Source of the DNA: a virus
Lineage: Duplodnaviria > Caudoviricetes
Direction: 5' to 3' (one strand)
Virus record (IMG/VR): IMGVR_UViG_3300025640_001000
DNA: 64,000 bases
In this document: positions 1 to 64,000 of the stretch, one piece after another
Position numbering within the stretch: position 1 is the first letter of the stretch
Layout: the number at the start of each line of letters is the position of its first letter
Position numbers and translations under genes: made by a program
The notes under the pieces: generated by a model
Told to the model about the DNA's origin: nothing
Seen by the model: only the letters and a program-made list of their open reading frames with translations
Database searches by the model: none

Positions 1-2
1 AC

Positions 3-911
3 ACAAGTCTTGTTTGGTTTGGAGACGCAACTTCTAAATGCGAACAAATCGATATCTTAAACTTCAGAGATGAAATTACATCAGTTTATTATGTAGAAGA
101 TTCAAATACAAATTTGCTTGCTTCAAAAAAATCATCTCTTGCTACAATTTCAACTAGATACCGATACCTTGACGCAGGTGCTGGTGGTTTAATTTTCGTT
201 TCGGATACCTCATTGGTATTGGATGACGTGGTTAAAAGTTATTTAAACGAAGATGCTGGTAGAATAATTCCAACATACATTGAACGATTTGAAACATCAG
301 GTACCATACCTGGTACATTCGTAATGACATCCGAATTCAAAAACAAAAAACCTGTATATAAAAACACAGATTATCAATGGTATATTTGGTACGATGAATC
401 AGAATCTGTGTGGATTGCGTCTGAAGATGCAGTTTCAAAAGATAAAACATTTTTAAAAGGTGATACTTGTTTGCCAAATTTTCAGAATTATACCAATGAT
501 TCTTTTTCATCTCATCTTATTACTACACAAAATTGGGATTGTCTTGAAGTTGATGAATTAAATGGAGTAGTTGAATCTGCAAATGGAATTTATTGTCAAA
601 CTGCAACATACAATGAACATCCTGCGTATGTAAGTTGCAATGGAGCATGGTACATTTATTTTGATTTAATAACATGGGTATTAACTGATTCACCATATAA
701 TCGTGAAGGTATGTGGTTGATAAATGGAAGTACATCCGTGTATACCAAATTCAATAATGTAGCAGGTGGAAACGGAAGTTCTTCGTTCAACAATCAAACG
801 GCAGTTGTTAAGTCAATGGGTATTCCTGCAGGTGCTTTAATGGTTGAAGATGGTGAAGATATATTGTTCACAGAAAACGATAATACAGCCGTTACAGGTG
901 AAGGTACTTGA
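3..911 (+). CDS. 5'-truncated modular virion-type protein: degenerate WYG module, two small beta-rich repeats and a C-terminal L-x-x-EDG motif
   Basis: The frame is open from base 3 (TSLVWFGDATSKCEQIDILNFRDEITSVYYVED), upstream of the 114 call, and matches the YNLVWYGDC...VFQI N-terminus of 7939. Two repeats of G-x-(F/Y)...N-x-(K/H)P-x-Y...WYI(W/Y)..W; ends GALMVEDGEDILFTE. Confidence 0.7.
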   Translation, partial: TSLVWFGDATSKCEQIDILNFRDEITSVYYVEDSNTNLLASKKSSLATISTRYRYLDAGAGGLIFVSDTSLVLDDVVKSYLNEDAGRIIPTYIERFETSGTIPGTFVMTSEFKNKKPVYKNTDYQWYIWYDESESVWIASEDAVSKDKTFLKGDTCLPNFQNYTNDSFSSHLITTQNWDCLEVDELNGVVESANGIYCQTATYNEHPAYVSCNGAWYIYFDLITWVLTDSPYNREGMWLINGSTSVYTKFNNVAGGNGSSSFNNQTAVVKSMGIPAGALMVEDGEDILFTENDNTAVTGEGT

Positions 912-951
912 TCAGCATTACAATTATTGAGTATATTTTAATATAGCACTG

Positions 952-960
952 ATATTTATA
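952..960 (+). promoter_or_regulatory. putative late-promoter motif ATATTTATA
   Basis: Lies 11 nt upstream of ATG 972; the same motif recurs upstream of about 10 genes in the window. Confidence 0.45.
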
Positions 961-971
961 TATTTAGTGTT

Positions 972-3900
972 ATGAATCTTCCCTCAAAAAATGCTCGTAA
1001 AATGTATATGGCTGCGGCCAGTAAAGGCAAATATCAGTATGTATGTGACTGCTCTTTGTATGAATCGTGGGACGGCTATAAAGACAACCCAGGTGAAATA
1101 AAGTATTCACTTCTTATAGATGATAATCCACTTAATGATGTTTCTCAAGTGGGTGATAGAATACTTGAAACTAGTGTTGAGATATTTGATGATAGTGTTT
1201 TCAACAAAATCGTATTCAATTATTTTGGTCATAGTGAGCAAAAGAAATCATTTATTATAAAATATGTGTGCTTCGTTGATGTAAACGGAAATTGTCTTCC
1301 TGTGGATATCAAGGATATTGTAGGACGAGCATACAGAAACACCAAACGTGACACTTATACATCGTTACCTGTAGGTAATGGAGTTAATTTGTTTTCAACA
1401 GGAGAAGCATCACTTGGAACTCAGTCAACTTTAAATTATGGATGTGAAATTGAAGTAACATTCAAAAATAGATTAAGATACAGAGATGTAAAAAAGATCA
1501 TGTGGCATTATTACACAGATGATCCTGCAGGAACTAAAAAAGTTTCAATTGGTAGCAACTTTAATTTATACAAAGATGGTGATGTTGTTGTGCATGGAGA
1601 TAATGTTTGGTCAGCATATGGAGATATAAATGATCCAGATGACGAACCAGGTACATCAATTCACTGGGAGTTTTTGTGTTCATGTGAACGAGATGAATTT
1701 TATTGTCCTGAATATACACCAACACCCACTCCAACACCAACACCCACTCCATCACCAACTCCATCACCTACACCAACTCCAGAAGAAGTAATATGTTGGT
1801 GTGATGAACATCCACGATGGATTGCTATGGATTATGCTTGGAAATCTGTGGTGTCGCACGAAGGATACATTTATCAAGCAACTGATTATCAAGGAACAGA
1901 GGCTGCTGATGTACCCGGAACTTCAAATCACTGGTTTCAAGTGTGTCGTTGTTTAGAAGAATGTTATCCAACTGAAATATGTGTTAAAATGGAAGAAGCA
2001 ATTGGTTGGAATTTGGGTATTAGTCATACTCCTGATTTATTTCCAACACCAACACCAACACCAACTCCTGCGATTTGTAATCCAGTTTCTCATCAACTTG
2101 GTGGAAGCAAGCAATACTCTCATGCAGGTTCACATGAAAATGCATACGATGGAGATTCACAAACTGCAACGGGTGACTATAAATGTTGGTGGTCAGGTTC
2201 TTCAATCAATTCTACTGCATGGGTAATTTATACATTTGATGAACCATTAACAGGACAAACATTAGAAATTGATATTGATTTGTATATAAGTGGTGGAAAC
2301 GGAAACACGGCAAACTTCTTGGTAGACTACAAATCCACAAAAGAGTCAAATTGGATTCAAATATGGAAAGCAGATGATTATTCTGTGCTAACCAGAAAAC
2401 GCATGACTTGGGATGTTGACTTAACAAACAAAACCGTTTATCAAGTTCGTGTGTGGACTCAAGACACCAAAAACAATGCACCTTCATTCCGAGTATTTGA
2501 TATAGGAGTTAAAAATTGCTTCGTTGAATCGTGTGAACCAAGAGAACTGGATTGTCAGAATTTATCGTTTCATTTACAAAGTAACAGTGAAGATGATAAT
2601 GTGGAATTTACTGACGAAAGTCTTAATAACCTTGAAGTTGATAGAATTGGTAATGCTCATCATTCAAGTGATAAAACTTTATTTGGAAGAACTTCTGTTT
2701 ATTTTCCAGTTGGAACACGAATTGACATACAATCATCTGACGATTTAAAAATTGGTACAGACGAATTTACAATAGATGCGTGGGTTTACATTACAAATAC
2801 CCGAACAGGAACAAATCCACCGAGTTACTCAGACAGAGCAATTGCCGGAACATTCTCTGGTAATGGTGGACGAGGAGCAGGTTCTGCGTGTTTCCTTTTT
2901 CTTGAAAACAAAACAAATAATTTGTGTTTTTGGGATGGTGTAAGTCAAAAAACAGGAAACATGGTGATACAACAAAATGCGTGGACTCATGTTGCAGTAT
3001 CCCGACATTCTGGAGTATTAAGATTGTTTGTTGATGGTCAACAAGCACTCACCGAAAATCATTCGGTAAATTTATCAGGCAACGCAGGATGGTCAATCGG
3101 TGGAGCAAGAACAATCAATCCAACATTAACGAACCGATGGTTTGATGGATATATTCAAGATGTTAGAATCATAAAAGGAACTGGATTATATAGTTGTGAA
3201 TTTGATCGTCCAATTGCATTAAGTTCAATTTGCAGAAATGTTCCAAATCCTGTGATTAAACTACTTGGTGAATCTTTAACAGAAAATAACAATGTATGGA
3301 ACAATTCAGCATCCACTTCGTATCATGCTAACATCAAAGGATCACATCAAAAGATTTTTACGAATTGTGGAGGAGTTCAATTTGCAAATACAGGTGGTTT
3401 CATTGAAATGAGCAATTACGGAGCAAATCCTCAGACATTAACATTTGAAACAACATTTGCAATCGAATCAACAAAAAATGTAACACAAGGTTCAAGTACT
3501 GCTGATCGTCAGTATATTGTATTTCAACAAAATTCAAGAACCACATCGTTTGAAGGATTTTCACTTCAATATTATGAGTCATCTGAAAGTTTGACATTAG
3601 TTGCAACGAATCCTCATACACGTGAGCAACATCTTGTTCGTACACCCGAAGGTTTAATTACTGTTGGATCATTGGTTCATGTGGTGTGTGTACTTGAAAT
3701 TGACAAAATGCACATTTATGTAGACGGCCGCATGGAAGCAACTGGAAGAAAGTGGTCAGGTGGTATTGATTATAGTTCAACTCACAAACTTACCCTTGCA
3801 AGAGCAAATCCAAGAGGAACGGTATACGATGGTTATATGAATGGAACTATATACGAATTTTCATTGTTTGAAACCGCATTAACTGATGTAGAAGCAGCTG

Positions 3901-4850
3901 CTTTGTATAATGCAAGCATTGCACGATTAGGCAATTGCTCAGGAGTTGGAACTGGACCAAGTGGATCATCTATTCAACTTGCAAATCAGTGGAAATCAAA
4001 AAGTGGAAACAATCACACAATCTTTTCACTTTTGGGAACTACACAAAAAACATTTCCTCAATACAGACAATGGAATTCAGAAATAACAAAACAAAATTAT
4101 CGTGTGTTGACTGTAGATGATTTTACTGAAGATTTGGTTAATATCAATGGAAGACGAGCATTGCAATTTGTAGCTGGTGGAGTATCTTCTGGACCCACAA
4201 TGGCACGACAAATTAACTATAATAGAAACATTAGCAGTTCACCTTACGATATCTTTATTGTATTGAATCCAGGAAGTGGAGGTCACATTTTAGATGGAAG
4301 TCTTGACGAATATAATTTAAGTTTTATACGAGTAAACGGAGGTAAATTCGAAATGAGACACGGATCAGGTGGAACACGCACATGGGTACCTGATCCTCTT
4401 GTACAATTAACATCCAAAACTTCTTTTCTGGGTAAGGCTGAACCGTGTATGGTATGGTTTAGATTCGATGCTTCCGATGCCAATAAATCATTTATTCGTA
4501 TAAATGGAAAAGAAGACGTTCGTGGAACAATGAAATCACGATATTCATTTGAACTAGGAGGAATGGGTAGACTCACAGATTTTTCACTAGGACGAAACAA
4601 ATCAGGTAGTTCAGGTTTCACGGGTGTGATCGGTGAAATTATTACTACAAGTTCCGGTAGCACAACAATTGAAGGATATTTAGCACACAAGTGGGGTTTA
4701 CAAGACAAACTTCCAACTGATCACCCACACAAAACTTGCGTAAAAACAAACGCAGATTCAGATGCCGACTGTTGGGAGCAAATTGGACCATTTTCTACCG
4801 AATTGTGGTATGATGCTTCTTGGTCTGATGCATTTACATACGAACAATGA
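972..4850 (+). CDS. modular adhesin-like protein: 2x CBM5/12-like, PT linkers, discoidin/F5-8C-like, 2x LamG (ConA-like) and a permuted LamG-like domain
   Basis: CBM-like: GDVVVHGDNVWSA..EPGTSIHW and VVSHEGYIYQA..VPGTSNHW. Discoidin-like: ENAYDGD..WVIYTF. LamG: FTIDAWVY..WTHVAVSR..LFVDG..FDGYIQDVRI. Also EGYLAHKWGL..LPTDHP. Confidence 0.8.
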   Translation: MNLPSKNARKMYMAAASKGKYQYVCDCSLYESWDGYKDNPGEIKYSLLIDDNPLNDVSQVGDRILETSVEIFDDSVFNKIVFNYFGHSEQKKSFIIKYVCFVDVNGNCLPVDIKDIVGRAYRNTKRDTYTSLPVGNGVNLFSTGEASLGTQSTLNYGCEIEVTFKNRLRYRDVKKIMWHYYTDDPAGTKKVSIGSNFNLYKDGDVVVHGDNVWSAYGDINDPDDEPGTSIHWEFLCSCERDEFYCPEYTPTPTPTPTPTPSPTPSPTPTPEEVICWCDEHPRWIAMDYAWKSVVSHEGYIYQATDYQGTEAADVPGTSNHWFQVCRCLEECYPTEICVKMEEAIGWNLGISHTPDLFPTPTPTPTPAICNPVSHQLGGSKQYSHAGSHENAYDGDSQTATGDYKCWWSGSSINSTAWVIYTFDEPLTGQTLEIDIDLYISGGNGNTANFLVDYKSTKESNWIQIWKADDYSVLTRKRMTWDVDLTNKTVYQVRVWTQDTKNNAPSFRVFDIGVKNCFVESCEPRELDCQNLSFHLQSNSEDDNVEFTDESLNNLEVDRIGNAHHSSDKTLFGRTSVYFPVGTRIDIQSSDDLKIGTDEFTIDAWVYITNTRTGTNPPSYSDRAIAGTFSGNGGRGAGSACFLFLENKTNNLCFWDGVSQKTGNMVIQQNAWTHVAVSRHSGVLRLFVDGQQALTENHSVNLSGNAGWSIGGARTINPTLTNRWFDGYIQDVRIIKGTGLYSCEFDRPIALSSICRNVPNPVIKLLGESLTENNNVWNNSASTSYHANIKGSHQKIFTNCGGVQFANTGGFIEMSNYGANPQTLTFETTFAIESTKNVTQGSSTADRQYIVFQQNSRTTSFEGFSLQYYESSESLTLVATNPHTREQHLVRTPEGLITVGSLVHVVCVLEIDKMHIYVDGRMEATGRKWSGGIDYSSTHKLTLARANPRGTVYDGYMNGTIYEFSLFETALTDVEAAALYNASIARLGNCSGVGTGPSGSSIQLANQWKSKSGNNHTIFSLLGTTQKTFPQYRQWNSEITKQNYRVLTVDDFTEDLVNINGRRALQFVAGGVSSGPTMARQINYNRNISSSPYDIFIVLNPGSGGHILDGSLDEYNLSFIRVNGGKFEMRHGSGGTRTWVPDPLVQLTSKTSFLGKAEPCMVWFRFDASDANKSFIRINGKEDVRGTMKSRYSFELGGMGRLTDFSLGRNKSGSSGFTGVIGEIITTSSGSTTIEGYLAHKWGLQDKLPTDHPHKTCVKTNADSDADCWEQIGPFSTELWYDASWSDAFTYEQ
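1716..1781 (+). repeat. Pro/Thr(Ser) dipeptide linker
   Basis: [22 protein letters not shown] encoded by degenerate ACN-CCN hexamers. Confidence 0.9.
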
Positions 4851-4908
4851 AAACAATAAATAATACTTTTTTTAATATCAACAACTCAATTCCACATTTG
4901 ATTTGTAA

Positions 4909-4917
4909 ATACTTATA
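4909..4917 (+). promoter_or_regulatory. putative late-promoter motif ATACTTATA
   Basis: Variant of the recurring motif in the 4851-4952 intergenic region; identical to the copy at 42927. Confidence 0.4.
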
Positions 4918-4952
4918 TGAAAAAAATGAAATAAATTTAGGTAATAAATAAC

Positions 4953-7937
4953 ATGGCAGATAATTGTTTAGGCACCAGTGCAGATTTGGAATTTACTCGT
5001 AACAACGGACTACCGAGGTTTAGAGGAAAGGACCGTTATATAAATGCCGTTAGATTTGTTTATGCTGGTAATGCAACTTCACCCAAACATTTTAAAACAA
5101 AATTCTTTGCAATGTATCGTGGAGAATCAGAAGTTTCGTTGAGAAATTATGTTCTTATTGATCCACTTGCATCCGAGCAACAACATTCGTATTGCACAGG
5201 TTGGAAAATTAATAATGGTTCTCATGGACTAAGTGGAGAATCAGATTCTATATTTGAAGAAAACGAAGATTCATGGGGAATACCTGGAACAGGATGTGGA
5301 GGATATTTTACATTGTTTTTTAAAGACCCAATTGATATGTCAGGTATCACCAAAATGAAATGGAGATACGAAACAGGAGACGAATGTGGTTCACGGGCAG
5401 TTACATTCAGAAGTGTAGATGTTGGTACAAGTATAAGTGGAACATATGTTCTTGCTGATCCTGAAAACAATTGGAAAAAACTTGCTGGTATTCAAGACGC
5501 ATCCAACTATAAAAATGTTGGTTATATTCAAAAGTTTGGTGAAAACAGAATATGTCAAAATCAAGCAAAAAAAGGAAACAGACGACCAGTTACTTCTAAA
5601 ATGCCTTTGTCAACTTTCAACTTTGCAGATGATGAATCTGAACCTGTGATGGTTTCATTGTCAACTGACATGGAAATGCCAGGATGTTGCACAGATTATG
5701 ACAATTCAATTATGACATTTGGTGACGGAATTGATCGTCATTCAGTTGGTGGAGTAAGTGTTCAGTATTTTGAAGAAGGTGGTAGATTGTGCTTTGATGA
5801 TATTACAATGGATGGATTAAGTAATCCATATGGTGTAAAACTAGAAATAGACGGAGAAACCGTATATGGAAAAATCAAAGCAACTGGTCAATTTAAAAAT
5901 AACGAAGTTGTGTATGTTTCTCCAAACGGAAATTATTATAGTGGAAAATTGATAAGCAAAACTGGATTTGATAACACATTACAGTTGGTAGGAACTTGTG
6001 TATCAGAAACTCCTGTGATTGAAGTTGGTGATCCACGACCTGTAATAAAATTACCTTCCACTAATTTAGATTTTATCAACAAAACATGGAACGATGCAAG
6101 TTTGCCTGCAATAAACGGAAGCATTGGAGGTAATGTTAGATTTCAAGATAGTAGATGTGGAGCAGGTGCTCGTTTTCGTGGAGATGGAGGTTATATAACA
6201 TTTCCAACCTACAATACACAACCACAAACATTAACACTTGATATGATGTTTGAAGTAAATGGTCAAACTGAATATTATGACGAACGCAATTTGATAAAAT
6301 ATGAAAATATTGATTTTGCTCAATCTGGAATTTACAACAAACAAGAAAAATGGAATGGATTTTCACCCGACAAAGATCAATGGAACAAGTTGTTAAAATC
6401 CGAAGAAAATGAACATTTAACTGATGACGATGAATTTGTTTATAATTCAAATGTAGATGTAAACGATTATCCAACTATGCAAGTGGTGGGCAATGCAACC
6501 ACTACTGATCCTGGTGGGGATTATCGTGGATTTGATTATCAGATAGTAGTTTCATTTAAAGAACCCATTTCTATAAAGAAAGGTTCTCGTCTTCATTTCA
6601 ACTTTTTACCACGAAATGTATTTTGGGGTTACAATCAAGGTGGTGCCCGTAACGCCGAGACCAACAAAATTAATATGTATGCCACGACTCTTCCTAAATT
6701 AGAATCATTGGCAACTAAACAAAATGAATGGTCTGGTTGTTCTTGTTGTCCTTATACAAGTTTTATATTCAATGAAAAATTAGGATATGCAGAAGCAACT
6801 GAAGATATAAATGATATTACGCACATTTCATCTGGACCTGTAACAATTTATGAAGGTTGTAACGGACGATACACATGGACTGCGGGTTTACAAGCACTTT
6901 CAATTATTCCTCCTGCAAAACAGAACTCTCAATATCTTGCATTTCAACAAAATACAACTATTGCACATCCCACAGGATATTATTTGGCATACAATCCAAC
7001 ATCAATTGGAGGTGGATCATTAGAAATGGGTGTTCAGTATCCAAATGGTTCTAAATTTAAATGTGAAACACTGGATGATTCTGTTATACTCAATGAAAGA
7101 ACTCATGTTCATGCGGTGTTTGGAGAAACTGATATGCAACTTTTTATAAACGGAGACTTGATGGTTGAAACTGAAAAGTCACGTGGAATTGATTATCATC
7201 CATCTCATAAATTGCATTTAGGAAGAGCAAGAGCAATCGGAACATCTTCTGATAGATTTTTAAATGGAACGATATATGAATTTGATTTTTATGAAACAGC
7301 ATTAGAATCTGCTTACATTTACAGATTGTTTATAAACAAAAAATGCGCTCCACCAAATCCGACACCAACTCCCACTCCAACTCCCACTCCAACACATACA
7401 CCCACACCAACTCCAATTATTGAAACTGAGTGTGTGGATCATAATGATGACAGAACATGGAGTTTATTGAATTCTAACTTTACCGCATACGGAAGCAATT
7501 GTATAACCGAGTCTGTGTGGGAAAATTCTGCAAGTAATGCTTGGAAAATAAATATATTATCTGATGATTGTGGAGAAATAATGTGTTGTACAGATGATAT
7601 GAATAGTTACGATGTGGGACCTGAAATTAATACAATCGTTGACGGAGAAAATCAAATTACGGTTGGTAAGCAACTTTATGAAGGTATGTTGTGTGTTGAC
7701 TCAGGACGTGGTGATATTGAACAACTTGTTATCAATGAAGTTACATTGTTTGTGTCAGACGCAAAACCAATTGGAACTATTATCTTCACCGGCCATGTAA
7801 ATAGTGATCCAACTCTATATTTATCAATAATGGACTCGGCGTACGCAGAAGATAATGGATATCCAAACTATAACGGAATGTGCTTGAAAGGTACAATTTC
7901 AAACGGTGAATGTAGATTAAAGGAGTTTAACGGATAA
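4953..7937 (+). CDS. modular protein: N-terminal beta module, CC module, LamG split by a CxCCP module, PT linker, C-terminal CC module
   Basis: [35 protein letters not shown]. The LamG halves align with the uninterrupted LamG in 972. Also GCSCCPY; ends MCLKGTISNGECRL. Confidence 0.8.
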   Translation: MADNCLGTSADLEFTRNNGLPRFRGKDRYINAVRFVYAGNATSPKHFKTKFFAMYRGESEVSLRNYVLIDPLASEQQHSYCTGWKINNGSHGLSGESDSIFEENEDSWGIPGTGCGGYFTLFFKDPIDMSGITKMKWRYETGDECGSRAVTFRSVDVGTSISGTYVLADPENNWKKLAGIQDASNYKNVGYIQKFGENRICQNQAKKGNRRPVTSKMPLSTFNFADDESEPVMVSLSTDMEMPGCCTDYDNSIMTFGDGIDRHSVGGVSVQYFEEGGRLCFDDITMDGLSNPYGVKLEIDGETVYGKIKATGQFKNNEVVYVSPNGNYYSGKLISKTGFDNTLQLVGTCVSETPVIEVGDPRPVIKLPSTNLDFINKTWNDASLPAINGSIGGNVRFQDSRCGAGARFRGDGGYITFPTYNTQPQTLTLDMMFEVNGQTEYYDERNLIKYENIDFAQSGIYNKQEKWNGFSPDKDQWNKLLKSEENEHLTDDDEFVYNSNVDVNDYPTMQVVGNATTTDPGGDYRGFDYQIVVSFKEPISIKKGSRLHFNFLPRNVFWGYNQGGARNAETNKINMYATTLPKLESLATKQNEWSGCSCCPYTSFIFNEKLGYAEATEDINDITHISSGPVTIYEGCNGRYTWTAGLQALSIIPPAKQNSQYLAFQQNTTIAHPTGYYLAYNPTSIGGGSLEMGVQYPNGSKFKCETLDDSVILNERTHVHAVFGETDMQLFINGDLMVETEKSRGIDYHPSHKLHLGRARAIGTSSDRFLNGTIYEFDFYETALESAYIYRLFINKKCAPPNPTPTPTPTPTPTHTPTPTPIIETECVDHNDDRTWSLLNSNFTAYGSNCITESVWENSASNAWKINILSDDCGEIMCCTDDMNSYDVGPEINTIVDGENQITVGKQLYEGMLCVDSGRGDIEQLVINEVTLFVSDAKPIGTIIFTGHVNSDPTLYLSIMDSAYAEDNGYPNYNGMCLKGTISNGECRLKEFNG

Positions 7938-7938
7938 A

Positions 7939-10509
7939 ATGGGAAAGTTAGATAAAGTATATAATTTGGTATGGTACGGAGATTGTGATGATCCAGATTG
8001 TCAGCCCGTAGATTTGTCTTTGTATAAAGACGACCTTGAGTTTGTATTTCAGATTTCTGATGTTAACTCGGGGTGGAAACATTGGTCATCAGCAACAGAT
8101 GCAATCAATCTCGGAGATTTTGCGGATTTGATATGTGGTGTGCCTTATATCATAAAGTTGACATCAGATGATAAAGTAAAACCAAATAAAGTAGTTGAAA
8201 TTCCTGGAGTTACTGTTGGTAGATTTGCAGATGATCCAACTGATGCTACTAGTAAACGAATAAGTGACAATTGTGTACCTGCAAAGTTTTGTACATTTGT
8301 GGTTGATAATGTTTTAACAAGCACATTTGATTTAACCATTTATATGTCTACGATAGATTCATATAGAACCAATAATTATATTCGTGGTTTTGAATTGTTT
8401 TTTGATAATGTTAAACTGAAACCCACAGGTACAATTTCGCATACTTTTCAAGAACGAGTTGCAACCGCAGTTAAAAATGATGACAATGAAGAAGAAGAAC
8501 TTTTTCGTGAACTTATCAAACGAACAAGTTCATTGGTTTCGTTTGATGAAGAAGGTGATACAACTTACAACAAATGGGGTTTTTCAGATTTAAGAAAGTT
8601 TAGTACAGGCATTTCGTTGAGCAACGAATTTCAGTCATCGTATAAATTTACCATTCCGTTTGATTCTATTGACGGTGAATTGAAAGTTAATAGTGCTAAC
8701 ATTTACGATACAACGGTTGGTCGTTACAAATTTGATTATGTATTGTGTGATGGTTACAAACCACCCACAAATCCAACCCCAACTCCAACTCAAACTCCAA
8801 CTCCAACAAGTGAGTGCATAAAACCAGACGATGAATATTGTGAAGAATTGGTATTTCATTTGCAAAGTAAAAATGAAACAGATGGTTCTGATGTGGTGAT
8901 TGATGCAAGTCTTAAAAATCATCCACTTGAATTTCCAAATGGAAGAATCAAGCATTCATCTGCCAGAAGAAAATTTGGGGAAAGCAGTTTTGATTTCACA
9001 GGAAACGAAGTTATCAAACTTCCTCAGTCAGAAGATTGGAGATTTCTTCAAGGACAATTTACGATTGATGCGTGGGTTTATGTAGATTCATTTGATGCTT
9101 CTAGTAACTTTACACGTGACAAAGCAATTTTTGCAAGTTTGGCAACTCAACAAATTATGTTTGGAATTGACAATAAAAGTGGAAAACTGATTATGTGGGA
9201 CGGACTTTTGCAAAAAAGTTCAGACGAAGCAGTTGTTGCACGAAAGTGGACTCATGTTGGTGTAACTCGTGACGGATCAATTCTTAGAATGTATATTGAT
9301 GCCAAGAAAGTATTTGAAGACAGAGAATATTCATCAAATTTTTACGAATCAAATAGTTTCAGTATAGGTGGAGCAATAGACTTTGATTCAGGAGATTCAA
9401 ATTACACAAGATTGTTTAATGGTTACATTAACGATCTTCGTGTTGTTAAAGGTGTCGCATTGTATACATCAGATAGATTTTGTGAATACGAAGACTTCCA
9501 TGAAGATTGTGAACATCCTCCGTCACCAACTCCAACTAAAACTGATGTTCCACCAGAATGTAATCCAGAACATTATACTTGCGAAACGAAAATTGAACCA
9601 AGCAATTTGTTTGATAACTTCACTAATTTCTATGGATTAACAGGAGTAAATTCTTCAGGAACGTATGCCGTAACCAACGAAGGATCAATTAAAAGTAATC
9701 TTGACAACACATTGACAATAGAAACGGTTGAACCTACGAGTGGTGATGCAAACATGGTTGCAGTATTTTCCGATGGAAATTATCAAATGACATCATTCTT
9801 TAAGCATTTTTGTTTGAGCATATTTGATTTGTCTTATTCTTCAACACAAGAAGTAACAAGTCATTTGGCACTTTATCAAACTGATACAATTTACACAATG
9901 GAAATTGCAACCGGTAACTCGTTTAATGATCCAACTATTCAACGAGGACCAGTGGTTGCTGAGTCGTTTGTTCGTAGAGTAGGAATGGGACCAGAGTATC
10001 CAATTTTATCAACAGGAAATCGTTTTAGAGTCGGATTGGCATTTTCAAGAACAGGAGTTCCTGTTGCATCTGAAATCGTTTTACAAAATGGTTTTGATAT
10101 TTGTTTGAGCAGAAATATGCTTTTTGTTCCTGATGACGAAACAACACCAACTCCAACACCTACGGTAACACCAGAAGAACCATTGAATTGTTGTATGGGA
10201 TTTGATTATCAGAATATTGAGGTTACTGCTGAAATGGCAGCTAGCACAAAGGCAGATGGACCTCCTGGAATTTCAATAAATGGATTTGAAGAAGGGGGTA
10301 TTGTGTGTATGAATGAACTTACCGAAACGGTGCAGACATTATCTTGTCCAGTTTCAACGGCCGACTTCACACTGTCCGGTATGATAACACTAGGTCAGAC
10401 ATCACCTGACAATAAACTAAGATATACATCTGTCGCAGGTGATTGTTATGAAGCAGATTTGGAACATAATCCAAGTGCTGGTTTTGTTTTATTAAATCCA
10501 ATAACATAA
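7939..10509 (+). CDS. modular protein: WYG module, cohesin-like domain, PT, LamG, beta domain, PT, CC module
   Basis: LVWYGDC..LICGVPYIIKL; YIRGFELFFDNVKL; FTIDAWVY..WTHVGVTRDG..FNGYINDLRVVKG; NCCMGFD..GFEEGGIVC. Confidence 0.8.
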   Translation: MGKLDKVYNLVWYGDCDDPDCQPVDLSLYKDDLEFVFQISDVNSGWKHWSSATDAINLGDFADLICGVPYIIKLTSDDKVKPNKVVEIPGVTVGRFADDPTDATSKRISDNCVPAKFCTFVVDNVLTSTFDLTIYMSTIDSYRTNNYIRGFELFFDNVKLKPTGTISHTFQERVATAVKNDDNEEEELFRELIKRTSSLVSFDEEGDTTYNKWGFSDLRKFSTGISLSNEFQSSYKFTIPFDSIDGELKVNSANIYDTTVGRYKFDYVLCDGYKPPTNPTPTPTQTPTPTSECIKPDDEYCEELVFHLQSKNETDGSDVVIDASLKNHPLEFPNGRIKHSSARRKFGESSFDFTGNEVIKLPQSEDWRFLQGQFTIDAWVYVDSFDASSNFTRDKAIFASLATQQIMFGIDNKSGKLIMWDGLLQKSSDEAVVARKWTHVGVTRDGSILRMYIDAKKVFEDREYSSNFYESNSFSIGGAIDFDSGDSNYTRLFNGYINDLRVVKGVALYTSDRFCEYEDFHEDCEHPPSPTPTKTDVPPECNPEHYTCETKIEPSNLFDNFTNFYGLTGVNSSGTYAVTNEGSIKSNLDNTLTIETVEPTSGDANMVAVFSDGNYQMTSFFKHFCLSIFDLSYSSTQEVTSHLALYQTDTIYTMEIATGNSFNDPTIQRGPVVAESFVRRVGMGPEYPILSTGNRFRVGLAFSRTGVPVASEIVLQNGFDICLSRNMLFVPDDETTPTPTPTVTPEEPLNCCMGFDYQNIEVTAEMAASTKADGPPGISINGFEEGGIVCMNELTETVQTLSCPVSTADFTLSGMITLGQTSPDNKLRYTSVAGDCYEADLEHNPSAGFVLLNPIT

Positions 10510-10520
10510 AATGAAACAAA

Positions 10521-10886
10521 ATGGCAAATTTAGAACAAACAGAAGATTCTTTAGCATATTACCAAGGATGGTATGGAACATTATCTGAAAATGGTATAGA
10601 CGGATGTGAACCTTTAAAACTAGTGCTTGGTGACGGTCCTTATACAAAGGCTTATACTGAAATTTTGAATGTTATTGAAATTCGAGATGACAACAAAGCA
10701 CCAATAAGTTACAACGGAATTCTTCCAGATGTGTTGCTTGGAAATGCAACAATAAAAGAATTAAAATGTGGGCATTCTTATTTAATCGTATTAAAAAAAG
10801 GAACAGGTAGTGTAGATATTCCCGAATTCACGTTTGCAACCGCAGGAACCTCAAGTTATGAGTACAAACTTAGATCAACTATCTGA
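10521..10886 (+). CDS. stand-alone WYG module protein (121 aa)
   Basis: [33 protein letters not shown]; a single domain, near-duplicate of the next gene's N-terminus. Confidence 0.75.
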
Positions 10887-11171
10887 TTCTCTTGCATATT
10901 ATCAGGGGTGGTATGGAACTTGTCCTGAGAGTGGTTCTGATGTATGTGAACCTTTAAAACTAGTGCTTGGTGACGGTCCTTATACAAAGGCTTATACTGA
11001 AATTTTGAATGTTATTGAAATTCGAGATGACAACAAAGCACCAATAAGTTACAACGGAATTCTTCCAGATGTGTTGCTTGGAAATGCAACAATAAAAGAA
11101 TTAAAATGTGGGCATTCTTATTTAATCGTATTAAAAAAAGGAACAGGTAGTGTAGATATTCCCGAATTCAC
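10604..11171 (+). repeat. 228-bp perfect direct repeat (10604-10831 = 10944-11171)
   Basis: Base-by-base identity from ATGTGAACCTTTAAAAC to CCCGAATTCAC at an offset of 340 bp; flanks are diverged. Confidence 0.95.
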
Positions 11172-12147
11172 TTTTGCGAACGCAGGAACAAATGACGATT
11201 TGGAAAAAAATCGTTTAGCATTAAATTGCGAAGTAGATACAGGATGTCCTACTTGTGAAGATTATACAGGAAGTTCATCTACATTCAATATTGATTTAAA
11301 GAATTTACCAACAACTGCACAAGAAAGTGTACACGTCGTAGTTTATGATGCTTCTGTAGAAGGAACTTTATGTCATGCAGAAGTTGATTCCGGACTTCCA
11401 AAAACTTATTATATGTTCGTTGATTCTGCAACCGAACCATTTGCTTCTATTACAATCGCAGGTGAACTTAGAGGCACAAAGAAAATAAAATACACAATAA
11501 ATGACGATTGCTACGGAGCAGAACCCGAACAAGAAACTTACGCAGAAGGTGATATAAATGTTTATAGATTTAAATCAATAGGAACCGTGGTAGAACCAGT
11601 TCATACACCCACCGAGACACCTTCTCCTACCAATGTACCAACTCCAACAGAAACACCTTCTCCGAGTGAGACACCAAGCAATGTACCGACTCCAACGGAA
11701 ACACCTTCTCCGAGTGCTACACCATCGCATACACCTTCACATACACCCTCTCACACACCAAGTCCTACATTCACACCAAGTCCATCGGAAACTCCAAGTG
11801 CGACAATAACACCTGATATTATTGAACCTTGTTGCGATGCAGGAATGATAACTGGTATCGTTGGAAGTTCGGTGACAGAAATTTCAATGGAAATAACTGC
11901 TCAACCATTTGATTGTGATGGAACGATATGCTTAAACAGCAACATCACAAGTTCTATGCCAACGAGTGTACGAATAAATGTAAACGGAATTTACATGGGA
12001 GCATTGGGAGTACAAGGAACTTTAAACAACGGAACATCAGTAAAATTAACAATATCTTCCACGACAAATTCATCATTCAATAATTTTGTGGGAATATGCT
12101 TAACAGGAACAATTTCAGATAATATATGTAATTTAACGGAATCATAA
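10858..12147 (+). CDS. modular protein: WYG module, CC-type module, PT/PS linker, C-terminal CC module
   Basis: ATG 10858 ([20 protein letters not shown]) aligns with the start of 10521 and is preferred over TTG 10834. Also [13 protein letters not shown] and [21 protein letters not shown]. Confidence 0.8.
11598..11813 (+). repeat. Pro/Thr/Ser linker with [12 protein letters not shown] and TPSH sub-repeats
   Basis: Seen in the translation. Confidence 0.85.
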
Positions 12148-12150
12148 GTC

Positions 12151-15100
12151 ATGGATACAATTCAACAATTAACAAACAACAAAAAAATAGCAATCGTATG
12201 GTATGGTGAATGCGGAGAGGACTGCGTTGATTATGATCTTGACGATTCTGCTAATGCCACAGAAACAAACAAAATAGATCACATCTACGAAATTGCAGAT
12301 GATCAAACCAAATCTATTTTTTATTCAAGTTATGTAGGTCATGTTCATAGCAACTCGGATCAAACATTAAATACACTTCAATGTGGTCATGCTTATTATC
12401 TTGTATTAAAAAAAGGTAGTGATACATTGGAAATTCCAAATATGACAATTGCTCATGCTGGAATTTCCGCAGGAAAGATTTCTCAATCTTGTGCAATTGC
12501 ACCTGAAATTGAATTTGTTGATTTAATTGCAAATATTCCGGCAGATTTGAAACTCAAAATTACAGTTAATATTGATGATCTTGTTGCTCCGTGTGCAGCC
12601 AATACATGGAAATACAAAATAATTAAAGGTGGTGAAAACGAAACTGATCCATACACCGAAATAATAGTTGATGATGTTGAAGGTGATAATACAACACCAG
12701 TTGGAGTTAATGTGGAAGAAATTTCAATTGCAATGCCTGAAGGTGGAATTTACTATAAAGTTGTTATTTGGGGTGAGAATGCAAACGGAGATAAAATCAC
12801 AGAAGAACCAGATCAAGAAAAAGTGGCATTGATGCCATGGCCGTCTGGATTATTTAGCATCGTTGGTACTGTAGGTGTAGATTATTTGGAATACGAAGGA
12901 CCATCTACAAGCAGTACAGAACTTACATTCAGTGGCCAAGATTCTTTGATTGATACTTTACATTTAATTAAACCAAGTTTGAAAGAAATACCTGGTGCAG
13001 ATACAAATGTTGTAAACTGGCAATACAAAATAAATGGTACAGGTGCTTGGGTTGATTACAATGATATTTCAAGTGACGGTCAAGTTGAAGTTCAGTATAC
13101 AGATAAAATTTACTGGAGATTAAAAGAAGATTTGTCAGCAGGAACTGAAGTTGATTTGTTCAAAAATTATCCTGCGACAATGGTTGTAAAATATGTTGAG
13201 AAAAACGGAACGACTTTATTCGTGGAAAAAGATTTAATTGGTGACGTACTCAATCGTAGAATTACAATTCGTGCTTTTCAAGATGACAGAAATTTTAATG
13301 CTTCATTGGATATTACTCGTTTGAATGTTAAACGATGGGATTACAAACTTGAAAAGTTAAATGATACTCAAACAGCTGTAGAAACAACGGTCAGAGATTT
13401 TTCAAGTATTATCGCAACTGGAGCAGAACGAGGAACTGAAACTGAAGATTCTACCATCAATATTCAAACTGCTATTGAAACTCATGGTGCAGGACATTAT
13501 CGTGTAACAGTTCAAGGTTATCATAAAACCGACAATGACATAGTTGTCACGGATGTTCCTGCAGTTGACGAAGCATTTTTTAATTATCCTGTCCCGACCT
13601 TTGCTATTTCTAGTACAGGTGCAGATGCAACTACAGTTGACGTATTTTATCGTGAGTACGAAGGTCCAAGTTCATCAGAACCTCTTGTGTTAACTGCACA
13701 AACAAATGTTGCTTCTGTTGAATTTACTTCTTTGACAAATGAAACTAGTTGGTTTTACGGAGTGGACACAACTGCAAATGCATCTCCACTTCCATTTAAT
13801 CCCACAAATATTGTTGTGACAGACAAAAACAAAATTAATTTTATATTAAAAGAAAATCAAAAAGCAACCGGAAGTGCTGATAAATCTTACGATTCAGATT
13901 TAAGATTTACAATTAAAGGAAAAGATACATTGCATCCAGCTGATCCGGGTACTACCTTGAATCCAGAATTAACAATCAAAGGTCATGTCAAAGAAAGAAT
14001 AACAAGCATAGATACATTGGTAATACAAAGTAATGATCCAAATGCAAATACAATTAATCTTCGTGCAACTTTTGATTTGACTGAGACAAATCGGTATACT
14101 TTTACGTGGAATAAAGATTCTGCATCGTTGTCCACAACAGATGCAGATACTGGAGCAACTTACAATTCCAACAATCTTACAAAAGATTTGTCGGTGGATT
14201 TAAATACTGATAACAGAGGTGAATACAAGTTTGAGTTGGTTGGTAAACATTCTGATGCTAGTAATAATGTGGTTCACGAAAGTGGGTGGATTGCTGGACA
14301 AGTTGCAGAATCAGATGAGAAATCAATTACCGTTTCTTATCCTGCTCCAACATTTGCAGTAACTTCCACAATTTCAGACGGATACAAAGAACGAGAAGAA
14401 TCAAGTAGAGCACCTTCTCCTACAGTGAAACTAATAACATTTCATTGGATGGATCATTCCGAGGATATTACTTTCACAGGACCATCAGATTCAATTTGGG
14501 AATACAAAAAAAGTGGTGATACGAATTACACTTCTGTTTCTGCTACTCCTGTTGTAGTTACCAAATCAGAAGAAATTGAAATTCGTGTAAAAGAAGGAAA
14601 ATTGGTAAGTGACAACGGAGATGAAATCTTAAATTGGTCAGCAACATCGTTAGATGGAACAAATCAAACTGCGACTACAACGATGACTGCGACAATGACG
14701 GAAGGTGAGGAATTACCTAAAGTTGCATGGATTGGGTTTTCCGGAGGAAATGCCAGTGGAGTGAAACAATACTCAGATTGGTATGAGTTGGAAACTGTGG
14801 AGACGGCAAAGGTTGTTCTTGACAATGAGTGGCCACCGGCCGCAACTGGTGGTCAAGGCGGTGCTATTGGTGTTGGTATAGATATAGATTTTACACCGTC
14901 TAATCCATTTGCTGGACAGACTCCTACACATAACATATTCAACAATACACCATTTACGTCAGATACACTCGCACCTTATGGATCAACTCCAAGTACAAGT
15001 CACCCATTTCATGGAAAAGCAATTAAAAGTGATGATAATGGGACTACACTTTATATTATGGTTGAAATGGATCACACTCAATTTAGGATTGCTTCCAGTG

Positions 15101-15573
15101 ATGCGTCCAGTTATGCATCCTCATTGAGTTCCTTCTGCACAGAAAATTCTGTGACTGAGTTGCCGTATATTGTAATAACTACAAATCCAACAAGACCAGA
15201 CAATGATGTGGTTTCAAAACCTTGGATTACACAGGCATTCGACTCGGATTCGTTTAGGATGAAGTGTGATGGAACTTGGAACTATGACGATTCAGACGCA
15301 GAACAATACAACTTAAAAATAGATGGTAAAAATGGATCAGGTGCAAATACAACATTTAGATATTCACCTTCTAGTCCATCTGGTCATGCTTCGGGTCCAT
15401 GGAATGGAATAGGAATGCAGTTCTTTTGTGCGGCTGGATTAACACCCCCCACATCGGGTGATTCCGCGGGTAGTATACCAATGTCTAATATAAAACTAGA
15501 GTTAGGAACAAATAATTCTGGTGTATATGCAAAACTTTCTGATGGAAACCCAACAGGTTCAATTTGTTCTTAA
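12151..15573 (+). CDS. modular fibre-like protein: WYG module, Ig-like stalk shared with 21683, C-terminal tip shared with 27629
   Basis: AIVWYGEC..LQCGHAYYLVLKKG; repeated Y(L/R)EYEGP and WQY motifs; [11 protein letters not shown]; tip WIGF..WYELE..DHTQF..RMKCDGTWN. Confidence 0.75.
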   Translation: MDTIQQLTNNKKIAIVWYGECGEDCVDYDLDDSANATETNKIDHIYEIADDQTKSIFYSSYVGHVHSNSDQTLNTLQCGHAYYLVLKKGSDTLEIPNMTIAHAGISAGKISQSCAIAPEIEFVDLIANIPADLKLKITVNIDDLVAPCAANTWKYKIIKGGENETDPYTEIIVDDVEGDNTTPVGVNVEEISIAMPEGGIYYKVVIWGENANGDKITEEPDQEKVALMPWPSGLFSIVGTVGVDYLEYEGPSTSSTELTFSGQDSLIDTLHLIKPSLKEIPGADTNVVNWQYKINGTGAWVDYNDISSDGQVEVQYTDKIYWRLKEDLSAGTEVDLFKNYPATMVVKYVEKNGTTLFVEKDLIGDVLNRRITIRAFQDDRNFNASLDITRLNVKRWDYKLEKLNDTQTAVETTVRDFSSIIATGAERGTETEDSTINIQTAIETHGAGHYRVTVQGYHKTDNDIVVTDVPAVDEAFFNYPVPTFAISSTGADATTVDVFYREYEGPSSSEPLVLTAQTNVASVEFTSLTNETSWFYGVDTTANASPLPFNPTNIVVTDKNKINFILKENQKATGSADKSYDSDLRFTIKGKDTLHPADPGTTLNPELTIKGHVKERITSIDTLVIQSNDPNANTINLRATFDLTETNRYTFTWNKDSASLSTTDADTGATYNSNNLTKDLSVDLNTDNRGEYKFELVGKHSDASNNVVHESGWIAGQVAESDEKSITVSYPAPTFAVTSTISDGYKEREESSRAPSPTVKLITFHWMDHSEDITFTGPSDSIWEYKKSGDTNYTSVSATPVVVTKSEEIEIRVKEGKLVSDNGDEILNWSATSLDGTNQTATTTMTATMTEGEELPKVAWIGFSGGNASGVKQYSDWYELETVETAKVVLDNEWPPAATGGQGGAIGVGIDIDFTPSNPFAGQTPTHNIFNNTPFTSDTLAPYGSTPSTSHPFHGKAIKSDDNGTTLYIMVEMDHTQFRIASSDASSYASSLSSFCTENSVTELPYIVITTNPTRPDNDVVSKPWITQAFDSDSFRMKCDGTWNYDDSDAEQYNLKIDGKNGSGANTTFRYSPSSPSGHASGPWNGIGMQFFCAAGLTPPTSGDSAGSIPMSNIKLELGTNNSGVYAKLSDGNPTGSICS

Positions 15574-15589
15574 AAAGTGAGTATGTATC

Positions 15590-18500
15590 GTGAATTTTTG
15601 TTGCCATGATGATTATACCAAGGCAGGAGTATTTTCGGCCGATCATAAAAATATTTACATTGCTTGGCAAGCTTGGCTAGGTACGTTTGAAACACAATCG
15701 GATTTCACAACATTAACAGATTTCCAATCATATTTTGATACACTTGTATCTCAGGGTCAAGTAAATGCTTTAATTAATCCAATTGCAATTTTACCTGACC
15801 ATCCAAGTATAGGAGTAGATTGTGCTGATTTTACGGAACAAGGCTCAATTGCCGCTGACGACAAAAATATATTCATAGCATTTCAGGCATGGTTAGGTAC
15901 GTTTGAGCAAGGTGAGGCACTTGGCACATTATCTGATTTTCAATCTTATTTTGATAATCTCGTATCTCAGGGTCAGGTAAATGCCTTGGTGAATCCTGTT
16001 AAACACCTTCCATCTCTTGAATCAGATGACCAGGTAATTACCGATGGTGGACTTGTAGACAAAAATTGTGGAGAACCACAACCGTGGGATACCGCAGGAA
16101 ACGCAGATCAAGATGGTCTTATTGTCATCACAACAAATTTGTCGGAAACCCTTACCACAAATACCGATGCAGGTGATACAACAACAGGTTCAACTATAGT
16201 AGAATGTGAATATGTTCCGTTTACATCTACAGGTGCTGATCAAGAATATATTGTACCAGAAAATGTAACTTCTATATTTGCTCATGTATGGGGAGCAGGT
16301 GGATCATCTGGTAGATACACCAACACCGCAGGTTCAGGTGGTTATGCAGAAGGTCAGTTTGCAGTAACACCTGGTGAGAAATTAATATTTGGAGTAGGTG
16401 AAACCACAAAAGGAACAACCAATGATACCAAACGAATACCAGGTTATAGTATCGGAGGATCAGCAGGTTACGGAGGAAATGGAGCATACGACCCACCACC
16501 TGGATCATTTCCTGCTACATTCTTTCCGTCATCAGATGGATTATCGGGTGCAGGTGCTGGAGGAGGAATGAGTGGAATTTTTCGTGAATCAATTACACCA
16601 GAAAATGCTTTGATTATAGCAGGTGGAGGAGGTGGAGCTGCGAATGTAACTTATCCTGGTGTTGGAGGTGGAGCAGGTGGTGGAAAAAACGGAGATGCCG
16701 GTTCTGTTCTTCCAGGTGATAAAAAAGGAGGTGCAGGAGCAACACAATTGTCTGGTGGTGACGGTCATTTTCTTGGAAGTGACGGTGAAACAAATTCATG
16801 GGCAAGTGGTGGTGGAGGAGGAGCAGGTTGGTTTGGTGGCACAGGAGGTCAAACAACAAGTGCAACATGGACGAACGAATCTTTACTTGAATCTGCACAA
16901 GGAACTGGTGGAGGTGGATCGGGACATCTAGATAATGTAATTGTATCAGGATCATTTTCAACGGGTACAACTGGGAGAAAAGGTGAAACTACAATAATCA
17001 AATCTCCAAAACCAAGCATGATAAATTGTGCAGATGATACGGTTGTAACTTGTACACCTGATTTTATATGCATTGAAGAACCTGGAAATGGTTCTGATAT
17101 TCCACCGAATTTAGCAGGTATGGCGGGAACATATAAATTAAGAAAACCGGGTACAGACTCAGTTTTAACGGGTAATTCATATCCAGATAAGTGGATTGGT
17201 TACAACAATACGTGGATCAGAACGACCACCTATTTAGGTAATAAAAAACCAAGTTCAAGTTATGGCATTTTGACACGACAGAATGACGCATGGGGAGGTC
17301 AATATTGGATATATTATGCAAGTGTGGTTGGATATTTTGATATGCATGGTCACGCAATAAATCCGGCGCAATATACTGTCCCCGTGGAGACCCGCACCAC
17401 CCACTTCAATATTCCAAAAATATTTGATTCGGAAAACACTGAAACAACGTGTATTACGAAAGCAACATCTATATTGTTTGGAAATAATCCATTCCGCGTG
17501 GGTTATAACAAAAAAATACCCATCATTGTTACTCCAACTGAATGTCCACCTGTTGAATGTACATTTGAAATTAGCAACATTACGGATACAGAACCAACAG
17601 GAACAGAAAACACAATCGGAACTTTTGATTTAACGATAAATTTAAGTAGTTTGTATGATTATGGAACCAGTGGTTATGTTCGTGCAATGGAAGCAGAATT
17701 TAGTGGAATAGAATTAGCAAAGAATAATGCCATAGTAGCAACAACCTTTGATTTATATAAAAACGATTCTTCAAAAACAAATGAAGAACAAGAAATGTGG
17801 ACGGAACTTAGCAATAAAACTCAAACTATTTTATCAAACATTGGTGAAATTACTGAATCACGAAACAAAATAATGTTTGCGGATTTATTGCAGAATCAAG
17901 GATTTAGATTAGCAGCTTATGTAAACACAACTATTACATTTACAATTTCATATACTCAAAAAACCACCGACTATTTTTATGTAAGTTCTGCGGAATTTTA
18001 TGATTCGTCAACGGATATAAATCAGTTTCATGGAATAATATGTACACCCAACACACCAACTCCGTCACCGACAATTACTCCATCACCTACAGTTTCACCA
18101 ACGGTAACCGCATCACCAACGGTAACTCCGTCTCCAACTATTTGTTTTGAAGATGCGTTTTGTATTGTAGAATCTGCTGATTTATACGGACTTCATGCAA
18201 ATTACGAATTAGTTGAAGAAGAAAGTGATGAAAATGGTGCGACTTACATAGCAGTAAATGCAGATATAGCATTTGATGCTGATATTCATGTGCCTATAAA
18301 AATTAAACAAATAGGTGGTTACTCTTCGAATGTTTGGCAGATTCAAACAGATGATCCTACTAAAGAACCATGGCCAATCAAAAATTTGTTTAAACCTATG
18401 TTAAATCAAGACTTGCATTTCTTAGATAAAAACAGAAATCATGTGCATTGTATGAGTCAAGTTAGTTACATTGATTTTGCTGATGCAGGTATTACATCAC

Positions 18501-21500
18501 ACGGATCAACTAATAATCTAATAAGAACTGGTGTACGAGAATGGGACGCAGAATCAACTACCAGTGCATTTACTCGTTATATAATTACACAAAACTTTGA
18601 ATTGTATGTGGCAGGTACCAGTAACATAGGTTCGGGTCATTATTATAATTCATCATATTCATACTCAGATACCAATCCGTATTACTTAAGAGGTTGTAAT
18701 CCACTTGGAATTGATTATACTGAAATTTCTGAACGACGTTCTGTATTTTTACCAGATGGTTATTGGCATGAAGGTGTAGTTTACAGAAGTTTTGAACATG
18801 ATTTTGATTTTTATCAAAAACTTCCGATAGAAAATGTTCAAAAAGTAAGAACCAGTGATCATAACTTTGGTTTGTTAATTCAAACACAGACAGGTGAAGT
18901 TTATGGTACAGGTCACTTCAAAAAGAGTTTAACTGAAAATATTTCACGTATTCAGGAACTAGATGGAATTGATATTGATGAATTGGTTACGGTGGACACT
19001 GTATATTGTGAAAATGATGCAGTTAACTCAGACGAACCAATTTTAAACTTTGCATTTGCGTATATTGATAAAGCAGATGAGTCAAAGTTAGTTTATTATG
19101 TACCTACATTTACTGAACTTTCATGGAGTGAATTTTTGCAGACAGGTGCTTTTACAGACATTCAACTGAATTATCCTTATGTAACTGGTTATACAAAAAT
19201 CACAACTTCTAATTTAACTAATGTTAAAAGTATTATTCCGTTTAAAGATACTGGATTTTTCTGTGTACAGACCAACGATGATAAATTATGGACACACGGT
19301 GTGGTAAAAGAAATGCAGATTCCAAGTGGTTCTGAAGTAGTTAGTTATCTAGGAGTGGGTGGTGGCACCCGTGACTACAATGTTTCATTCATTGATTATA
19401 CGAACGCATTTGATGATCAAAACCAAGTGTTTACAGAAGTTCAAAATATACCAACTATATTATATACCACAACAGACGAACACGGATTAAGAAGTCCTGT
19501 GTTGTCGTATATGATTCAACTATCCGACAAAAATGTGGATGTTTCACTAAGTGAGTTCTTGCCATATTATTTGAGTGATACCACCAATTTGAAATTGATC
19601 AAATCGGGAGTGGATTATGATGAAGTTACTGGACACGAAACGACAAAAATGTTTAGAGTATTATATGCTTCACAAAATTCAAACTGGGAATTAGATACAC
19701 ATCATATGCGAAGTCAGTTTGCAGTTGCATACAACGAAGACAAACTAACATTTGGTTATTTGACAATAACTGACAAAATAAACTTTAATCATAATCTTGA
19801 TTCTACATTGTTGGAGAATTTATTCACAGATGCCAATGACGCATATAATGTAAGCAATCCAACTGAATTTTACAATAAAATAAAAAAGATTACATTTGCA
19901 ACTTATCCATTTTCAAATGGAGAAAAAATAACAAGACAATCAGATGGTGAACTTGTGGTTCCTGTGACTCGTACACACAAGCATATTGTGTCGGTATTGT
20001 TTAATGAAAATCAATACAACAAACGATTGGCAGTAGATGCGTTGATATCATATCATTGGAGTTTTCTTTACTTAGGTAGTTCATATTCATCAGCTGAATT
20101 GGAATTACAACAAGAGCAACACAATTATGAAATTTCAATTTATAATTTTAGTCAAGATTACTTTTATGCAGAAGGAACAGGAAGTTTAGTTGATGATATA
20201 TCAACATTTGGTTATCAATTAAACACTTCAATTGAAAATAACTATCGATATTATGAAGCAGACGGATTCAATGGTGATCACATTCATGATCGTGGTGATA
20301 TAGTTAAATTTGGTCTTGGAACTGAGATAAGTGTCGTGGATGATTGTACATTCGAACCACCCACACCAACTCCTTCAAGAACCACTTCATATACTCCAAC
20401 ACCGTCAATAACTCCGTCACCAACTATCACTTGTGGAGAACCGGATTACACTAATGTAGAAAATACTTTTGTATGCGTTAATGGGATGACATTACAATTT
20501 GTTGGATTTGATAAATTAGAATCACAAGGAGGAAGACCAATTTATGAAACACCAAGTGGTAATGCTAGAATTTATTGGGGTGGTTACCAAGGATGGATTT
20601 TAATAGTATGTAATAATCCTGACGAACCACTTCGGGACGATTGCTACAGTGAATGGACTCACTCTATTCCAAATGCGTGTGATTTTTATCCGTGGGAAGC
20701 AGATTGGTCCGTAACTCAATATGATACACGCATTCAGCATTTAGTGGATGATAGAGGGGGTCAAGGTGATAATGATACAAGATATTTTGATTATTGGTAC
20801 GCAGGAAGTCCAGTTGGTGGAGAAAGTGACTGGTACGGGTCAGTTGATGTCAAAAATTGTACACCATGTGATGCTTGTTTAATAGAACCAAATCAATATA
20901 GTTTGACTGAATTAGGATTACCCGCAGTAAATTCTTTAAGTGCAGAATGGTATCGTGATTTTGGTGGATCATTGTGTTACGGATTGATACATTACACACA
21001 AAATGAAAACTTTCAAATATTCAAAACATACATTGCTTACATTGAAAATGATGCATCACCAATCGGAACAATTACAATTACAGGTGAGTTCATCGGTTCT
21101 GATTTAATAACTTATCAGTCACCTTTAAATGAATGTTATATTGCAACACCTACCATTGAAGGATCACAAAATGTTTATAGATTTATCAAAGAAGAAGCAA
21201 CACCGACACCATCCGACACAAGTTCACCTACACATACACCGTCTCCTACATTTACACCGTCTCCGTCACCTACCATAACACCAAGTCCATCACCGAGTCC
21301 GTCTGTAACGCACACACCAAGTCCAACTGAAACACCTGAATCCGAGTTATCTTGTTGCACAGAAGGTTTGATTGCAAACATAATTTCTAAAAACACAGAA
21401 ATAGAATTTGGTTCACCGACAATAACTGCAACTGCGTTTACTTTCAATGCGGAAGTTTGTGTAGATGTGCCTGATGGAGGATTGCCATATAGTGTAAAAC

Positions 21501-21643
21501 TTAAACTGAATAATGCTATCGTTGGAGTGCTAACCACAACTGGAGTTATGACAGGAACAATTTATGTAAAAAACACAGACACAGAAGTTTGTTACACAGG
21601 AACAATTGTAAATGATGAATGTTCACTAACTATTTTACAATAA
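15590..21643 (+). CDS. 2017-aa modular protein: duplicated dockerin-like N-terminus, Gly-rich (ALK/LTK-type) domain, cohesin-like domain, RCC1-like region, PT linkers, 2x CC module
   Basis: GTG start. CHDDYTKAGVFSADHKNIYIAWQAWLG / CADFTEQGSIAADDKNIFIAFQAWLG; FTSTGADQEYIVP..VWGAGG..GGYAEG..VTPGE; GYVRAMEAEFSGIEL; IQTQTGEVYGTG; SCCTEG..CYTGTIVNDECSL. Confidence 0.75.
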   Translation: MNFCCHDDYTKAGVFSADHKNIYIAWQAWLGTFETQSDFTTLTDFQSYFDTLVSQGQVNALINPIAILPDHPSIGVDCADFTEQGSIAADDKNIFIAFQAWLGTFEQGEALGTLSDFQSYFDNLVSQGQVNALVNPVKHLPSLESDDQVITDGGLVDKNCGEPQPWDTAGNADQDGLIVITTNLSETLTTNTDAGDTTTGSTIVECEYVPFTSTGADQEYIVPENVTSIFAHVWGAGGSSGRYTNTAGSGGYAEGQFAVTPGEKLIFGVGETTKGTTNDTKRIPGYSIGGSAGYGGNGAYDPPPGSFPATFFPSSDGLSGAGAGGGMSGIFRESITPENALIIAGGGGGAANVTYPGVGGGAGGGKNGDAGSVLPGDKKGGAGATQLSGGDGHFLGSDGETNSWASGGGGGAGWFGGTGGQTTSATWTNESLLESAQGTGGGGSGHLDNVIVSGSFSTGTTGRKGETTIIKSPKPSMINCADDTVVTCTPDFICIEEPGNGSDIPPNLAGMAGTYKLRKPGTDSVLTGNSYPDKWIGYNNTWIRTTTYLGNKKPSSSYGILTRQNDAWGGQYWIYYASVVGYFDMHGHAINPAQYTVPVETRTTHFNIPKIFDSENTETTCITKATSILFGNNPFRVGYNKKIPIIVTPTECPPVECTFEISNITDTEPTGTENTIGTFDLTINLSSLYDYGTSGYVRAMEAEFSGIELAKNNAIVATTFDLYKNDSSKTNEEQEMWTELSNKTQTILSNIGEITESRNKIMFADLLQNQGFRLAAYVNTTITFTISYTQKTTDYFYVSSAEFYDSSTDINQFHGIICTPNTPTPSPTITPSPTVSPTVTASPTVTPSPTICFEDAFCIVESADLYGLHANYELVEEESDENGATYIAVNADIAFDADIHVPIKIKQIGGYSSNVWQIQTDDPTKEPWPIKNLFKPMLNQDLHFLDKNRNHVHCMSQVSYIDFADAGITSHGSTNNLIRTGVREWDAESTTSAFTRYIITQNFELYVAGTSNIGSGHYYNSSYSYSDTNPYYLRGCNPLGIDYTEISERRSVFLPDGYWHEGVVYRSFEHDFDFYQKLPIENVQKVRTSDHNFGLLIQTQTGEVYGTGHFKKSLTENISRIQELDGIDIDELVTVDTVYCENDAVNSDEPILNFAFAYIDKADESKLVYYVPTFTELSWSEFLQTGAFTDIQLNYPYVTGYTKITTSNLTNVKSIIPFKDTGFFCVQTNDDKLWTHGVVKEMQIPSGSEVVSYLGVGGGTRDYNVSFIDYTNAFDDQNQVFTEVQNIPTILYTTTDEHGLRSPVLSYMIQLSDKNVDVSLSEFLPYYLSDTTNLKLIKSGVDYDEVTGHETTKMFRVLYASQNSNWELDTHHMRSQFAVAYNEDKLTFGYLTITDKINFNHNLDSTLLENLFTDANDAYNVSNPTEFYNKIKKITFATYPFSNGEKITRQSDGELVVPVTRTHKHIVSVLFNENQYNKRLAVDALISYHWSFLYLGSSYSSAELELQQEQHNYEISIYNFSQDYFYAEGTGSLVDDISTFGYQLNTSIENNYRYYEADGFNGDHIHDRGDIVKFGLGTEISVVDDCTFEPPTPTPSRTTSYTPTPSITPSPTITCGEPDYTNVENTFVCVNGMTLQFVGFDKLESQGGRPIYETPSGNARIYWGGYQGWILIVCNNPDEPLRDDCYSEWTHSIPNACDFYPWEADWSVTQYDTRIQHLVDDRGGQGDNDTRYFDYWYAGSPVGGESDWYGSVDVKNCTPCDACLIEPNQYSLTELGLPAVNSLSAEWYRDFGGSLCYGLIHYTQNENFQIFKTYIAYIENDASPIGTITITGEFIGSDLITYQSPLNECYIATPTIEGSQNVYRFIKEEATPTPSDTSSPTHTPSPTFTPSPSPTITPSPSPSPSVTHTPSPTETPESELSCCTEGLIANIISKNTEIEFGSPTITATAFTFNAEVCVDVPDGGLPYSVKLKLNNAIVGVLTTTGVMTGTIYVKNTDTEVCYTGTIVNDECSLTILQ

Positions 21644-21657
21644 CTTTAAATAACCTA

Positions 21658-21666
21658 ATATTTATA
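21658..21666 (+). promoter_or_regulatory. putative late-promoter motif ATATTTATA
   Basis: Sits in the 39-nt gap before ATG 21683. Confidence 0.45.
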
Positions 21667-21682
21667 TACTAACGAATTTCAA

Positions 21683-24600
21683 ATGGCAGACTTAACACAA
21701 ATCAATGGAAATCAACGAATCGTCATGGGATGGTACGGTTCATGCGATGATGCAGGATGTGAAGATTTCCCACTCAAAACACAAGAAGTGTCGGATGCAA
21801 TTGATAGTGTTTATGAAATTCATACAGATTCAACCCGAGCAGTTGCATTTCATTCTTACATTTATGAAACGATGCCCAATCAAACTCAATCGTTGGAATC
21901 GTTAAAATGTGGTCATTCTTATTACATTGCATTGAAATCTGGAAACGAAACTTTAACAATTGAAGAATTTGTTCTCGCAGATGAAAGCACAACGCAAGAA
22001 CGATATGTAACAACTGATGACCAATGTGGTGATGGAGGTGATGGTGGAGGTGGAGGTGGAGAATGTCCTGAGTGTCCTGATTGCCCATCAGTTGATCCAA
22101 TAATTTTACCTACAACTGGAACAATTGCGTGTTGGAGTAATTTAAATTTTGCGTTAAACGGATCAGATGCAAATTCATTTCCTAAATACAAAGCAACTAC
22201 TGAATTGGGTCATGTTATTGAAATTTATCATGATTCTGATAATAAAAGATGGATAATCAGAGGTCATGCGGTTACACACGGAGCTCCCACATCAACTCCA
22301 ATTGGATTAGCAGCCTTTTCAAAACCTTCACCCTGTGCATTTTTTCCGTGGCAAGTAGATTGGGATGTAGATAAAAATTCCGAAGACGCATCTGCTTGGT
22401 TACAATCAATAAAAACAGAGTATCAATATTCAAATATATGGTGGGCAATGTCTACTGATTTTCCGCAGGGAGGTGATGTAACTACAATCACAAACTGCAC
22501 ACCACTTACGGCAGAATGTCCTCCTTGTGTTAAAGATGCAACTATTGCTTTTAGTGCGAATCCTACCATAAGAAATCAAGATTCAGTTCCGTTAGGTTTT
22601 ACATTTTCAGTTGATACATCAAGTTTAGCAAGTGAGTGTTCTTCAAACGAATGGAAATATTCTTTGTCTATAAAAGATGGAGAAACTTTAAAAACATCAC
22701 AACAAATTTCAACTGATACAACTTTGATAAATGATTTGGTACCGGGTGGTGGAACTTACATAATAAAAATATGGGGTGTAACTGAGTCCGGAACATTAAT
22801 TACACCTGAACCTCATGTAGAAGCAGAATTGATAATGCCTTGGCCAGCAGCCAATTATGAAGTACAAGATGATATTGATATTACTTACTTGGAATTTGAA
22901 GGACCCAACGATGATTCAGTTACTTTGTCGGATCCAGAAGGATGGGTTGCATCTGCGACAATTAAAAAATCAAGTACAATAACAAACGCAGAAAAATGGA
23001 AATATAGTTTAGACAATTCAACTTGGAATGAATTGACTGCATTAACAGAGACTACTATTTCAACAACTGCAACTTTGTATTTCCGTTTAAAAGTCGGACA
23101 TCTCGGTGGAAATGACGATACAGATTTAACTACCTTGAATAAATCTTACAATTCAGAAGTTACAATTGCTTACACAGAAAATAACGGAACACCACGTGAA
23201 TTATCGTTGCCATTAAAAGGTAAAGTTTTAAATAGAATCATCGGAATAACTTCTTGGGTGAACAACAATAATACAGATTTTAAAGCAACTTTAACAATCA
23301 GCAAAAATCAGTTGACTCGTTGGCAATATCAGTTGGAAAAACTAAACGATGACGAAGCATCATATGGTACTCCTAAAATTTTGACTGCATATGGAGCAAT
23401 TCAATCTGATACTTCAGAGGTAATTGATCTTCAAACTTACATAGAATCATCAACTGCTGATATGGGTCCTGGATACTACAAAATAAGTGTAAGGGGTGTT
23501 CATAATACAGATAATAATATTGTAGTAACTCCGGAAATATCAGTACACGACTTTTTTAATTATCCTGATGTAATATTTGATATAAACGATATTTCATGGC
23601 CAAACTCTAATAGTGAACCAGTGCAGCTGCAGGTTGAATATCGTGAATATGAAGGTCCTACTGAAATGGCACAATTCAAAATCACAAATGACAAGTATTT
23701 TGATCATTGGACATTTGCGTATAATACCGAGTCTTCATCCTTCCCTCCTTCCGATATAACACCCAACACAGATTACAATTATCAACTTGATGACGAATCT
23801 ATTATATCGTCATTGCCCACAACGCACACAAATATAGCAAAAAAAGCACTAGGTATCCAATTGATTTCAAAAAACGCATCAGATACACCAACCGTTTACG
23901 AGCTCGGTGACATCCAATCCCGGGAAGATCCTCTCAGAAGAGACTACTATGCATGGGTCCACATCCACATATACGGTAAAAACGCAATTTCAACACTTGC
24001 AGAACCTGCGAATCCAGTGTACTACAGTGCCGAGGTGACAACTTGGGTTTTAGAACGTTATATAACATCTTTCTCTCCAGACCAACGAGAATCTCCTTAC
24101 CACAACAAAATTACGTTAGATCTACAGTGTAACTTCAATGAAATTAATCGTGCTCAGATAATATGGACAAAAAATACAACTGAGTTAACCGACACAGGAA
24201 TTACACAACTACCAAATTATAATCATTTTATAACACCTGACTACACAATTGATTTGAATGACGTTCCAAGTAATTATCTTACAGATAACAACGATTTCAA
24301 TATTTCAGTTATTGGTCATTCAACAACAGATACCGATGTCATTCACGAAGCCGGATGGATCGCAGGACAAGTTGCACCTGCACTGGAACACACTTTTACG
24401 GTATCATGGCCAACTACAATATTTACGGTGTCGGAAACAATTTCCGATACTTATATTTGGCAAGGTGTTACTGCAACACCAGCAACAAACGGAACATTAG
24501 CATCAATCACAAAAGGTTGGGTTAAAACAATAACATTAAATAATCCCACAGGAACCGATGTTGGCAATTGGCAATATTCAATAAACAACGGAGAAAATTG

Positions 24601-25540
24601 GAGTAATTTGACAGGTGTGAACGTGGAAGTTCCTGATCATACATCAGAAGGACCAAAACTTAAATTTAGATTAAAGGCAAATCTAGAAGTGAATACATAC
24701 AATGATGTAACAGTTGATTTGGTTGCACATGATGTTCAAAGTGCCAATACGACAAAAACAATCAATTTAAATGGTTCAGTAACAAAACCAACTCCAATTT
24801 TCACAATATCACCTACATCTATTTCAGGTGAATATCGTGAAACAGAAGGACCAAGTGCAGAAAAAACAATTACGATTACAACGAAGTTCTTAAGTTCATT
24901 GAAGTGGAAATCATCCGGAGAAATTTCTTGGGAATATTTTGATACAACTTGGAAAGATTTACCAACGAATTATGTCACGATACTGAATAAACCACTTCAA
25001 GCAGGTCAAACACATTCTACACAAGAATCGTTGACGATTAAAGTTCGTTTAAAAGCAGGACTTGAAGTGCCTAATGCAGATGATATGGATACGCAAATAG
25101 AATCTGCAAATTTCAATAATGTAATCACCTTTGAAGCAATTTCATCACACGATGTTGATGTTACTGCCGGAAAGCAAGTTGCATTAAACGGAACGGTAAC
25201 CGAGTATCCAAATGGTTGTGCTGACTATGATTTGTCGTTCGATACAACAGGTAATAAAGTTGTGTATGAAGGTGATGGGGTAACTATTATTGGTTTTGAG
25301 AACGGAGGCCACATTTGCGTTGATAATTTTGGAGGTGAATTTGGAACTAAGAGTATATCACTTGAAGTGCGTGATTCCTCAAATAATGTGATCACAACAG
25401 GAAGTGTCACTACAAATTGGAGTTGGGGTTCTGGAAATAATGTTGTGTATAAAGCACCGGATCAACAAGCATACCAAGTATTGGGATTTTCATTTAGTCA
25501 GGATGGAAATATAATTTTAACACCAATGGATTTAGGCTAA
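21683..25540 (+). CDS. modular fibre-like protein: WYG module, PWxxDW module, Ig-like stalk paralogous to 12151, C-terminal CC-type module
   Basis: [21 protein letters not shown]; LIMPWP, YLEFEGP, VLNR, FFNYP and [11 protein letters not shown] are all shared with 12151; [15 protein letters not shown]. Confidence 0.75.
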
Positions 25541-25541
25541 G

Positions 25542-27587
25542 ATGGCAACATTAAAACAAAAAATGTTTGTACCAAAAACCTATATAGGTTGGTATGGGGT
25601 ATGTCCTGAGAACGGAGAAAATGCGTGTGAACCATTTAAATTAATAAGTGATACAAACGAACATACAATTTTACCTGGATCACCTACAACAGGTGATATC
25701 GGCACAAGTCAATTAATTGATTTAATAATTTCATATGAAAATGTGGCCGGAAGTGCATACAACGGAAAGGTAAACAAAGGAATTTCGCAAGGAAATCAAG
25801 GAATTAAAGAACTTATATGTGGAAATGCTTATATAATAGTTTTAAAACCTGGAACTGATGCTGAAAATCTTCTTGAATTTACAATTCCGGAATTCGTTAT
25901 TGGTAATATTGAAAGTGACGAAAAAGAATCGGAAGAATATATTCTTACCACAGGATGTGGAACTGGAGGAGTTGACGAAAGAACTCCAACTCCATCACCA
26001 TCAATTACGACAAGTCCAACAGAAACTCCGAGTCCGTCTCCAAGTCCGTCCGCAACCGAAACTCCGAGTCCTTCACCAAGTCCTTCACCGAGTATCACAC
26101 CAAGTCCGACAATTACGACAAGTCCGTCACCAAGTCCAACAATTACTTCAGACTTACTTGAAGAATGTTGTGAAGAAAATATGTTGACACATGGTTTGAG
26201 TGCATCTCAGATAACATCATTCGGTGAACCAACAATAACCGCAACTGGTGTAACACAAAACGCAACAATTTGCGTTGGAACACCAAGTGGTGAACTTCCG
26301 TATACTTTAAAATTAATAATTGATAATCAGATCGTTGCAGTTTTAACAACAACAGGTACATTTGATAAAACCACAATTTATTACAAAACATCTGAAGGTG
26401 AGTGTTTGATTGGAAGTATCGTAGATGATGAATGTGTATTGTCAACCGGATCATCGTTAAATTTTAGTATAGAAGGTTCAGATATTCATGGATTTGAAAT
26501 TAAAGCAATATTAACTAATGATTCATATTTACAAACCGAAGGTACTGATTGGGTTGCAACTACAATGGGAAATGAGTTGGTGATTTCTGTGGAAGATACA
26601 AAATATTTATCAGATAGCATTGCATCTTTACAATTCTTTGAATTAAGCACGATACCTAATGTTTCATACGATAAAAGTAGTTGTACAATTATAGACGAAG
26701 AATTAACTTTTATTTATCCAATTATTTCGGAAAAGTTAAATGGTGGCACTTTATTAAAGTGTATTGCTTCTAATTTATCATCGTTATATTCACAATTTAC
26801 TGATGACAACACATTTAATACTTTTGTTGATACAGAGAACTTTAGTGTTGATAACATAATTAAAAAATCGGAAAATGATGAATTTGCGAAAAACGATCAA
26901 GTCAATGACAAGGTAAGTAAAAAATTGACTGTTCTGTTGGAATCGGTGAAGTTGCAAAAAAATTATTCATCAAGTAAATCCACAAAAATAATTGACACAA
27001 TTACGGACATAAAAAAATCCCAAAAGGCATTTGATGTATCTCAACTCAAACTTATCGAGAACGATAATTTTGCAAATAGTGTAAATTACTTGCTTACGGA
27101 AATTAGCAAAGATAACACATTAGAAGGTGGTGCTTTCATGAGTTCACTCCGGGAACATTTAAATTTACCATTTCAAGCAATTAACAATATGTCAAATAAG
27201 GCAAAAGAAAAATTGCTTGAAAAACTGAAAAATCATTCACACAAAAAAGATGTTTGTGATTTACAACCACCTTCTTGTTGTGAAGATGATATGAGCATGA
27301 ACACTGTTATCAACGACACATCGGTTCAATTAATAGAATTTGAAAATAATGCCAATGTAACGATTTCAGGAATTTCAGATTCAGCAAAAAATTCGGAAAT
27401 CTGTTTTAGTGAACCGGATACAACAGAAAAAAGTCTTCCGTTCTCGGTAATAATCAAGAAAGACAATGCAATTTTAATGGTGCTGACAAGTGTCGGAGAA
27501 TTAACAAGAAATAAAATCTATTACAGAACAAACAATATATGTTATAGTGGCATTATTGATGGAAATAATGAATGTAATTTGCAATAA
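25542..27587 (+). CDS. modular protein: WYG module, PS/PT linker, CC module, helical region, CC module
   Basis: [22 protein letters not shown]; [19 protein letters not shown]; [20 protein letters not shown]. Confidence 0.75.
25983..26146 (+). repeat. Pro/Ser/Thr linker
   Basis: [55 protein letters not shown]. Confidence 0.85.
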
Positions 27588-27591
27588 GTAT

Positions 27592-27600
27592 ATATTTATG
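27592..27600 (+). promoter_or_regulatory. putative late-promoter motif ATATTTATG, followed by SD AGGAG
   Basis: Intergenic before ATG 27629; AGGAG at about 27616-27620. Confidence 0.45.
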
Positions 27601-27628
27601 AATATTGAAGTAATCAGGAGAATTAAAA

Positions 27629-30600
27629 ATGGCAACAATTAATAAGCAATATAGTTTTATATGGTACGGAAAATGTATTGATACAGGTACAACAAATGGA
27701 GGATGCACTTCATTCACTTTAGATAACAGTGGTGAGTCGGCAAAAATAGACACCGTTTGGCAAGTAGATGAGCTCGGTAATGCAAATGCATGGGTAAATG
27801 GTGCTGAAGGAACACAATCATTTTCAACACTTGAATGTGGTCATGCTTATTATATTAAATTGAAAGGTCCAGCATACGATTGTGATATTCCTCATGCAGA
27901 ATTGAGTGGATATAGTCAAGAGACGGCAACTGCATTCAGAATAACAGAAGATTGTAACGCAGGTGGTGGTGGAGGAGGAACGGTTCTTCAAGCAAGTATT
28001 GCTTTAGGTGCGTGTCAATCCGCAATTACTCTTTCCGCAACACAATTAGATTCAGATGATTCTTATACATCGTGTCAATTACAAAAAACTGGTGCAACAT
28101 TCGTTGCAATTTCCGACACTTTAACAGATAACATTCGTTACAATTTAACAGACGGTGGACTTTTAAGTTACAAAATTGATAATACCGATGATGTGGGTGC
28201 TAGTTTAACTACCGGTGCTATAACTATAACTGCAAATGCAGATGAAGGATATGGATTTGGTAGTCAATCAAATACATTAACTGTTACGATCAACGGTTCA
28301 GTTACTGCTCTTCCGAAACCAGTGATAAATATCACAACCACTGTTTCACCAACTAATACAGTGACATTTATACCAGATTTTAATGATGCAACAAATTGGG
28401 GTGGAACAAATTGGAAATATCGTCTCAAAAATGCAATTGGTCAATCAATTACAAATTACACTACTGTTACTAATTTTCAATCAAATGCAATTGATATTAC
28501 AAATGAGTTTGATCACGCAGGAATTTATACAATAGACGCAGAAATAGTCACGACTGGAGGTGATTCTATTGCTGGATCAACTAAAGTAGAAAATCAATCT
28601 ATTAATATTCCTCGTTTGGCGGCAAATATTTCGGTAGGTAATATTGCTCATGGTAGTATTGATCGTGATACTTTACCAGATACAAAAACTGCTTCGGTAA
28701 CTGCTACCAATATATCAGGAGATTGGAGTATTAAAACTGATGCAAGTAATGCAGCTATTACTGCTACAAAAAATAATAACAATTTACAATCCGTTTTAAA
28801 TACACAAGAACTTGGTGTAATAGATAGTGATAATAAAGTAACGATTTCAGCACAAGGAACAAAGTGGAATCAGGTAGAAACTGCAGGCCTTGGTGGAAGT
28901 GACCTTGTATTAGGTCCTGCAAGCAATGAAGTTACTGCTGAATGTACAATTACTGCTACTGTAACTGATGGTGTAGTATTCACTTCATCAAAATCTTCTG
29001 TAAGTGACAATACACGTGATACGGACGATGCAATTCCATCTCCAACTAAAATCACTATCACCCACGATGATGTAGATAGTTGGGTTGCTTCGTTAAATGG
29101 TACTTCAACAAATTGGAAGTTTAGTACAACGCAAACTGGAACATATAGCACTGATCCAGCAACTTTGTCAAAAAGTGGTTTAGATCATGCACCAGGTACA
29201 TTTGATTTTTGGGTAAAGTATGACACCAATAGTGTTGCGGATGAAACACTCACTTTAACATTATCAGAATCAGCAACTGATGGTCATTCAGACGTAGCAG
29301 ATATTACAATTACTTTAACTGGTGAAGTTACACAAGCAATTGGAACTGCAATTTTCTCAGGATGTAGTTCAATTGATGCAATTTCAATTGAAGTTGGAGA
29401 TACGTCGAACTCCACGAATAATAATAAGACTTGTGATTTAACAACGACTGATTGTAGTGTGGACGATGTGACTGCAACAACATTGGGTATATTTACTTAT
29501 ACGATCACAAATAACAAGGTTAATTACTGGATTACAGATGCATCTAGTGTACAAAGTACGGAAACTGAAACTCTTGACGTCACCGCAAAGGCTGATACGA
29601 ATTTCCTCATTGATGGACAACCTACGAAAATAATTTCAATAACGTTGAGTGGTACGGTAAATGCAAAAACTGCAACTGCTTCAATAACAACCAATCCATC
29701 GGGAGTTGGATCTGTAACTTTTGGTGAAGATTACTCGTCCCAAACCGATACATTTAAAATAACAACAAATGCAAATGCAAATATAACGATCCCTGCCACT
29801 ACTGCTCTACCAATCACCCAAGGTGATTTTGAAATTACCGATATTGCAGAGAGTGGTGGTGTTTATACTTACACATATAAAATAAAAGCAGGTGTTTCCA
29901 CGGGAGCAAAATCTGCAACATATGGGGTGACAGTAAACGCAGATACCAATAGTCAATTTGATGGACTGGCAATCAACGCATCTAAAACAATTAACGTAAC
30001 TTTAAGTGGTACGGTTGAAGCTGCAACGATACCTGAGAATTCAAGCATCGCAAACGGAGCTTGTCCAAAAGATATTTCTCAGGATGCATCAACAACTGCC
30101 ACTCAAACAAGTTGTCAACTTACTCTTGTCAACGCAGTGTGTGTACCAATAACCAATGCTGTTCATGGTGGACTTAAATATTCATTGACTGCACAAGGAT
30201 TGCTTACATACGAAGCAAATGATCCTGAGTCAGTAGGAGAACATTCGCATGAAGTAACAATAACTGCCAATTCAACTGATTCCTCTGCATCATTATTTGC
30301 TGGACAAGCACAGACTGTCACACACAAAGTAACGATGAAAATAACAGTAAATGAAGTGGTTGTTGCCGATGATAAATTGTGGATAGGATTTGCAAAAGAC
30401 GCATCAACATTTTATTCATGGTATGAATTGGAAGCAGTTGAAGAATTAACTACTCAAATTCAATTTGATAATATGGCTACGTTTACTCAGTTCTCTGCTA
30501 TGGCTCCTCCTGCTGAAACACCGGCCGTTGGGGAAAACTTTAATTCAGCAACAATGAATATAATGGGTTCTATATATCCAATAAATACTGCAAATCTTCC

Positions 30601-31168
30601 TGGTGGTGTTGTTATTACTGATTTAAATGGTCTTGAAATAAAAGGAACAGCTGATGCAATGTATGTTGATCTTGTATCAACACTTGATCACACTCAATTT
30701 AAATTCCAAGACGAAGACTTCTATACTTCATTAATGACGGAAATAGGAACTGCCGGCCAGTTGGCATATACAATGATAACTGCGTCACCGACTGAACCAA
30801 ATTCAAGTTCTCTTACCACATCTCAAAAAACAAATTCATACAACAATGATTTTCTGCGATTAAAATGTGGAACAACATGGAACGGAGACCAAGTAGACGG
30901 AACAAAGAAAGCAATTCTAAAAGCAAAGTTCGATTCCTCGGATGACGGATCAGATACTATTGCAACTGCTTCATATACTGCTCAGGTGAGTACAAATGCA
31001 CTATTGACATCGGGTAACTGGAGTGGATGTAATGCTATTTTTGCATCAGGTCAGTTCAACGATTCCAATGGAAACCGTCCACGTATCAAACATTTTTACT
31101 TTGAAACACAAAGTGGAGCAACATTACTTAAGTTCTCCGATAGTGGAACTGCACAACCCCAATGTTAA
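27629..31168 (+). CDS. modular fibre-like protein: WYG module, Thr-rich tandem Ig-like stalk, C-terminal tip shared with 12151
   Basis: FIWYGKC..LECGHAYYIKLKG; repeated beta units ending (I/V)T(L/I)(S/N/T)G(T/S/E)V; tip LWIGF..WYELEAV..LDHTQFK..RLKCGTTWN. Confidence 0.75.
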   Translation: MATINKQYSFIWYGKCIDTGTTNGGCTSFTLDNSGESAKIDTVWQVDELGNANAWVNGAEGTQSFSTLECGHAYYIKLKGPAYDCDIPHAELSGYSQETATAFRITEDCNAGGGGGGTVLQASIALGACQSAITLSATQLDSDDSYTSCQLQKTGATFVAISDTLTDNIRYNLTDGGLLSYKIDNTDDVGASLTTGAITITANADEGYGFGSQSNTLTVTINGSVTALPKPVINITTTVSPTNTVTFIPDFNDATNWGGTNWKYRLKNAIGQSITNYTTVTNFQSNAIDITNEFDHAGIYTIDAEIVTTGGDSIAGSTKVENQSINIPRLAANISVGNIAHGSIDRDTLPDTKTASVTATNISGDWSIKTDASNAAITATKNNNNLQSVLNTQELGVIDSDNKVTISAQGTKWNQVETAGLGGSDLVLGPASNEVTAECTITATVTDGVVFTSSKSSVSDNTRDTDDAIPSPTKITITHDDVDSWVASLNGTSTNWKFSTTQTGTYSTDPATLSKSGLDHAPGTFDFWVKYDTNSVADETLTLTLSESATDGHSDVADITITLTGEVTQAIGTAIFSGCSSIDAISIEVGDTSNSTNNNKTCDLTTTDCSVDDVTATTLGIFTYTITNNKVNYWITDASSVQSTETETLDVTAKADTNFLIDGQPTKIISITLSGTVNAKTATASITTNPSGVGSVTFGEDYSSQTDTFKITTNANANITIPATTALPITQGDFEITDIAESGGVYTYTYKIKAGVSTGAKSATYGVTVNADTNSQFDGLAINASKTINVTLSGTVEAATIPENSSIANGACPKDISQDASTTATQTSCQLTLVNAVCVPITNAVHGGLKYSLTAQGLLTYEANDPESVGEHSHEVTITANSTDSSASLFAGQAQTVTHKVTMKITVNEVVVADDKLWIGFAKDASTFYSWYELEAVEELTTQIQFDNMATFTQFSAMAPPAETPAVGENFNSATMNIMGSIYPINTANLPGGVVITDLNGLEIKGTADAMYVDLVSTLDHTQFKFQDEDFYTSLMTEIGTAGQLAYTMITASPTEPNSSSLTTSQKTNSYNNDFLRLKCGTTWNGDQVDGTKKAILKAKFDSSDDGSDTIATASYTAQVSTNALLTSGNWSGCNAIFASGQFNDSNGNRPRIKHFYFETQSGATLLKFSDSGTAQPQC

Positions 31169-31183
31169 CGGAAGGTTATATAA

Positions 31184-32176
31184 ATGAGTTATTGCGAATG
31201 CCATGATGATTATGTAAATTCAGGAACATTTGATTTATCTAATGTTCGGGTTTATCGTGCGTTTCAAGTTTTTCATGAAGGTGGAAAGCAACCTATGCCT
31301 GGCCAAGACTCATCGACACCTATCATGGACAGATTCACGACATTCTATGCGGATGGCCAAGCAAGTGGTGCTTATCCTGCAATTGGTGCAGCTGTAGTAA
31401 CACTACCAGCAGACCCACCGGAAGAAGGAATTTGTGCAAATTATGACGAAGATGAAGCAGGAGTCTTATCATTGTCCGATTATCGTATTTTTCGTGCATT
31501 TCAAGTGTTCCATGAAGGTGGACGACAACCAATGCCAGGTCAAGACTCATCAACATCCATTATGGATAGATTTCTTGCATTTTACGCGGACGGCCAGGCA
31601 AGTGGTGCATATCCTGCAATCGGAGCAGACGTTAAGCACTTACCTATTCTTGAAGCAGATACTCAAGTAATTACCGATGAAGGTCTTGTTGACAAATGTG
31701 ATACGGGTGCAGTTTGTACTTGCAGTGCAGTTGTAGAAGATACTGTATTAAAAGTTGATTTTGATGCAAGTGAGTTGACAGGTGGAAACGGAGACATAAA
31801 AGGTGTGGAAATCGTATTTGATAATGTTGTATTCGGAGAAAAAACAGGATTATCAGGAGGTAACGCAATCATAAACGACAATTTTAAAGATACTAACGAT
31901 GCAGCTACTTTAGACTTTTATTATGATTATAGCATCCGTTCAACCTCAGTAAACGATATAGAAACAGAACCAAACAAAACAAAATCGGTAATTGGTTTCA
32001 TTGATACAACACAAAACGGAACCGGAGCAACCAAATCTGAATTAAGTTCTTTTCAGTTTTCAGTTCAATCTTCGAGTTTCACACAAACAGGAGACAATCC
32101 TATTATTGCTGATGTAAGAGTTTATGATTCTTCTGCGGAAGTCGTGCAGTATGATATAACAAGGTGTGGAGAATAA
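31184..32176 (+). CDS. small adaptor-like protein: duplicated dockerin-like module plus one cohesin-like domain
   Basis: CHDDYVNSGTFDLSNVRVYRAFQVF / CANYDEDEAGVLSLSDYRIFRAFQVF, with about 50 near-identical residues per repeat. The tail VKHLPILEADTQVITDEGLVDKC is shared with 15590. Cohesin-like GDIKGVEIVFDNVVF..VRVYDS. Confidence 0.7.
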   Translation: MSYCECHDDYVNSGTFDLSNVRVYRAFQVFHEGGKQPMPGQDSSTPIMDRFTTFYADGQASGAYPAIGAAVVTLPADPPEEGICANYDEDEAGVLSLSDYRIFRAFQVFHEGGRQPMPGQDSSTSIMDRFLAFYADGQASGAYPAIGADVKHLPILEADTQVITDEGLVDKCDTGAVCTCSAVVEDTVLKVDFDASELTGGNGDIKGVEIVFDNVVFGEKTGLSGGNAIINDNFKDTNDAATLDFYYDYSIRSTSVNDIETEPNKTKSVIGFIDTTQNGTGATKSELSSFQFSVQSSSFTQTGDNPIIADVRVYDSSAEVVQYDITRCGE

Positions 32177-32188
32177 CATAGGATTGTT

Positions 32189-35100
32189 ATGGTACGATAC
32201 GGAGACATTGTAAATCCCAATGGAATACCTGATGCAAATGATGTACAAGCATTATTGAATTATATTAAACAAGGAACTTTACCTTCCGAGGGAAGCATCA
32301 ATTTTATTTTAAGTAACATCACGCAAAAAGAATCATATGTAGGTCCTGGTTTCTTTGAAGTATTATATTTAACAAAAAATCGCAACACCACAGACTATAC
32401 AGGTCCTGGTTATGAACTTGGTTTAGCATCTGGTAAAGGAAAAAGCATAGATGCAACCGAAAACAAGTTCATTGCATCATTTCCTTATGCGAAAGTCCAA
32501 AATTTATTTACAGACGATGAATATGCAGGTATCGCAAAAATTTATTCAAAAAATTTAGGAACAGGAAAATACGAAGAAAGTGATTTGCTTTTTCCAGATA
32601 CAATTACAAATCCTGATCCTGAAACGGGTGATGCACAACAAACAGTTGGAAATCATTTTCACTTTGGAGAAAATTCAGTTGCGATTGATGGTAACTTTGC
32701 CGCTGCATCTGCATTAGATGGTTCAAAACCTTATGTTTTTGTTTACGAAGATGATGGTACAGGATTTACACGCATTCATACTTTATCAAGTTTCAGTTCA
32801 AGTTCATCAGCTGCTCCAACGGTAGAAATTTCCGGTAATCGTTTGTTTGTTGGAGATTATACCAACAATAAAGTTTATGTTTATAGTATAATTTTACTGA
32901 AATCCTCGGACGAAGCTAGCAAAACAATAAGTATAGAAACTTCAACAGATGTGTCTTTGTTTGGTCAAACACTTGTATGTAAAGATGAAACTAATTTATT
33001 TATAGGTAATCCAACGGAACTGGTTGACTATTCATCACCGGTCGATTTTAAAGCAACAACGGGTGTTGTGTATCACTATGCATTTGAAACTAATGCATGG
33101 AATTTAAAAAACACATTGCTTCCGGTGTTTGCTTCCGAACCAAATGCAATAGACAATGCAGGAATGTATGGACCATCCGGAGGTGTGACCGAATATGATC
33201 TTGATTCAAAATTCGGATCGTATTTGGATGTCAAGGAGAAGGACGGTTCAACAATTTATGTAGCAGTAGGTTCACCCAATTGGTATCAAGATTCAAATGC
33301 AGAACAACTTGATAATCGTGAAGGTGCTATTTTTGTATACGAAGTTACTACATCAAGTGCGACTTTAATAAAATCAATAACCAAATCGTCTGTGGCAAGT
33401 GGTTCTGTTCTGGTCAACTATGAATTGGGTACAGGTGTATCATTGGGTGAAAATTACCATTTATATTCAATTTACAACAAAGATGAAGGATCGATATTAA
33501 AATTCAATTCATCGGTAGATGACGGAACTCGTAACTGGGCAACTGGTGCTGAATTGATTAATTTGCAAAACGCAGGACTTACGGGTGGTGATCTTGCCAT
33601 AGATTCCACCGACTTGGTATACGGAAATGCAATAGCAACAAATTCATTGCGAGTAGTTTATACAGGTGCTTCCAACGATGTTGGTACATTCTCAAAATTG
33701 AATTTAAGAAAACTTAATTTGTCTGCTTCATTTCTTAAAAAAAATAATGAGTTGAAATCATTTTCAATTAACAATGTTCCTGCGTGTTGTGATGGATTTG
33801 AAAATAGCATAAGCACACATGGAGATGGAGATGAACGACCAAATGTTGCGGGAATAAGTGTTCAGTTTTTTGAAGATGGTGGTAGTTTGTGCTTTCACAA
33901 TTTAAACATTGATGGTTTAAGTAATCCATATGGTGTTCGTATTGACATGGGCAACAAAGTTGTTTACGGAAAAATAAAAGCAACCGGTAAATTCCAAAAC
34001 AACGAAGTGCTTTATATTTCACCTACACAAAAGAAATATCGTGGACAACTTACAAGCAATTCAGGATTTGAAAACATTTTAGCATTTGAAGGAAATTGCA
34101 CTGTAGAACCAACTCCAACTCCAACTCCAACAAATGATGGAGTGATTGATGACGCAACACCACAAACTCCAACACCAACTTCTGAGTTGATTGAAACACC
34201 AACTCCCACTCCAATTGTTTACGAAACCACTAAAAATCTGTTGGAAATTCATAACATTGATATGAATAAAACGGGATTGTATAATCAACGTCAAAAAATT
34301 GCTTCTATAAACGGAGATTTGGAAACGGCAATCAACGCAGATAAAAATGAATATATTCAATTCAATTCAGATACAGGTCAATACGACTTTGTATATGATG
34401 CTAATATCAACTTGGCAAAATATCCGTCTGTGTCAGTCGCAGGAGGTTCTGGTGGATTTGCATATCAACTTATAATTGCTTTAAAACAACCCATCACAAT
34501 TCCAAAAAATTCAAAAGTAAATGCACACTTTGTTCCTATTAATGTGTCGTTTGGAACTGCCGGTGGTGCAAAAAATACTCAAACAAACAAATCACCAATG
34601 TCAGGATCATCTACATTGGAACTAGAATCACTGAGTGCAACTGCTCACACTTGGCCTGGATGTGTATGTTGTCCATTTTATTCGTTTGCATTAGAAGAAA
34701 ATCTCGGAAGTTCAGTTGTTCAAAAAGATTATATAAGCATAAAATATTTAGCAATAGGAGGATTTGTCGGAGGATGCAACGGAAAACCAAATTACTTTGC
34801 TAGATTGCAATCAATTGCAATTACTAGTCCTGACATCAAACCACCCACTCCAACACCCACTATAATAGAAACTTGTACAGAATTGGAACATTGTGACAAT
34901 GTTTCTTTGAATATTCAAAGTACAAACAAAACCGTATTTGAACTTGTTCAAGATGCATCTTTGAATGATTTTAAATTTCGTCATATGAACGGAGTTCGTT
35001 TCAATGAAAATGATGCGTTGTATGGTGATACCTCAATGTACTTTGATGGTGAAGATGATTATTTGTTGTCAGATGATATGGGAAATGCAGAACCACTTCA

Positions 35101-38100
35101 GTTTGAACAAGATGACTTTACAATTGAAACTTGGATTAAGTTAGAACCTGCTCCGACTCCCACACCAACTCCCACACCAACACCAACTCCTACCGCTACA
35201 CCGACTTTAACTCCAACTCCGACTTTAACTCCAACTCCGACTTTAACTCCAACTGCGACCGTTACTCCAACTGCGACTTTAACTCCAACTCCAACCGTTA
35301 CTCCGACTGCAACGGTAACTTCAACTGATACTACCCCACCGACTCCGACACCCACACCAACAGAAACTCCATCTCCAACAGAAACTGTAACACCAACAGA
35401 AACTCCAACTGCAACCAGAACAACTTCATATACACCAACTCCAACAGGTACTCCATCACCAACCGGTACTCCAACTGCAACAGGTACTCCAACCGCAACA
35501 CCTTCTGAAACTCCAACACCAACTTGGAATCCATATAATTGCCCAATACAAATTGGAGATACCTTAGATGGCACAGACAACAGAGAACGTTTTGGAGAGA
35601 TTGCAACTATATCTTCTTCTGGAGACCGAGTGGCAATAACTTCTGTGTGGAAGAAAGTTGGTGAAAATCCATTCATGGGTGAAGTTAAGGTATATGAATC
35701 AACTGCTCCTGGTGAAACTCAATCTTGGATGCAACTAGGAGAAACTATAACAGGTGACAATTCAACTTCGGAAAGCAGTTCATTTGGTTCTTCACACGAA
35801 TTTGATAAAACTGGTGAGATACTTGCAATTGGTCACGAAAACTCTTCAACCAGAGAAAGTCCAAGTCAATTAATCAGTAACCACGGAAAAGTTAGAATAT
35901 ATAAATACAAAACGGTTACTTCCACGGAATGGAATTTATCAAATGTGTTGGATACCAATACTTCTGATAAACCTATAATTGTTAATCATGGCAAACCATA
36001 TAGTGCGAGTAAAAAATATTGGGTACAACTTGGTGGTGATTTGGGAGGAGTTTCGTCTAGTCAGGCAGGAGACGGATTTGGTAAGTCAGTTTCATTGAGT
36101 GACGATGGCAATATGCTTGTGGTTGGTTCACCTGGTGATTCGGGTACTGGAGGAAAAAAAGGAACTGGTCGTATCAATGTATTTCGTTTTCAAAACAACG
36201 AATGGCAAGACGCAGGTGATATACCAGGTAACAAAGATATACCTGATACCGTATCAACTGTTGGTAACTTTTTCGGTAATGCAGTTAAACTGAGTGGTGA
36301 TGCGTCAACATTGATAGTGGGCGCACCCCAAGGAACTCAATCAGGACCAGGTTTCATCCGTATTTTTGCTCATTCGCAAAATAATTTAAATGTAGATATA
36401 TGGACTAAAATAGGTTCTTTCGCAGGCACCTCAGATGGTCAGGGATATGGTACAGATATTTCGTGCAACTCAGATGCAACAGTTGTCGTAGTGGGTTCAC
36501 CTTACTTCAACGATTCTACCGGTAGAGTATACATTTATACAAAATCAGGTAATTCATATACAAATTCCAAAATTATTAACGGAATGCACAGTAGTTCTTT
36601 GTTTGGCAGATCAGTTGATTTAAATGAAGATGGAACGATACTTGTAGTGGGTTCACCTAATATGAACTCACGAGATTCAATTAAAACTGGTGCATCTTTG
36701 ACATATGAAAATGATGGAGTAACGTGGAATTTAATTGCAGTAACCGAGGGTGATTCCGATGATGATCTCTCCGGTACATCGGTTGGGATTAGTTCAACTG
36801 GAAAAACAATTGTGGTTGGTTCGTCCGAAAACACCACCACCTCACCAACTGGTGATCTAAACACAGGATATGCAAATGTATACGATTTGAATTGGTGTAC
36901 TGATTGGAATAACGATGGAAAATTTGGTGCAACTTCATTAAAAGCAATGTCTCGTACAACCAAGTTTGATGTGACTTCGTTTTCAACTTCAGATACATTG
37001 GATGTATTAAGTTCCGACAACATTGATTTGGAGTTATCGGGATTATACAACAAACAAAGAAAAATAGCATCATTTACAGATGGAACAATAAACAATGCAG
37101 TTTCAGCAGAACAAAACGAATTTTTGCGATACAACAATCAAACAGGACATTATGATTTTAATTACTCTGCTGATGTTTCTCTTTCACAATTTCCATATGT
37201 ATCTGAACCAGAAGGTGAAGGTGGATATCATTATCAATTGATTATTGCACTTAAAAATCCGATTCGCATTCCAAAGGGTGCTAAAATAAATGCAAACATC
37301 GTACCCACCATCACAGACTGGGCAGGATCAGGACAAGAGTTGTATAAAAATATGGAAACCAATGTGGTTCCTGTTAAAGCATCATCTCATGTTTCGTTGG
37401 AAACGATGCCATACAATTCGTTATCATGGACAGGATGTGTATGTTGTCCGTTTACTGCATATAAATTTGAACACAACCTCGGAAGTTCAGTTGTTCAAGG
37501 TGATTATGAAGAAGTTAGATTTTTAATGATTGATCAGGTTCTTAATGGATGCAATGCAAAACCTTCATATGAAATGAGATTGCAATCTTTGTCTATAAGA
37601 AATCCAAATCCAATTCAAACAACCAATCAAGGATGTTGTGATGAATTTACAAATCGCATAGATACATACGGAGATGGTGCAGATCGTCCCTCAGTTGAAG
37701 GTGTAAGTGTGCAATGGTTTGAATTGGGTGGTAGTTTATGCTTTCACGATGTAATAATTGATGGTTTAAGTAATCCATACGGAGTTAAAATTAATGTTGA
37801 TGGAAATACCGTTTATGGAAAAATAAAAGCAACCGGAAAATTCAAAAATAATGAAGTAGTTTATGTATCACCAAACGGATCATATTATCGTGGTAAATTA
37901 GAATCATCTCAAGGATTCAGTAATTCATTGATTTATGTGGGTGAGTGCAAATCAACCGAATTGCTTGATCGTGGATTGTCGTATCCGATTTTTAATATCG
38001 GAGGAGCAGCTGCATTAACATATGAATCGGAAAGTCGTGAACTTAGATTTCTTGAAAATTATTCGTTGGACACAACTCATAAAGTTGATGTAGGAATTGA

Positions 38101-41100
38101 ACAAAACACATGGACACATCTTATGGTGTCTCGTCATAATAATTTGATGTACTTTTATGTTAATGGAAAGCAAATTGGTGAACCATTGCAAAACGATATT
38201 TATTATGGTTATCCAACAAAACTCGAAATTGGCAGAGGATTAAACTACGAAAACAAATTAACTTATTTCAGAGGTTACATTGATTCACTTAAAATTGTTA
38301 AACGTCATGTAAAATATGGATGTGAATTTGAACCTGGATATTTTGGAAATTGTGAAAGTGATGTACTTCCAACTCCAACTCCAACTCCAACTCCCACACC
38401 AACTCCCACTCCAACTCCGACACCAACTCCGACTCCTGTTCCTGAAAAGACATTAAGAATTTATAGTAACTATAAAGATACTGCAAATATAGTGATCGTC
38501 AACGGAAAGCAAACACAAGTTGATGACTTTTATGAATTTTCCTTGTTACCTGGATCTAAAATTGAATTTATTCCAACTACAAATCATTCATACATTTTTA
38601 AACAATTGCATGGTGATACAAGTTGGTTGATTAAAAATAAAGGTGTTATGCCCAATTATGATGTAGATATTCGTTTTGAATATGCAACATATGATCCCAA
38701 AGATTACATGACTAATTGTGAAGATAAATGTCCATGTGATGAACCAGAATTTGAAAAACCGATAAATGTTGTACCAAATCCAAGGCAATCATTGATCTTC
38801 CACGAACATTTGGATCAAAAGAAAGTATTTGAACGAGATGAAGAATTTGAAGCATCATTACCAGGAACACCTGGTATCACGTGTGAGTATGAAGTGGGTA
38901 TGCGAGTTAGTGGACCGATTATCCGAAATTCAAAAACCGATAGTGCATATATTTGGAGAGACTTGATATTAATAAGAAACAACAAATATGTTTTTAATTT
39001 TGAAAATAACGAATCTATTATCAAATTGTACGACAAACATGGTGTAGAACTAACTGAATTACAGGGAGTGTATTCTTCGGAAGAGTGGGTATATCCTCTT
39101 ATAGTTATGCCAAACGACAGAACTCCTGATTTCATAGAATACAGATTATTTGAAAAAGATATGGGTCACGGTGATATTATGGTTAAAAACTTAAACCACA
39201 TTGCTGGTTTGGTTACTGCGTACAATTATGTATTTGGTTCAAAAACAGAGATTGCAATTGAAAATGGAGAACTACTAACTAGTTCACGTAAAAATGGTGT
39301 ATACTACGTAGGAATAACTGAGTATGTAGATTTAAACGAAGTATCTATAACTTCATCAAGTGGTCAGGAACCCAATTTACAAGAAACCAATAGTTTAAAT
39401 TACAAGAATGTTTCTGGATATCTGGATACAAACTTGATAACTACAATGTTCTCAGAGTTGCTTGTGGAAGTGGGCAATTACAGAAAAACTCATATAGAGT
39501 TGTCAAGATTCTTGGGACTTCGTCCTGGTAAGAACTTATTAAAATTAGATTATATGAGTACATTTATGTGGACAGACCATTTAAATTTACATGAGTTGAC
39601 CAAAATTTTACTTTTAAATTTATTGTTTGAATATGCTCACAAATTTAATCAGTTTGATAAACTAATGGAAATTCTAATAAATCGTATTACAAAATCAAAT
39701 CAATCATTTAAATACGAAGACGATTATTATATCAAAGACTTGCTTACCTCCGCAGAATTGGATGCAAGATTCGCAGAAGTTTTCTCAGTTGTGTATGTAA
39801 AGATTATCGGTAACATACATTCTGAAGACGGTCTTGGTAATTTATATTCATCTATAAAACTCATTAAAACTGAGATTCTAAACAAAGAAAATTATTCTGT
39901 TTATATTTTCCATGATAAATTCCGTGAAAACATGAACTCACTTTCTTACTTAGGAACATCTCAGTTGATGATGCCTGAGTATGTTTTATTAAGTTCCGAG
40001 AGATGTACAAATTCTCAACTTGGTAATTACGTGATAAAGAAATTTGATGACTTGCTTACGCATCCGATGTTTAATAAAAACGAACCATCTGATAAGATGC
40101 TGAAACACATGACACATCAAACATTAAGAATATCAGCATTCAAACAATCTTTTTGTTATACTATACTACCTGTTCCATATAATTTGTATGGTATTTACGA
40201 TGACATAGAATCATATCAAATTCTTGACAATTACGATGATGCAGATGATTGTTGTGAGATTGTCAGTATCAATGAAACTTACATGGATAATGTAAAACCA
40301 CAAATTCAAGAAAATGAAGTGGGTATCTTCAAATTTATCGAAGCAGGTACTTCGTACAAAATGCTACATTTCCCAATCACCACTTTCAATTTACCTGTGG
40401 AAAAAATAAATCATAATCGTTTTCGTGTGTATATCGATGCGAAAATTGATTTAACGCAAGTTTCACATTCAGTTCCTGGATACATAACAACTTCAAGAGG
40501 AACTGCAAGTAATCTTGGATTCAAATCTATTGATGTAGGATACAATTCAAATCATCATAAACGTGAAGTGCATAACACTCAACTTGCAAGAGAAACCGTA
40601 TCAATTCTTACCACTTGGATGATGCAAGATGGATATTTGAATATTGTAACAGATACATCAATTGAATTACAAATCGGTCAATTTATTACAATTCGCAACT
40701 CAACCAACAACTCAGTTCTCAACGGAACACATCGTATAAGTGAGGTATCAAACAATTCGTTTGTAATAAACTTTAGAGTTCCTGTGAATATGACTATGGC
40801 TGATATGCAAAATACTACTGCCGAATTTGATATGCTTACATTCACAAAAATTTATTGTAATGTTGAGGGTCTTGTAGTTGGAGATGAATTGGTGTTTGAT
40901 TATGCAAGTGGCAACGGAAAAACATTTCCAATTGTTGGTGTATCACAAGATGATGCTGGGGTTTATGCTTTGATTGATGGAGTTCTTGACCACGAACCTA
41001 GTTTCGTTATCAAAAGTGGTTATGACATAGAACCAGAAAATCATGTAATTTTTACCCATGAAGGAAGAAGCACTTATTACGAAGTAACCAACACAGACAT

Positions 41101-41203
41101 TCTCAAAGAATCATTGTGGTTGAGTCATTTACCAGATTCAACGGATGAAGGTAGATTTGGTAATACTGTTTCGTTCATTGAGATATTTATTAACGACATT
41201 TAA
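32189..41203 (+). CDS. 3004-aa giant modular protein: N-terminal dockerin-like loop, 2 FG-GAP-like beta-propellers, 2 CC modules, 2 CxCCP modules, split LamG, long PT linkers, C-terminal structural region
   Basis: [23 protein letters not shown]; seven FG-x-(S/A)V-x-(L/I)S-x-DG-x-x-(L/V)VVG(S/A)P-type blades; GCVCCPF x2; FTIETWIK ... [26 protein letters not shown]. Confidence 0.8.
35147..35524 (+). repeat. about 126-aa Pro/Thr mucin-like linker containing tandem 18-bp units (CCGACTTTAACTCCAACT)
   Basis: [14 protein letters not shown] x3..PTATVT..TPT in the translation; tandem DNA units are visible at about 35200-35300. Confidence 0.9.
38369..38443 (+). repeat. (PT)n linker
   Basis: [25 protein letters not shown]. 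Confidence 0.9.
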
Positions 41204-41223
41204 TTACGAGGAAAATCTTCAAG

Positions 41224-42897
41224 ATGCAAACCGTAACAACTGATTTTATAGAATTATCTCAACTTAAACAATTCTTACAAAAACATAAAAGTATAAATTT
41301 GGATGATTTGGAAAAACACAGATTCGGTCAATCTGTGTTGAACAACAAGTTTTTTCACGACTTTGACATGGACGGCAAAATAACTTTTTCTGACTATAAC
41401 ATTGCGTGGAATTGGATATTACAAGGAAAACCAACCGACATTTTTGAATTTGCGAAAAATAAAAGTGCATCACCAAGAGCATATAAATTACCTTATCAGT
41501 TTATTCAAGACAATGATGATAATATTCTATTGGATAACCGAATACCTGAATATGATTCTAATGATGGATCAGTTGTAGGAGAAGCAGTAATTTCAATGAG
41601 TGGTGAATCAACTTCAGCTGAATTTGAAGTCACAAAAAGTAGCACAAGTGAACCTTCATCTGATTTTAATAATGATGGTGAAGTAGATGATCTTGATTTA
41701 CAAATTCTTGAAGGTTACATTTTAATGCAACCAAGTACATTAGAAGAATACAATGCTAACCGAGGAAATTTTCCATTAGCAGTAAATTTACCAAGTGTTC
41801 TGACTGCGAAATTTTCGTGTGATCCTGTATACTATTATGGTGATATTGATATGTCTGGTCATGCGTTAGTAAATGATGCGGACATAGAATATTATATTGA
41901 TATATTAAATGGAACAGAACCGTTACCTGGACAAAAAACACTTGCTTTTCTATTAAGTAATACAATTCCATATGAAGCAGTAAGAACCTGTGAATTAAAC
42001 GGAAGCATTGAAAATTCAGAGATATGTGTTAAATTACAAGAAGGTGTATTTGCAAAACAAAATACACAAAGTTTTACAAGCAGTTTGTATTTTACTTTAA
42101 ATTATGATACAACACAATCATCATCAACTAATCGTGATGTATGGAGTTATTCTGATTCAGATGTAAATATTGAAATTGGTGGAAAAATCAACAATTCATG
42201 GTATATCATTGTAAAAGATTTGACACTTGACGGGAATGTCATGGATGCGTTTTATGGAACGATGCTTTATTTGTCAAAAGAAGACCCAAGTGCAACTTAT
42301 CCTTGGTGTGCAGATTGGGATTGGGATGAAGGCTACGATGACAATACTATTCCAGATGCACATAATTTCAACGGAAATTCAAGATACGAGTCAGTTTTAG
42401 AAAAACTCGATGAACCAACTTTTCAAGGAATAAGAAAATTAGTAAACGAAGTAAATCAAGGAACTTGTTCAGATGTTTACGATATGAGTACATTAAATTT
42501 TCTAAATCAAGAATCTGAAAATTATGAAGTACAAACTATTGGAGAATTTAGAAAGCAAAATGCTACTTCAAGTGGTGTGCGAAGTGATTATTTAGGTCCG
42601 GGATTTCGTCATACTTTAATGGCGTGCAATATTCGTGACGATATAGTTGCAAAAGAACTTCATAGTACCATGATGTTTAAAGTAGACTACCGAGATTATC
42701 TTATTATGAAAGAGTGGTTACGATTGGGCAATCCTGATACAAAAAATCTTCAGTCTGAAAATAGTTTAATTGATTGGTTTAATGTAAATAGCAGAGATGG
42801 TACACCAATTGCCTGTGCGCTTCCATATCAAATTTATGATTGGATAGGAACAGGATTTGCATTTGCAAATGCTTATTCCGGTGAAGAAAATCTATAA
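41224..42897 (+). CDS. multi-dockerin-like (EF-hand-type Ca-loop) protein
   Basis: DFDMDGKITFSDY, DFNNDGEVDDLDL and GDIDMSGHALVNDAD, plus degenerate KVDYRDY. Each is followed by a predicted helix, and three end in a P-x-A-x-x-LP tail. Confidence 0.7.
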   Translation: MQTVTTDFIELSQLKQFLQKHKSINLDDLEKHRFGQSVLNNKFFHDFDMDGKITFSDYNIAWNWILQGKPTDIFEFAKNKSASPRAYKLPYQFIQDNDDNILLDNRIPEYDSNDGSVVGEAVISMSGESTSAEFEVTKSSTSEPSSDFNNDGEVDDLDLQILEGYILMQPSTLEEYNANRGNFPLAVNLPSVLTAKFSCDPVYYYGDIDMSGHALVNDADIEYYIDILNGTEPLPGQKTLAFLLSNTIPYEAVRTCELNGSIENSEICVKLQEGVFAKQNTQSFTSSLYFTLNYDTTQSSSTNRDVWSYSDSDVNIEIGGKINNSWYIIVKDLTLDGNVMDAFYGTMLYLSKEDPSATYPWCADWDWDEGYDDNTIPDAHNFNGNSRYESVLEKLDEPTFQGIRKLVNEVNQGTCSDVYDMSTLNFLNQESENYEVQTIGEFRKQNATSSGVRSDYLGPGFRHTLMACNIRDDIVAKELHSTMMFKVDYRDYLIMKEWLRLGNPDTKNLQSENSLIDWFNVNSRDGTPIACALPYQIYDWIGTGFAFANAYSGEENL

Positions 42898-42926
42898 ATA
42901 ATTATTATAAAAACTATCGTAAATTG

Positions 42927-42935
42927 ATACTTATA
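42927..42935 (+). promoter_or_regulatory. putative late-promoter motif ATACTTATA at the start of the glycan island
   Basis: Lies 20 nt upstream of ATG 42956. Confidence 0.45.
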
Positions 42936-42955
42936 TTTGAACTCAATGATAAACG

Positions 42956-43780
42956 ATGGGATATGATATAATTGAAGAAAATAGGTTGCCTCAAAAAGTA
43001 GAGTCGGTGTTTTATCACTCATTTATGAGTGGTCTTGCCAACAGAATGAGAGCATGGGTAACAAATTCTGCGTTTGCGGAATATTTGGATGTTCCATTTA
43101 TTATGAAATGGAGACCCGATGATGCGTGTGGCAAAAAGAAGTTTGAGGAATTATTCGAAATTCCAGAAAATATGCAATATGAAAGTGGTCGTAGTTATCA
43201 ACCAGATTCTACTACATTGTGGGTAAAATCAAATTATCCAAATAATAAGTTTCACGAAAAATTCATTGAAGGTAACTTTAATTTAACTACATCTGAGTTT
43301 CAGGAATATGTGAATAATCAAATTCGTCACATCAAACCGTTACCACATATTCAGGTAGAAATTGACGATTATACAAAAAAATTAGATGTAGAAAATACAA
43401 TAGGACTTCATATCAGAAGAACTGATTTAAAAGAACAACATAAAACTCCTGACACTTGGTTTGATCAAAATATCAAACTGGAACTTGAAAAGAATCCAAA
43501 TGCAAGATTTTTACTTGCAACTGACAACAAGTGGACAGAAGAAAAATTTATGATGAAATACGAAGAAATTATGGTTAAAATTGATCGTGATTTTGATGAT
43601 ATACCAGGAGGAGAAATTTACCCAGGAGGTCATCGTCATCGTCATTCTCCAACTGAGCAAGGTTTAGTTGATATGTTGCTTCTTGGAAAAACACAAAGAG
43701 TGTACGGATGCCACGGAAGCAGTTTTGGTCGTTTCGGTGCATGGTTTGGTAGAAAAAAGTTTATTTTGTCGGATTTATAA
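42956..43780 (+). CDS. fucosyltransferase-like glycosyltransferase (GT11/GT23/O-FucT fold)
   Basis: GDP-sugar-binding motifs SGLANRMR, IGLHIRRTD, FLLATDN and DMLLL..GSSFG. Confidence 0.75.
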   Translation: MGYDIIEENRLPQKVESVFYHSFMSGLANRMRAWVTNSAFAEYLDVPFIMKWRPDDACGKKKFEELFEIPENMQYESGRSYQPDSTTLWVKSNYPNNKFHEKFIEGNFNLTTSEFQEYVNNQIRHIKPLPHIQVEIDDYTKKLDVENTIGLHIRRTDLKEQHKTPDTWFDQNIKLELEKNPNARFLLATDNKWTEEKFMMKYEEIMVKIDRDFDDIPGGEIYPGGHRHRHSPTEQGLVDMLLLGKTQRVYGCHGSSFGRFGAWFGRKKFILSDL

Positions 43781-43798
43781 GTTGAAAGGAGATGTTGT

Positions 43799-44485
43799 GT
43801 GAAAAAGTTCAAAAATTGTTTATTGTCGTTGCCAAGAACAGGATCAAATTGGGTTCGTTATTGGTTTGAATATTTTTCAAGTGAAAACACAAGTGAACGA
43901 AATATTTTAGTGGAAATTAATCATTGGGGAGAATCCCGAACAGAAAAAACCAACGCAACATTATACAAACGACATTTATTATCAGAAGAGGATATTGTAA
44001 ATCGTGACATTCAAAACCTAGTTTACGTGATCAGAGATTACCGAGAGTGCTTTGTTCGTCATTGTCGTGGACGAACCTTTGACAAGAAGATAAGCAGAAT
44101 GAGTGATTACACCGACAATTTGAGTGTTTATGATGCGTTTCAAGGAAATAAGATGGTGATGTACTATGAAGACTTTGTAAGTGATCCTAAGACCTATATG
44201 AAGCAATTTTTGGACTTTTTGGAAATAAAAAACGAATGGCATGATATTGACGTCAAGGAACACCGAGATATATCGGTTAAATTATATGAAAAGGGTGGAA
44301 GTGAAAATATAGGTTCACAAACAAGAGGTGCACCGTCATTAACAAAGGGAAAAGCAGATTTTCAATTTCATCAAAAAGATTTAGATGATCAAACTATAGC
44401 AATGTTGGAAAATTGGTTCATTGAAAATCATAAAGAATTACACGACAAATATCTTGATCGATACAAGTTGGATAATTCAAAATGA
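43799..44485 (+). CDS. sulfotransferase (PAPS-dependent)
   Basis: 5'-PSB loop LSLPRTGSNW, 3'-PB YVIRDYRE, and YYEDFV; SD AAGGAG upstream of the GTG start. Confidence 0.75.
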   Translation: MKKFKNCLLSLPRTGSNWVRYWFEYFSSENTSERNILVEINHWGESRTEKTNATLYKRHLLSEEDIVNRDIQNLVYVIRDYRECFVRHCRGRTFDKKISRMSDYTDNLSVYDAFQGNKMVMYYEDFVSDPKTYMKQFLDFLEIKNEWHDIDVKEHRDISVKLYEKGGSENIGSQTRGAPSLTKGKADFQFHQKDLDDQTIAMLENWFIENHKELHDKYLDRYKLDNSK

Positions 44486-45216
44486 TTGATAAATTTACAA
44501 TATTAGGTGAACGATGCAGTGGAACTAATATTCTTCGTGCATTGATGTTAAAAAACTTTGAATTAAAGTTCACCGAGGAATTTGGTCATCGTCATTTTCA
44601 AATATTTCACAACAACTTTGAAAACTCAAATAATTGTTTGTTTATAAGCATCATAAGAAATCCGTTTGATTGGATCAACTCTTTATATTTGAAACCTTGG
44701 CATCTATCATATGAAACTGCACAAGATAAACATCACTTTCTAAATCATTTGTTTTTTAGCAAATGGCCATCTTACGAACGCAGAAATACAAAATTAGAGC
44801 ATATGAACATAGATGTTGAAAATAATCGTGAACAACTGAGTTGTGGTTATGAAATTGAACAAGATGCACATTTGATTACCAACAAAAAATATAAAAATGT
44901 TTTAGAATGTAGATACGATAAAATAAATTTTATGCAAACTATTTTGCCAATGAAAGTTGAAAATTGTATTTTAATAAGATACGAAGATTTGATAAATGAC
45001 TTTGATTATACGATGTTTCGTTTAAGAACTCAATTCAAATTGATTTCTTGTAATGTTGGTTTTGAAAAAGAAGAATCATATAAAGGTCGTGCAGTGTTAA
45101 AAAAAGGCAATTACATTAAATACCAACCAACTAATTACACAGAATTTCCTGAGGAAGAAATTAAAAGTCATAACTATTTTGATATGAAACTAGAAAATTC
45201 ATTTAATTATGTATAA
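44482..45216 (+). CDS. sulfotransferase-like protein
   Basis: GERCSGTN, IIRNPFDWINS and IRYEDL. Confidence 0.7.
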   Translation: MIDKFTILGERCSGTNILRALMLKNFELKFTEEFGHRHFQIFHNNFENSNNCLFISIIRNPFDWINSLYLKPWHLSYETAQDKHHFLNHLFFSKWPSYERRNTKLEHMNIDVENNREQLSCGYEIEQDAHLITNKKYKNVLECRYDKINFMQTILPMKVENCILIRYEDLINDFDYTMFRLRTQFKLISCNVGFEKEESYKGRAVLKKGNYIKYQPTNYTEFPEEEIKSHNYFDMKLENSFNYV

Positions 45217-45254
45217 TCAAAAAAAAGATAAGTATTATAAAAACTCACTAACTA

Positions 45255-45263
45255 ATATTTATA
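45255..45263 (+). promoter_or_regulatory. putative late-promoter motif ATATTTATA
   Basis: Lies 4 nt upstream of ATG 45268, which may imply a nearly leaderless mRNA. Confidence 0.4.
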
Positions 45264-45267
45264 TTAC

Positions 45268-46044
45268 ATGGGAGATTCATCAAAAATATTTGATATAGAC
45301 TGGAACATTGTCGTTAATTTAGGCATCAAATGCAATACTTTAGGAATATCACGTTCCGCAGAAGTTCGTTATTATTCAAGTCCATTCGATAACATGGATA
45401 CAGTTGAAGGACTTACAGAAACCGCAGACTTGATGTCCACTGGATTTGCAAATTATTTTGACGATATAAAGGATTGGGAAATCAAGAACGAGGTAGCACC
45501 CAGAAGCACCGATATTCGTAATAAAATTGTGTGGCATAAAAACACACCGAACGTTTATTATCCTCACTTTGCAGATGTGTGGTTCAAAGATAATATGAGT
45601 AAAGATGAACTGCACGATTGGAAAGTTGGTGAAGATTTAACAATTGAACCGATTTGGGAAGATTTAAAAAGAGTATTCGGAAATCGTCAACAACGTCTTG
45701 TGTCGCAATTAAAAAGCAACAACAAAATATTGTTCTTCCGAGCAGACGAAAAACGACAACTCAAACGAGTTCATTCAACAAATCAGGATGAACATCTTGA
45801 AGAATTTATAACAAAAATGCAAACTGCATTTCCTCAAACCGAGATTGGATTAATGTATTTGTATTGTAACAATGCAAAATTTAAAAGAACATTAACATCA
45901 TCGGAGTATGTTCACACAGAATTAATTCCTGACGGAATGAAAGAAGATGAATATTCAATACAAAGACTTAAAGACTTAAGTGTGTTGCCGAGGGAACAGG
46001 TGCTTGCAACTGACTTTGACATTGAGTGTAACGATACAGAATGA
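45268..46044 (+). CDS. DUF1796 (papain-like) family protein
   Basis: VVNLGIKC..SSPFDNM..YYPHF..RQQRL..ILFFR matches the DUF1796 pattern SLGxxC..PFDW..HD..RxxR..FIR. Confidence 0.55.
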   Translation: MGDSSKIFDIDWNIVVNLGIKCNTLGISRSAEVRYYSSPFDNMDTVEGLTETADLMSTGFANYFDDIKDWEIKNEVAPRSTDIRNKIVWHKNTPNVYYPHFADVWFKDNMSKDELHDWKVGEDLTIEPIWEDLKRVFGNRQQRLVSQLKSNNKILFFRADEKRQLKRVHSTNQDEHLEEFITKMQTAFPQTEIGLMYLYCNNAKFKRTLTSSEYVHTELIPDGMKEDEYSIQRLKDLSVLPREQVLATDFDIECNDTE

Positions 46045-46697
46045 TAAGTCACAAACATAAATTTATTCTTATTCACATTCCGAAATGTGGTGGAACGAGT
46101 GTAGAACTTGCTTTGTTGAAAAATGAAGGCATTGAAATGAAAAACTACGATCAAGATGATCTTAATTTTTTGTCGGAAAACCAAAAACAAAAATATAGAA
46201 TCGGATACGACTATAAAGGAACATCAACTCAACATCGTAAGATTGATCAATTCAAGGATGGCAGAGAAAAGAATTATTTTACGTTTACATTCGTCAGAAA
46301 CCCGTGGGAAAGATTTTTAAGTGAATATTTTTATATTAAAAAATCCGAAGGTTGTAAGTGCAATAAAGACTTTGATAAGAAGTTTCCAACATTTAAACAC
46401 TTTGTAAAAAATAATGGAATCAAATGTTGTTATTATGCTCACGATTATCCACAAATTGACTTTGTATTTAATGCAAATCAAAATAAACTTACAAACTTTG
46501 TCGGTCGTTGTGAAGATATGCAATATGATTTTGATTATGTTTGTGGCAAACTTAAAATACCAAAAACAAAATTACCAAATAGAAATCCAACAAAACACAA
46601 ACACTACACCGAATACTACGATGAAGAAACAAAGCAAATTGTTGCGGAAAAATACGCAAAAGATATTGAGTATTTTGGATATAAATATGGAGAATGA
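46041..46697 (+). CDS. sulfotransferase, Sulfotransfer_2 (chondroitin/HNK-1-type) family
   Basis: FILIHIPKCGGTSV, FTFVRNPWERFLSEY and HYTEYYD..YAKDIEYFGY. Confidence 0.88.
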   Translation: MISHKHKFILIHIPKCGGTSVELALLKNEGIEMKNYDQDDLNFLSENQKQKYRIGYDYKGTSTQHRKIDQFKDGREKNYFTFTFVRNPWERFLSEYFYIKKSEGCKCNKDFDKKFPTFKHFVKNNGIKCCYYAHDYPQIDFVFNANQNKLTNFVGRCEDMQYDFDYVCGKLKIPKTKLPNRNPTKHKHYTEYYDEETKQIVAEKYAKDIEYFGYKYGE

Positions 46698-46700
46698 GAA

Positions 46701-47420
46701 ATGAGAATATCGCACAAACATAAATTTTTATTTATTGAAGTCACAAAAACAGGAAGCACCTCAATCAGAGGTGCGTTAAGTCAATTTTCTGATATTCCGG
46801 CCACAACAGAAAAGGACTCACCTCACCCATTAAACATATTAAACCACACTTCTCCGTTTCGTATTCATGCTCCAGCGTGGGAGTTAAAAAACCAGTTCAA
46901 GGAAAGTGAGTGGAACTGGAGTGAATATTTCAAATTTGCATTTGTCAGAAACCCCTGGGACAGGTTAGTATCAATGCATAACTATAAACTCCGAAGAACG
47001 CAAACTTGGAATGATTTTATGTCAGAGTTCCAGGGTCATATGATCAATATGAACATGGACATACAAGAGCTTCAATCCCGAGCGTTCTCCCAACCGGTAG
47101 AAGAAAAAAATAATGACCATTGCATGAAAATTGATGTGCCTGATTTTCGCAAATTTGCCTCAGATCCAGACACACCACAAACCAAGTGGCTAGTGAGTGG
47201 TGACGATTTGATCGTGGATTTTATTGGTAGATTTGAAAACTTACAACAAGACTTCAATACTGTTTGCGACAGAATAGGAATACCACACCAAGAACTTCCT
47301 CATGCAAATAAAACCAATCACAGACACTACACCGAATACTACGATGACGAAACAAAGCAAATCGTTGCGGAACGATACGCAAAGGACATTGAGTATTTTG
47401 GGTACAAATTTGGAAAGTAA
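46701..47420 (+). CDS. sulfotransferase, Sulfotransfer_2 family
   Basis: FLFIEVTKTGSTSI, FAFVRNPWDRLVS, FIGRFENL and DIEYFGY. Confidence 0.88.
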   Translation: MRISHKHKFLFIEVTKTGSTSIRGALSQFSDIPATTEKDSPHPLNILNHTSPFRIHAPAWELKNQFKESEWNWSEYFKFAFVRNPWDRLVSMHNYKLRRTQTWNDFMSEFQGHMINMNMDIQELQSRAFSQPVEEKNNDHCMKIDVPDFRKFASDPDTPQTKWLVSGDDLIVDFIGRFENLQQDFNTVCDRIGIPHQELPHANKTNHRHYTEYYDDETKQIVAERYAKDIEYFGYKFGK

Positions 47421-47457
47421 CACACTCAAAAACTTATTATAACAACTAATTATAGAT

Positions 47458-48483
47458 ATGGCAGAAAAACGAAATATACTTGTATGTGGTGGTGGTGGAT
47501 TCATTGCCGGACATTTAGCAAAAGACCTTCAAGAGCAAGGTCATAACGTACGTGTGGTTGACAAAAAACCATTAGAGCAGTGGTATCAACCGATTGAAGG
47601 AACAGAGCAACTTGTTCTTGATCTTGAATTGCGTGAAAACTGCATGAAAGCAGCCGAAGGCATGGACATGGTATATAATCTTGCGTGTAACATGGGTGGA
47701 ATGGGTTTCATTGAAAACAATCATGCTTTATGTATGCTCAGTGTTCTTATTAACGTTCATATGCTTGTAGCAGCCAAGGAGCATGGCATCAAAGACTTTC
47801 TTTATAGTTCTTCTGCGTGTGCATACCCCACCTTTAAACAAACGGAGATTTTAAGTGCCTCTGATCAAGCATTGGCAGAACCTGATGCTTATCCTGCTGA
47901 TCCAGAAAGTGGATACGGATGGGAAAAGTTATTCAACGAGATTCTTACGAACTTCTACGAATCAGATTATGATATGAATGTTCGCATTCCTCGTTATCAC
48001 AATGTTTATGGTCCTTATGGAACTTGGCAAGGTGGTCGTGAAAAAGCACCGGCTGCTCTTTGTCGTAAAATCATTGAAGCAAAATTAAGTGGAAATCACG
48101 AAATTGAAGTATGGGGTGACGGAGAACAAACTCGTTCGTTTATGTACATTGATGACTGCATCACAGGAATGGATAAAATGTGGGAAAGTGATTATACTAA
48201 ACCTTTGAATCTTGGAAGCAGTGAAATGGTCAGCATCAATCAACTTATTGACATGATTGAAAAACTAGCAGACATCAAAGTTGAAAGAAAATACGATTTA
48301 ACAAAACCTCAAGGTGTTCGTGGAAGAAATTCTGACAACACTTTAATCAAAGAAGTCACCGGTTGGGAGCCTAGTGTCGGATTACAAACAGGTTTGGAAA
48401 AAACATATGCTTGGATTTACAATGAAATCAAACAAGGAAAACAAGACGCAAGTTTGAACTATTCCGAAGAAGCAGGTGTATAA
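47458..48483 (+). CDS. GDP-mannose 3,5-epimerase-like extended SDR
   Basis: GGGGFIAGHL, NLACNMGGMGFI, SSSACAYP, YGWEK (YxxxK), GGREKAPAALCRK, WGDGEQTRSF and GVRGRNSDN, all characteristic of GME. Confidence 0.9.
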   Translation: MAEKRNILVCGGGGFIAGHLAKDLQEQGHNVRVVDKKPLEQWYQPIEGTEQLVLDLELRENCMKAAEGMDMVYNLACNMGGMGFIENNHALCMLSVLINVHMLVAAKEHGIKDFLYSSSACAYPTFKQTEILSASDQALAEPDAYPADPESGYGWEKLFNEILTNFYESDYDMNVRIPRYHNVYGPYGTWQGGREKAPAALCRKIIEAKLSGNHEIEVWGDGEQTRSFMYIDDCITGMDKMWESDYTKPLNLGSSEMVSINQLIDMIEKLADIKVERKYDLTKPQGVRGRNSDNTLIKEVTGWEPSVGLQTGLEKTYAWIYNEIKQGKQDASLNYSEEAGV

Positions 48484-48504
48484 TATAAAAATTGGGAGAT
48501 AAAA

Positions 48505-49461
48505 ATGGAAGAGAGAACGAAGACAAAATTGTTGTCTTACGTTAATGGTGGTTATTTGGACTTTGCTTTAAACTGGTTAAAGTATATTCGTGCATTGAAT
48601 ATGCAGAACATGGTGATAATGTATTGTTTGGATGACGAATCATTTGAACATATGTCCACAGAAAAAGACATTGAAAGTAAACGTTGGATAAGTTCTAATT
48701 TTCATATAGAAACCACTTCCGAGTTTCACCAAAAAGGATGGGATGCACTAATGTGGAACAAAATGGAGGCTGCACATCAGTTGCTTACGCAAGGGTACAA
48801 TGTTCTTTATGCTGATACCGACATCAACTTTTTAAAGAATCCATTATCAGACCTTGAAAAAATTTGCGAAGAAGGAAATTATGATGTGGCATTTCAAGTT
48901 GCAGGTGGAGCAAGCATTTGTCCTGGTTTCTTTTATGCCAAAAGTAATGCTAAAACAATTCATTTGTTTAACATTGACCGAGAAGATTTCAAACAAGGAT
49001 ACATTGAAACAAACGAAGACGGAGAAATCAAACAACGCAAATTTAAAGAAGATATGATGCTTCTTAATCTTCGTTTGCATCGTGCGATTGAACCTGATGA
49101 TATAAATTATGTACAACTTAGTGCGAATGGTTATCCACAGGGAGTTCATTGGGAACGCAACATTAAAAATCGTGGTCGTGAACGAGCAGAACAAGACGCA
49201 TTTATTGTTCACTTTAATTGTACTGTAGGTTGGAGCAACATTGATGAAATGACTGCAAACGGACTTCACAACTTTGATTATCATCAACGTAAAGTATGGA
49301 ATATGCTTCGTCATGATATGTGGAAAGGAGATGTACCAGAAGGTATGATTGTACCGAAGGAAATTGTGGAAATGAAACCAGGACCTTTAACGAAAGCATT
49401 TCGAGCAGAAAAACGATCAAGAAGAGGTCGCAGAAAACGCACAGAAAACAAAGCAAACTGA
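48505..49461 (+). CDS. nucleotide-diphospho-sugar transferase (GT77-like)
   Basis: DFALNW, VLYADTDINFLKNP, ICPGFFYAKS and FIVHFNC. Confidence 0.75.
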   Translation: MEERTKTKLLSYVNGGYLDFALNWLKYIRALNMQNMVIMYCLDDESFEHMSTEKDIESKRWISSNFHIETTSEFHQKGWDALMWNKMEAAHQLLTQGYNVLYADTDINFLKNPLSDLEKICEEGNYDVAFQVAGGASICPGFFYAKSNAKTIHLFNIDREDFKQGYIETNEDGEIKQRKFKEDMMLLNLRLHRAIEPDDINYVQLSANGYPQGVHWERNIKNRGRERAEQDAFIVHFNCTVGWSNIDEMTANGLHNFDYHQRKVWNMLRHDMWKGDVPEGMIVPKEIVEMKPGPLTKAFRAEKRSRRGRRKRTENKAN

Positions 49462-49469
49462 TATTTATT
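49461..49469 (+). promoter_or_regulatory. putative late-promoter motif ATATTTATT
   Basis: Upstream of GGAGAG and ATG 49497. Confidence 0.4.
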
Positions 49470-49496
49470 ATAAAAAGTATTTAATGGAGAGAAAAA

Positions 49497-51614
49497 ATGG
49501 CAGATAAAATTAAAATAAGAGCAGGTACAGGTTTACAAACTACATTACAAAGTACAGTAAACTACGCACAAGCATTCACAGAGTTGGCAAAAAATAGTTT
49601 GCAAAATGGAGCAACATATTGTGATATAGACATCGTAAACGCAGAAACAGAAACTTACATAAAAGTAACTGATGATGGTCGTGGATTTGATCATGTTCGT
49701 GATGAAGAATACAATTTGAATGACTTTGAAAAATACTTCACGTTTGGTACTTCGTTTGATTTAGACAAACATGGAGATGGACCAAAACTCGGCAAAATGG
49801 GTATCGGTGGAAAGGTAAGTAACGATAAATTATCAATTGCAGGTGAATCTCATTGGCAAATTCACACCAAGAATATTCACGGAAACTGCTTTGTAGTTGA
49901 TTTTAATCCACCACAGGGTGCTAATTTCTTTGATGATTATCAACCACGTTGTGTAGAAGTGAAACCGGAAGATTCTTTAATCAAAACCAAAACTGGAACA
50001 GAAGTTAGAATTTTGAATGTCAATAAAGAATTTTTGAATACCGATTATGAAGCATCTGTAAAAGCAGAATTGTTGCAATTTTTTGCTCATCTTATTGTCT
50101 CATACAAAAAGAACAATAAAATGCTTGATATTATTTTCATGGGAAATAAACTTGATTTTGATATTGATTTGAACGGAAATTATCGTGGTAAGATCACACG
50201 TACATTTAGTTATGAAATTGCAGGTGAAACAAAACATTCCACCTTTGAAATTGCTCTTAATGAATTTCGTGGAAGAATTCGTAGACAAAAAAACTCAAGT
50301 ATTGTAAAAGCACTTGAATTAATTTCAGAAGTAAAAGTATGTGACATTCATTTAAACAATGAAGAAATTATTGAAAATATATTGTTAAAGTTATCCAAAG
50401 AAGAAAATACAGATATCGATGATACAGACTTTATGGGTAGAATGCATGGTTTTATTGGTTATGTTCGTTGTGATGATTTAAGTAGAATTGAAGATGATCG
50501 TGGTATGATTGCAAAAAACATCTCTCACCACGGATTGAATGATGAACATCCTATGGTAAAACCATTTCTTGTTGAAGTATATTATGTGGTGATGAAATTA
50601 TTATACAATATATCTGCTTTGAATGTAAGAAAATCTACACGAACGGTAATGAACAAAAATCTTATTGCGTATAATGTCGCAAAACTTTTGGCAAATGATT
50701 TTTCTAATGACATGGAAATTCTTACTGACAAAAAAATGTTGGGTTTGGACACTGTACAAAAAATAGATAACGCAGTTCAAAGAGACGATTTGGTATTAGA
50801 AAAATTACTCGGAAATACATACACTCCAACTGATAAACCAAACAAAGAATCAACTGATAAACCAAACAAAGAATCAACCGATAAACCAAACAAAGAATCA
50901 ACTGAAAACGAAACAGAAAACCTTCATACAATTAAACTTGATGAAAAGAACGATAAAGTTGAAGACTCCAATACAGCACCAAACTCGGTGACGATAAATG
51001 ACGAAGAAGTTGCCAAGGAACACAAACAATCAGAATCCTCACCTGCACCTGCACCGACACCGAAAACATCGATGGTAGGTTCTATTGTAGATTCCACCAA
51101 GAAAAGATTTAATGAAGAGTCTGGTGATAACTCCGAAGCATCAACAGAGTATACACAGATGACTCTTCCTGAATATAGAAAAATGTTATTGAAACGTTCT
51201 GGACTCAGAATTGATATAGAAGAATTAAAAGATGAAATAACAAGTGGAAATAAGACTGCAAAGAATACAAATAAACTCAACGAACTTGAACTTGAACTTC
51301 ACACCATTGAAAATGTAATAAGTGGAATAAAGTTGTTTTATGCGATTGATTATATAGATAATCCTATGGTAATTTCAACTATTCGTGAATATCGTGATGG
51401 ATTTATCATCGTAGTTAATGAAAACAATGTTCGTTATCGTTCAATTCAGTCCGACATCATGTCACTTGCTCTTCATGTTGCAGAAGCAATGATCAAAGAA
51501 ATCATTTATATTGAAGATAAAACGATTGATAAAGACCGTTTAGATTCTGAGTTATCAAAATTCTACGAACGTCATTACAAACAATTACTAGGAAACGATT
51601 TACTTTCAATGTAA
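49497..51614 (+). CDS. GHKL (HATPase_c, MORC/Hsp90-like) ATPase
   Basis: Motif I AFTELAKNS, motif II VTDDGRGF, motif III LGKMGIGGK, and GTEVRI. Confidence 0.8.
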   Translation: MADKIKIRAGTGLQTTLQSTVNYAQAFTELAKNSLQNGATYCDIDIVNAETETYIKVTDDGRGFDHVRDEEYNLNDFEKYFTFGTSFDLDKHGDGPKLGKMGIGGKVSNDKLSIAGESHWQIHTKNIHGNCFVVDFNPPQGANFFDDYQPRCVEVKPEDSLIKTKTGTEVRILNVNKEFLNTDYEASVKAELLQFFAHLIVSYKKNNKMLDIIFMGNKLDFDIDLNGNYRGKITRTFSYEIAGETKHSTFEIALNEFRGRIRRQKNSSIVKALELISEVKVCDIHLNNEEIIENILLKLSKEENTDIDDTDFMGRMHGFIGYVRCDDLSRIEDDRGMIAKNISHHGLNDEHPMVKPFLVEVYYVVMKLLYNISALNVRKSTRTVMNKNLIAYNVAKLLANDFSNDMEILTDKKMLGLDTVQKIDNAVQRDDLVLEKLLGNTYTPTDKPNKESTDKPNKESTDKPNKESTENETENLHTIKLDEKNDKVEDSNTAPNSVTINDEEVAKEHKQSESSPAPAPTPKTSMVGSIVDSTKKRFNEESGDNSEASTEYTQMTLPEYRKMLLKRSGLRIDIEELKDEITSGNKTAKNTNKLNELELELHTIENVISGIKLFYAIDYIDNPMVISTIREYRDGFIIVVNENNVRYRSIQSDIMSLALHVAEAMIKEIIYIEDKTIDKDRLDSELSKFYERHYKQLLGNDLLSM
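50827..50905 (+). repeat. 24-bp tandem repeat x3.3 (TDKPNKES)
   Basis: CAACTGATAAACCAAACAAAGAAT at 50827, 50851 and 50875 (one mismatch in the third copy). Confidence 0.95.
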
Positions 51615-51623
51615 GGTTTAAAA

Positions 51624-52298
51624 ATGATAAACCACGATATTAAATGCATATTCATTCATATACCAAGAACTGCTGGTTCAAGTATATCAACTGCGTTATC
51701 TCAACGCAAAAAAGATGGTGAACGATTTGAAAAAACAAAACGTGATCCAAACGAATCCAAGAAGATTCACTTTAGTGTAGAACAGGCACAAAAAATGTTC
51801 GGCATGGATGTGTGGGAAGAGTATTTGACGTTCGCATTCGTAAGAAATCCGTGGGACAGACAAGTATCTCAATATCAATGGAGACTTGCCAAAGGAGAAC
51901 GAGACGTTGCCAAACGTGACTTTAAAGAGTGGACAAAGTGGAGATGGGAAGGTTGGTTAAACTGGTTAGAGAATCCACGCAAGGTTATTCGTGGTGTTCC
52001 ACAACTTGGACACCGTGATCGTGCAGTTGTATTGACAAAAGCATTTGATGAAATCTACGATGAAAAAGAAGACAAGATTTTAGTGGACTTTGTGGGTCGT
52101 TATGAAAATCTTAGAGAAGATGTTGAAACTTTGTGCGGAAAACTGGGTGTAGACAAGGACATCCTGTTACCCCACAAGCACAATGCAAAAAATCGTCCTC
52201 ATTATACTGAATTCTACGATGATGAAACAATTGAAATTGTTCGTAAATTTTACAAGAATGACATTGAAGTTCTTGGGTATAAATATGGGGAAAACTAA
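51624..52298 (+). CDS. sulfotransferase, Sulfotransfer_2 family
   Basis: IFIHIPRTAGSSI, FAFVRNPWDRQVSQY, FVGRYENL and DIEVLGY. Confidence 0.88.
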   Translation: MINHDIKCIFIHIPRTAGSSISTALSQRKKDGERFEKTKRDPNESKKIHFSVEQAQKMFGMDVWEEYLTFAFVRNPWDRQVSQYQWRLAKGERDVAKRDFKEWTKWRWEGWLNWLENPRKVIRGVPQLGHRDRAVVLTKAFDEIYDEKEDKILVDFVGRYENLREDVETLCGKLGVDKDILLPHKHNAKNRPHYTEFYDDETIEIVRKFYKNDIEVLGYKYGEN

Positions 52299-52831
52299 TG
52301 CTGTATTTATCTCTTGGGTCACAACCAGTTGTATCGTCTGTATTAAAAGGTTGTAATTTAAATACGAATTCAACTATTTTCGATAATGTCGGAGATTTAT
52401 CATTTAAAACATTGTTGTTGTGTTTGAATACCCAATTCAAAGATTTTTTTCCACCTGAAAATCAAATTCAAATTTATGGTGGAATTGTAAATGTTATCAA
52501 TCAAGTTCCATATTATATAATTAAAGATAAAAGAAACGGAACATTATTTTATGATGTATTGCCTGTAGGAAAGAAATCGGGTGCAATATACAACGGAGCA
52601 AAAACAAGGTATACAAAACTTGCTTCGGAATATACTAAAACAATTCAGACCAATTCATCTATAATTTTTGTACGACAAATGCTTGATGATAACGAAAATG
52701 ATACAATTGAATTGACGAACACTTTAAAATATGTTTATCCATCTTGTAGATTTTTTTTAAAACACAGATATGCAGGTATTGTGGAGAGTAAATGCTATCT
52801 ATATTGGAAATCGGAGTTGTGTAAAATATGA
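52298..52831 (+). CDS. degenerate DUF1796-like protein lacking the putative catalytic Cys
   Basis: YLSLGSQP..STIFDNV..TRYTKL..IIFVR resembles 45268. Confidence 0.4.
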   Translation: MLYLSLGSQPVVSSVLKGCNLNTNSTIFDNVGDLSFKTLLLCLNTQFKDFFPPENQIQIYGGIVNVINQVPYYIIKDKRNGTLFYDVLPVGKKSGAIYNGAKTRYTKLASEYTKTIQTNSSIIFVRQMLDDNENDTIELTNTLKYVYPSCRFFLKHRYAGIVESKCYLYWKSELCKI

Positions 52832-53580
52832 AAATATTATTTTTAATATTGGATCATGCAAGTGTTTATGACCAATCAATTGCTTGTCAAAGAACATGGG
52901 TTAAAAATATTGACACCAGACACGAAATAATTTTTTTAGGTGACACCTCGATGCCGGGTAATATACTTTTACATGAGGTGTATAAACCTTTACACTCGGA
53001 AACTCGGTCAGATATAACTGAAAAAATTGTCAAGGGATTTAGACACTCGTTAAAAAAAGACTGGGATTATTTGGTCAGATGTGATACAGATGTATATTGT
53101 AATATATCTGAATTAGAAAAATTTTTAAATATTTGTGATAAAACCAAACCACTATATGCAGGACATGGAGTTTACAGTCAGTCTCCAACGGGACATCCGA
53201 ATTATATGGTGACTGATTTAAAAGATATACCGAAAAAGAAATACTGGTATTTTGCCCAAGGTGGGTTTTATATTCTATCAAGGTCTGCACTTGAAAAGAC
53301 TATTGATGATATGTATTTTCCAGGTCCAATTGAACCGGAATCAGAAGATGTAATGGTGGGAGATGTTATGAAACAACAAGAAATACTTTTAAGAGACAGA
53401 CCTGATTTGTTCAATGTAGGTTGGGTTGGTGAAGGGTGGGGTGGAAACACTGAGTTGCCGAGAGAGAATACTTTATCTGAACATTTGGATATAATGAATA
53501 ACAATTTTATTTCGACACACAAAGTAAATGCAAAGCAAATATATGCAATTCACGAACTAATTGAAAAAAAATATGGATGA
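52828..53580 (+). CDS. GT31 (Fringe/beta-1,3-galactosyltransferase-like) glycosyltransferase
   Basis: RTWV, YLVRCDTDVY, LYAG, FAQGGFYILSR, EDVMVG and ISTHKV. Confidence 0.8.
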   Translation: MKILFLILDHASVYDQSIACQRTWVKNIDTRHEIIFLGDTSMPGNILLHEVYKPLHSETRSDITEKIVKGFRHSLKKDWDYLVRCDTDVYCNISELEKFLNICDKTKPLYAGHGVYSQSPTGHPNYMVTDLKDIPKKKYWYFAQGGFYILSRSALEKTIDDMYFPGPIEPESEDVMVGDVMKQQEILLRDRPDLFNVGWVGEGWGGNTELPRENTLSEHLDIMNNNFISTHKVNAKQIYAIHELIEKKYG

Positions 53581-54373
53581 TTATTGTGCATTATATTGTA
53601 TTGGTGATACAAACTCAGAATATTTTGAGAATGGTTTACTTGTCAGTATAAGGTCACTTAGAAAAAGTAATCCAAATATACCAATTGAAATTTTTTATAC
53701 AGATTTAAATAAATCGCAAATAAATAAATTATCAAAATATAATTTGACAAAGATTAATCCAACTGGATTTTCGGAAGGAAGTCGTGACGATCTAGGAACT
53801 GCTATGTTTTTAAGGTTATATTGTGGAATATTACATAAAAAATATAAAAAAATAATTTATTTAGATGGAGATACAATAATATTAGATAATTTAGATAAAC
53901 TTGCAAATTTAAGTGAGTATCCAATTTATGCAAGAAACTGGATAAACTTAGAGCATTTGGAAACCAAGTGGAATGAGAAACTTTTCAATGAATTGAAACT
54001 TTCAACAAATGATTTCAATATAAATTCAGGTGTGCTTGTTATAGATCCAAAATTTATGAATGAAACTAATTTTTGCGATAAAGCAAAAATGCTTGGTAAT
54101 AATATAGGATTTGAAAACTTATATAATCCAGACCAAATCATTATTTATATGTTATGTAAACAATTAAATTGTCTTGGTACATTTGATCTAACATGGAATT
54201 TTATGAAATATAAAGATTTTCAAACCGAAGATTTTGAGTTAAAAATAAATTCGAATAATTTAGTGTGTCCATTTTTATTAAATAAGAACCAATTTGTTAA
54301 CATTGTTCACTATAATTCTACCGAAAAACCCTGGACGACAAATATGACAGAAGAGTATAAACAATTTGTATAG
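53573..54373 (+). CDS. GT8 glycosyltransferase
   Basis: FLRL, IIYLDGDTII, INSGVLVID, DQ and IVHY..KPW; ATG 53573 is preferred over TTG 53561. Confidence 0.85.
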   Translation: MDDYCALYCIGDTNSEYFENGLLVSIRSLRKSNPNIPIEIFYTDLNKSQINKLSKYNLTKINPTGFSEGSRDDLGTAMFLRLYCGILHKKYKKIIYLDGDTIILDNLDKLANLSEYPIYARNWINLEHLETKWNEKLFNELKLSTNDFNINSGVLVIDPKFMNETNFCDKAKMLGNNIGFENLYNPDQIIIYMLCKQLNCLGTFDLTWNFMKYKDFQTEDFELKINSNNLVCPFLLNKNQFVNIVHYNSTEKPWTTNMTEEYKQFV

Positions 54374-54389
54374 TAATATTTATTTTAGA

Positions 54390-55130
54390 ATGAACAATGT
54401 CAAAAAAATATCAATGGTTGTAATGAACTGGTTAAGACCAGAAGTTCTTCAAAATCATATTCTTCCTGATATGACAAAATACGAACTCATTGATGAAATC
54501 ATAATTTCACATGGTCGTGAAGATACTTATTTTGAATTTGACCATCCAAAGATTGTCAATCGTAAAGATTGGGGTGAAATAAATGAATATTATGGTCTTA
54601 GTCGAAGATTTTTGGCTGCATCGGAAGCAAGTAACGAAATAATATTGATGATAGATGATGACGAGTATCCAACTGAGGATGCAGTCAAAAAGATGTATGA
54701 TATTCACACTGAAAATCCAAAAAGGATGATAGGACCATTTGGACAAAATTTAAGATGGGGTAACTACAACTTACATATGAGGTATGGAGATGTGTGTGTT
54801 TTAATAACAAAATGTACAATGTTTGAAAGAAGTTTATGTAATCACTTTTTCAAGCATATGCCAATTATGCGTGAAATTTTAAAAGAAGGTCAACCTTATT
54901 GGAACGGAGAGGATATTTTAATGTCAGCAGTTGCACGATTTCATTATGGGGTTAATAATCTTGGTGTAAAAAATTGTGGTAATATGAATCCCATTGAAGG
55001 TCGTGAAAATAAAAGAAATAGAGCAATTGCGAGTTGGAAAGGGCATCGTGAATATCGTGGCAAAGTAGTGTGGCATTGTGCCCGTTACTTTAATATATGG
55101 CACGAATGGACAGGAGAAAGCAATGAATAA
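54390..55130 (+). CDS. GT64 (EXTL2/exostosin C-terminal, alpha-1,4-HexNAc transferase)-like
   Basis: NWLRP, SRRF, ILMIDDD, WNGEDILMS and GHREYR..C. ATG 54390 follows the ATATTTATT motif at 54376-54384. Confidence 0.7.
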   Translation: MNNVKKISMVVMNWLRPEVLQNHILPDMTKYELIDEIIISHGREDTYFEFDHPKIVNRKDWGEINEYYGLSRRFLAASEASNEIILMIDDDEYPTEDAVKKMYDIHTENPKRMIGPFGQNLRWGNYNLHMRYGDVCVLITKCTMFERSLCNHFFKHMPIMREILKEGQPYWNGEDILMSAVARFHYGVNNLGVKNCGNMNPIEGRENKRNRAIASWKGHREYRGKVVWHCARYFNIWHEWTGESNE

Positions 55131-55809
55131 TCCGTTTGACTTTTTTGATGAAATATACTGCATAAATCTTGAGAGACGAACTGATAGATGGAATCAATGT
55201 CAATCTGAGTTTGATAAAATTGGAATTGCTGATCGTGTAATAAAATTTGATGCTTTTGATAACAAAGAAAATCCCAAGAAGGGTTGTTATGATAGTCATT
55301 TGAGTGTTATCAAGTTAGCATATGAAAGAAAACTAAAAAATGTATTGATCTTTGAGGATGATGTTGCTTTTTTAAAAAAATATGATGATAAAATATTAAG
55401 CAAATCAATTAAAAGTTTAAACGAAACAAATTGGGAATTTTTTTATTTGGGTGGTTTGGAGAGAAGAATTAAACCACGACCAAAATACAACCGTTTATCA
55501 AACGAGTGGCAAGGTGAGTTTAACGAAGAGTATGATTATATAATGGAATGTTCATCGGTAGGTTGGGCGCACTCATTTGCAGTAAATTGTTCAATATTTG
55601 AACGTATTGTGAGTGACTACGACAATAACATTTGGAATGTTCTTGTGGAAAGCCATGACAGTCATCTTGATAGATATTATCAAGAAGTGCTAAAACCGAA
55701 AACTTATGTATGTGTACCTTCACTTACAACACAATACAATTTAGTGAGTGATTTGACACGCACTCGTACAAACCGAAATTTGAGATTAAATCCAACGGAT
55801 AATATCTAA
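55123..55809 (+). CDS. GT25 glycosyltransferase
   Basis: IYCINLERRTDRW, GCYDSH, LIFEDD and FFYLG; SD AGGAG before ATG 55123. Confidence 0.85.
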   Translation: MNNPFDFFDEIYCINLERRTDRWNQCQSEFDKIGIADRVIKFDAFDNKENPKKGCYDSHLSVIKLAYERKLKNVLIFEDDVAFLKKYDDKILSKSIKSLNETNWEFFYLGGLERRIKPRPKYNRLSNEWQGEFNEEYDYIMECSSVGWAHSFAVNCSIFERIVSDYDNNIWNVLVESHDSHLDRYYQEVLKPKTYVCVPSLTTQYNLVSDLTRTRTNRNLRLNPTDNI

Positions 55810-56462
55810 TGAAAAATCCATTTGATTTTTTTGATGAAATTTATTGTATAAATCTTGATCATCGCACAGACAGATGGAAAAATGTGCAGACTGAATTTGA
55901 AAAACTTGGAATTGCAGATAGAGTGAAGAGAATATCTGCGGTTAATCGTGAAGATGTAAAGAAAAAACACGGTGACTTGGTTACACATCTAAGTAATCCT
56001 AAACTTGGCCAACTTGCAGTTACAGAAAGTTCACGTAAATGCATAGAAGATGCAATCAAATGCAATGCAATAAATTGTTTAACATTTCAAGATGATGTTT
56101 GTTTTCGTAATTATGATGCTGATTTTTTTCGTGAAGCATTAAATGAACTTCCTGAGGATTGGGAAACTTTATTTCTTGGGTATGAGTGTTGGAAACGAAG
56201 GCAATTGAAACAAATACACTCAGAAAGACTTTTAAGAATTGAAAAGTTTTGGATGGCACACGCAGTCGCAAACAATGCAAGAGTTTTTGACAGATTATAT
56301 TTAGATATAGATAAAATACCAAATCCACTTGAAAACAGAGAAGGATCGCATGAAGAATTGTTGTGGGACTATAATAATTATGGTTTGAAATATGAACATA
56401 GATTTGCATTTCAAGTGGACAATGAAAATGATAGTGATATTAATGACGGAAAAATTTTATGA
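55809..56462 (+). CDS. GT25 glycosyltransferase (tandem paralogue)
   Basis: NPFDFFDEIYCINLDHRTDRW, TFQDD and LPEDWETLFLG. Confidence 0.8.
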   Translation: MKNPFDFFDEIYCINLDHRTDRWKNVQTEFEKLGIADRVKRISAVNREDVKKKHGDLVTHLSNPKLGQLAVTESSRKCIEDAIKCNAINCLTFQDDVCFRNYDADFFREALNELPEDWETLFLGYECWKRRQLKQIHSERLLRIEKFWMAHAVANNARVFDRLYLDIDKIPNPLENREGSHEELLWDYNNYGLKYEHRFAFQVDNENDSDINDGKIL

Positions 56463-57274
56463 AAATAGTAAGTGCGTGTAATTTTGGATATTTGCCATTA
56501 ACATTAAATTGGTTAAAATCATTAGAACTTCTTGGTTTACAAGAAAATGTATTATTGTATTCACTTGATAAAAAAGTGCAAGAAGCATTAAATGAAAAGG
56601 GAGTAGAAAATATATTATGGGAGACTACCAAGTTTTCAGACATTCCAGAAGAGCATAACTCAATTCATTCAGATGCTTGGGCAGACATTGTATTTAGAAA
56701 AATAGAGTTAGTAAATGCGACATTGAAATCCGGTGAAGATGTATTTTTCACGGATTCCGACATTATCTTTAAAAAGAATCCTATTGAACACTTGGAAGGG
56801 ATTACCAAGAATTTGGACATGGTTATTCAATGTGAAGGACATCCCACTCGTAATCCACTTGCTTGTAGTGGTGTTTATTATGCCAAAAGTTGCGAATCAA
56901 CAATCAGTTTAACAACGGTTGACCTAGAGTATATGGAATGTGTGGCAAACAGACTTGTAGGACTACGTAGAACTCCATTTAAGTTTGATTGCGACCAAGG
57001 GTACTTAAATGCAAGATTGGGATTAAAACCACGCACTTGGAAGTTTAACAAGATGTTTGCAGATGAAGAAGTTCGTTTAGACGTAATGTCTGAACCACAC
57101 ACCAAGTTTGATTTTCTGTCAAGAGATGAATTTCCAACTGGTGATTATTGGTTGGACAATCAAGAACGAGTCAAGGATAGATGTTATTTGATTCACTACA
57201 ATAGTCATCGTCTTCAGGGACCAATGGAGAACAAGATAAATCAAATGAAGAAGGATGGTAATTGGTTGATATGA
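56459..57274 (+). CDS. nucleotide-diphospho-sugar transferase (GT77-like)
   Basis: LTLNW, VFFTDSDIIFKKNP, CSGVYYAKS, DQGYLN and LIHYN. Confidence 0.8.
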   Translation: MKIVSACNFGYLPLTLNWLKSLELLGLQENVLLYSLDKKVQEALNEKGVENILWETTKFSDIPEEHNSIHSDAWADIVFRKIELVNATLKSGEDVFFTDSDIIFKKNPIEHLEGITKNLDMVIQCEGHPTRNPLACSGVYYAKSCESTISLTTVDLEYMECVANRLVGLRRTPFKFDCDQGYLNARLGLKPRTWKFNKMFADEEVRLDVMSEPHTKFDFLSRDEFPTGDYWLDNQERVKDRCYLIHYNSHRLQGPMENKINQMKKDGNWLI

Positions 57275-58029
57275 AAATAAAAAACAACATAACAAATTCA
57301 TATCCAATCGCATTCCATTTAAATGGTGGATTTGAAAATTGCAAAGTTGGTTACGATTTGTTTGACGATGAAACAATAAACAATTGGAATTGGAATTCAA
57401 CAGAAGAATTGAGGGATGACGTGACTTTGTGTTTTGCAAAGTGGGGTGACGAATCCAAGTTTGTATGTACCTTGGATGAGAACTTAAAAAGATTCAATAT
57501 GTCTTATCTGAATATTGGAGAAAACTTCGATCCAACTAACTTCTCGTATGATGAATCAAGAGTACGCAAACCACATTTGTTGCATGAAAATTTAAATGAA
57601 ATTACCACGAAATATATCATGGGGTGGGATGTTGACGTATTTTTTACGGAACATCCAAATCACGTAGTTGAGAGATTTGAAAACGAGTTTGATTGTGAAT
57701 GGTTGTTTAACGCAGAGAATACTTGCTTTCCAATGACTCGTCCACGGAAACAGGCAATGGGTCTTTATAGAAAGTGGAAGGAACACAATGATCTTGTTGG
57801 TGAATCTCCGTTCAAATATTTGAATTCCGGATTGTTCATTGCAAAGGTTGATTTCTTCAGAGAGATTTTTGAAGATATAATAAACACACCATTGTTTGAA
57901 GATCAAACTGATCAAGGTCAGTTTCATCAAATTTATAGAAAGTATTTTCCACGAATGCAAATTGATTATGGTTGCAGAATTTTTCAGTCTTTGTATAAGT
58001 TAGATGAAAATTGTTTGGAGGTGATATAA
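57271..58029 (+). CDS. PLOD/LH3-type glycosyltransferase domain, apparently circularly permuted
   Basis: WDVDVF, FNAENTCFP, YLNSGLFI, DQ and IDYGCRIFQSL; NNITNSYPIAFHLNG is at the N-terminus. ATGA overlap with the upstream stop. Confidence 0.7.
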   Translation: MKIKNNITNSYPIAFHLNGGFENCKVGYDLFDDETINNWNWNSTEELRDDVTLCFAKWGDESKFVCTLDENLKRFNMSYLNIGENFDPTNFSYDESRVRKPHLLHENLNEITTKYIMGWDVDVFFTEHPNHVVERFENEFDCEWLFNAENTCFPMTRPRKQAMGLYRKWKEHNDLVGESPFKYLNSGLFIAKVDFFREIFEDIINTPLFEDQTDQGQFHQIYRKYFPRMQIDYGCRIFQSLYKLDENCLEVI

Positions 58030-58031
58030 AA

Positions 58032-59084
58032 ATGAAATATTTGACTATTACTAATGAAATCTCCACACCGGGTCGAAGGTATATAAAAGCAAACCACGGA
58101 CATCAGCTTAAAGATTGGATTGGTGGTCTTGTAATTTCTAAATTGCTTAAGTTAGAATATGTCCACACACCCTACGAATATTTAGATTTTTTTACAACTG
58201 ATCAGTATGATTTGCAAATACATGATATGAAAAATCTTGATACACTGGATTTCAGTGACTTCTTGCAAAATAAACACGGAAGACATATAAATCAAATTTG
58301 GGGTCAATACCACGGCCACTATGTAGATCAAATAAACTTGCTCAGATGTGATGAACTTAATAAAATTTCAGATAATATTGTACTAAAAATAAATAACGGA
58401 TCAAAAAAATGTAAAATTAAATCTGGATTCAAAAACATGAGGGTGTATAGAATGCAACCCTGTGTAGTAAACCAATGGTTTCGTAATAAATTTATTTCAC
58501 ATAATATATTGGATGAAATAATAGATGAATTGACAAATAAATTTAAAAAATATCATAAAAACTACAAAAGTTATTATGACACGGATAAAGTAAATGTTGC
58601 TGTTCATATTGGGCGTGGGGTTGACTATAATGATGAGTGGTTATTAAACCAACCATCTTTCGTGGAACGTCATATGTTTAGTTTGAAGTATTTTGAAACC
58701 ATTTTTAATCAACTTCGTGTAATTTACGGAGATAAAATTATTTTTCACATTTATACTGAAGAAAATAATTCAGAGGAAATAGTATCTAAATTTTGTAATA
58801 AAAAAGATATAAAATTACATATTGGAAATAACAGAACTGATTTAAAATATAATCTAGTACACGATATTTTCTATCATTTTGTAATGAGTGACATATTAAT
58901 ACCTTGTAATAGTGCGTTTAGTGTCGTTGCTTCTTATTACAGAAAGAACAAAATAACTATTTATCATCCACATGAACATTTATTTGGTATGCCAAAAAAA
59001 AATGGATACATTCCAACATCGGAAGATGGAATATTTGATACTAAATTTGTTAGCAACTACACAAAGGAATGTGGTTATGGGTAA
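58032..59084 (+). CDS. fucosyltransferase-like (GT11-like) protein
   Basis: GHQL, VAVHIGRG, FHIYTE and FYHFVMSDILI..SAFS; SD GGAGG upstream. Confidence 0.6.
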   Translation: MKYLTITNEISTPGRRYIKANHGHQLKDWIGGLVISKLLKLEYVHTPYEYLDFFTTDQYDLQIHDMKNLDTLDFSDFLQNKHGRHINQIWGQYHGHYVDQINLLRCDELNKISDNIVLKINNGSKKCKIKSGFKNMRVYRMQPCVVNQWFRNKFISHNILDEIIDELTNKFKKYHKNYKSYYDTDKVNVAVHIGRGVDYNDEWLLNQPSFVERHMFSLKYFETIFNQLRVIYGDKIIFHIYTEENNSEEIVSKFCNKKDIKLHIGNNRTDLKYNLVHDIFYHFVMSDILIPCNSAFSVVASYYRKNKITIYHPHEHLFGMPKKNGYIPTSEDGIFDTKFVSNYTKECGYG

Positions 59085-59802
59085 TTTACACATCTGCTTT
59101 TGTGGTGATGAATCTGTCGTAAATAAATACACTACGGTTATTAACTCCATCCAAAAAAAGAATTCGCACCATACTATTAATATTCATTTTATCCGTCCGT
59201 TTGATTCATGTGAAGATTACGAAGAATTAAAAAAACACGTTGCTTCATTTGACAATCTTAACTTATTTGAATATCATAAAACTTGGGAAAGTAATTATAA
59301 TGGAATGGAACATATAGAAAGTTCTGCTACAATGATAAGATTGTATATTCCTGAATTACTAAATGTTGACAAAGTAATTTATTTGGACATGGATTTAATT
59401 GTAAACATGGATTTACAAACATTATACGAAATAGATTGTGAAGAACATGGAATTGCGATGGCAAATCATATGGACACACCGAGACGTGATAGAAGAAGAT
59501 TAGGTTTGGGAAAAAAATTATCGGGTAATGCAGGTGTAATGGTGCTTGATTTAAATCGTCTTCGTGAAAATGATTTTACAAACAAGTGCTTAGAATATAA
59601 TAAAACACACGGAGGCAATGACCAATGTGCAATCAACTGGTATTGTCGTGGAACACACAAAATACTTGAAGTAAAGTATAATTTATTTTACGCAGATAAT
59701 GGTTATTTGATAAATACCTTAGAAGATTATATTTTCCACTGGGCAGGTCCATATAAACCTTGGCATGATAAAATTGACAAATATGATTTTTTGTGGGAAT
59801 AA
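59077..59802 (+). CDS. GT8 glycosyltransferase
   Basis: RLYIPELL, VIYLDMDLIV, NAGVMVLDL, DQCAIN and FHWAGPYKPW. Confidence 0.88.
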   Translation: MGNLHICFCGDESVVNKYTTVINSIQKKNSHHTINIHFIRPFDSCEDYEELKKHVASFDNLNLFEYHKTWESNYNGMEHIESSATMIRLYIPELLNVDKVIYLDMDLIVNMDLQTLYEIDCEEHGIAMANHMDTPRRDRRRLGLGKKLSGNAGVMVLDLNRLRENDFTNKCLEYNKTHGGNDQCAINWYCRGTHKILEVKYNLFYADNGYLINTLEDYIFHWAGPYKPWHDKIDKYDFLWE

Positions 59803-59815
59803 ATTATAAAAATAA

Positions 59816-59824
59816 ATATTTATA
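59816..59824 (+). promoter_or_regulatory. putative late-promoter motif ATATTTATA, followed by SD AAGGAG
   Basis: Intergenic before ATG 59840. Confidence 0.45.
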
Positions 59825-59839
59825 AAAAAGGAGAATTTT

Positions 59840-60460
59840 ATGAGTGATAAAAATGAAAATATGGTATTGATTATTGGTGATTCAATTGCAAGGCATTACT
59901 ATCCGTTTGCCGAAGAACATCTTAAAAATAAAAACGTAGAAGCAGTAACATCAGTAAAATGGGTGTCGTGCCAATGGAAGCAACTGAGATTTCTTGAAAA
60001 AAATTGCAAACCAAAACGTCGTGGGTGTGATATTCCGGCTGCTTATTGTCATTTTAATTTTGGATTGCATAGTATTAAACTTCCAAGCAAGGGACATGAT
60101 CCAGAACATCAACGTGCAAAACCTGAAGAATTTGAAATTTATGAAAAAGAGTTGGTAGAGCAAATTGAAACTTTGTGGAGTTATTCAATAAAACCATTAT
60201 TTTCAAATACTACACCAAATCCAAAAAATGCCGCCACTCGCAATGATGCGGATGTTGCGATACTCAATGAGATTGCTAAAAAGGTATGTAACGAAAAGGG
60301 TATACCACACAATGATTTATATTCATTCGTAAAATCTCAAGAAGATTATCCAAGATTGTATTTACATCCACGTGCAGAAAATAATTGTCACTTTGATACA
60401 CACGGAAGAAACATTATTGGTGAAAACATTGCGGAATTTATATTGGATAACATGGAGTAA
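59840..60460 (+). CDS. SGNH/GDSL hydrolase (possible sugar O-acetyl esterase or transferase)
   Basis: Block I IIGDSI, block III FNFGLH and block V NNCHF. Confidence 0.75.
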   Translation: MSDKNENMVLIIGDSIARHYYPFAEEHLKNKNVEAVTSVKWVSCQWKQLRFLEKNCKPKRRGCDIPAAYCHFNFGLHSIKLPSKGHDPEHQRAKPEEFEIYEKELVEQIETLWSYSIKPLFSNTTPNPKNAATRNDADVAILNEIAKKVCNEKGIPHNDLYSFVKSQEDYPRLYLHPRAENNCHFDTHGRNIIGENIAEFILDNME

Positions 60461-60464
60461 TTTC

Positions 60465-61145
60465 TTGGAAAAGAAAATTATATTTGTAGGTTTTAATAAA
60501 ACTGCAACGACAAGTATTCATTCTACACTTAAACAAAATGGTATAGATAGCAAGCACCGTGCGGGTGTTTGGCGTTTCAAGAACCGATACAATAAACTGA
60601 AACAAGTTGTGACAAGAAGAGATGCCGTGAGTGACTGGGGTGACACTCATGTTTCAATTGAAGTTCTTTTGAGATTAAATTCTGACTTTGACAATTTATT
60701 GTTTGTGTTGAATACACGGAATTTAGAAAACTGGATCAAGTCAAGATTTAAGCATTATTATTTTAATAAGTCGTGGGATTTTGATAATAGAGAAGTCGGT
60801 CTTGATGATATATGTTTAGAAAATGCTCAAAAATTTATACGTCACCGCAATGAGTTTTATCTTAAATGTTGTGAGTCGTTTGATAAAAATAATTTCATTC
60901 TACTTGATATTGATAAAGATAATTTTTATGACCACATATCTTCCAAAATCAATTTAAAATTAAATAAGATAGATTCTAGGAAAAATGTAAGACCCATATC
61001 AAAACTTGATCAAAATTTTAGTGAAAAATACAATAAAGTTAAAAATGAACTGTTGGAACACTACAATGAAGTAACATTAAATAATGTGCTTACTACAAAC
61101 GACTGCACCAATCAAAAACTAATGCAGTTTGAAAATAATATATAA
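60465..61145 (+). CDS. sulfotransferase-family P-loop protein
   Basis: IIFVGFNKTATTSI and FVLNTRNLENWIKSR; probable TTG start at 60465 after GGAG. Confidence 0.7.
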   Translation: MEKKIIFVGFNKTATTSIHSTLKQNGIDSKHRAGVWRFKNRYNKLKQVVTRRDAVSDWGDTHVSIEVLLRLNSDFDNLLFVLNTRNLENWIKSRFKHYYFNKSWDFDNREVGLDDICLENAQKFIRHRNEFYLKCCESFDKNNFILLDIDKDNFYDHISSKINLKLNKIDSRKNVRPISKLDQNFSEKYNKVKNELLEHYNEVTLNNVLTTNDCTNQKLMQFENNI

Positions 61146-61829
61146 ATGAAACAGAATTTAATAAATGATTTGATTGATAAATTTGTATTGCTTAAAACAA
61201 ATAGTGATTATCGTGTGTACGATTTGGTAACTCGGTACGGTGCCAGGTGGAGAGAAAGTAAACACGAAATAAAAACAAATCCAATTTATTCAGATACAAT
61301 ATTATTTAAGTATTTTAAAAGACGGGGTAAACGTGGCAAACTTGATATAAATTTATTATTGAATACAATAATAGAACATAGAGATGAAAAAAAATATAAA
61401 ATACCAAATGAAGACGAGTTGGTATTTCACTTGAGATTGGGTGATCATGCGTATCATAATAACTTTTTATCCAAAGATTATGTTGGTTTAATAAAAAACA
61501 TAGTAAAAGATAATAATATAAGAAAAATAACCTTTGTCGGAGCATTTGCTTATCAGGTGTGGTCAGAAGATACAATGAACATTAAACCTAAAGATTGTCC
61601 TACTTGGGAGTACACCGATGAAATACAACAAAGAAACATAAATGGATTAAGACGGGTATTTGGGGATATTTTAGACAATTTTGATTTACCGATTGAAATA
61701 TATTCAAATTTAGATATTGATAAAGATATATGCTATTGTGTATCTGCGAAGCATTTTATATGTGATGTTGGAAATTTAGGAGGTTTGATGAAAAAACTAG
61801 GGATTTTAAATCAGGAAAATACAAAGTGA
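61146..61829 (+). CDS. fucosyltransferase-like (HLRxGD motif) protein
   Basis: ELVFHLRLGD and DKDICYCVSAKHFI..GNLG. Confidence 0.5.
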   Translation: MKQNLINDLIDKFVLLKTNSDYRVYDLVTRYGARWRESKHEIKTNPIYSDTILFKYFKRRGKRGKLDINLLLNTIIEHRDEKKYKIPNEDELVFHLRLGDHAYHNNFLSKDYVGLIKNIVKDNNIRKITFVGAFAYQVWSEDTMNIKPKDCPTWEYTDEIQQRNINGLRRVFGDILDNFDLPIEIYSNLDIDKDICYCVSAKHFICDVGNLGGLMKKLGILNQENTK

Positions 61830-63151
61830 GCAATCAGAATCCATTTGATTATTTCGATAAAATAGTTTGCATTTGTGCTAAGACAGAGTCAACACGATGG
61901 AACTCCATTCAAAGTGTTTTTGAAAAACTAAATATTAAAAAAAGAGTTGAAAGGTTTGACGAAGTAATAGATTCCGATAAATTAAAAAACGAATTCAACT
62001 CCGATGAATTTAGTAAAACTGATTATTGTCATTACAAAATAATTGAAACTGCTAAAAAAGAAAAATTAAATAACATTTTTATATTTGAAAGTGATGTTGA
62101 AATAAATGAAGATTTAGTGGATATAGAACTTTCTATTTCTCAGTTAGAAAACGTAGATTGGTCTTTATTTTTTCTAGGAGGAGTTCCACATAATGTTTTA
62201 AATGTGCATACTGAACATTTATTAAATGGAACAATGTGCCAGGCACATTCATATGCGGTTAACGGGAAATATTTTGATGATGTTTTGAATAAATTATTAT
62301 CAGAGAAAGTTGCAATAGACCAAGTATATAAACGAGATCAAAAAAATGAAATAGGTGAAAAGTCTTATTTCTCAGGCAAATGTTTTTTCGTACAAAAATT
62401 AGACGAAGATATTCCGAGAGCAGAACTTCCTCATAGAAAACTAATATCTGAGTTTAAGTACAATTCTATCGTCAAAGATGTAATTGATTTATATAATAAA
62501 AATATAGCATGGGTAGTTAGTGATACCGGTAAAGGAAAACTTCATAGAATGATTCGTAGTAATTTTGTAGAATCATTAAAACGAAATAAAATAAATACTA
62601 CTCCTGCTTTTGTAAGAATTAAAGATTTACCAGAGAATTATGGAAAACGAAAGTTTACAATGATACGAGACGAACTTTCACAAAATAAAATTTGCTTTTT
62701 TTCAGATACAAAGGTAGTGTTTTTAAAAAACTGCTTAGATGAATTGTTTTCTTATTTGAATGAATATGATTTAATAATTATGGCAGATGGTGGTCATTTA
62801 CCTGCATATGAATTTGAAAAAAATATTTTAAATTTTAATGTATGCATAGCAAAACCCACAGATTATATAAAATCATTGTTTTGGCCAAGAGGTTATGGTG
62901 AACCGGTTTTAAATGATTTACGTGAAGATGTATCTATTTTTAATGACAAGTTAAACTATAAAAAGAAATTTACACATAATACTAAAATAAAAATTTTAGA
63001 TTCATCTGAGTATTGTATGCTAGATTCATATAATGCAAGTGGTGATGAAAAAATAATTAACTTTGCAACAGAAGATTTGTTTGATAAGCATCCACGTACT
63101 ATCATAAAATCATTTAAGCAAGCAAACTGTTGGTTTATCGAGGATGAATGA
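61826..63151 (+). CDS. GT25-like plus GT77-like fusion glycosyltransferase
   Basis: N-half: NPFDYFDKIVCI..RW, HYKII, IFIFESD, FFLGG. C-half: FFSDTKVVFLKN, LNFNVC, EDVSIFN. Confidence 0.6.
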   Translation: MSNQNPFDYFDKIVCICAKTESTRWNSIQSVFEKLNIKKRVERFDEVIDSDKLKNEFNSDEFSKTDYCHYKIIETAKKEKLNNIFIFESDVEINEDLVDIELSISQLENVDWSLFFLGGVPHNVLNVHTEHLLNGTMCQAHSYAVNGKYFDDVLNKLLSEKVAIDQVYKRDQKNEIGEKSYFSGKCFFVQKLDEDIPRAELPHRKLISEFKYNSIVKDVIDLYNKNIAWVVSDTGKGKLHRMIRSNFVESLKRNKINTTPAFVRIKDLPENYGKRKFTMIRDELSQNKICFFSDTKVVFLKNCLDELFSYLNEYDLIIMADGGHLPAYEFEKNILNFNVCIAKPTDYIKSLFWPRGYGEPVLNDLREDVSIFNDKLNYKKKFTHNTKIKILDSSEYCMLDSYNASGDEKIINFATEDLFDKHPRTIIKSFKQANCWFIEDE

Positions 63152-63851
63152 TTTTAAAATAATTTCATTTTGTAGTTTTGATTACATTGAAGTTGCAAAG
63201 AACTGGGTACAGTATCTATCCAACTATAATATTGAAAATTATGTAATAGTAGCAATGGACACAGAAACCTACAATCATCTACTAGAGCAAGAAATTAATA
63301 CAAAACTTGTACATGGAGAAATACTAAAACGGTCGGGAACTGGATGGAAGTTTCGTTTTCAAACAATGTATGAAATGCTAAAAGATGGAAATATCCTTCA
63401 TTGTGACTTGGATGCCATTTGGTTAAAAGATGCTCGTAATTTACTTGATGATGAACATGATATAATTGCATCAAAAGATGACGGTGGGTGGCCACCAAAA
63501 GCATACGAACATTTAAATTTCACGATGTGCATGGGTTGGATATTTTTCAGAAGCAATGATAATGTTAAGAATATATTTGAAAAAATTCTTCAAAAAGAAT
63601 CTGACTTTGATGATCAGCAAGAATTTAATGAGTATATTGTTGATAATTTAAAAAGTAACAATATTTATTATAAAAATGAAAACGAGAGAATTTTAAAGGT
63701 TGATGATGTAAAAATACGTGTTTTAAATGAAACGGATGTATTTCGTGGAAATTACAACGAAGCATCTTATGTTTGTCATCCGTTAATAAAAAAACAAGCA
63801 AATAAACAAGTTCAACTGAAAAAGAGAGGACTTTGGTACAATGAGAAATAG
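63144..63851 (+). CDS. nucleotide-diphospho-sugar transferase (GT77-like)
   Basis: AKNW, ILHCDLDAIWLKD, CMGWIFFRS and DDQQEFN. Confidence 0.8.
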   Translation: MNDFKIISFCSFDYIEVAKNWVQYLSNYNIENYVIVAMDTETYNHLLEQEINTKLVHGEILKRSGTGWKFRFQTMYEMLKDGNILHCDLDAIWLKDARNLLDDEHDIIASKDDGGWPPKAYEHLNFTMCMGWIFFRSNDNVKNIFEKILQKESDFDDQQEFNEYIVDNLKSNNIYYKNENERILKVDDVKIRVLNETDVFRGNYNEASYVCHPLIKKQANKQVQLKKRGLWYNEK

Positions 63852-64000
63852 AAAAAATAAAAAAGATGTAGATTGTGAAATACTAATTGCTATTAATAGT
63901 TGCGAAAAAGATCGTGAGCATTTAGAAAAACTTAAATCATCAGAATTTTATGCAGAACTTGAAAGAAATCCTGATATTGGTATATTTGAGTTTTATCGTG
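63841..64000 (+). CDS. 3'-truncated ORF, possibly another glycosyltransferase
   Basis: The frame is open to the window end (MRNRKNKKDVDCEILIAINSCEKDREHL...). ILIAINSC resembles GT31-like N-termini. Confidence 0.4.
   Translation, partial: MRNRKNKKDVDCEILIAINSCEKDREHLEKLKSSEFYAELERNPDIGIFEFYR

Follow-up and report, generated by a model that had tools for sequence, protein, structure and literature searches.

The window, the whole 64-kb stretch of DNA analysed here, carries genes densely packed on one strand. Seven of its large adhesin-like genes, the short stand-alone ORF at 10521 counted among them, begin with the same WYG-type N-terminal module of ~110 residues, and one further, degenerate copy lies in the 5′-truncated first gene. 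All copies are on the + strand. The seven starts given in the initial annotation (7939, 10521, 10858, 12151, 21683, 25542 and 27629) are each an exact ORF start, and the first 105–130 residues of these copies can be aligned, with an invariant W-Y-G, C, L, C-G, Y, L and I. As a non-circular test, an HMM built from 39 relatives outside the window was run on the 566 six-frame window ORFs of at least 40 aa; it matches exactly these seven ORFs, with no further hit at E ≤ 1 (E 3.3e-24 to 6.4e-36).

The first complete copy occupies 7939..8280 of gene 7939..10509 (856 aa; HMM E 3.3e-24) and is followed by the stand-alone module ORF of 121 aa at 10521..10886 (E 3e-33). The next two head gene 10858..12147 (429 aa; module 10858..11220, E 2.3e-31) and gene 12151..15573 (1140 aa; module 12151..12507, E 8.1e-30), the latter being the copy used for the structure model below. 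Gene 21683..25540 (1285 aa) has its module at 21683..22030 (E 6.4e-36), with a Gly-rich, CPxC-rich linker behind it. In gene 25542..27587 (681 aa), the module (25542..25961, E 3.2e-26) contains a 17-residue insertion and leads into a Pro/Thr/Ser linker, and in gene 27629..31168 (1179 aa) the module at 27629..27964 (E 2.7e-26) precedes another Gly-rich linker.

The copy in the truncated gene 3..911 (3..300) reads WFG for WYG and has lost both its first cysteine and the CG motif, LDAG standing in its place. Taken alone it is weak: an HMM of the window copies gives E 0.62, the non-window HMM does not report it at E ≤ 1 among the 566 six-frame ORFs, and the family HMM scores 18 bits over the first half only. 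Homologues of this gene at L027:3124-4068 and L007:4795-5673 match the module profile at 8e-8 and 1e-6, and the alignment of this divergent subfamily matches the family alignment in hhalign (probability 98.6%, E 1.2e-15, 98 columns). Its earlier description as a degenerate copy is therefore correct.

The 121-aa ORF at 10521, described at the outset as the module standing alone, is likewise real. Cysteines one and four are missing from it, and its last 29 nt run, in a different frame, into the start of the next gene. A common core of ~230 bp is 100% identical between 10521 and 10858, with diverged flanks, and contigs of two other samples span the junction without a difference (10657-10970 and 10808-10973). 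Locus L022 repeats the pair, a 126-aa ORF being followed by an overlapping module gene, and the stand-alone form is conserved there and in P0073, P0084, P0115 and P0164.

As a family, the module is seen in 333 representative clusters. Its N-terminal position, also claimed initially, holds in 40 of 40 longer hits and 142 of 149 representatives, where it starts within the first 15 residues, and in all 86 module ORFs of the metagenome loci (80 within the first 15 residues, the other six at residues 16–30, where the start calls are crude). The modules thus do not lie at random internal positions. These 86 ORFs fall into 24 marine loci; 23 of these hold at least two in tandem, all on one strand. 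The first residues, M-A-x-L-x-Q, are conserved too and are modelled as a strand (pLDDT ~95). When 141 N-termini were searched for signal peptides, no 12-residue window reached a hydrophobicity of KD ≥ 2.0, and this lack of an export signal fits cytoplasmic assembly.

The family is unnamed. No module family is found in Pfam, NCBIfam (E ≤ 1) or PHROGs, and neither Pfam nor NCBIfam gives a match to a known catalytic or lectin family. Across 46 module members, Pfam returns 17 families, each matched by one member only (best E 0.008), and the loose likeness to ‘GWNL...LxPGxGYWI’ domains of surface proteins, suggested in the initial annotation, is supported by no search. A sequence profile search of the PDB reaches E 1.7 at best, and in the ESM Atlas the clusters that match the head are all unnamed (score 0.94), the nearest being 64% viral among members with records. 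An FN3-repeat protein, P0187, scores E 5e-12 against the module profile through seven weak stretches at profile positions 29–91. The first part of the Mar_Mega_1 paper (PMC9723777) does not mention the module domain, and literature searches by general terms, rather than by motif, yielded no paper describing it.

The 12151 head is modelled as a monomer of seven strands and one short helix (pLDDT 81.9, pTM 0.73). Foldseek matches to this fold are weak in the PDB (best E 0.31) and in BFVD (best E 0.14). VIA-align over 48,161 chains gives a best Z of 4.0 (XepA, YomS), which is below the noise of the tool; in both Foldseek and VIA, no FN3 or Ig chain stands out. These negative fold searches do not prove a new fold. 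Known tail fibres have trimeric anchors whose chains intertwine; a head that folds confidently as a monomer, with flexible linkers next to it, differs from these, a point against attachment to a virion. The four module cysteines disappear in pairs across the family, and two pairs, Cys1-Cys4 and Cys2-Cys3, are predicted to stabilise the head. Pairwise loss is also why we judged a Zn(Cys)4 site a less likely alternative to disulfides and set it aside. In proteins that assemble in the bacterial cytoplasm one would not expect disulfides, which again speaks against attachment.

Behind the head, the cargo differs from gene to gene, as first noted: within the window, 7939 carries Laminin_G_3 and the other genes no Pfam family. 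A Pfam scan of 72 representatives of 300–1060 aa leaves 55 without any family, and the cargo of the remainder comprises DUF6174, Laminin_G_3, FG-GAP, Calx-beta, Big_2, ALK_LTK_GRD and serine hydrolase. Paired cysteines, Pro/Thr linkers and cargo of the LamG, FG-GAP or Calx-beta kind are features usually associated with secreted proteins, and this too counts against a virion location. A second shared module, C-mod (~100 aa; 10165-10506, + strand, in gene 7939..10509), sits at the C-terminus of most array proteins, some of them headless. C-mod also occurs internally and repeated, whereas the N-terminal module is bound to the N-terminus, so C-mod acts like an ordinary binding domain. The two modules are unrelated by hhalign (probability 0.3%), and C-mod has no clear fold match (VIA-align best Z 3.2, Foldseek best E 0.27). 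Elsewhere in the cluster, large proteins start with other conserved heads. Genes 15590 and 31184 have a common two-part head different from the module (for 31184, the PDB gives no sequence match and the ESM Atlas nothing usable), and genes 32189 and 41224 have dockerin-like heads (41224: PF00404, 8.7e-8). Within the cluster, variable cargo behind a conserved N-terminal head thus seems to be the general pattern. About 25 clustered glycosyl- and sulfotransferase genes are syntenically linked to the array.

In the 64-kb window, capsid, tail and terminase genes are absent, as is any viral hallmark gene, so that assignment of the window to a virus rests on relatives and gene organisation. Pattern scans of IMG/VR with P0032 and two further profiles gave no relative; the scan with the window-copy alignment gave one contig, G001 (27.9 kb, CheckV 13% complete), the sole IMG/VR relative, and so small a yield from four scans counts against attachment. 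Its order is gp25 (PF04965, 1.5e-14), a gp6-like gene (phrog_219, 2.8e-39) and six large ORFs, with two module genes ending the block, and it also encodes a clamp loader and a dUTPase. At L024 and L025 the protein encoded next to the module genes contains a gp5-like region (phrog_1922, 3e-20), and at L029 they lie near a collagen-like tail fibre (phrog_6320, 5e-60). Against a phage collection of 50,697 records, megablast of 7000-28000 and tblastn of the 12151 head and of P0032 found no match; no cultured phage of that collection has the module, an observation that bears against attachment. Pattern scans from two profiles over 185,579 species genomes gave 38 and 18 pattern matches and no relative, which shows absence from cellular genomes weakly, as each scan uses just two short peptide patterns.

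Orthologues of the array proteins are mosaic. Heads of the 25542 orthologues P0012, P0013, P0021 and P0023 are 77–96% identical and the downstream parts at most 53%; 27629 and P0037 are 60% identical over the head and 34% further on; and the identity of 12151 to P0014-16 drops from ~70% in the head to 43–45% and then to 25–29%. A conserved head with a diverging remainder is what phage receptor-binding proteins usually show.

We favour, at about an even chance of being right, the reading that the module is a virion-attachment head, or ‘plug’, for interchangeable adhesin-like fibres. In favour of it are the fixed N-terminal position, the missing export signal, the mosaicism between orthologues, the baseplate and tail genes near module genes in relatives, the same-strand arrays, the other conserved heads of the cluster and the contrast with C-mod. 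The plug would head a large paralogous family of monomer-like, beads-on-a-string adhesins or fibres, carried by what appear to be uncultured marine jumbo or mega-phages with T4-type baseplate genes. The head would form a compact, beta-rich unit of ~110 residues from Met1, with a flexible linker between it and the variable binding domains. By docking each protein at the tail, the baseplate or another virion site, it may display many different distal binding modules on one particle, and the stand-alone and tandem forms may serve as caps or bivalent plugs. The initial annotation had proposed a common anchoring or targeting tag that docks many fibres onto one structure. The three properties it invoked (N-terminal position, varied cargo and a stand-alone form) stand, and neither of the observations it named as refuting was made. 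Docking ‘onto one structure’ is doubtful, since identity between paralogous heads of the window is no more than 24–34%. Such identity argues against one common socket, unless a few invariant residues do the binding.

The closest known systems are the multi-RBP (branched) phages, namely the Klebsiella phages PhiK64-1 and RaK2, the Menlow group and Ackermannviridae (CBA120), which have N-terminal anchors or ‘conserved peptides’ (PMC6872550, PMC11414711, PMC8262889). In these, as in the window, many RBPs per jumbo phage reuse a standard N-terminal element, and clustered genes combine a conserved N-terminus with variable, exchangeable distal parts; truncated docking-only RBPs, described as possible docking placeholders, are much like the stand-alone 10521 ORF. 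Despite these parallels, we found no sequence or fold similarity between the module and those anchors. The module is a folded ~110-residue domain with predicted cysteine pairs, whereas the multi-RBP element is a 7–200-residue peptide or a T7 gp17-type anchor, and its cargo is a depolymerase rather than adhesin-like (LamG, FG-GAP, DUF6174). The copies per genome are also more numerous than in multi-RBP systems, with seven to eight in the window alone, and Pfam detects no T4gp10-like socket domain there.

The dockerin–cohesin cellulosome (PF00404) likewise joins a small conserved module through Pro/Thr linkers to diverse cargo, an arrangement that implies plug and socket, and true dockerin-like modules sit on neighbouring proteins, as in 41224. 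The module itself differs from dockerin in that PF00404 matches none of 46 modules, it has no duplicated Ca-binding loop-helix, and it is beta-rich and N-terminal, dockerin being usually C-terminal. We know of no cohesin-like socket for it. T5 pb10 and T4 Hoc are capsid-decoration proteins with a separate capsid-binding domain, N-terminal in the former and C-terminal in the latter. They resemble the module proteins in having a small attachment domain, exposed Ig-like or adhesin domains, a monomeric state and a flexible joint, but the head has no fold match to any solved chain (best VIA Z 4.0). Phages with pb10 or Hoc have one such protein, not a paralogue array.

The module could instead be a ligand-binding, lectin-like tip, with another part, for example the C-terminal C-mod, fastening the proteins, much as T4 Hoc is fastened via its C-terminus; we consider this unlikely. 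The invariant module residues are aromatic or glycine (W, Y, G and Y), as is frequent in carbohydrate-binding sites, and tandem duplicates are common (19 of 150 representatives), as with tandem CBMs. The C-terminal place of C-mod in most array proteins, headless ones included, and the linked glycosyl- and sulfotransferase genes would also suit such a tip. Yet nothing obliges a binding domain to begin at residue 1 or to keep its M-A-x-L-x-Q start conserved, and the head is the most conserved rather than the most variable part between orthologues. Neither a lectin nor a CBM family or fold matches it, and C-mod, being internal and repeated, is unlike an anchor.

A targeting or pro-domain, directing the proteins to the capsid or inner body and then cut off by the prohead protease (a step known in phiKZ-like and T4 phages) or acting as a non-classical export tag, seems rather improbable. 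Known capsid-targeting peptides are far smaller than this ~110-residue, folded and cysteine-paired head; LamG, FG-GAP, Calx-beta and Big_2 cargo suits an exposed surface and not a capsid interior; and stand-alone heads are conserved, where a tag without cargo makes little sense. The strictly N-terminal position on otherwise unrelated cargo and the missing signal peptide do accord with such a role. A cleavage site could lie in the flexible linker that follows the head, but inspection found no conserved cleavage motif behind Cys4.

Phage fibres are usually trimers with associating N-termini, a precedent for the module as an oligomerisation or folding nucleus without docking, such as a trimerisation head or an intramolecular chaperone, and its conserved core could be the interface. 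This is very unlikely given the confident monomer model, the flexible Gly or Pro/Thr linkers that uncouple the cargo right behind the head, and the existence of tandem and stand-alone forms. The least probable alternative is that the genes come from a marine microbe, uncultured and with a small genome, and encode proteins of its cell surface: contigs of up to 492–577 kb, the missing hallmark gene and domains and glycosylation genes resembling a cell-surface island are outweighed by the dense one-strand genes over 64 kb, the absence of a signal peptide on any N-terminus, an IMG/VR relative with T4-type baseplate, clamp-loader and dUTPase genes, neighbours matching tail-fibre and hub PHROGs, and the lack of a relative in the species genomes within the limited sensitivity of the scans.

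Should the module be an attachment plug, it would identify a whole class of adhesins displayed on the virions of abundant, uncultured jumbo and mega-phages of the sea, WYGxC...LxCGxxYxIxLK at residue 1 would become a sequence handle for host-recognition genes, and the question would arise which virion protein acts as the socket. The principle of multi-RBP phages, ‘standard N-terminus, exchangeable tip’, would then also cover a new fold, far larger arrays and non-enzymatic cargo, and cysteine-paired domains on a cytoplasm-assembled phage would need explaining. More speculatively, the locus might encode a display system for the particle of a giant phage, built like a cellulosome on plugs and sockets and giving a glycosylated multi-adhesin coat. 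A dozen or more adhesins would each bear the same disulfide-locked N-terminal plug and their neighbours other heads; the plugs would snap onto repeated virion sockets or onto each other's C-mod, with stand-alone plugs as caps; and the adjacent ~25 glycosyl- and sulfotransferase genes would decorate the adhesins, making the coat programmable. Taken together, these elements are improbable as a joint proposal.

Contigs of two metatranscriptome runs from one study cover parts of 7939-14608 at 90–95% identity, which is no evidence of transcription because such libraries can contain DNA. The window stretch itself is found near-identical in runs of many studies.

Very large open reading frames (ORFs), all on one strand, fill the window's first 42.9 kb, and those starting at 7939, 10521, 10858, 12151, 21683, 25542 and 27629 open with a shared module of ~105–130 residues, the head. 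Alignment of the seven copies (A2) shows an invariant M1, W-Y-G, two cysteines, L, L-x-C-G, Y, L and I, with pairwise identity of only 24–34%. A non-circular HMM, built from the 39 non-window rows of a 46-row head alignment (A4) and searched against 566 six-frame window ORFs of at least 40 aa, matches precisely the seven ORFs listed in the initial annotation (E 3.3e-24 to 6.4e-36) and no further one at E ≤ 1. A degenerate copy had also been proposed in the 5′-truncated first gene, 3..911. This gene gives E 0.62 with the A2 HMM, and the A4 HMM gives 18 bits, confined to the first half. Its homologues in marine metagenome loci do match the head profile (L027:3124-4068 at 8e-8 and L007:4795-5673 at 1e-6), and an hhalign comparison of its subfamily alignment (A9) with A4 gives a match at 98.6% probability (E 1.2e-15, 98 columns). 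By these profile comparisons, gene 3..911 carries a divergent, degenerate member of the head family.

Searching 1.84 billion representative proteins with the family profile returned 333 at E ≤ 1e-3, of which 162 reach E ≤ 1e-10 and 10 reach E ≤ 1e-30. When 150 representatives among the matches listed were re-scanned with the A4 HMM, the module was present in 149, starting within the first 15 residues in 142, at residues 16–40 in 3 and later in only 4 (P0083, P0172, P0189 and P0124, the last a 5′-truncated call). It lies at residues 1–12 in 40 of 40 longer proteins from a word-indexed search, and the N-terminal position claimed for the window copies thus holds across the family. Two tandem matches occur in 19 of the 150, including two short fragments (P0074 and P0098). 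The one representative lacking the module is P0187, a protein of FN3 repeats that reaches E 5e-12 against the head profile via seven weak stretches at profile positions 29–91. This faintly hints that the second half of the head may resemble FN3 strands; fold searches leave this likeness unconfirmed. Pfam has no match over the module in the full window proteins, and 46 isolated modules at E ≤ 1 touch 17 Pfam families, each via a single member (best E 0.008). No match was found in NCBIfam at E ≤ 1 or in PHROGs, and the best hit of a PDB sequence search has E 1.7. By the tests run, the head belongs to no named anchor, dockerin or lectin family.

The module exists by itself in 10521..10886 (121 aa), as the initial annotation stated. 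A DNA core of ~230 bp is 100% identical to the head of 10858 and the flanks have diverged, which suggests that part of the region was recently duplicated in tandem or underwent gene conversion. An assembly artefact was ruled out: contigs from two other samples span the unique junction with no difference (X13 record 10 over 10657-10970, X10 record 2 over 10808-10973). The same layout, a 126-aa ORF followed by an overlapping module gene, recurs in locus L022, and four representatives (P0073, P0084, P0115 and P0164) likewise consist of just the module and a comparable short tail. The 10521 ORF ends 29 nt inside the 10858 gene, which lies in the +1 frame (10816-10886). A frameshifted fusion product of the two may exist; single ORFs with two tandem heads are known elsewhere.

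An AlphaFold2 model of the head from the 46-row alignment is compact and built of seven strands with a single short helix (mean pLDDT 81.9, pTM 0.73), and its first residues are modelled as a confident strand. Nothing above noise was found for this fold in the PDB (Foldseek, best E 0.31), BFVD (Foldseek, best E 0.14) or 48,161 chains compared by VIA-align (best Z 4.0); the fold stays unassigned, which is no proof of novelty. Across 171 module instances, four conserved cysteines occupy profile positions 22 (155/171), 27 (149), 75 (152) and 112 (133, with 30 gaps), and 120 instances retain the full CCCC pattern. Both middle cysteines are gone in 7 instances (CxxC) and the first and last in 6 (xCC- and xCCx); single losses are rarer (CxCC 3, xCCC 2, CCCx 4). 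This loss in pairs indicates that Cys1 pairs with Cys4 and Cys2 with Cys3, most simply as two predicted disulfides. In three of the seven copies in the window, the fourth cysteine is directly followed by a Gly-rich or Pro/Thr/Ser-rich linker. Over the Pro/Thr-rich linker that gene 7939 encodes (8704-8958), read depth in all four runs spikes to 127–579 against ~5–12 elsewhere, with many loose ends; this is low-complexity sequence common to many contigs and not a copy-number signal.

Downstream of the head the cargo differs, as had been noted in the window, and is mostly unnamed. We scanned 72 representatives of 300–1060 aa with Pfam, working upward in length through the 83 of the 150 that reach at least 300 aa, and 55 contain no Pfam family. 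The others carry DUF6174 (8 representatives), Laminin_G_3 (4), FG-GAP (2) and, in one each, Calx-beta, Big_2, ALK_LTK_GRD plus TSP1, and a serine hydrolase; fn3 occurs in the outlier P0187. A second shared module, the Cys-rich C-mod of ~100 residues (CC..F[DE]N[ST]...FE.GG..C...Y.S...Y.G.L), closes many family members; hhalign shows no relationship between it and the head (probability 0.3%). It forms the C terminus of gene 7939 (10165-10506) and is internal in gene 4953 (5664-5993) and, twice, in gene 32189 (33764-34093 and 37598-38020). Mostly C-terminal, sometimes internal or repeated, it is present on array proteins with and without a head, and the smallest complete family proteins (229–246 aa) are head and C-mod alone. 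Its AlphaFold2 model (pLDDT 81.8) has no fold match (best Z 3.2), and it has no Pfam family. Residues ~212–336 of gene 972 (972-4850) are common to small head-less array proteins that end in a C-mod (L007:5773-7014, L008:302-1543, L021:137-1384, L011:3628-4602, L009:6782-7726 and L027:4172-5065), and this shared region may be another head type.

Recorded contigs that encode window proteins are as long as 492,783 bp. The stretch 7939-15573 is near-identical in many marine metagenome runs; half or more of its words occur in 16 rows, rows containing it come from 16 studies, and nine of these rows may be the source sample. One metagenome scan yielded 24 loci with 86 head-bearing ORFs, on a single strand throughout, 23 of the 24 loci having two or more. 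Neighbours of these arrays include proteins with a gp5-like stretch (L024 and L025; phrog_1922, 3e-20), a collagen-like tail fibre (L029; phrog_6320, 4.9e-60) and an HNH endonuclease (L019). A pattern scan of IMG/VR gave one relative, the 27.9-kb contig G001 (CheckV 13% complete), on which genes for a dUTPase and a clamp loader accompany those for gp25 (PF04965, 1.5e-14) and a gp6-like wedge protein (phrog_219, 2.8e-39). Its baseplate genes are followed by six ORFs of 170–1552 aa, the last with a terminal C-mod, and then by two head-bearing genes at the contig end.

The strongest functional clue is mosaicism between orthologues. Over the head, 25542 shares 96% identity with P0012, 89% with P0013, 79% with P0021 and 77% with P0023, and the remainder is at most 53% identical or rearranged. 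Gene 27629 shares 60% identity with P0037 in the head and 34% farther on, and 12151 falls from ~70% in the head to 43–45% and then 25–29% against P0014-16. In phage receptor-binding proteins, a conserved N-terminus likewise fastens to the tail and the distal part is exchangeable (PMC8262889; PMC6872550). Other conserved heads occur in the cluster: 15590 (2017 aa) and 31184 (330 aa) open with a duplicated two-part head of ~85 aa (15590-16100 and 31184-31700; C.CHDDY...Y.AFQ...F..Y.....Q, then D.QVITD.GLVDK). Residues 1–172 of 31184 are 70–85% identical in L017, L024 and L025, far above neighbouring fibres, which makes it a candidate adaptor. Dockerin-like modules are found on 41224 and 32189.

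Taken with the start at residue 1, the lack of any signal-peptide-like hydrophobic 12-residue window in 141 N-termini (maximum KD 1.55), the baseplate context of G001 and these other heads, mosaicism favours an attachment head of fibre proteins, a reading to which we give about an even chance. The head would dock each fibre protein onto a putative socket; stand-alone heads might act as caps and tandem heads as bivalent plugs. Against attachment stand the low identity of the paralogous heads, the lack of a matching partner in the searches and features typical of secreted proteins, namely paired cysteines and Pro/Thr linkers. The head also appears monomeric, unlike known fibre anchors. It could instead be a targeting or pro-domain, an oligomerisation nucleus or a lectin-like tip, for which the searches matched no named lectin family. 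Least convincing is that these are non-viral surface proteins: G001 has baseplate genes upstream of its heads, and pattern scans of limited sensitivity found no relative in 185,579 prokaryote species genomes. The phage collection also yielded no relative. The head is an undescribed domain family with a probable role of a known kind, set apart by unusually large arrays and non-enzymatic cargo.

Directly behind the fibre array, the ~25 small genes of 42956-63851 almost all encode glycosyltransferases (GT8, GT25, GT64, Fringe/Galactosyl_T, PLOD-GT and Nucleotid_trans) or sulfotransferases, plus an epimerase and DUF1796. The order head array, 31184 homologue, 41224 homologue, 42956 and 43799 homologues is kept in L010 and L011, the last two being 60% and 72% identical to the window genes and syntenic in L010. 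At least one other lineage therefore also links the array to the glycosyl- and sulfotransferase block, and this arrangement suggests that the array fibres may be glycosylated or sulfated. Within the block, 49497-51614 encodes a 705-aa protein with a HATPase_c_3 (GHKL ATPase) domain.

Follow-up and report, generated by a model that had tools for sequence, protein, structure and literature searches.

The region described here, part of a window of 64 kb (the whole stretch of DNA analysed, 64,000 nucleotides), very probably belongs to an uncultured marine megaphage and codes for a series of modular surface proteins, fibres or adhesins, which are Cys-rich and PT-linked. One of these proteins, 41224 (genes and proteins are named after their first nucleotide; Table 1), contains Ca-loop modules whose sequences point to the dockerin type, and three others share a beta domain whose predicted fold is closest to that of cohesins. 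Tentatively, the two kinds of module may pair with each other on the virion.

The modules of these proteins are joined by PT-type linkers, as the original prediction had it, with 16 such runs spread over eight genes. From its list of cargo, LamG, FG-GAP and a Gly-rich domain are recovered by Pfam, but CBM5/12 and discoidin find no support there. The proteins start with interchangeable N-terminal heads of three types: the GWYG head, a double helical repeat of ~75 residues per unit (15590 and 31184), and a Ca-loop-plus-helix module (32189). The heads are shuffled over the cargo, in the combinations GWYG plus beta domain, one or two repeats plus beta domain, double repeat plus another domain, and double repeat plus Big_13.

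Table 1. Features of the region, with positions in the window
Feature	Position	Strand	Description
Protein 7939, 856 aa	7939..10509	+	GWYG-type N-terminal head, beta domain, PT linker, LamG, further Cys-rich modules
Beta domain copy 1	8266..8751	+	A4 profile match, E 6.5e-42; directly behind GWYG head; homologous to copies 2 and 3
Protein 15590, 2017 aa	15590..21643	+	Double helical repeat head, Gly-rich domain (ALK_LTK_GRD), beta domain, PT linkers, further modules
Head of 15590	15590..16018	+	Two ~70-aa repeats; A6 profile matches 15590-15799 and 15818-16018
Beta domain copy 2	17540..18046	+	A4 profile match, E 7.9e-38
Protein 31184, 330 aa	31184..32176	+	Minimal protein: double repeat head and beta domain
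Head of 31184	31184..31651	+	Two ~75-aa repeats; modelled
Beta domain copy 3	31688..32170	+	HMM census; AlphaFold model (the modelled copy)
Protein 32189, 3004 aa	32189..41203	+	Giant adhesin: Ca-loop head, CC-type modules, LamG, long PT linkers, FG-GAP propeller, C-terminal region
Head of 32189	32189..32338	+	N-terminal; homologous to module 3 of 41224; followed by GPGFFEVL segment
DWNNDGK loop	36902..36922	+	Ca loop of FG-GAP propeller type
Protein 41224, 557 aa	41224..42897	+	Four ~60-aa modules, ~200-aa insert
41224 module 1	41329..41508	+	Canonical Ca loop D46-x-D-x-D-G-x-I-x-F-x-D57, then helix
41224 module 2	41635..41811	+	DFNNDGEVDDLDLQILEGYIL; the repeat that scores with Dockerin_1; Pfam E 5e-8
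41224 module 3	41812..41982	+	Ca loop in part degenerate, then helix
41224 module 4	42667..42843	+	Same module type, without Ca loop
Context	42956..63851	+	~25 sugar-modification genes: sulfotransferases, glycosyltransferases, an epimerase, SGNH-like enzyme

Dockerin-type calcium modules

Three loops in 41224 fit the pattern D-x-[DN]-x-[DNS]-G-x-hydrophobic-x3-D followed by a helix (residues 46, 147 and 207; nt 41359, 41662 and 41842). Pfam Dockerin_1 scores 33.4 bits on this protein against a cut-off of 22.9 (E 5e-8), covering only positions 2-23 of the 57 in the profile. With the 41224 family profile, true dockerins take the first five places among the PDB matches (E 1.7e-5 to 5.3e-5); they include 4fl4_A, 1daq, 2mte and 2vn5_B (E 1.7e-5 to 3.6e-5), and at E < 1e-4 the profile matches true dockerins only. 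Across 14 homologues, with identities down to ~50%, modules 1 and 2 show no change in their loop residues, and relatives of 41224 carry up to three additional copies of module 1. The bare DxDxDG motif is little above chance (6 observed, 2.3 +/- 1.6 in shuffles), and the dockerin case therefore rests on the full loop, the helix and their conservation. Judged from its sequence, the dockerin assignment of 41224 holds. The model of its residues 1-255 is poor (mean pLDDT 52), and Foldseek with this model finds EF-hand proteins only (E ~1); residues 3-69 of the model cover the whole dockerins 2vn5_B, 2ccl_B, 4fl4_A and 3ul4_B at Z 3.6-4.0. The dockerin-type units are single repeats 60-100 residues apart, with no canonical tandem pair in the region.

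Dockerin motifs had been predicted in four genes. Beside 41224, this holds by homology for 32189, whose N-terminus (GDIVNPNG...NDVQALLNY) aligns with module 3 of 41224, so that the giant protein begins with one dockerin-type module. It does not hold for 15590 and 31184, which do start with two repeats each but have no canonical Ca loop in them. Each repeat of the 15590 head is predicted to form loop-helix-loop-helix and contains an F-hand-like loop in degenerate form (D, T, G, a hydrophobic residue and D in register), and the model of the 31184 head has helices at residues 18-32, 47-60, 97-111 and 126-139 (pLDDT mostly 73-92). Aligned with the Ca modules by hhalign, the double repeats reach a probability of 37%, and the two are at most distant relatives. 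The loop DWNNDGK in 32189, which had also been read as a dockerin motif, was rejected as such a repeat: both the acidic position 12 and the helix are missing. It lies directly behind FG-GAP blades whose loop (DLNEDG at 36617) is of the same type, and we therefore assign it to the propeller.

The beta domain and its predicted fold

The three Cys-bracketed beta domains of ~160 residues are homologous to one another (BLASTP E 3e-12 and 2e-4), in agreement with the original prediction, and the HMM census places all three. In 7939 and 31184 the domain comes immediately after the head; in 15590 it lies further inward. Its family is tiny and restricted to one lineage, with 30 matches among 1.84 billion representatives, and it is the sole cargo of about ten head-plus-beta proteins of ~290 residues.

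The proposal that this domain is a cohesin, flagged from the start as the weakest link, finds support at the level of the fold, where cohesins lead in four structure or feature searches. With the AlphaFold model of copy 3, the top match is cohesin 1aoh in Foldseek (E 5e-3, probability 0.95) and cohesin 6kgc_A in the VIA structure search (Z 6.8, 108 residues aligned). This VIA search, which is independent of Foldseek and covers 48,161 representatives, has cohesins in 9 of its 11 top rows, each aligned over nearly the whole cohesin; in a second look the ten best matches are all cohesins; and the Atlas clusters that carry Pfam Cohesin rank first both by shape and by features. However, none of the structural scores rises above the twilight zone (Z no higher than 6.8, best Foldseek E 5e-3, TM ~0.4-0.5), with pilin, Ig-like and CBM (CBM2, CBM3) sandwiches within 1 Z unit of the cohesins, and the sequence profiles give no link: Pfam finds no Cohesin match in 28 members of the family, and the beta domain HMM finds no match among PDB sequences. 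The predicted fold is nonetheless closest to cohesins, and the domain may have a cohesin fold.

An alternative explanation is that the proteins contain no plug and socket at all. The beta domain would then bind carbohydrate or act as a spacer, as a sandwich belonging to the wide CBM/Ig/cohesin-like shape class; the Ca-loop modules would do no more than stabilise or stiffen the proteins, like EF-hand-like or F-hand loops elsewhere; and each protein would be fixed to the particle by its own head, as in ordinary phage fibres. The near tie with other sandwiches, the missing Cohesin signal and the EF-hand matches of the 41224 model all fit this explanation, which is a real possibility, although one we would not call probable. 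The rest of the cargo is lectin-like (LamG, FG-GAP), and the many ~290-residue proteins with the beta domain as their only cargo resemble a minimal adhesin. However, cohesins make up only a tiny part of the representative set and still fill 9 of its 11 top rows, and the beta domain adjoins the head in 7939-type proteins, whereas binding modules are usually distal. Dockerin-type repeats are also present in neighbouring genes, whose order is conserved.

Proposed assembly on the particle

In the model that we favour, the beta domain is a socket and the coat would be built in two tiers. GWYG or double-repeat heads would fix their own proteins to the particle, and the beta domain behind the head would offer a cohesin-like socket to Ca-loop modules. 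As first candidate pair, the 330-residue protein 31184 would hold the product of the adjacent gene, the giant adhesin 32189, while 41224, being made almost wholly of Ca modules, would act as a multivalent connector. In relatives at 33-35% identity, too, a double-repeat-plus-beta protein precedes a giant protein that starts with a Ca-loop head. The 330-residue protein is conserved in relatives, always with a giant gene next downstream, and in L002 and L003 the gene downstream of its orthologue also carries the 32189-type head. Gene 41224 is kept at the border between the adhesin and sugar-modification clusters.

The dockerin-type signal, the cohesin-like predicted fold, the shuffling of heads, the kept gene order and a route to the virion that needs no signal peptide support the two-tier model. 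It is weakened by the twilight scores, the missing Cohesin profile link, the single repeats, the poor 41224 model and the lack of a hallmark phage gene in the window, and where the beta domain is the only cargo, it could just as well be a ligand-binding end module. All binding between modules is something we infer, and the model as a whole, cohesin-dockerin-like pairing included, is a possibility that we hold with some doubt. On that model, a cellulosome-style virion coat that snaps together is plausible. The cellulosome-like scaffold first proposed has no counterpart, as no protein here or among the relatives carries more than one beta domain in the manner of a scaffoldin with several sockets, and the dockerin-type units are single.

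The dockerin-type modules might instead face outward and bind cohesin-like sockets on the host surface, serving adsorption rather than virion assembly. Non-cellulosomal cohesins are common in marine bacteria, and the repeats are of genuine dockerin type. However, the modules are N-terminal or fill a protein without other recognisable parts, whereas the host-contacting tips of fibres are as a rule C-terminal, and no host cohesin can be named, which makes this explanation unlikely. It is also improbable that the helical modules pair in trans, in which case the single head of 32189, possibly along with the double repeats, would form hetero-pairs with modules of 41224 and the beta domain would be uninvolved. 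A lone F-hand unit, like a lone EF-hand, folds only with a partner; every unit here is a single repeat, 41224 has four modules to which relatives add further copies of module 1, and the isolated 41224 region folds poorly alone in the model. Yet in that model module 1, taken together with the helix before it, is already as large as a complete dockerin and shaped like one.

The data agree with the original prediction of a probable jumbo phage whose proteins lack evident signal peptides. All genes share one strand, stops overlap with starts, GTG and TTG serve as starts, and none of the 14 large proteins has a signal-peptide-like or membrane segment. One and the same protein of the region was found on 40 contigs, the longest of 0.2-1 Mb and none over 1 Mb (69 index blocks), and the contigs of relatives reach 594 kb. 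Atlas clusters resembling the beta domain are 100% Viruses, mostly Uroviricota, and LamG parts match PHROG virion and baseplate families. The proteins would be located on the virion; they have no signal peptides and yet are Cys-rich with extracellular-type modules, which agrees with release by lysis. Directly after the adhesin genes lies a sulfotransferase/glycosyltransferase cluster of 21 kb with GT8, GT25, GT64, Fringe-like and GT77-like types. Against this evidence it is very improbable that the contig is cellular or from a giant eukaryotic virus and the proteins are exported to a cell surface, even though several of the glycosyltransferase families are eukaryote-like, the 64-kb window has no terminase, capsid, tail or other hallmark phage gene, and three proteins of the region found no match in 50,697 phage records.

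Comparison with known systems

The Ca modules resemble the type I dockerins of cellulosomal enzymes (PF00404; 1daq, 2mte, 2vn5_B, 4fl4_A) in their 12-residue Ca loop, D-x-D/N-x-D-G-x-I/V-x3-D, which runs into an amphipathic helix. 41224 lies above the Pfam gathering cut-off, and dockerins are its best PDB sequence matches and the best fold matches of model residues 3-69 (Z 4.0). In contrast to these dockerins, which have two repeats within ~60 residues, the phage repeats are single and spaced 60-100 residues apart, each with its own extension of ~30 residues ending in LP. They are N-terminal or make up the whole protein instead of forming a C-terminal tag on an enzyme, and the proteins have no secretion signal.

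The beta domain shares with scaffoldin cohesins (PF00963; 6kgc_A, 5nrk_A, 1ohz_A, 1aoh_A) and non-cellulosomal cohesins (2xdh, 2vo8) a predicted beta sandwich of ~150 residues, and in every structure search cohesins come out on top, aligned from one end to the other. A conserved strand of the type I-x-G-x-E-x-x-F-D-N-V resembles, as far as the eye can judge, the cohesin strand G-x-x-x-F...YD. The domain differs from cohesins in that it shows no sequence-profile similarity to them, reaches a Z of only 6.8, is Cys-bracketed and never occurs in more than one copy per protein; its tiny family, with 30 representatives, is restricted to this phage lineage.

Phage fibres and tailspikes have N-terminal attachment domains and can form branched receptor-binding complexes in which spike docks on spike, as in CBA120, G7C and RaK2-type phages. 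The proteins described here likewise place a conserved N-terminal head on otherwise unrelated cargo, are encoded several in a row, and recombine heads and cargo among relatives. They differ from the CBA120, G7C and RaK2-type systems in that their head types are new (GWYG, double helical repeat and Ca-loop module), that one of these is of the dockerin sequence type, and that the candidate docking platform has a predicted cohesin-like fold.

Origin and layout of the adhesin cluster

The window very probably derives from a marine phage of megaphage size. The protein of gene 41224 (genes are named by their start coordinate) is present in exact form on 40 contigs, the longest of which has 492,783 bp, and in the 69 index blocks that list this protein the longest contig measures 0.2-1 Mb in 15 and exceeds 1 Mb in none. 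Relatives of the 31184 protein come from marine assemblies (Tara and other) with contigs of up to 594 kb, and the similar clusters of the ESM Atlas are all viral by label (100% Viruses), most of them Uroviricota. The genes of the window (GC 0.29-0.38) all lie on the same strand and stand close together, and the stop codon of one often overlaps the start codon of the next. Scans of viral contigs with P0001 and with alignment A2 found no relatives. Phages gave no match when the downstream cluster was run in megablast, and neither did 50,697 phage records when three window proteins were run in tblastn. Marine megaphages have been described (PMC9723777); a relationship between the phage of the window and that phage was not found.

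The 14 large proteins of the adhesin cluster are rich in Cys and contain 16 PT-type linker runs, which bears out the original prediction that such linkers join the modules. For the LamG parts, PHROG families of the virion and baseplate gave matches, and this indirectly supports a putative location of these proteins in the virion. As had also been predicted, signal peptides are absent: none of the 14 large proteins has a signal-peptide-like, hydrophobic N-terminal or membrane segment, which is expected if these are virion proteins set free by lysis. The CBM5/12 and discoidin identities proposed for other parts of the cargo found no support in Pfam and were dropped.

Coordinates of the features discussed in the text
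Feature	Locus	Coordinates	Strand	Description
Adhesin cluster	window	3-42897	+	14 large genes, the largest product 3004 aa
Truncated first ORF	window	3..911	+	VWFGD start, similar to the GWYG head
Gene 4953	window	4953-7937	+	~350-residue block
Beta domain	window	8266-8751	+	
Short ORF	window	10521-10886	+	121 aa, GWYG-type head only
Gene 10834	window	10834-12147	+	overlaps the short ORF
Beta domain	window	17540-18046	+	
Beta domain	window	31688-32170	+	
Gene 32189	window	32189-41203	+	two ~350-residue block copies, about residues 530-881 and 1602-1937
DWNNDGK motif	window	36902	+	
Sugar-modification cluster	window	42956-63851	+	~25 consecutive genes
Sulfotransferase-like genes, at least seven	window	42956-63851	+	
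Glycosyltransferases	window	42956-63851	+	GT8, GT25, GT64, Fringe/galactosyltransferase-like, PLOD-type, GT77-like
Other sugar-modification genes	window	42956-63851	+	NodZ-like protein; epimerase/dehydratase; SGNH-like enzyme
DUF1796 gene	window	45268-46044	+	putative papain-like peptidase
GHKL-type gene	window	49497-51614	+	705 aa, HATPase_c_3 ATPase domain
DUF1796 gene	window	52298-52831	+	putative papain-like peptidase
Fragmented giant genes	L003	1-20975		long-read assembly
Split 41224 orthologue	L004	9306-10924		194 aa (one module 1 copy) and 307 aa (rest)

Heads and cargo are interchangeable in this cluster, and one head is of the dockerin sequence type. A second type, the GWYG head, begins seven window genes (7939, 10521, 10834, 12151, 21683, 25542, and 27629), and a third, a pair of helical repeats, heads 15590 and 31184. 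The cargo behind this double repeat may be the Cys-bracketed beta domain alone, a Gly-rich giant, an unnamed 218-aa part or, in the related locus L004, a Big_13 protein. One head thus sits on unrelated cargo and recombines among relatives, the pattern of phage fibres and adhesins. The head that makes up the short ORF shares 87% identity with that of the next gene, which the ORF overlaps; this ORF may be a head that stands alone, or else what is left after a recombination or frameshift. The block duplicated within the 32189 protein also occurs in the product of gene 4953 (identity reaching 63% across 124 residues), which indicates recent exchange of modules between adhesin genes. In relative L003 the orthologous giant genes are broken into many short ORFs, probably through frameshifts in the assembly and not through gene decay.

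Calcium-loop modules and double repeats

The original prediction saw dockerin-type motifs in four genes, and they are clearest in 41224. Pfam Dockerin_1 (PF00404) matches this protein with 33.4 bits (E 5e-8; gathering cut-off 22.9 bits), although only over positions 2-23 of 57, which corresponds to a single repeat; the same profile finds no match in 32189, 15590, or 31184. Within 14,195 residues, a strict Ca-loop pattern in which position 12 is acidic turns up at three places, all of them in 41224 (residues 46, 147, and 207). The coordinating positions 1, 3, 5, and 12 and the following helix are canonical in modules 1 and 2, and the loop of module 3 is partly degenerate. In modules 1 and 2 the loop residues do not vary among 14 homologues with identities as low as about 50%, and in some of these homologues module 1 is present in one or two further copies. 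When the profile of the 41224 family was compared with PDB sequences, the best five matches were all genuine dockerins of cellulosomes (E 1.7e-5 to 5.3e-5), whereas EF-hand proteins appeared only at E ~0.7-0.9.

Nevertheless, these units are not canonical dockerins. Residues 1-52 of 32189 can be aligned with all four modules of 41224, of which the fourth has no loop, in a single unit of about 60 residues (loop, helix, short helix, LP), so that the predicted module at the start of 32189 stands even without its own Dockerin_1 match. The loops of 41224 are 60-100 residues apart, and no tandem pair of ~22-residue repeats within one domain of ~60-70 residues was found; both halves of each PDB dockerin align to one and the same segment, residues 140-173. 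The loop, profile, and spacing results together indicate units of the dockerin sequence type that depart from the two-repeat form. Structure prediction adds little more than a hint. AlphaFold modelled residues 1-255 poorly (mean pLDDT 52, usable only at 144-190), and Foldseek with this model returned only EF-hand proteins at E ~1. Modelled residues 3-69, compared with 48,161 representatives, best matched two dockerins, 2vn5_B and 2ccl_B, at Z 4.0 (alignments of 48-52 residues out of 56 and 62), closely followed by 4fl4_A and 3ul4_B, but such scores are low, and unrelated helices reach the same level. A further motif in 32189, DWNNDGK, had been read as dockerin-like. It lacks both position 12 and the helix, and it follows FG-GAP blades with the same type of loop; we therefore assign it to the propeller and reject it as a dockerin repeat.

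The duplicated version said to head 15590 and 31184 held up only in part: each protein does begin with two repeats, but these have neither a canonical Ca-coordinating loop with helix nor a Dockerin_1 match. Each repeat spans about 75 residues, with a Cys and an H-D-D-Y-T-like stretch at its start and LP at its end, and is modelled as loop-helix-loop-helix (pLDDT mostly 73-92). A distant relationship to the Ca modules is possible, judging from profile comparisons. Loop and helix line up position by position (D, T, G, hydrophobic, D), but the probability of the profile match is only 37%, and the Ca-module profile cross-matches one double-repeat unit in L003 (E 0.0056). Language-model features in the Atlas gave scores at noise level (0.77-0.78), with Dockerin_1 clusters as the only named families matched, and the double-repeat profile retrieved nothing meaningful from PDB sequences.

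The beta domain and its predicted likeness to cohesins

The three similar beta domains noted in the original prediction are mutually homologous, and a census with a profile of 28 sequences counts exactly three in the window. The family is small, since an exhaustive search of 1.84 billion representatives returned only 30 matches. Profile matches with 7-11 stretches, which might have been tandem arrays, proved to be unrelated T/S-rich repeat proteins. At the sequence level the proposed cohesin identity finds no support: at E up to 10, Pfam Cohesin (PF00963) matches neither the three window domains nor any of the 28 family members, and the family HMM matches no PDB sequence.

The structural comparisons lean towards a cohesin-like fold, which in cohesins is a flattened, nine-stranded beta sandwich (jelly roll). 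The AlphaFold model of the 31184 protein (mean pLDDT 70.3) shows a sandwich of about ten strands whose best PDB match in Foldseek is the cohesin 1aoh (E 5e-3, probability 0.95, TM 0.43), with many further cohesins below it. VIA, an aligner independent of Foldseek, placed cohesins in nine of the 11 best rows from a set of 48,161 representatives, led by 6kgc_A (Z 6.8, rmsd 3.6, 108 residues aligned, residues 4-131 of the 144-residue chain), and in a second structural look the ten best rows were all cohesins, as were 29 of the 50 entries. In the Atlas, a shape search with its own model was headed by clusters in which 15-75% of members carry Pfam Cohesin; with our model the first row was a Uroviricota cluster (18%), and the feature search gave a best cluster with 31% (score 0.86). 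The viral fold library BFVD yielded no clear match. Every one of these cohesin scores is weak, with Z under 8 and other sandwiches tied. Despite this, the agreement across several methods suggests that the domain probably adopts a cohesin-like fold; whether it also belongs to the cohesin superfamily is an even call.

In many proteins the beta domain follows directly behind a head. About ten proteins of ~290 aa consist of a GWYG head and a beta domain, and others combine one or two repeats with the beta domain, or the GWYG head and beta domain with more domains. The domain is new, its predicted fold is cohesin-like, and it lies beside the heads.

Possible coupling and glycosylation, and known systems

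Cohesin-dockerin coupling is a bacterial means of building extracellular enzyme machines, and our literature search found no paper describing a virus that uses it to assemble its own particle. In the related loci L002 and L003 (33-35% identity), a gene for a double repeat and beta domain is, as in the window, directly followed by one whose product begins with a 32189-type Ca-loop head and a GPGFFEVL segment. The Ca-loop modules might plug into the beta domain as into a socket, a possibility that we put forward tentatively. A complex predicted from the 31184 beta domain (residues 160-330), residues 135-255 of 41224, and two Ca ions scored 0.02 against a mark of 0.32; as the fold of the partner itself is uncertain, this score counts neither for nor against the pairing. 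Roughly level with the plug-and-socket reading is a plainer one, which gives the Ca modules a structural part and takes the beta domain for a sandwich that binds or serves as a spacer.

If plug and socket did bind, then small head-and-socket proteins such as 31184 could be fixed to the virion and grip the giant lectin-type adhesins at the Ca-loop head, 41224 with its four modules could cross-link several sockets, and the phage's own sulfotransferases and glycosyltransferases could decorate the PT linkers. That a marine megaphage self-assembles such a Ca-dependent adhesin coat, without secretion, through its own highly diverged cohesin-dockerin system (an "adhesosome") is unlikely as a whole. 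Were the pairing true, it would account for the many different giant adhesins on phages whose genomes measure about half a megabase, it would show how recombination can swap in new binding modules and leave the particle untouched, and it would offer protein engineering a very divergent, orthogonal plug-and-socket pair. Even without it, the beta domain, the double-repeat head, and the extended Ca module are three new domain families of an abundant ocean phage lineage, tied to a large phage cluster for sulfation and glycosylation.

This sugar-modification cluster comes directly after the PT-linked adhesin genes, and orthologues of 41224 always lie at the boundary between the two; in L004 the orthologue is split into two genes. 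The cluster also contains the GHKL-type gene, which relatives also have in this cluster, one of them as a duplicate, and, among the sulfotransferases, two DUF1796 genes conserved in relatives. The adjacency of the two clusters suggests that the linkers carry phage-made sulfated O-glycans. Such a trait would be uncommon among phages and would recall the glycosylation of giant-virus fibrils.

In the cellulosome, a scaffoldin carries several cohesins per chain, whereas here each protein has one beta domain, and no scaffoldin-like protein with several was found in the window, the compared loci, or related architectures. Cellulosome components are secreted with signal peptides, unlike the 14 window proteins. 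Type I dockerins consist of two tandem repeats of ~22 residues, whereas the units of 41224 and 32189 are single repeats.

Follow-up and report, generated by a model that had tools for sequence, protein, structure and literature searches.

The window, a stretch of 64,000 nucleotides of viral DNA, encodes P0001, a modular protein in which two parts of a LamG domain lie ~940 residues apart (Table 1). The segment between them contains a Pro/Thr (PT) linker of 126 aa, FG-GAP repeats, a CxCCP module and a CC module, as the initial annotation had described. Its further claim of a propeller with seven blades is plausible from the sequence: five stretches over ~480 aa of the insert region were matched by the Pfam model FG-GAP_2, and the blade number is left at plausible because model confidence in this region was low. 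CC and CxCCP modules also occur outside any LamG, namely in P0001 itself, in the product of gene 4953 (p4953) and in the b-type proteins described below. At the DNA level CC modules 1 and 2 of P0001 were 74% identical, and CC modules in general shared 72-78% identity over 220-250 bp. Searches of Pfam and PHROG with CxCCP module 2 gave no match, nor did a Pfam scan of the whole protein match CxCCP module 1. The conserved tail had no match in Pfam, PHROG or the ESM Atlas; distant members of the tail family are P0137, P0141 and P0142. In a close relative the N-terminal head forms a separate protein of 739 aa (P0131), and in P0137 the head is joined straight to the conserved tail. Architectures vary among close relatives (P0131, P0319, P0294 and P0137); in one close relative, truncation or recombination has produced the variants P0131 and P0319.

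Table 1. Layout of the gene encoding P0001 and position of the second interrupted LamG domain in the window.
Feature	Coordinates	Strand	Description and basis
Whole gene, P0001	32189..41203	+	One uninterrupted frame, 3004 aa; modular, fiber/adhesin-like
N-terminal head, aa 1-520	32189..33748	+	Dockerin-like YGDI..D.N motif and first FG-GAP-type propeller region, read from sequence
CC module 1, aa 521-637	33749..34099	+	57% identity with CC module 2 (compared over aa 1797-1920 of P0001); 45-65% with CC modules of relatives
CxCCP module 1, aa 681-882	34229..34834	+	46% identity with module 2; 49-53% with b-type CxCCP modules
LamG N-half, aa 896-986	34874..35146	+	Two edge cysteines, FDGxDDYL and FTIETWIKL strands; HMM, blastp, model
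PT linker leading out of LamG, 126 aa	35147..35524	+	79% P+T+S
FG-GAP repeat region 2, aa 1113-1600	35525..36988	+	Probable beta-propeller; Pfam FG-GAP_2, E 6e-13
CxCCP module 2, aa 1603-1807	36995..37609	+	blastp: 46% to module 1, 31% to p4953 module
CC module 2, aa 1811-1920	37619..37948	+	Abuts C-half directly; 60-71% identity with CC module opening d-type proteins
LamG C-half, aa 1925-2056	37961..38355	+	WTHL, FYVNGK, [11 protein letters not shown] strands; two edge cysteines; Pfam, HMM, model
Conserved C-terminal tail, ~920 aa	38441..41203	+	45-52% identity with d-type proteins
Gene 4953, LamG of other subtype	6033..7345	+	Single CxCCP module (~6294-6917) in equivalent loop; alignment A7

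The two parts were confirmed to be complementary pieces of one Laminin_G_3 domain. Pfam, blastp and a custom HMM agreed on the split that had been proposed initially, with the N-half running to ~35146, where it ends in [10 protein letters not shown] (aa 986), and the C-half starting at ~37961. Against Laminin_G_3 (PF13385) the whole protein scored 41.2 bits (gathering cut-off 27.6), a score carried by the C-half, which matched profile positions 45-143 (46-143 in the whole-protein scan; E 1e-9) over the gathering score; the N-half alone matched positions 2-27 (E 0.03, 14.8 bits) under it. In blastp the N-half aligned to residues 528-605 (E 8e-8) and the C-half to residues 637-745 (E 5e-12) of p972, an intact paralog. 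It had been suggested that the joined halves be aligned with the LamG domains of genes 972 and 7939, that the full segment be modeled with AlphaFold and that homologs lacking the insert be sought. The joined halves gave a single collinear HSP with p972 (528-745, E 1e-19) and likewise one with p7939 (299-525, E 2e-13). A custom HMM, which was built on 46 intact LamGs, matched P0001 in two places without overlap (hmm 5-66 at aa 921-986, E 2e-10; hmm 85-189 at aa 1939-2047, E 1e-15), and the intact paralogs over positions 1-189. All 44 of the 44 intact viral LamGs aligned to residues 5-87 and ~1030-1152 of the segment. At the break p972 and p7939 have a loop of ~20-30 aa, short as had been stated, and P0133 and P0120 are homologs of this kind, intact and with a short loop at the break position. 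Hallmark residues of LamG are present in both halves (F57, T83, E85 and W87 in the first, W1080, G1098, G1134 and Y1135 in the second, in segment numbering). A PDB sequence search with the profile of the intact LamGs returned only one weak match, 4qvs. Longer LamG matches in IMG/VR (L026, L029, L034, L046, L053 and L067), considered as further inserts, were rejected, as they are tandem LamG repeats.

Since the PT-coding repeat at 35146-35500 might have made the assembler join two unrelated genes, the junctions were examined in short-read contigs that come from four further studies of marine metagenomes. PT-linker DNA occurs in metagenomes as a repeat of high copy number; at 35146-35205 the sequence depth was some ten times higher, and numerous contigs stop or branch at this point, as an assembly chimera would have it. 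Against this, junction 1 was crossed by contigs of four independent studies (X10 record 1, covering 34500-35230, X11 record 8, X16 record 22 and X12 record 17), as was junction 2 (X10 record 6, X11 record 12, X12 record 17 and X16 record 28). One of these, X12 record 17, covers 35117-38700 unbroken except for a PT repeat at 38360-38445 that was skipped by the aligner. The stretch was moreover found in 20 runs from 17 studies. Misassembly, which had been named initially as the outcome that would overturn the split, is excluded by these independent short-read contigs, and a chimera is highly improbable.

To model the domain, AF2 was guided by an alignment in which intact LamGs span the gap (A6). 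The N-half was modeled with a pLDDT of 64-95 and the C-half with 88-95, while the insert was poorly modeled (pLDDT <50). In the prediction both halves pack into one ConA-like jelly-roll sandwich. The model matched 5hon_B with a Z of 20.1 (VIA-align; 189 of 206 residues aligned over model range 5..1155, rmsd 2.7 A) and 8byp_X with a Z of 20.5 over 203 residues. Structural matches to complete ConA-like domains reached Z 16-20 over ~185-204 residues and covered both halves; the C-half by itself accounts for just ~125 residues. Because the alignment spanned the gap, the model demonstrates compatibility and is not proof of folding. With the halves forming one domain in the model, the ~940 residues between them would be a closed side loop, so that the giant loop and branched fiber proposed in the initial annotation are reasonable as a prediction.

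Relatives were found in which the two halves are encoded on different proteins. N-half-only proteins (b-type) form four protein clusters and have the architecture CC-CxCCP-N-half-PT-cargo, and C-half-only proteins (d-type) form five, with the architecture CC-C-half-PT-conserved tail. Both types occur at one locus of contig L001, where gene b encodes only the N-half (hmm 4-69) and gene d, following it, only the C-half (hmm 84-189); no further LamG piece was present in any of the six frames of this contig. Residues 13-485 of the b protein were 44% identical to residues 517-985 of P0001, and residues 16-631 of the d protein were 47% identical to residues 1816-2421. Since proteins of the window and of L001 share 40-47% identity, synonymous sites are saturated between them. 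Other N-half-only proteins are P0005, P0007 and P0128/P0299, and other C-half-only proteins are P0125, P0126, P0317 and P0318. L001 is the one locus at which b and d were seen together directly. P0299 and P0315 likely constitute a second b/d pair, as both have a longest contig of 28,360 and share a TARA sample. Scans of viral contigs found no b-type relatives and, for the d-type, only generic LamG matches (L002 and L003); none was found in the bacterial and archaeal genomes scanned. The existence of relatives with only one half or the other, and of both as separate genes in L001, is new. The description of the LamG as a Russian-doll insertion thus captures the nested split of P0001 and is incomplete for the family, in which the halves also lie on different proteins.

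Modules are shuffled intensively at the PT and CC repeats of this locus, and therefore some half-domains could be tolerated debris. On this account the LamG pieces would be left over from recombination and would not reassemble, being disordered or tolerated while the other domains are functional. The high copy number of PT-coding DNA, the similarity of the CC modules, the differing architectures of close relatives and the score of the isolated N-half under the Pfam threshold would all fit. However, eleven b- and d-type proteins were tested (nine 90% clusters), and every one of them shares with P0001 the profile position of the break. The hallmark residues and the core strands are retained in the halves. 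Conservation of the orphan halves is close to that of the domains adjoining them, at 40-70% divergence: identity of the N-half was 43, 60 and 99% compared to 49, 73 and 98% for CxCCP, and identity of the C-half was 68-69% compared to 54-69% for the tail, in both cases without indels. Together with the order of b and d in L001 and the co-varying numbers of edge cysteines, this makes debris an unlikely explanation of the halves.

The edge cysteines were counted at the N- and C-edges of the domain. On one chain, counts were (2,2) in P0001, P0004 and P0133, (1,1) in P0120 and (3,2) in the scanned window of P0003, in which we read the third N-side cysteine as lying upstream of the conserved pair. 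Across separate genes the L001 pair had (2,2) and the likely pair P0299/P0315 (1,1). This matching suggests that disulfides probably staple the edge cysteines of the two halves to each other. The idea cannot hold for all members, because the d-type protein P0125 lacks edge cysteines and the b-type protein P0005 has a single one.

Taken together, the b/d split, the L001 locus, the conservation without indels and the matching cysteine counts argue that the LamG is probably a clasp, acting within the chain in P0001 and between chains in the relatives, rather than a host domain that passively received an insert. We consider it reasonably probable that a LamG made of two chain segments closes a giant loop here and that its separate-protein version fastens a cargo protein to a tail protein in the relatives. 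P0001 would then be a giant modular fiber or adhesin of a huge marine phage, in which strands of aa 896-986 and of aa 1925-2056 meet as a single beta-sandwich, probably stapled by disulfides between the two N-edge and two C-edge cysteines. The closed loop of ~940 residues, comprising the PT tether, the FG-GAP propeller, the CxCCP module and the CC module, would hang off the fiber as a side arm. In relatives two chains would build the sandwich together, and a cargo-bearing b-type protein would be fastened to a tail-bearing d-type protein, an association we infer. A bolder version, which we put forward tentatively and hold to be possible, is that the LamG halves are a dedicated snap-fastener, locked by edge disulfides outside the cell, which joins interchangeable cargo proteins to a conserved tail protein, P0001 being the same fastener closed in one chain. 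The one-gene and two-gene forms may have arisen by fission, or by fusion when CC or PT repeats recombined.

As the two-gene relatives imply, halves on different chains are able to meet, and the N-half of one P0001 chain could accordingly pair with the C-half of another, giving chains or networks of fibers and no closed loop. The 126-aa PT tether and the bulky insert permit either geometry. Effective concentration, however, favors pairing within the same chain, with which the single-chain model is compatible, and such a domain swap appears rather improbable to us.

The clasp that we favor has partial counterparts in known systems. Jumbo phages have multi-protein, branched receptor-binding fibers built from separately encoded adhesin parts; the joints known to us in such fibers are made by anchor or adaptor domains at the N-terminus that are dedicated to this role, and not by the halves of a single lectin-type domain. 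LamG/ConA-like jelly-rolls, such as AbnA domain 4 (5hon), TSPN (1za4), CBM40, the pentraxins and the lectin-like subdomain in the binding domains of clostridial neurotoxins, have a common profile, hallmark residues and predicted fold with the domain of P0001. In contrast to these, its chain is discontinuous after the FTIEAWIKL strand, being interrupted by ~940 residues or, in relatives, by a gene boundary. The LamG halves resemble the MPT-type split of fungal FAS, in which one folded domain is likewise encoded by one gene or by two; in both systems the occurrence of both states among relatives implies that the pieces assemble. Fungal FAS is an enzyme complex whose co-translational assembly was shown experimentally, whereas the LamG is a predicted beta-sandwich of a virion fiber, known from sequence and model, and unlike in FAS its pieces on the b side are not at chain termini.

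Pea and lentil lectins are two-chain proteins. As proposed for the LamG, the ConA-like sandwich of legume lectins stays one domain despite a chain break in a loop, but these breaks result from proteolysis after folding of the precursor, whereas the break in the LamG is genetic. Concanavalin A is processed to a circularly permuted legume lectin (10.1101/2020.10.28.360099). In the lectin domain of calnexin and calreticulin, the P-domain is inserted mid-sequence in a ConA-like beta-sandwich (PMC7687155). These proteins thus resemble the LamG of P0001 as ConA-like sandwiches that carry an inserted arm, and both calnexin (1jhn) and calreticulin (8xvf) were among the structural matches to the AF2 model. 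The calnexin P-domain is a hairpin of short repeats of ~100-140 aa, whereas the insert of P0001 comprises ~940 aa with several autonomous domains and a PT tether. We know of no split-gene calnexin, and a literature search combining LamG, domain insertion and phage found no paper.

If the halves reassemble, they are a naturally occurring beta-sandwich in two pieces, able to link segments or entire proteins with no need of a special docking domain. The way in which huge phages assemble and rearrange very large, branched adhesin fibers from modules would thereby be explained, and P0001 would serve as a "Rosetta stone" link, predicting binding partners among the separately encoded fiber proteins of related phages. 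Protein engineering could also gain a compact, possibly disulfide-locking split-domain pair. Should the halves indeed be a dedicated fastener, split-domain clasps could be a general assembly principle of giant-phage fibers. Reassembly would also caution against annotating a half-domain at the end of a phage ORF as the debris of a pseudogene by default.

A second interrupted LamG in the window, of another subtype and with its insert in the equivalent loop, is encoded by the neighboring gene 4953 and adds to the evidence for the clasp reading. In alignment A7 the intact LamGs of p972 and P0132 skip residues 88-295 of the p4953 segment, and CxCCP modules fill residues 84-295. An AF2 model of this segment from a 7-row alignment had a pLDDT of 52 with the N-half unfolded; in a fold search only its C-half aligned (Z <=6.6), and the CxCCP module gave only weak, CBM-like matches (Z 4.6). 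The insert is retained in P0129, the ortholog of p4953 (A7).

The split LamG domain lies within one uninterrupted ORF (32189..41203, 3004 aa) that encodes the fibre- or adhesin-like protein P0001, in a row of genes on the same strand with a G+C content of about 35%. The layout of P0001, obtained by self-comparison and Pfam, is listed in the table together with the genes of the metagenome contig L001. The initial annotation had proposed that an insert divides this LamG into two halves, which was borne out by Pfam, blastp, collinear HSPs and an HMM of intact domains. In the Pfam profile Laminin_G_3 the N-half covers positions 2-27 and the C-half positions 45-143. By blastp, residues 528-605 and 637-745 of p972, a window gene carrying an intact LamG paralogue, corresponded to the N-half and the C-half, respectively. 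When the halves were joined, they produced one collinear HSP each with the intact LamGs of p972 (E 1e-19) and of p7939, a second paralogue in the window (E 2e-13). From 80 LamG loci taken from IMG/VR, the 44 intact ones were aligned with a 1160-aa segment of P0001; in all 44 the first part fell on segment residues 5-87 and the second on approximately 1030-1152, and near-invariant residues of the family were found in N-half and C-half alike. A LamG HMM built from 46 intact domains matched P0001 twice (hmm 5-66, E 2e-10; hmm 85-189, E 1e-15) with 950 residues in between, and matched intact relatives over hmm 1-189. Six longer IMG/VR matches (L026, L029, L034, L046, L053, L067) were rejected as inserts, as they are head-to-tail tandem LamG_3 repeats.

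Layout of P0001 (residues) and genes of contig L001 (nucleotides)
Feature	Location	Remark
Dockerin-like motif and FG-GAP-type region	P0001 aa ~1-520	
CC module 1	P0001 aa 521-637	
PT (Pro/Thr) linker	P0001 aa 638-680	
CxCCP module 1	P0001 aa 681-882	
Short PT stretch	P0001 aa 883-895	
LamG N-half	P0001 aa 896-986	
126-aa PT linker	P0001 aa 987-1112	P+T+S = 79%
FG-GAP repeats	P0001 aa ~1113-1600	
CxCCP module 2	P0001 aa 1603-1807	
CC module 2	P0001 aa 1797-1920	
LamG C-half	P0001 aa 1925-2056	
PT linker	P0001 aa 2057-2084	
Conserved tail, ~920 aa	P0001 aa 2085-3004	window 38441-41203
Gene b	L001 415..6078	
Gene c	L001 6082..8340	unrelated, 752 aa
Gene d	L001 start 8397	preceded by AT-rich spacer

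Misassembly at the junctions, raised in the initial annotation as what could undo the split, was checked against contigs from four runs not marked as possible sources of the window DNA; the split-LamG stretch itself occurs in marine metagenomes of 17 studies (20 runs). Junction 1 (35146) was spanned by X10 record 1 (34500-35230), X11 record 8 and X16 record 22, and junction 2 (37961) by X10 record 6, X11 record 12, X16 record 28 and X12 record 17. The latter begins 30 nt ahead of junction 1 and continues across the entire insert and junction 2 as far as 38700, its sole gap being a PT repeat (38360-38445) skipped by the aligner. At 35146-35205 the PT-coding DNA is repeated in high copy; here the summed contig depth in four marine metagenomes rose about ten-fold and many other contigs branch, indicating that the same linker DNA occurs in many genes or strains. 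With both junctions crossed by contigs of four runs, the split LamG of P0001 is not an assembly artefact.

To address whether the halves form one domain, residues 896-2056 were modelled with AlphaFold2 using a 49-row alignment. The pLDDT was 64-95 in the N-half and 88-95 in the C-half; the insert, which had no alignment depth, stayed below 50. In a fold search against 48,161 PDB representatives the model matched complete single ConA-like domains across both halves (5hon_B: Z 20.1, rmsd 2.7 Å, 189/206 residues, model range 5..1155; 8byp_X: Z 20.5, 203 residues; 1za4: Z 16.2). Since the C-half comprises only about 125 residues, alignments of this length require both halves to be packed together. 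The model is homology-guided compatibility and no independent proof, because the alignment behind it, made of intact LamGs, extended across the gap. As an informal contrast, the segment of p4953, a window gene with a second interrupted LamG, was modelled with a 7-row MSA; here the pLDDT was 52, the N-half was unfolded and the fold search aligned about 110 residues (Z ≤6.6). It is rather likely that the halves of P0001 would reassemble into one domain.

The closest database relatives of P0001 are of two types. Proteins of the b-type (P0005; P0006 with P0292; P0007 with P0294; P0128 with P0299) usually have the order CC-PT-CxCCP-PT-LamG N-half-PT-cargo, the cargo being RCC1, ALK/LTK glycine-rich or discoidin-like domains; no C-half was found in them by Pfam or unfiltered HMM search. 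The d-type proteins (P0125, P0126, P0317, P0318 and the product of L001 gene d) consist of a short leader, a CC module, the LamG C-half, PT and the conserved tail, and lack the N-half. Both types occur in one locus on the 10.3 kb contig L001, where a six-frame HMM search found no LamG pieces beyond those of b and d. The AT-rich spacer (8341-8396) ahead of gene d, which begins with the CC module and C-half, contains TATTTATAGATAATG. Residues 13-485 of b align with P0001 517-985 (44% identity) and residues 16-631 of d with P0001 1816-2421 (47%), so that P0001 is a 'Rosetta stone' joining in one chain two proteins of its relatives.

The main rival explanation is that the halves are remnants of recombination. 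The profile position of the break (66-72 / 84-85) is shared by all b-types, d-types and P0001. Decaying debris is argued against by the orphan halves, which are free of indels in b-b and d-d comparisons and are conserved about like their flanking domains: N-halves are 43%, 60% and 99% identical between b-types (flanking CxCCP 49%, 73% and 98%), C-halves 68-69% between d-types (flanking tail 54-69%). The initial annotation had read P0001 as a 'Russian doll'; the interruption by an insert was confirmed, but in view of the b- and d-type relatives passive insertion is less well supported than a two-piece clasp. Such a clasp would work within the chain in P0001 and probably between chains in the relatives.

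In this subfamily, intact and same-chain LamGs have as many cysteines directly ahead of the first strand as directly behind the last one, namely (2,2) in P0001, P0004 and P0133 and (1,1) in P0120; in P0003 the scanned span gave (3,2), one additional N-side cysteine lying upstream of the pair that is conserved. In the L001 b/d pair the count is likewise (2,2). P0299, a b-type with one Cys, and P0315, a d-type with one Cys, both have a longest contig of 28,360 and share a TARA sample, which suggests that they are a pair. This pattern, taken from small numbers of sequences, is consistent with disulfide staples joining the N-edge to the C-edge, which in the two-gene form would link two proteins covalently. 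Such a staple could not be universal, as P0125 has no edge cysteine and P0005 one.

In gene 4953, which has a different LamG subtype, a single CxCCP module interrupts the equivalent loop. Precisely this stretch is missing from the intact versions in p972 and P0132, and the orthologue P0129 retains it. This second insert indicates that the loop is permissive and has repeatedly served as an insertion site. At the DNA level the three CC modules of the window (5733-5950, 33785-34023, 37634-37872) are 72-78% identical over 220-250 bp, and PT-linker DNA (e.g. 35151-35523, 38368-38447, 7353-7425) is repeated with 76-93% identity; both are plausible substrates for module shuffling between relatives. 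In a close relative (CC1 98% identical) the first ~650 aa of P0001 (window 32189-34130) stand as a protein of their own, P0131 (739 aa), which diverges after the PT linker and has a different end. On the same 94,723 bp ENA contig, the p4953 orthologue P0319 ends at 472 aa, shortly after entering the CxCCP insert. P0131 and P0319 may be genuine recombinants or truncations, or else reflect frameshifts in their assembly. In the distant relative P0137 a P0001-type head is joined directly to the tail without any LamG, and in P0294 the leading CC module has given way to a hydrolase-like domain, another sign of head swapping at PT linkers; by eye this domain resembles a serine hydrolase (GYSQGA motif). 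Together, the repeats and the rearrangements in P0131 and P0137 indicate that CC/PT recombination could join a b-like and a d-like gene into one, or separate them, and either the one-gene or the two-gene form could be ancestral.

Discontinuous domains are common. ConA undergoes cleavage and religation within a loop (10.1101/2020.10.28.360099), and the MPT domain of fungal fatty acid synthase, encoded by one gene or split over two, assembles between chains (PMC6972935). P0001 differs from such cases in its fold (a LamG sandwich), in how large its insert is and what it is composed of, in its setting in giant-phage fibres and in that a one-gene and a two-gene form exist side by side. A literature search combining LamG, domain insertion and phage found no paper.

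The conserved tail of P0001 had no match in Pfam, PHROGs or the ESM Atlas. It represents a conserved family with varying N-terminal attachments, standing directly behind a head with dockerin-like and propeller parts in P0137, almost by itself in P0142, P0144 and P0145, and ahead of dockerin-like repeats in P0141. Downstream (window 42956-63851) lies a long row of ~250-aa genes, which include NodZ-like, Galactosyl_T/Fringe-like and Nucleotid_trans glycosyltransferases, sulfotransferases and an NAD-dependent sugar epimerase. Glycosylation of PT linkers in the fibre proteins by these enzymes is conceivable.
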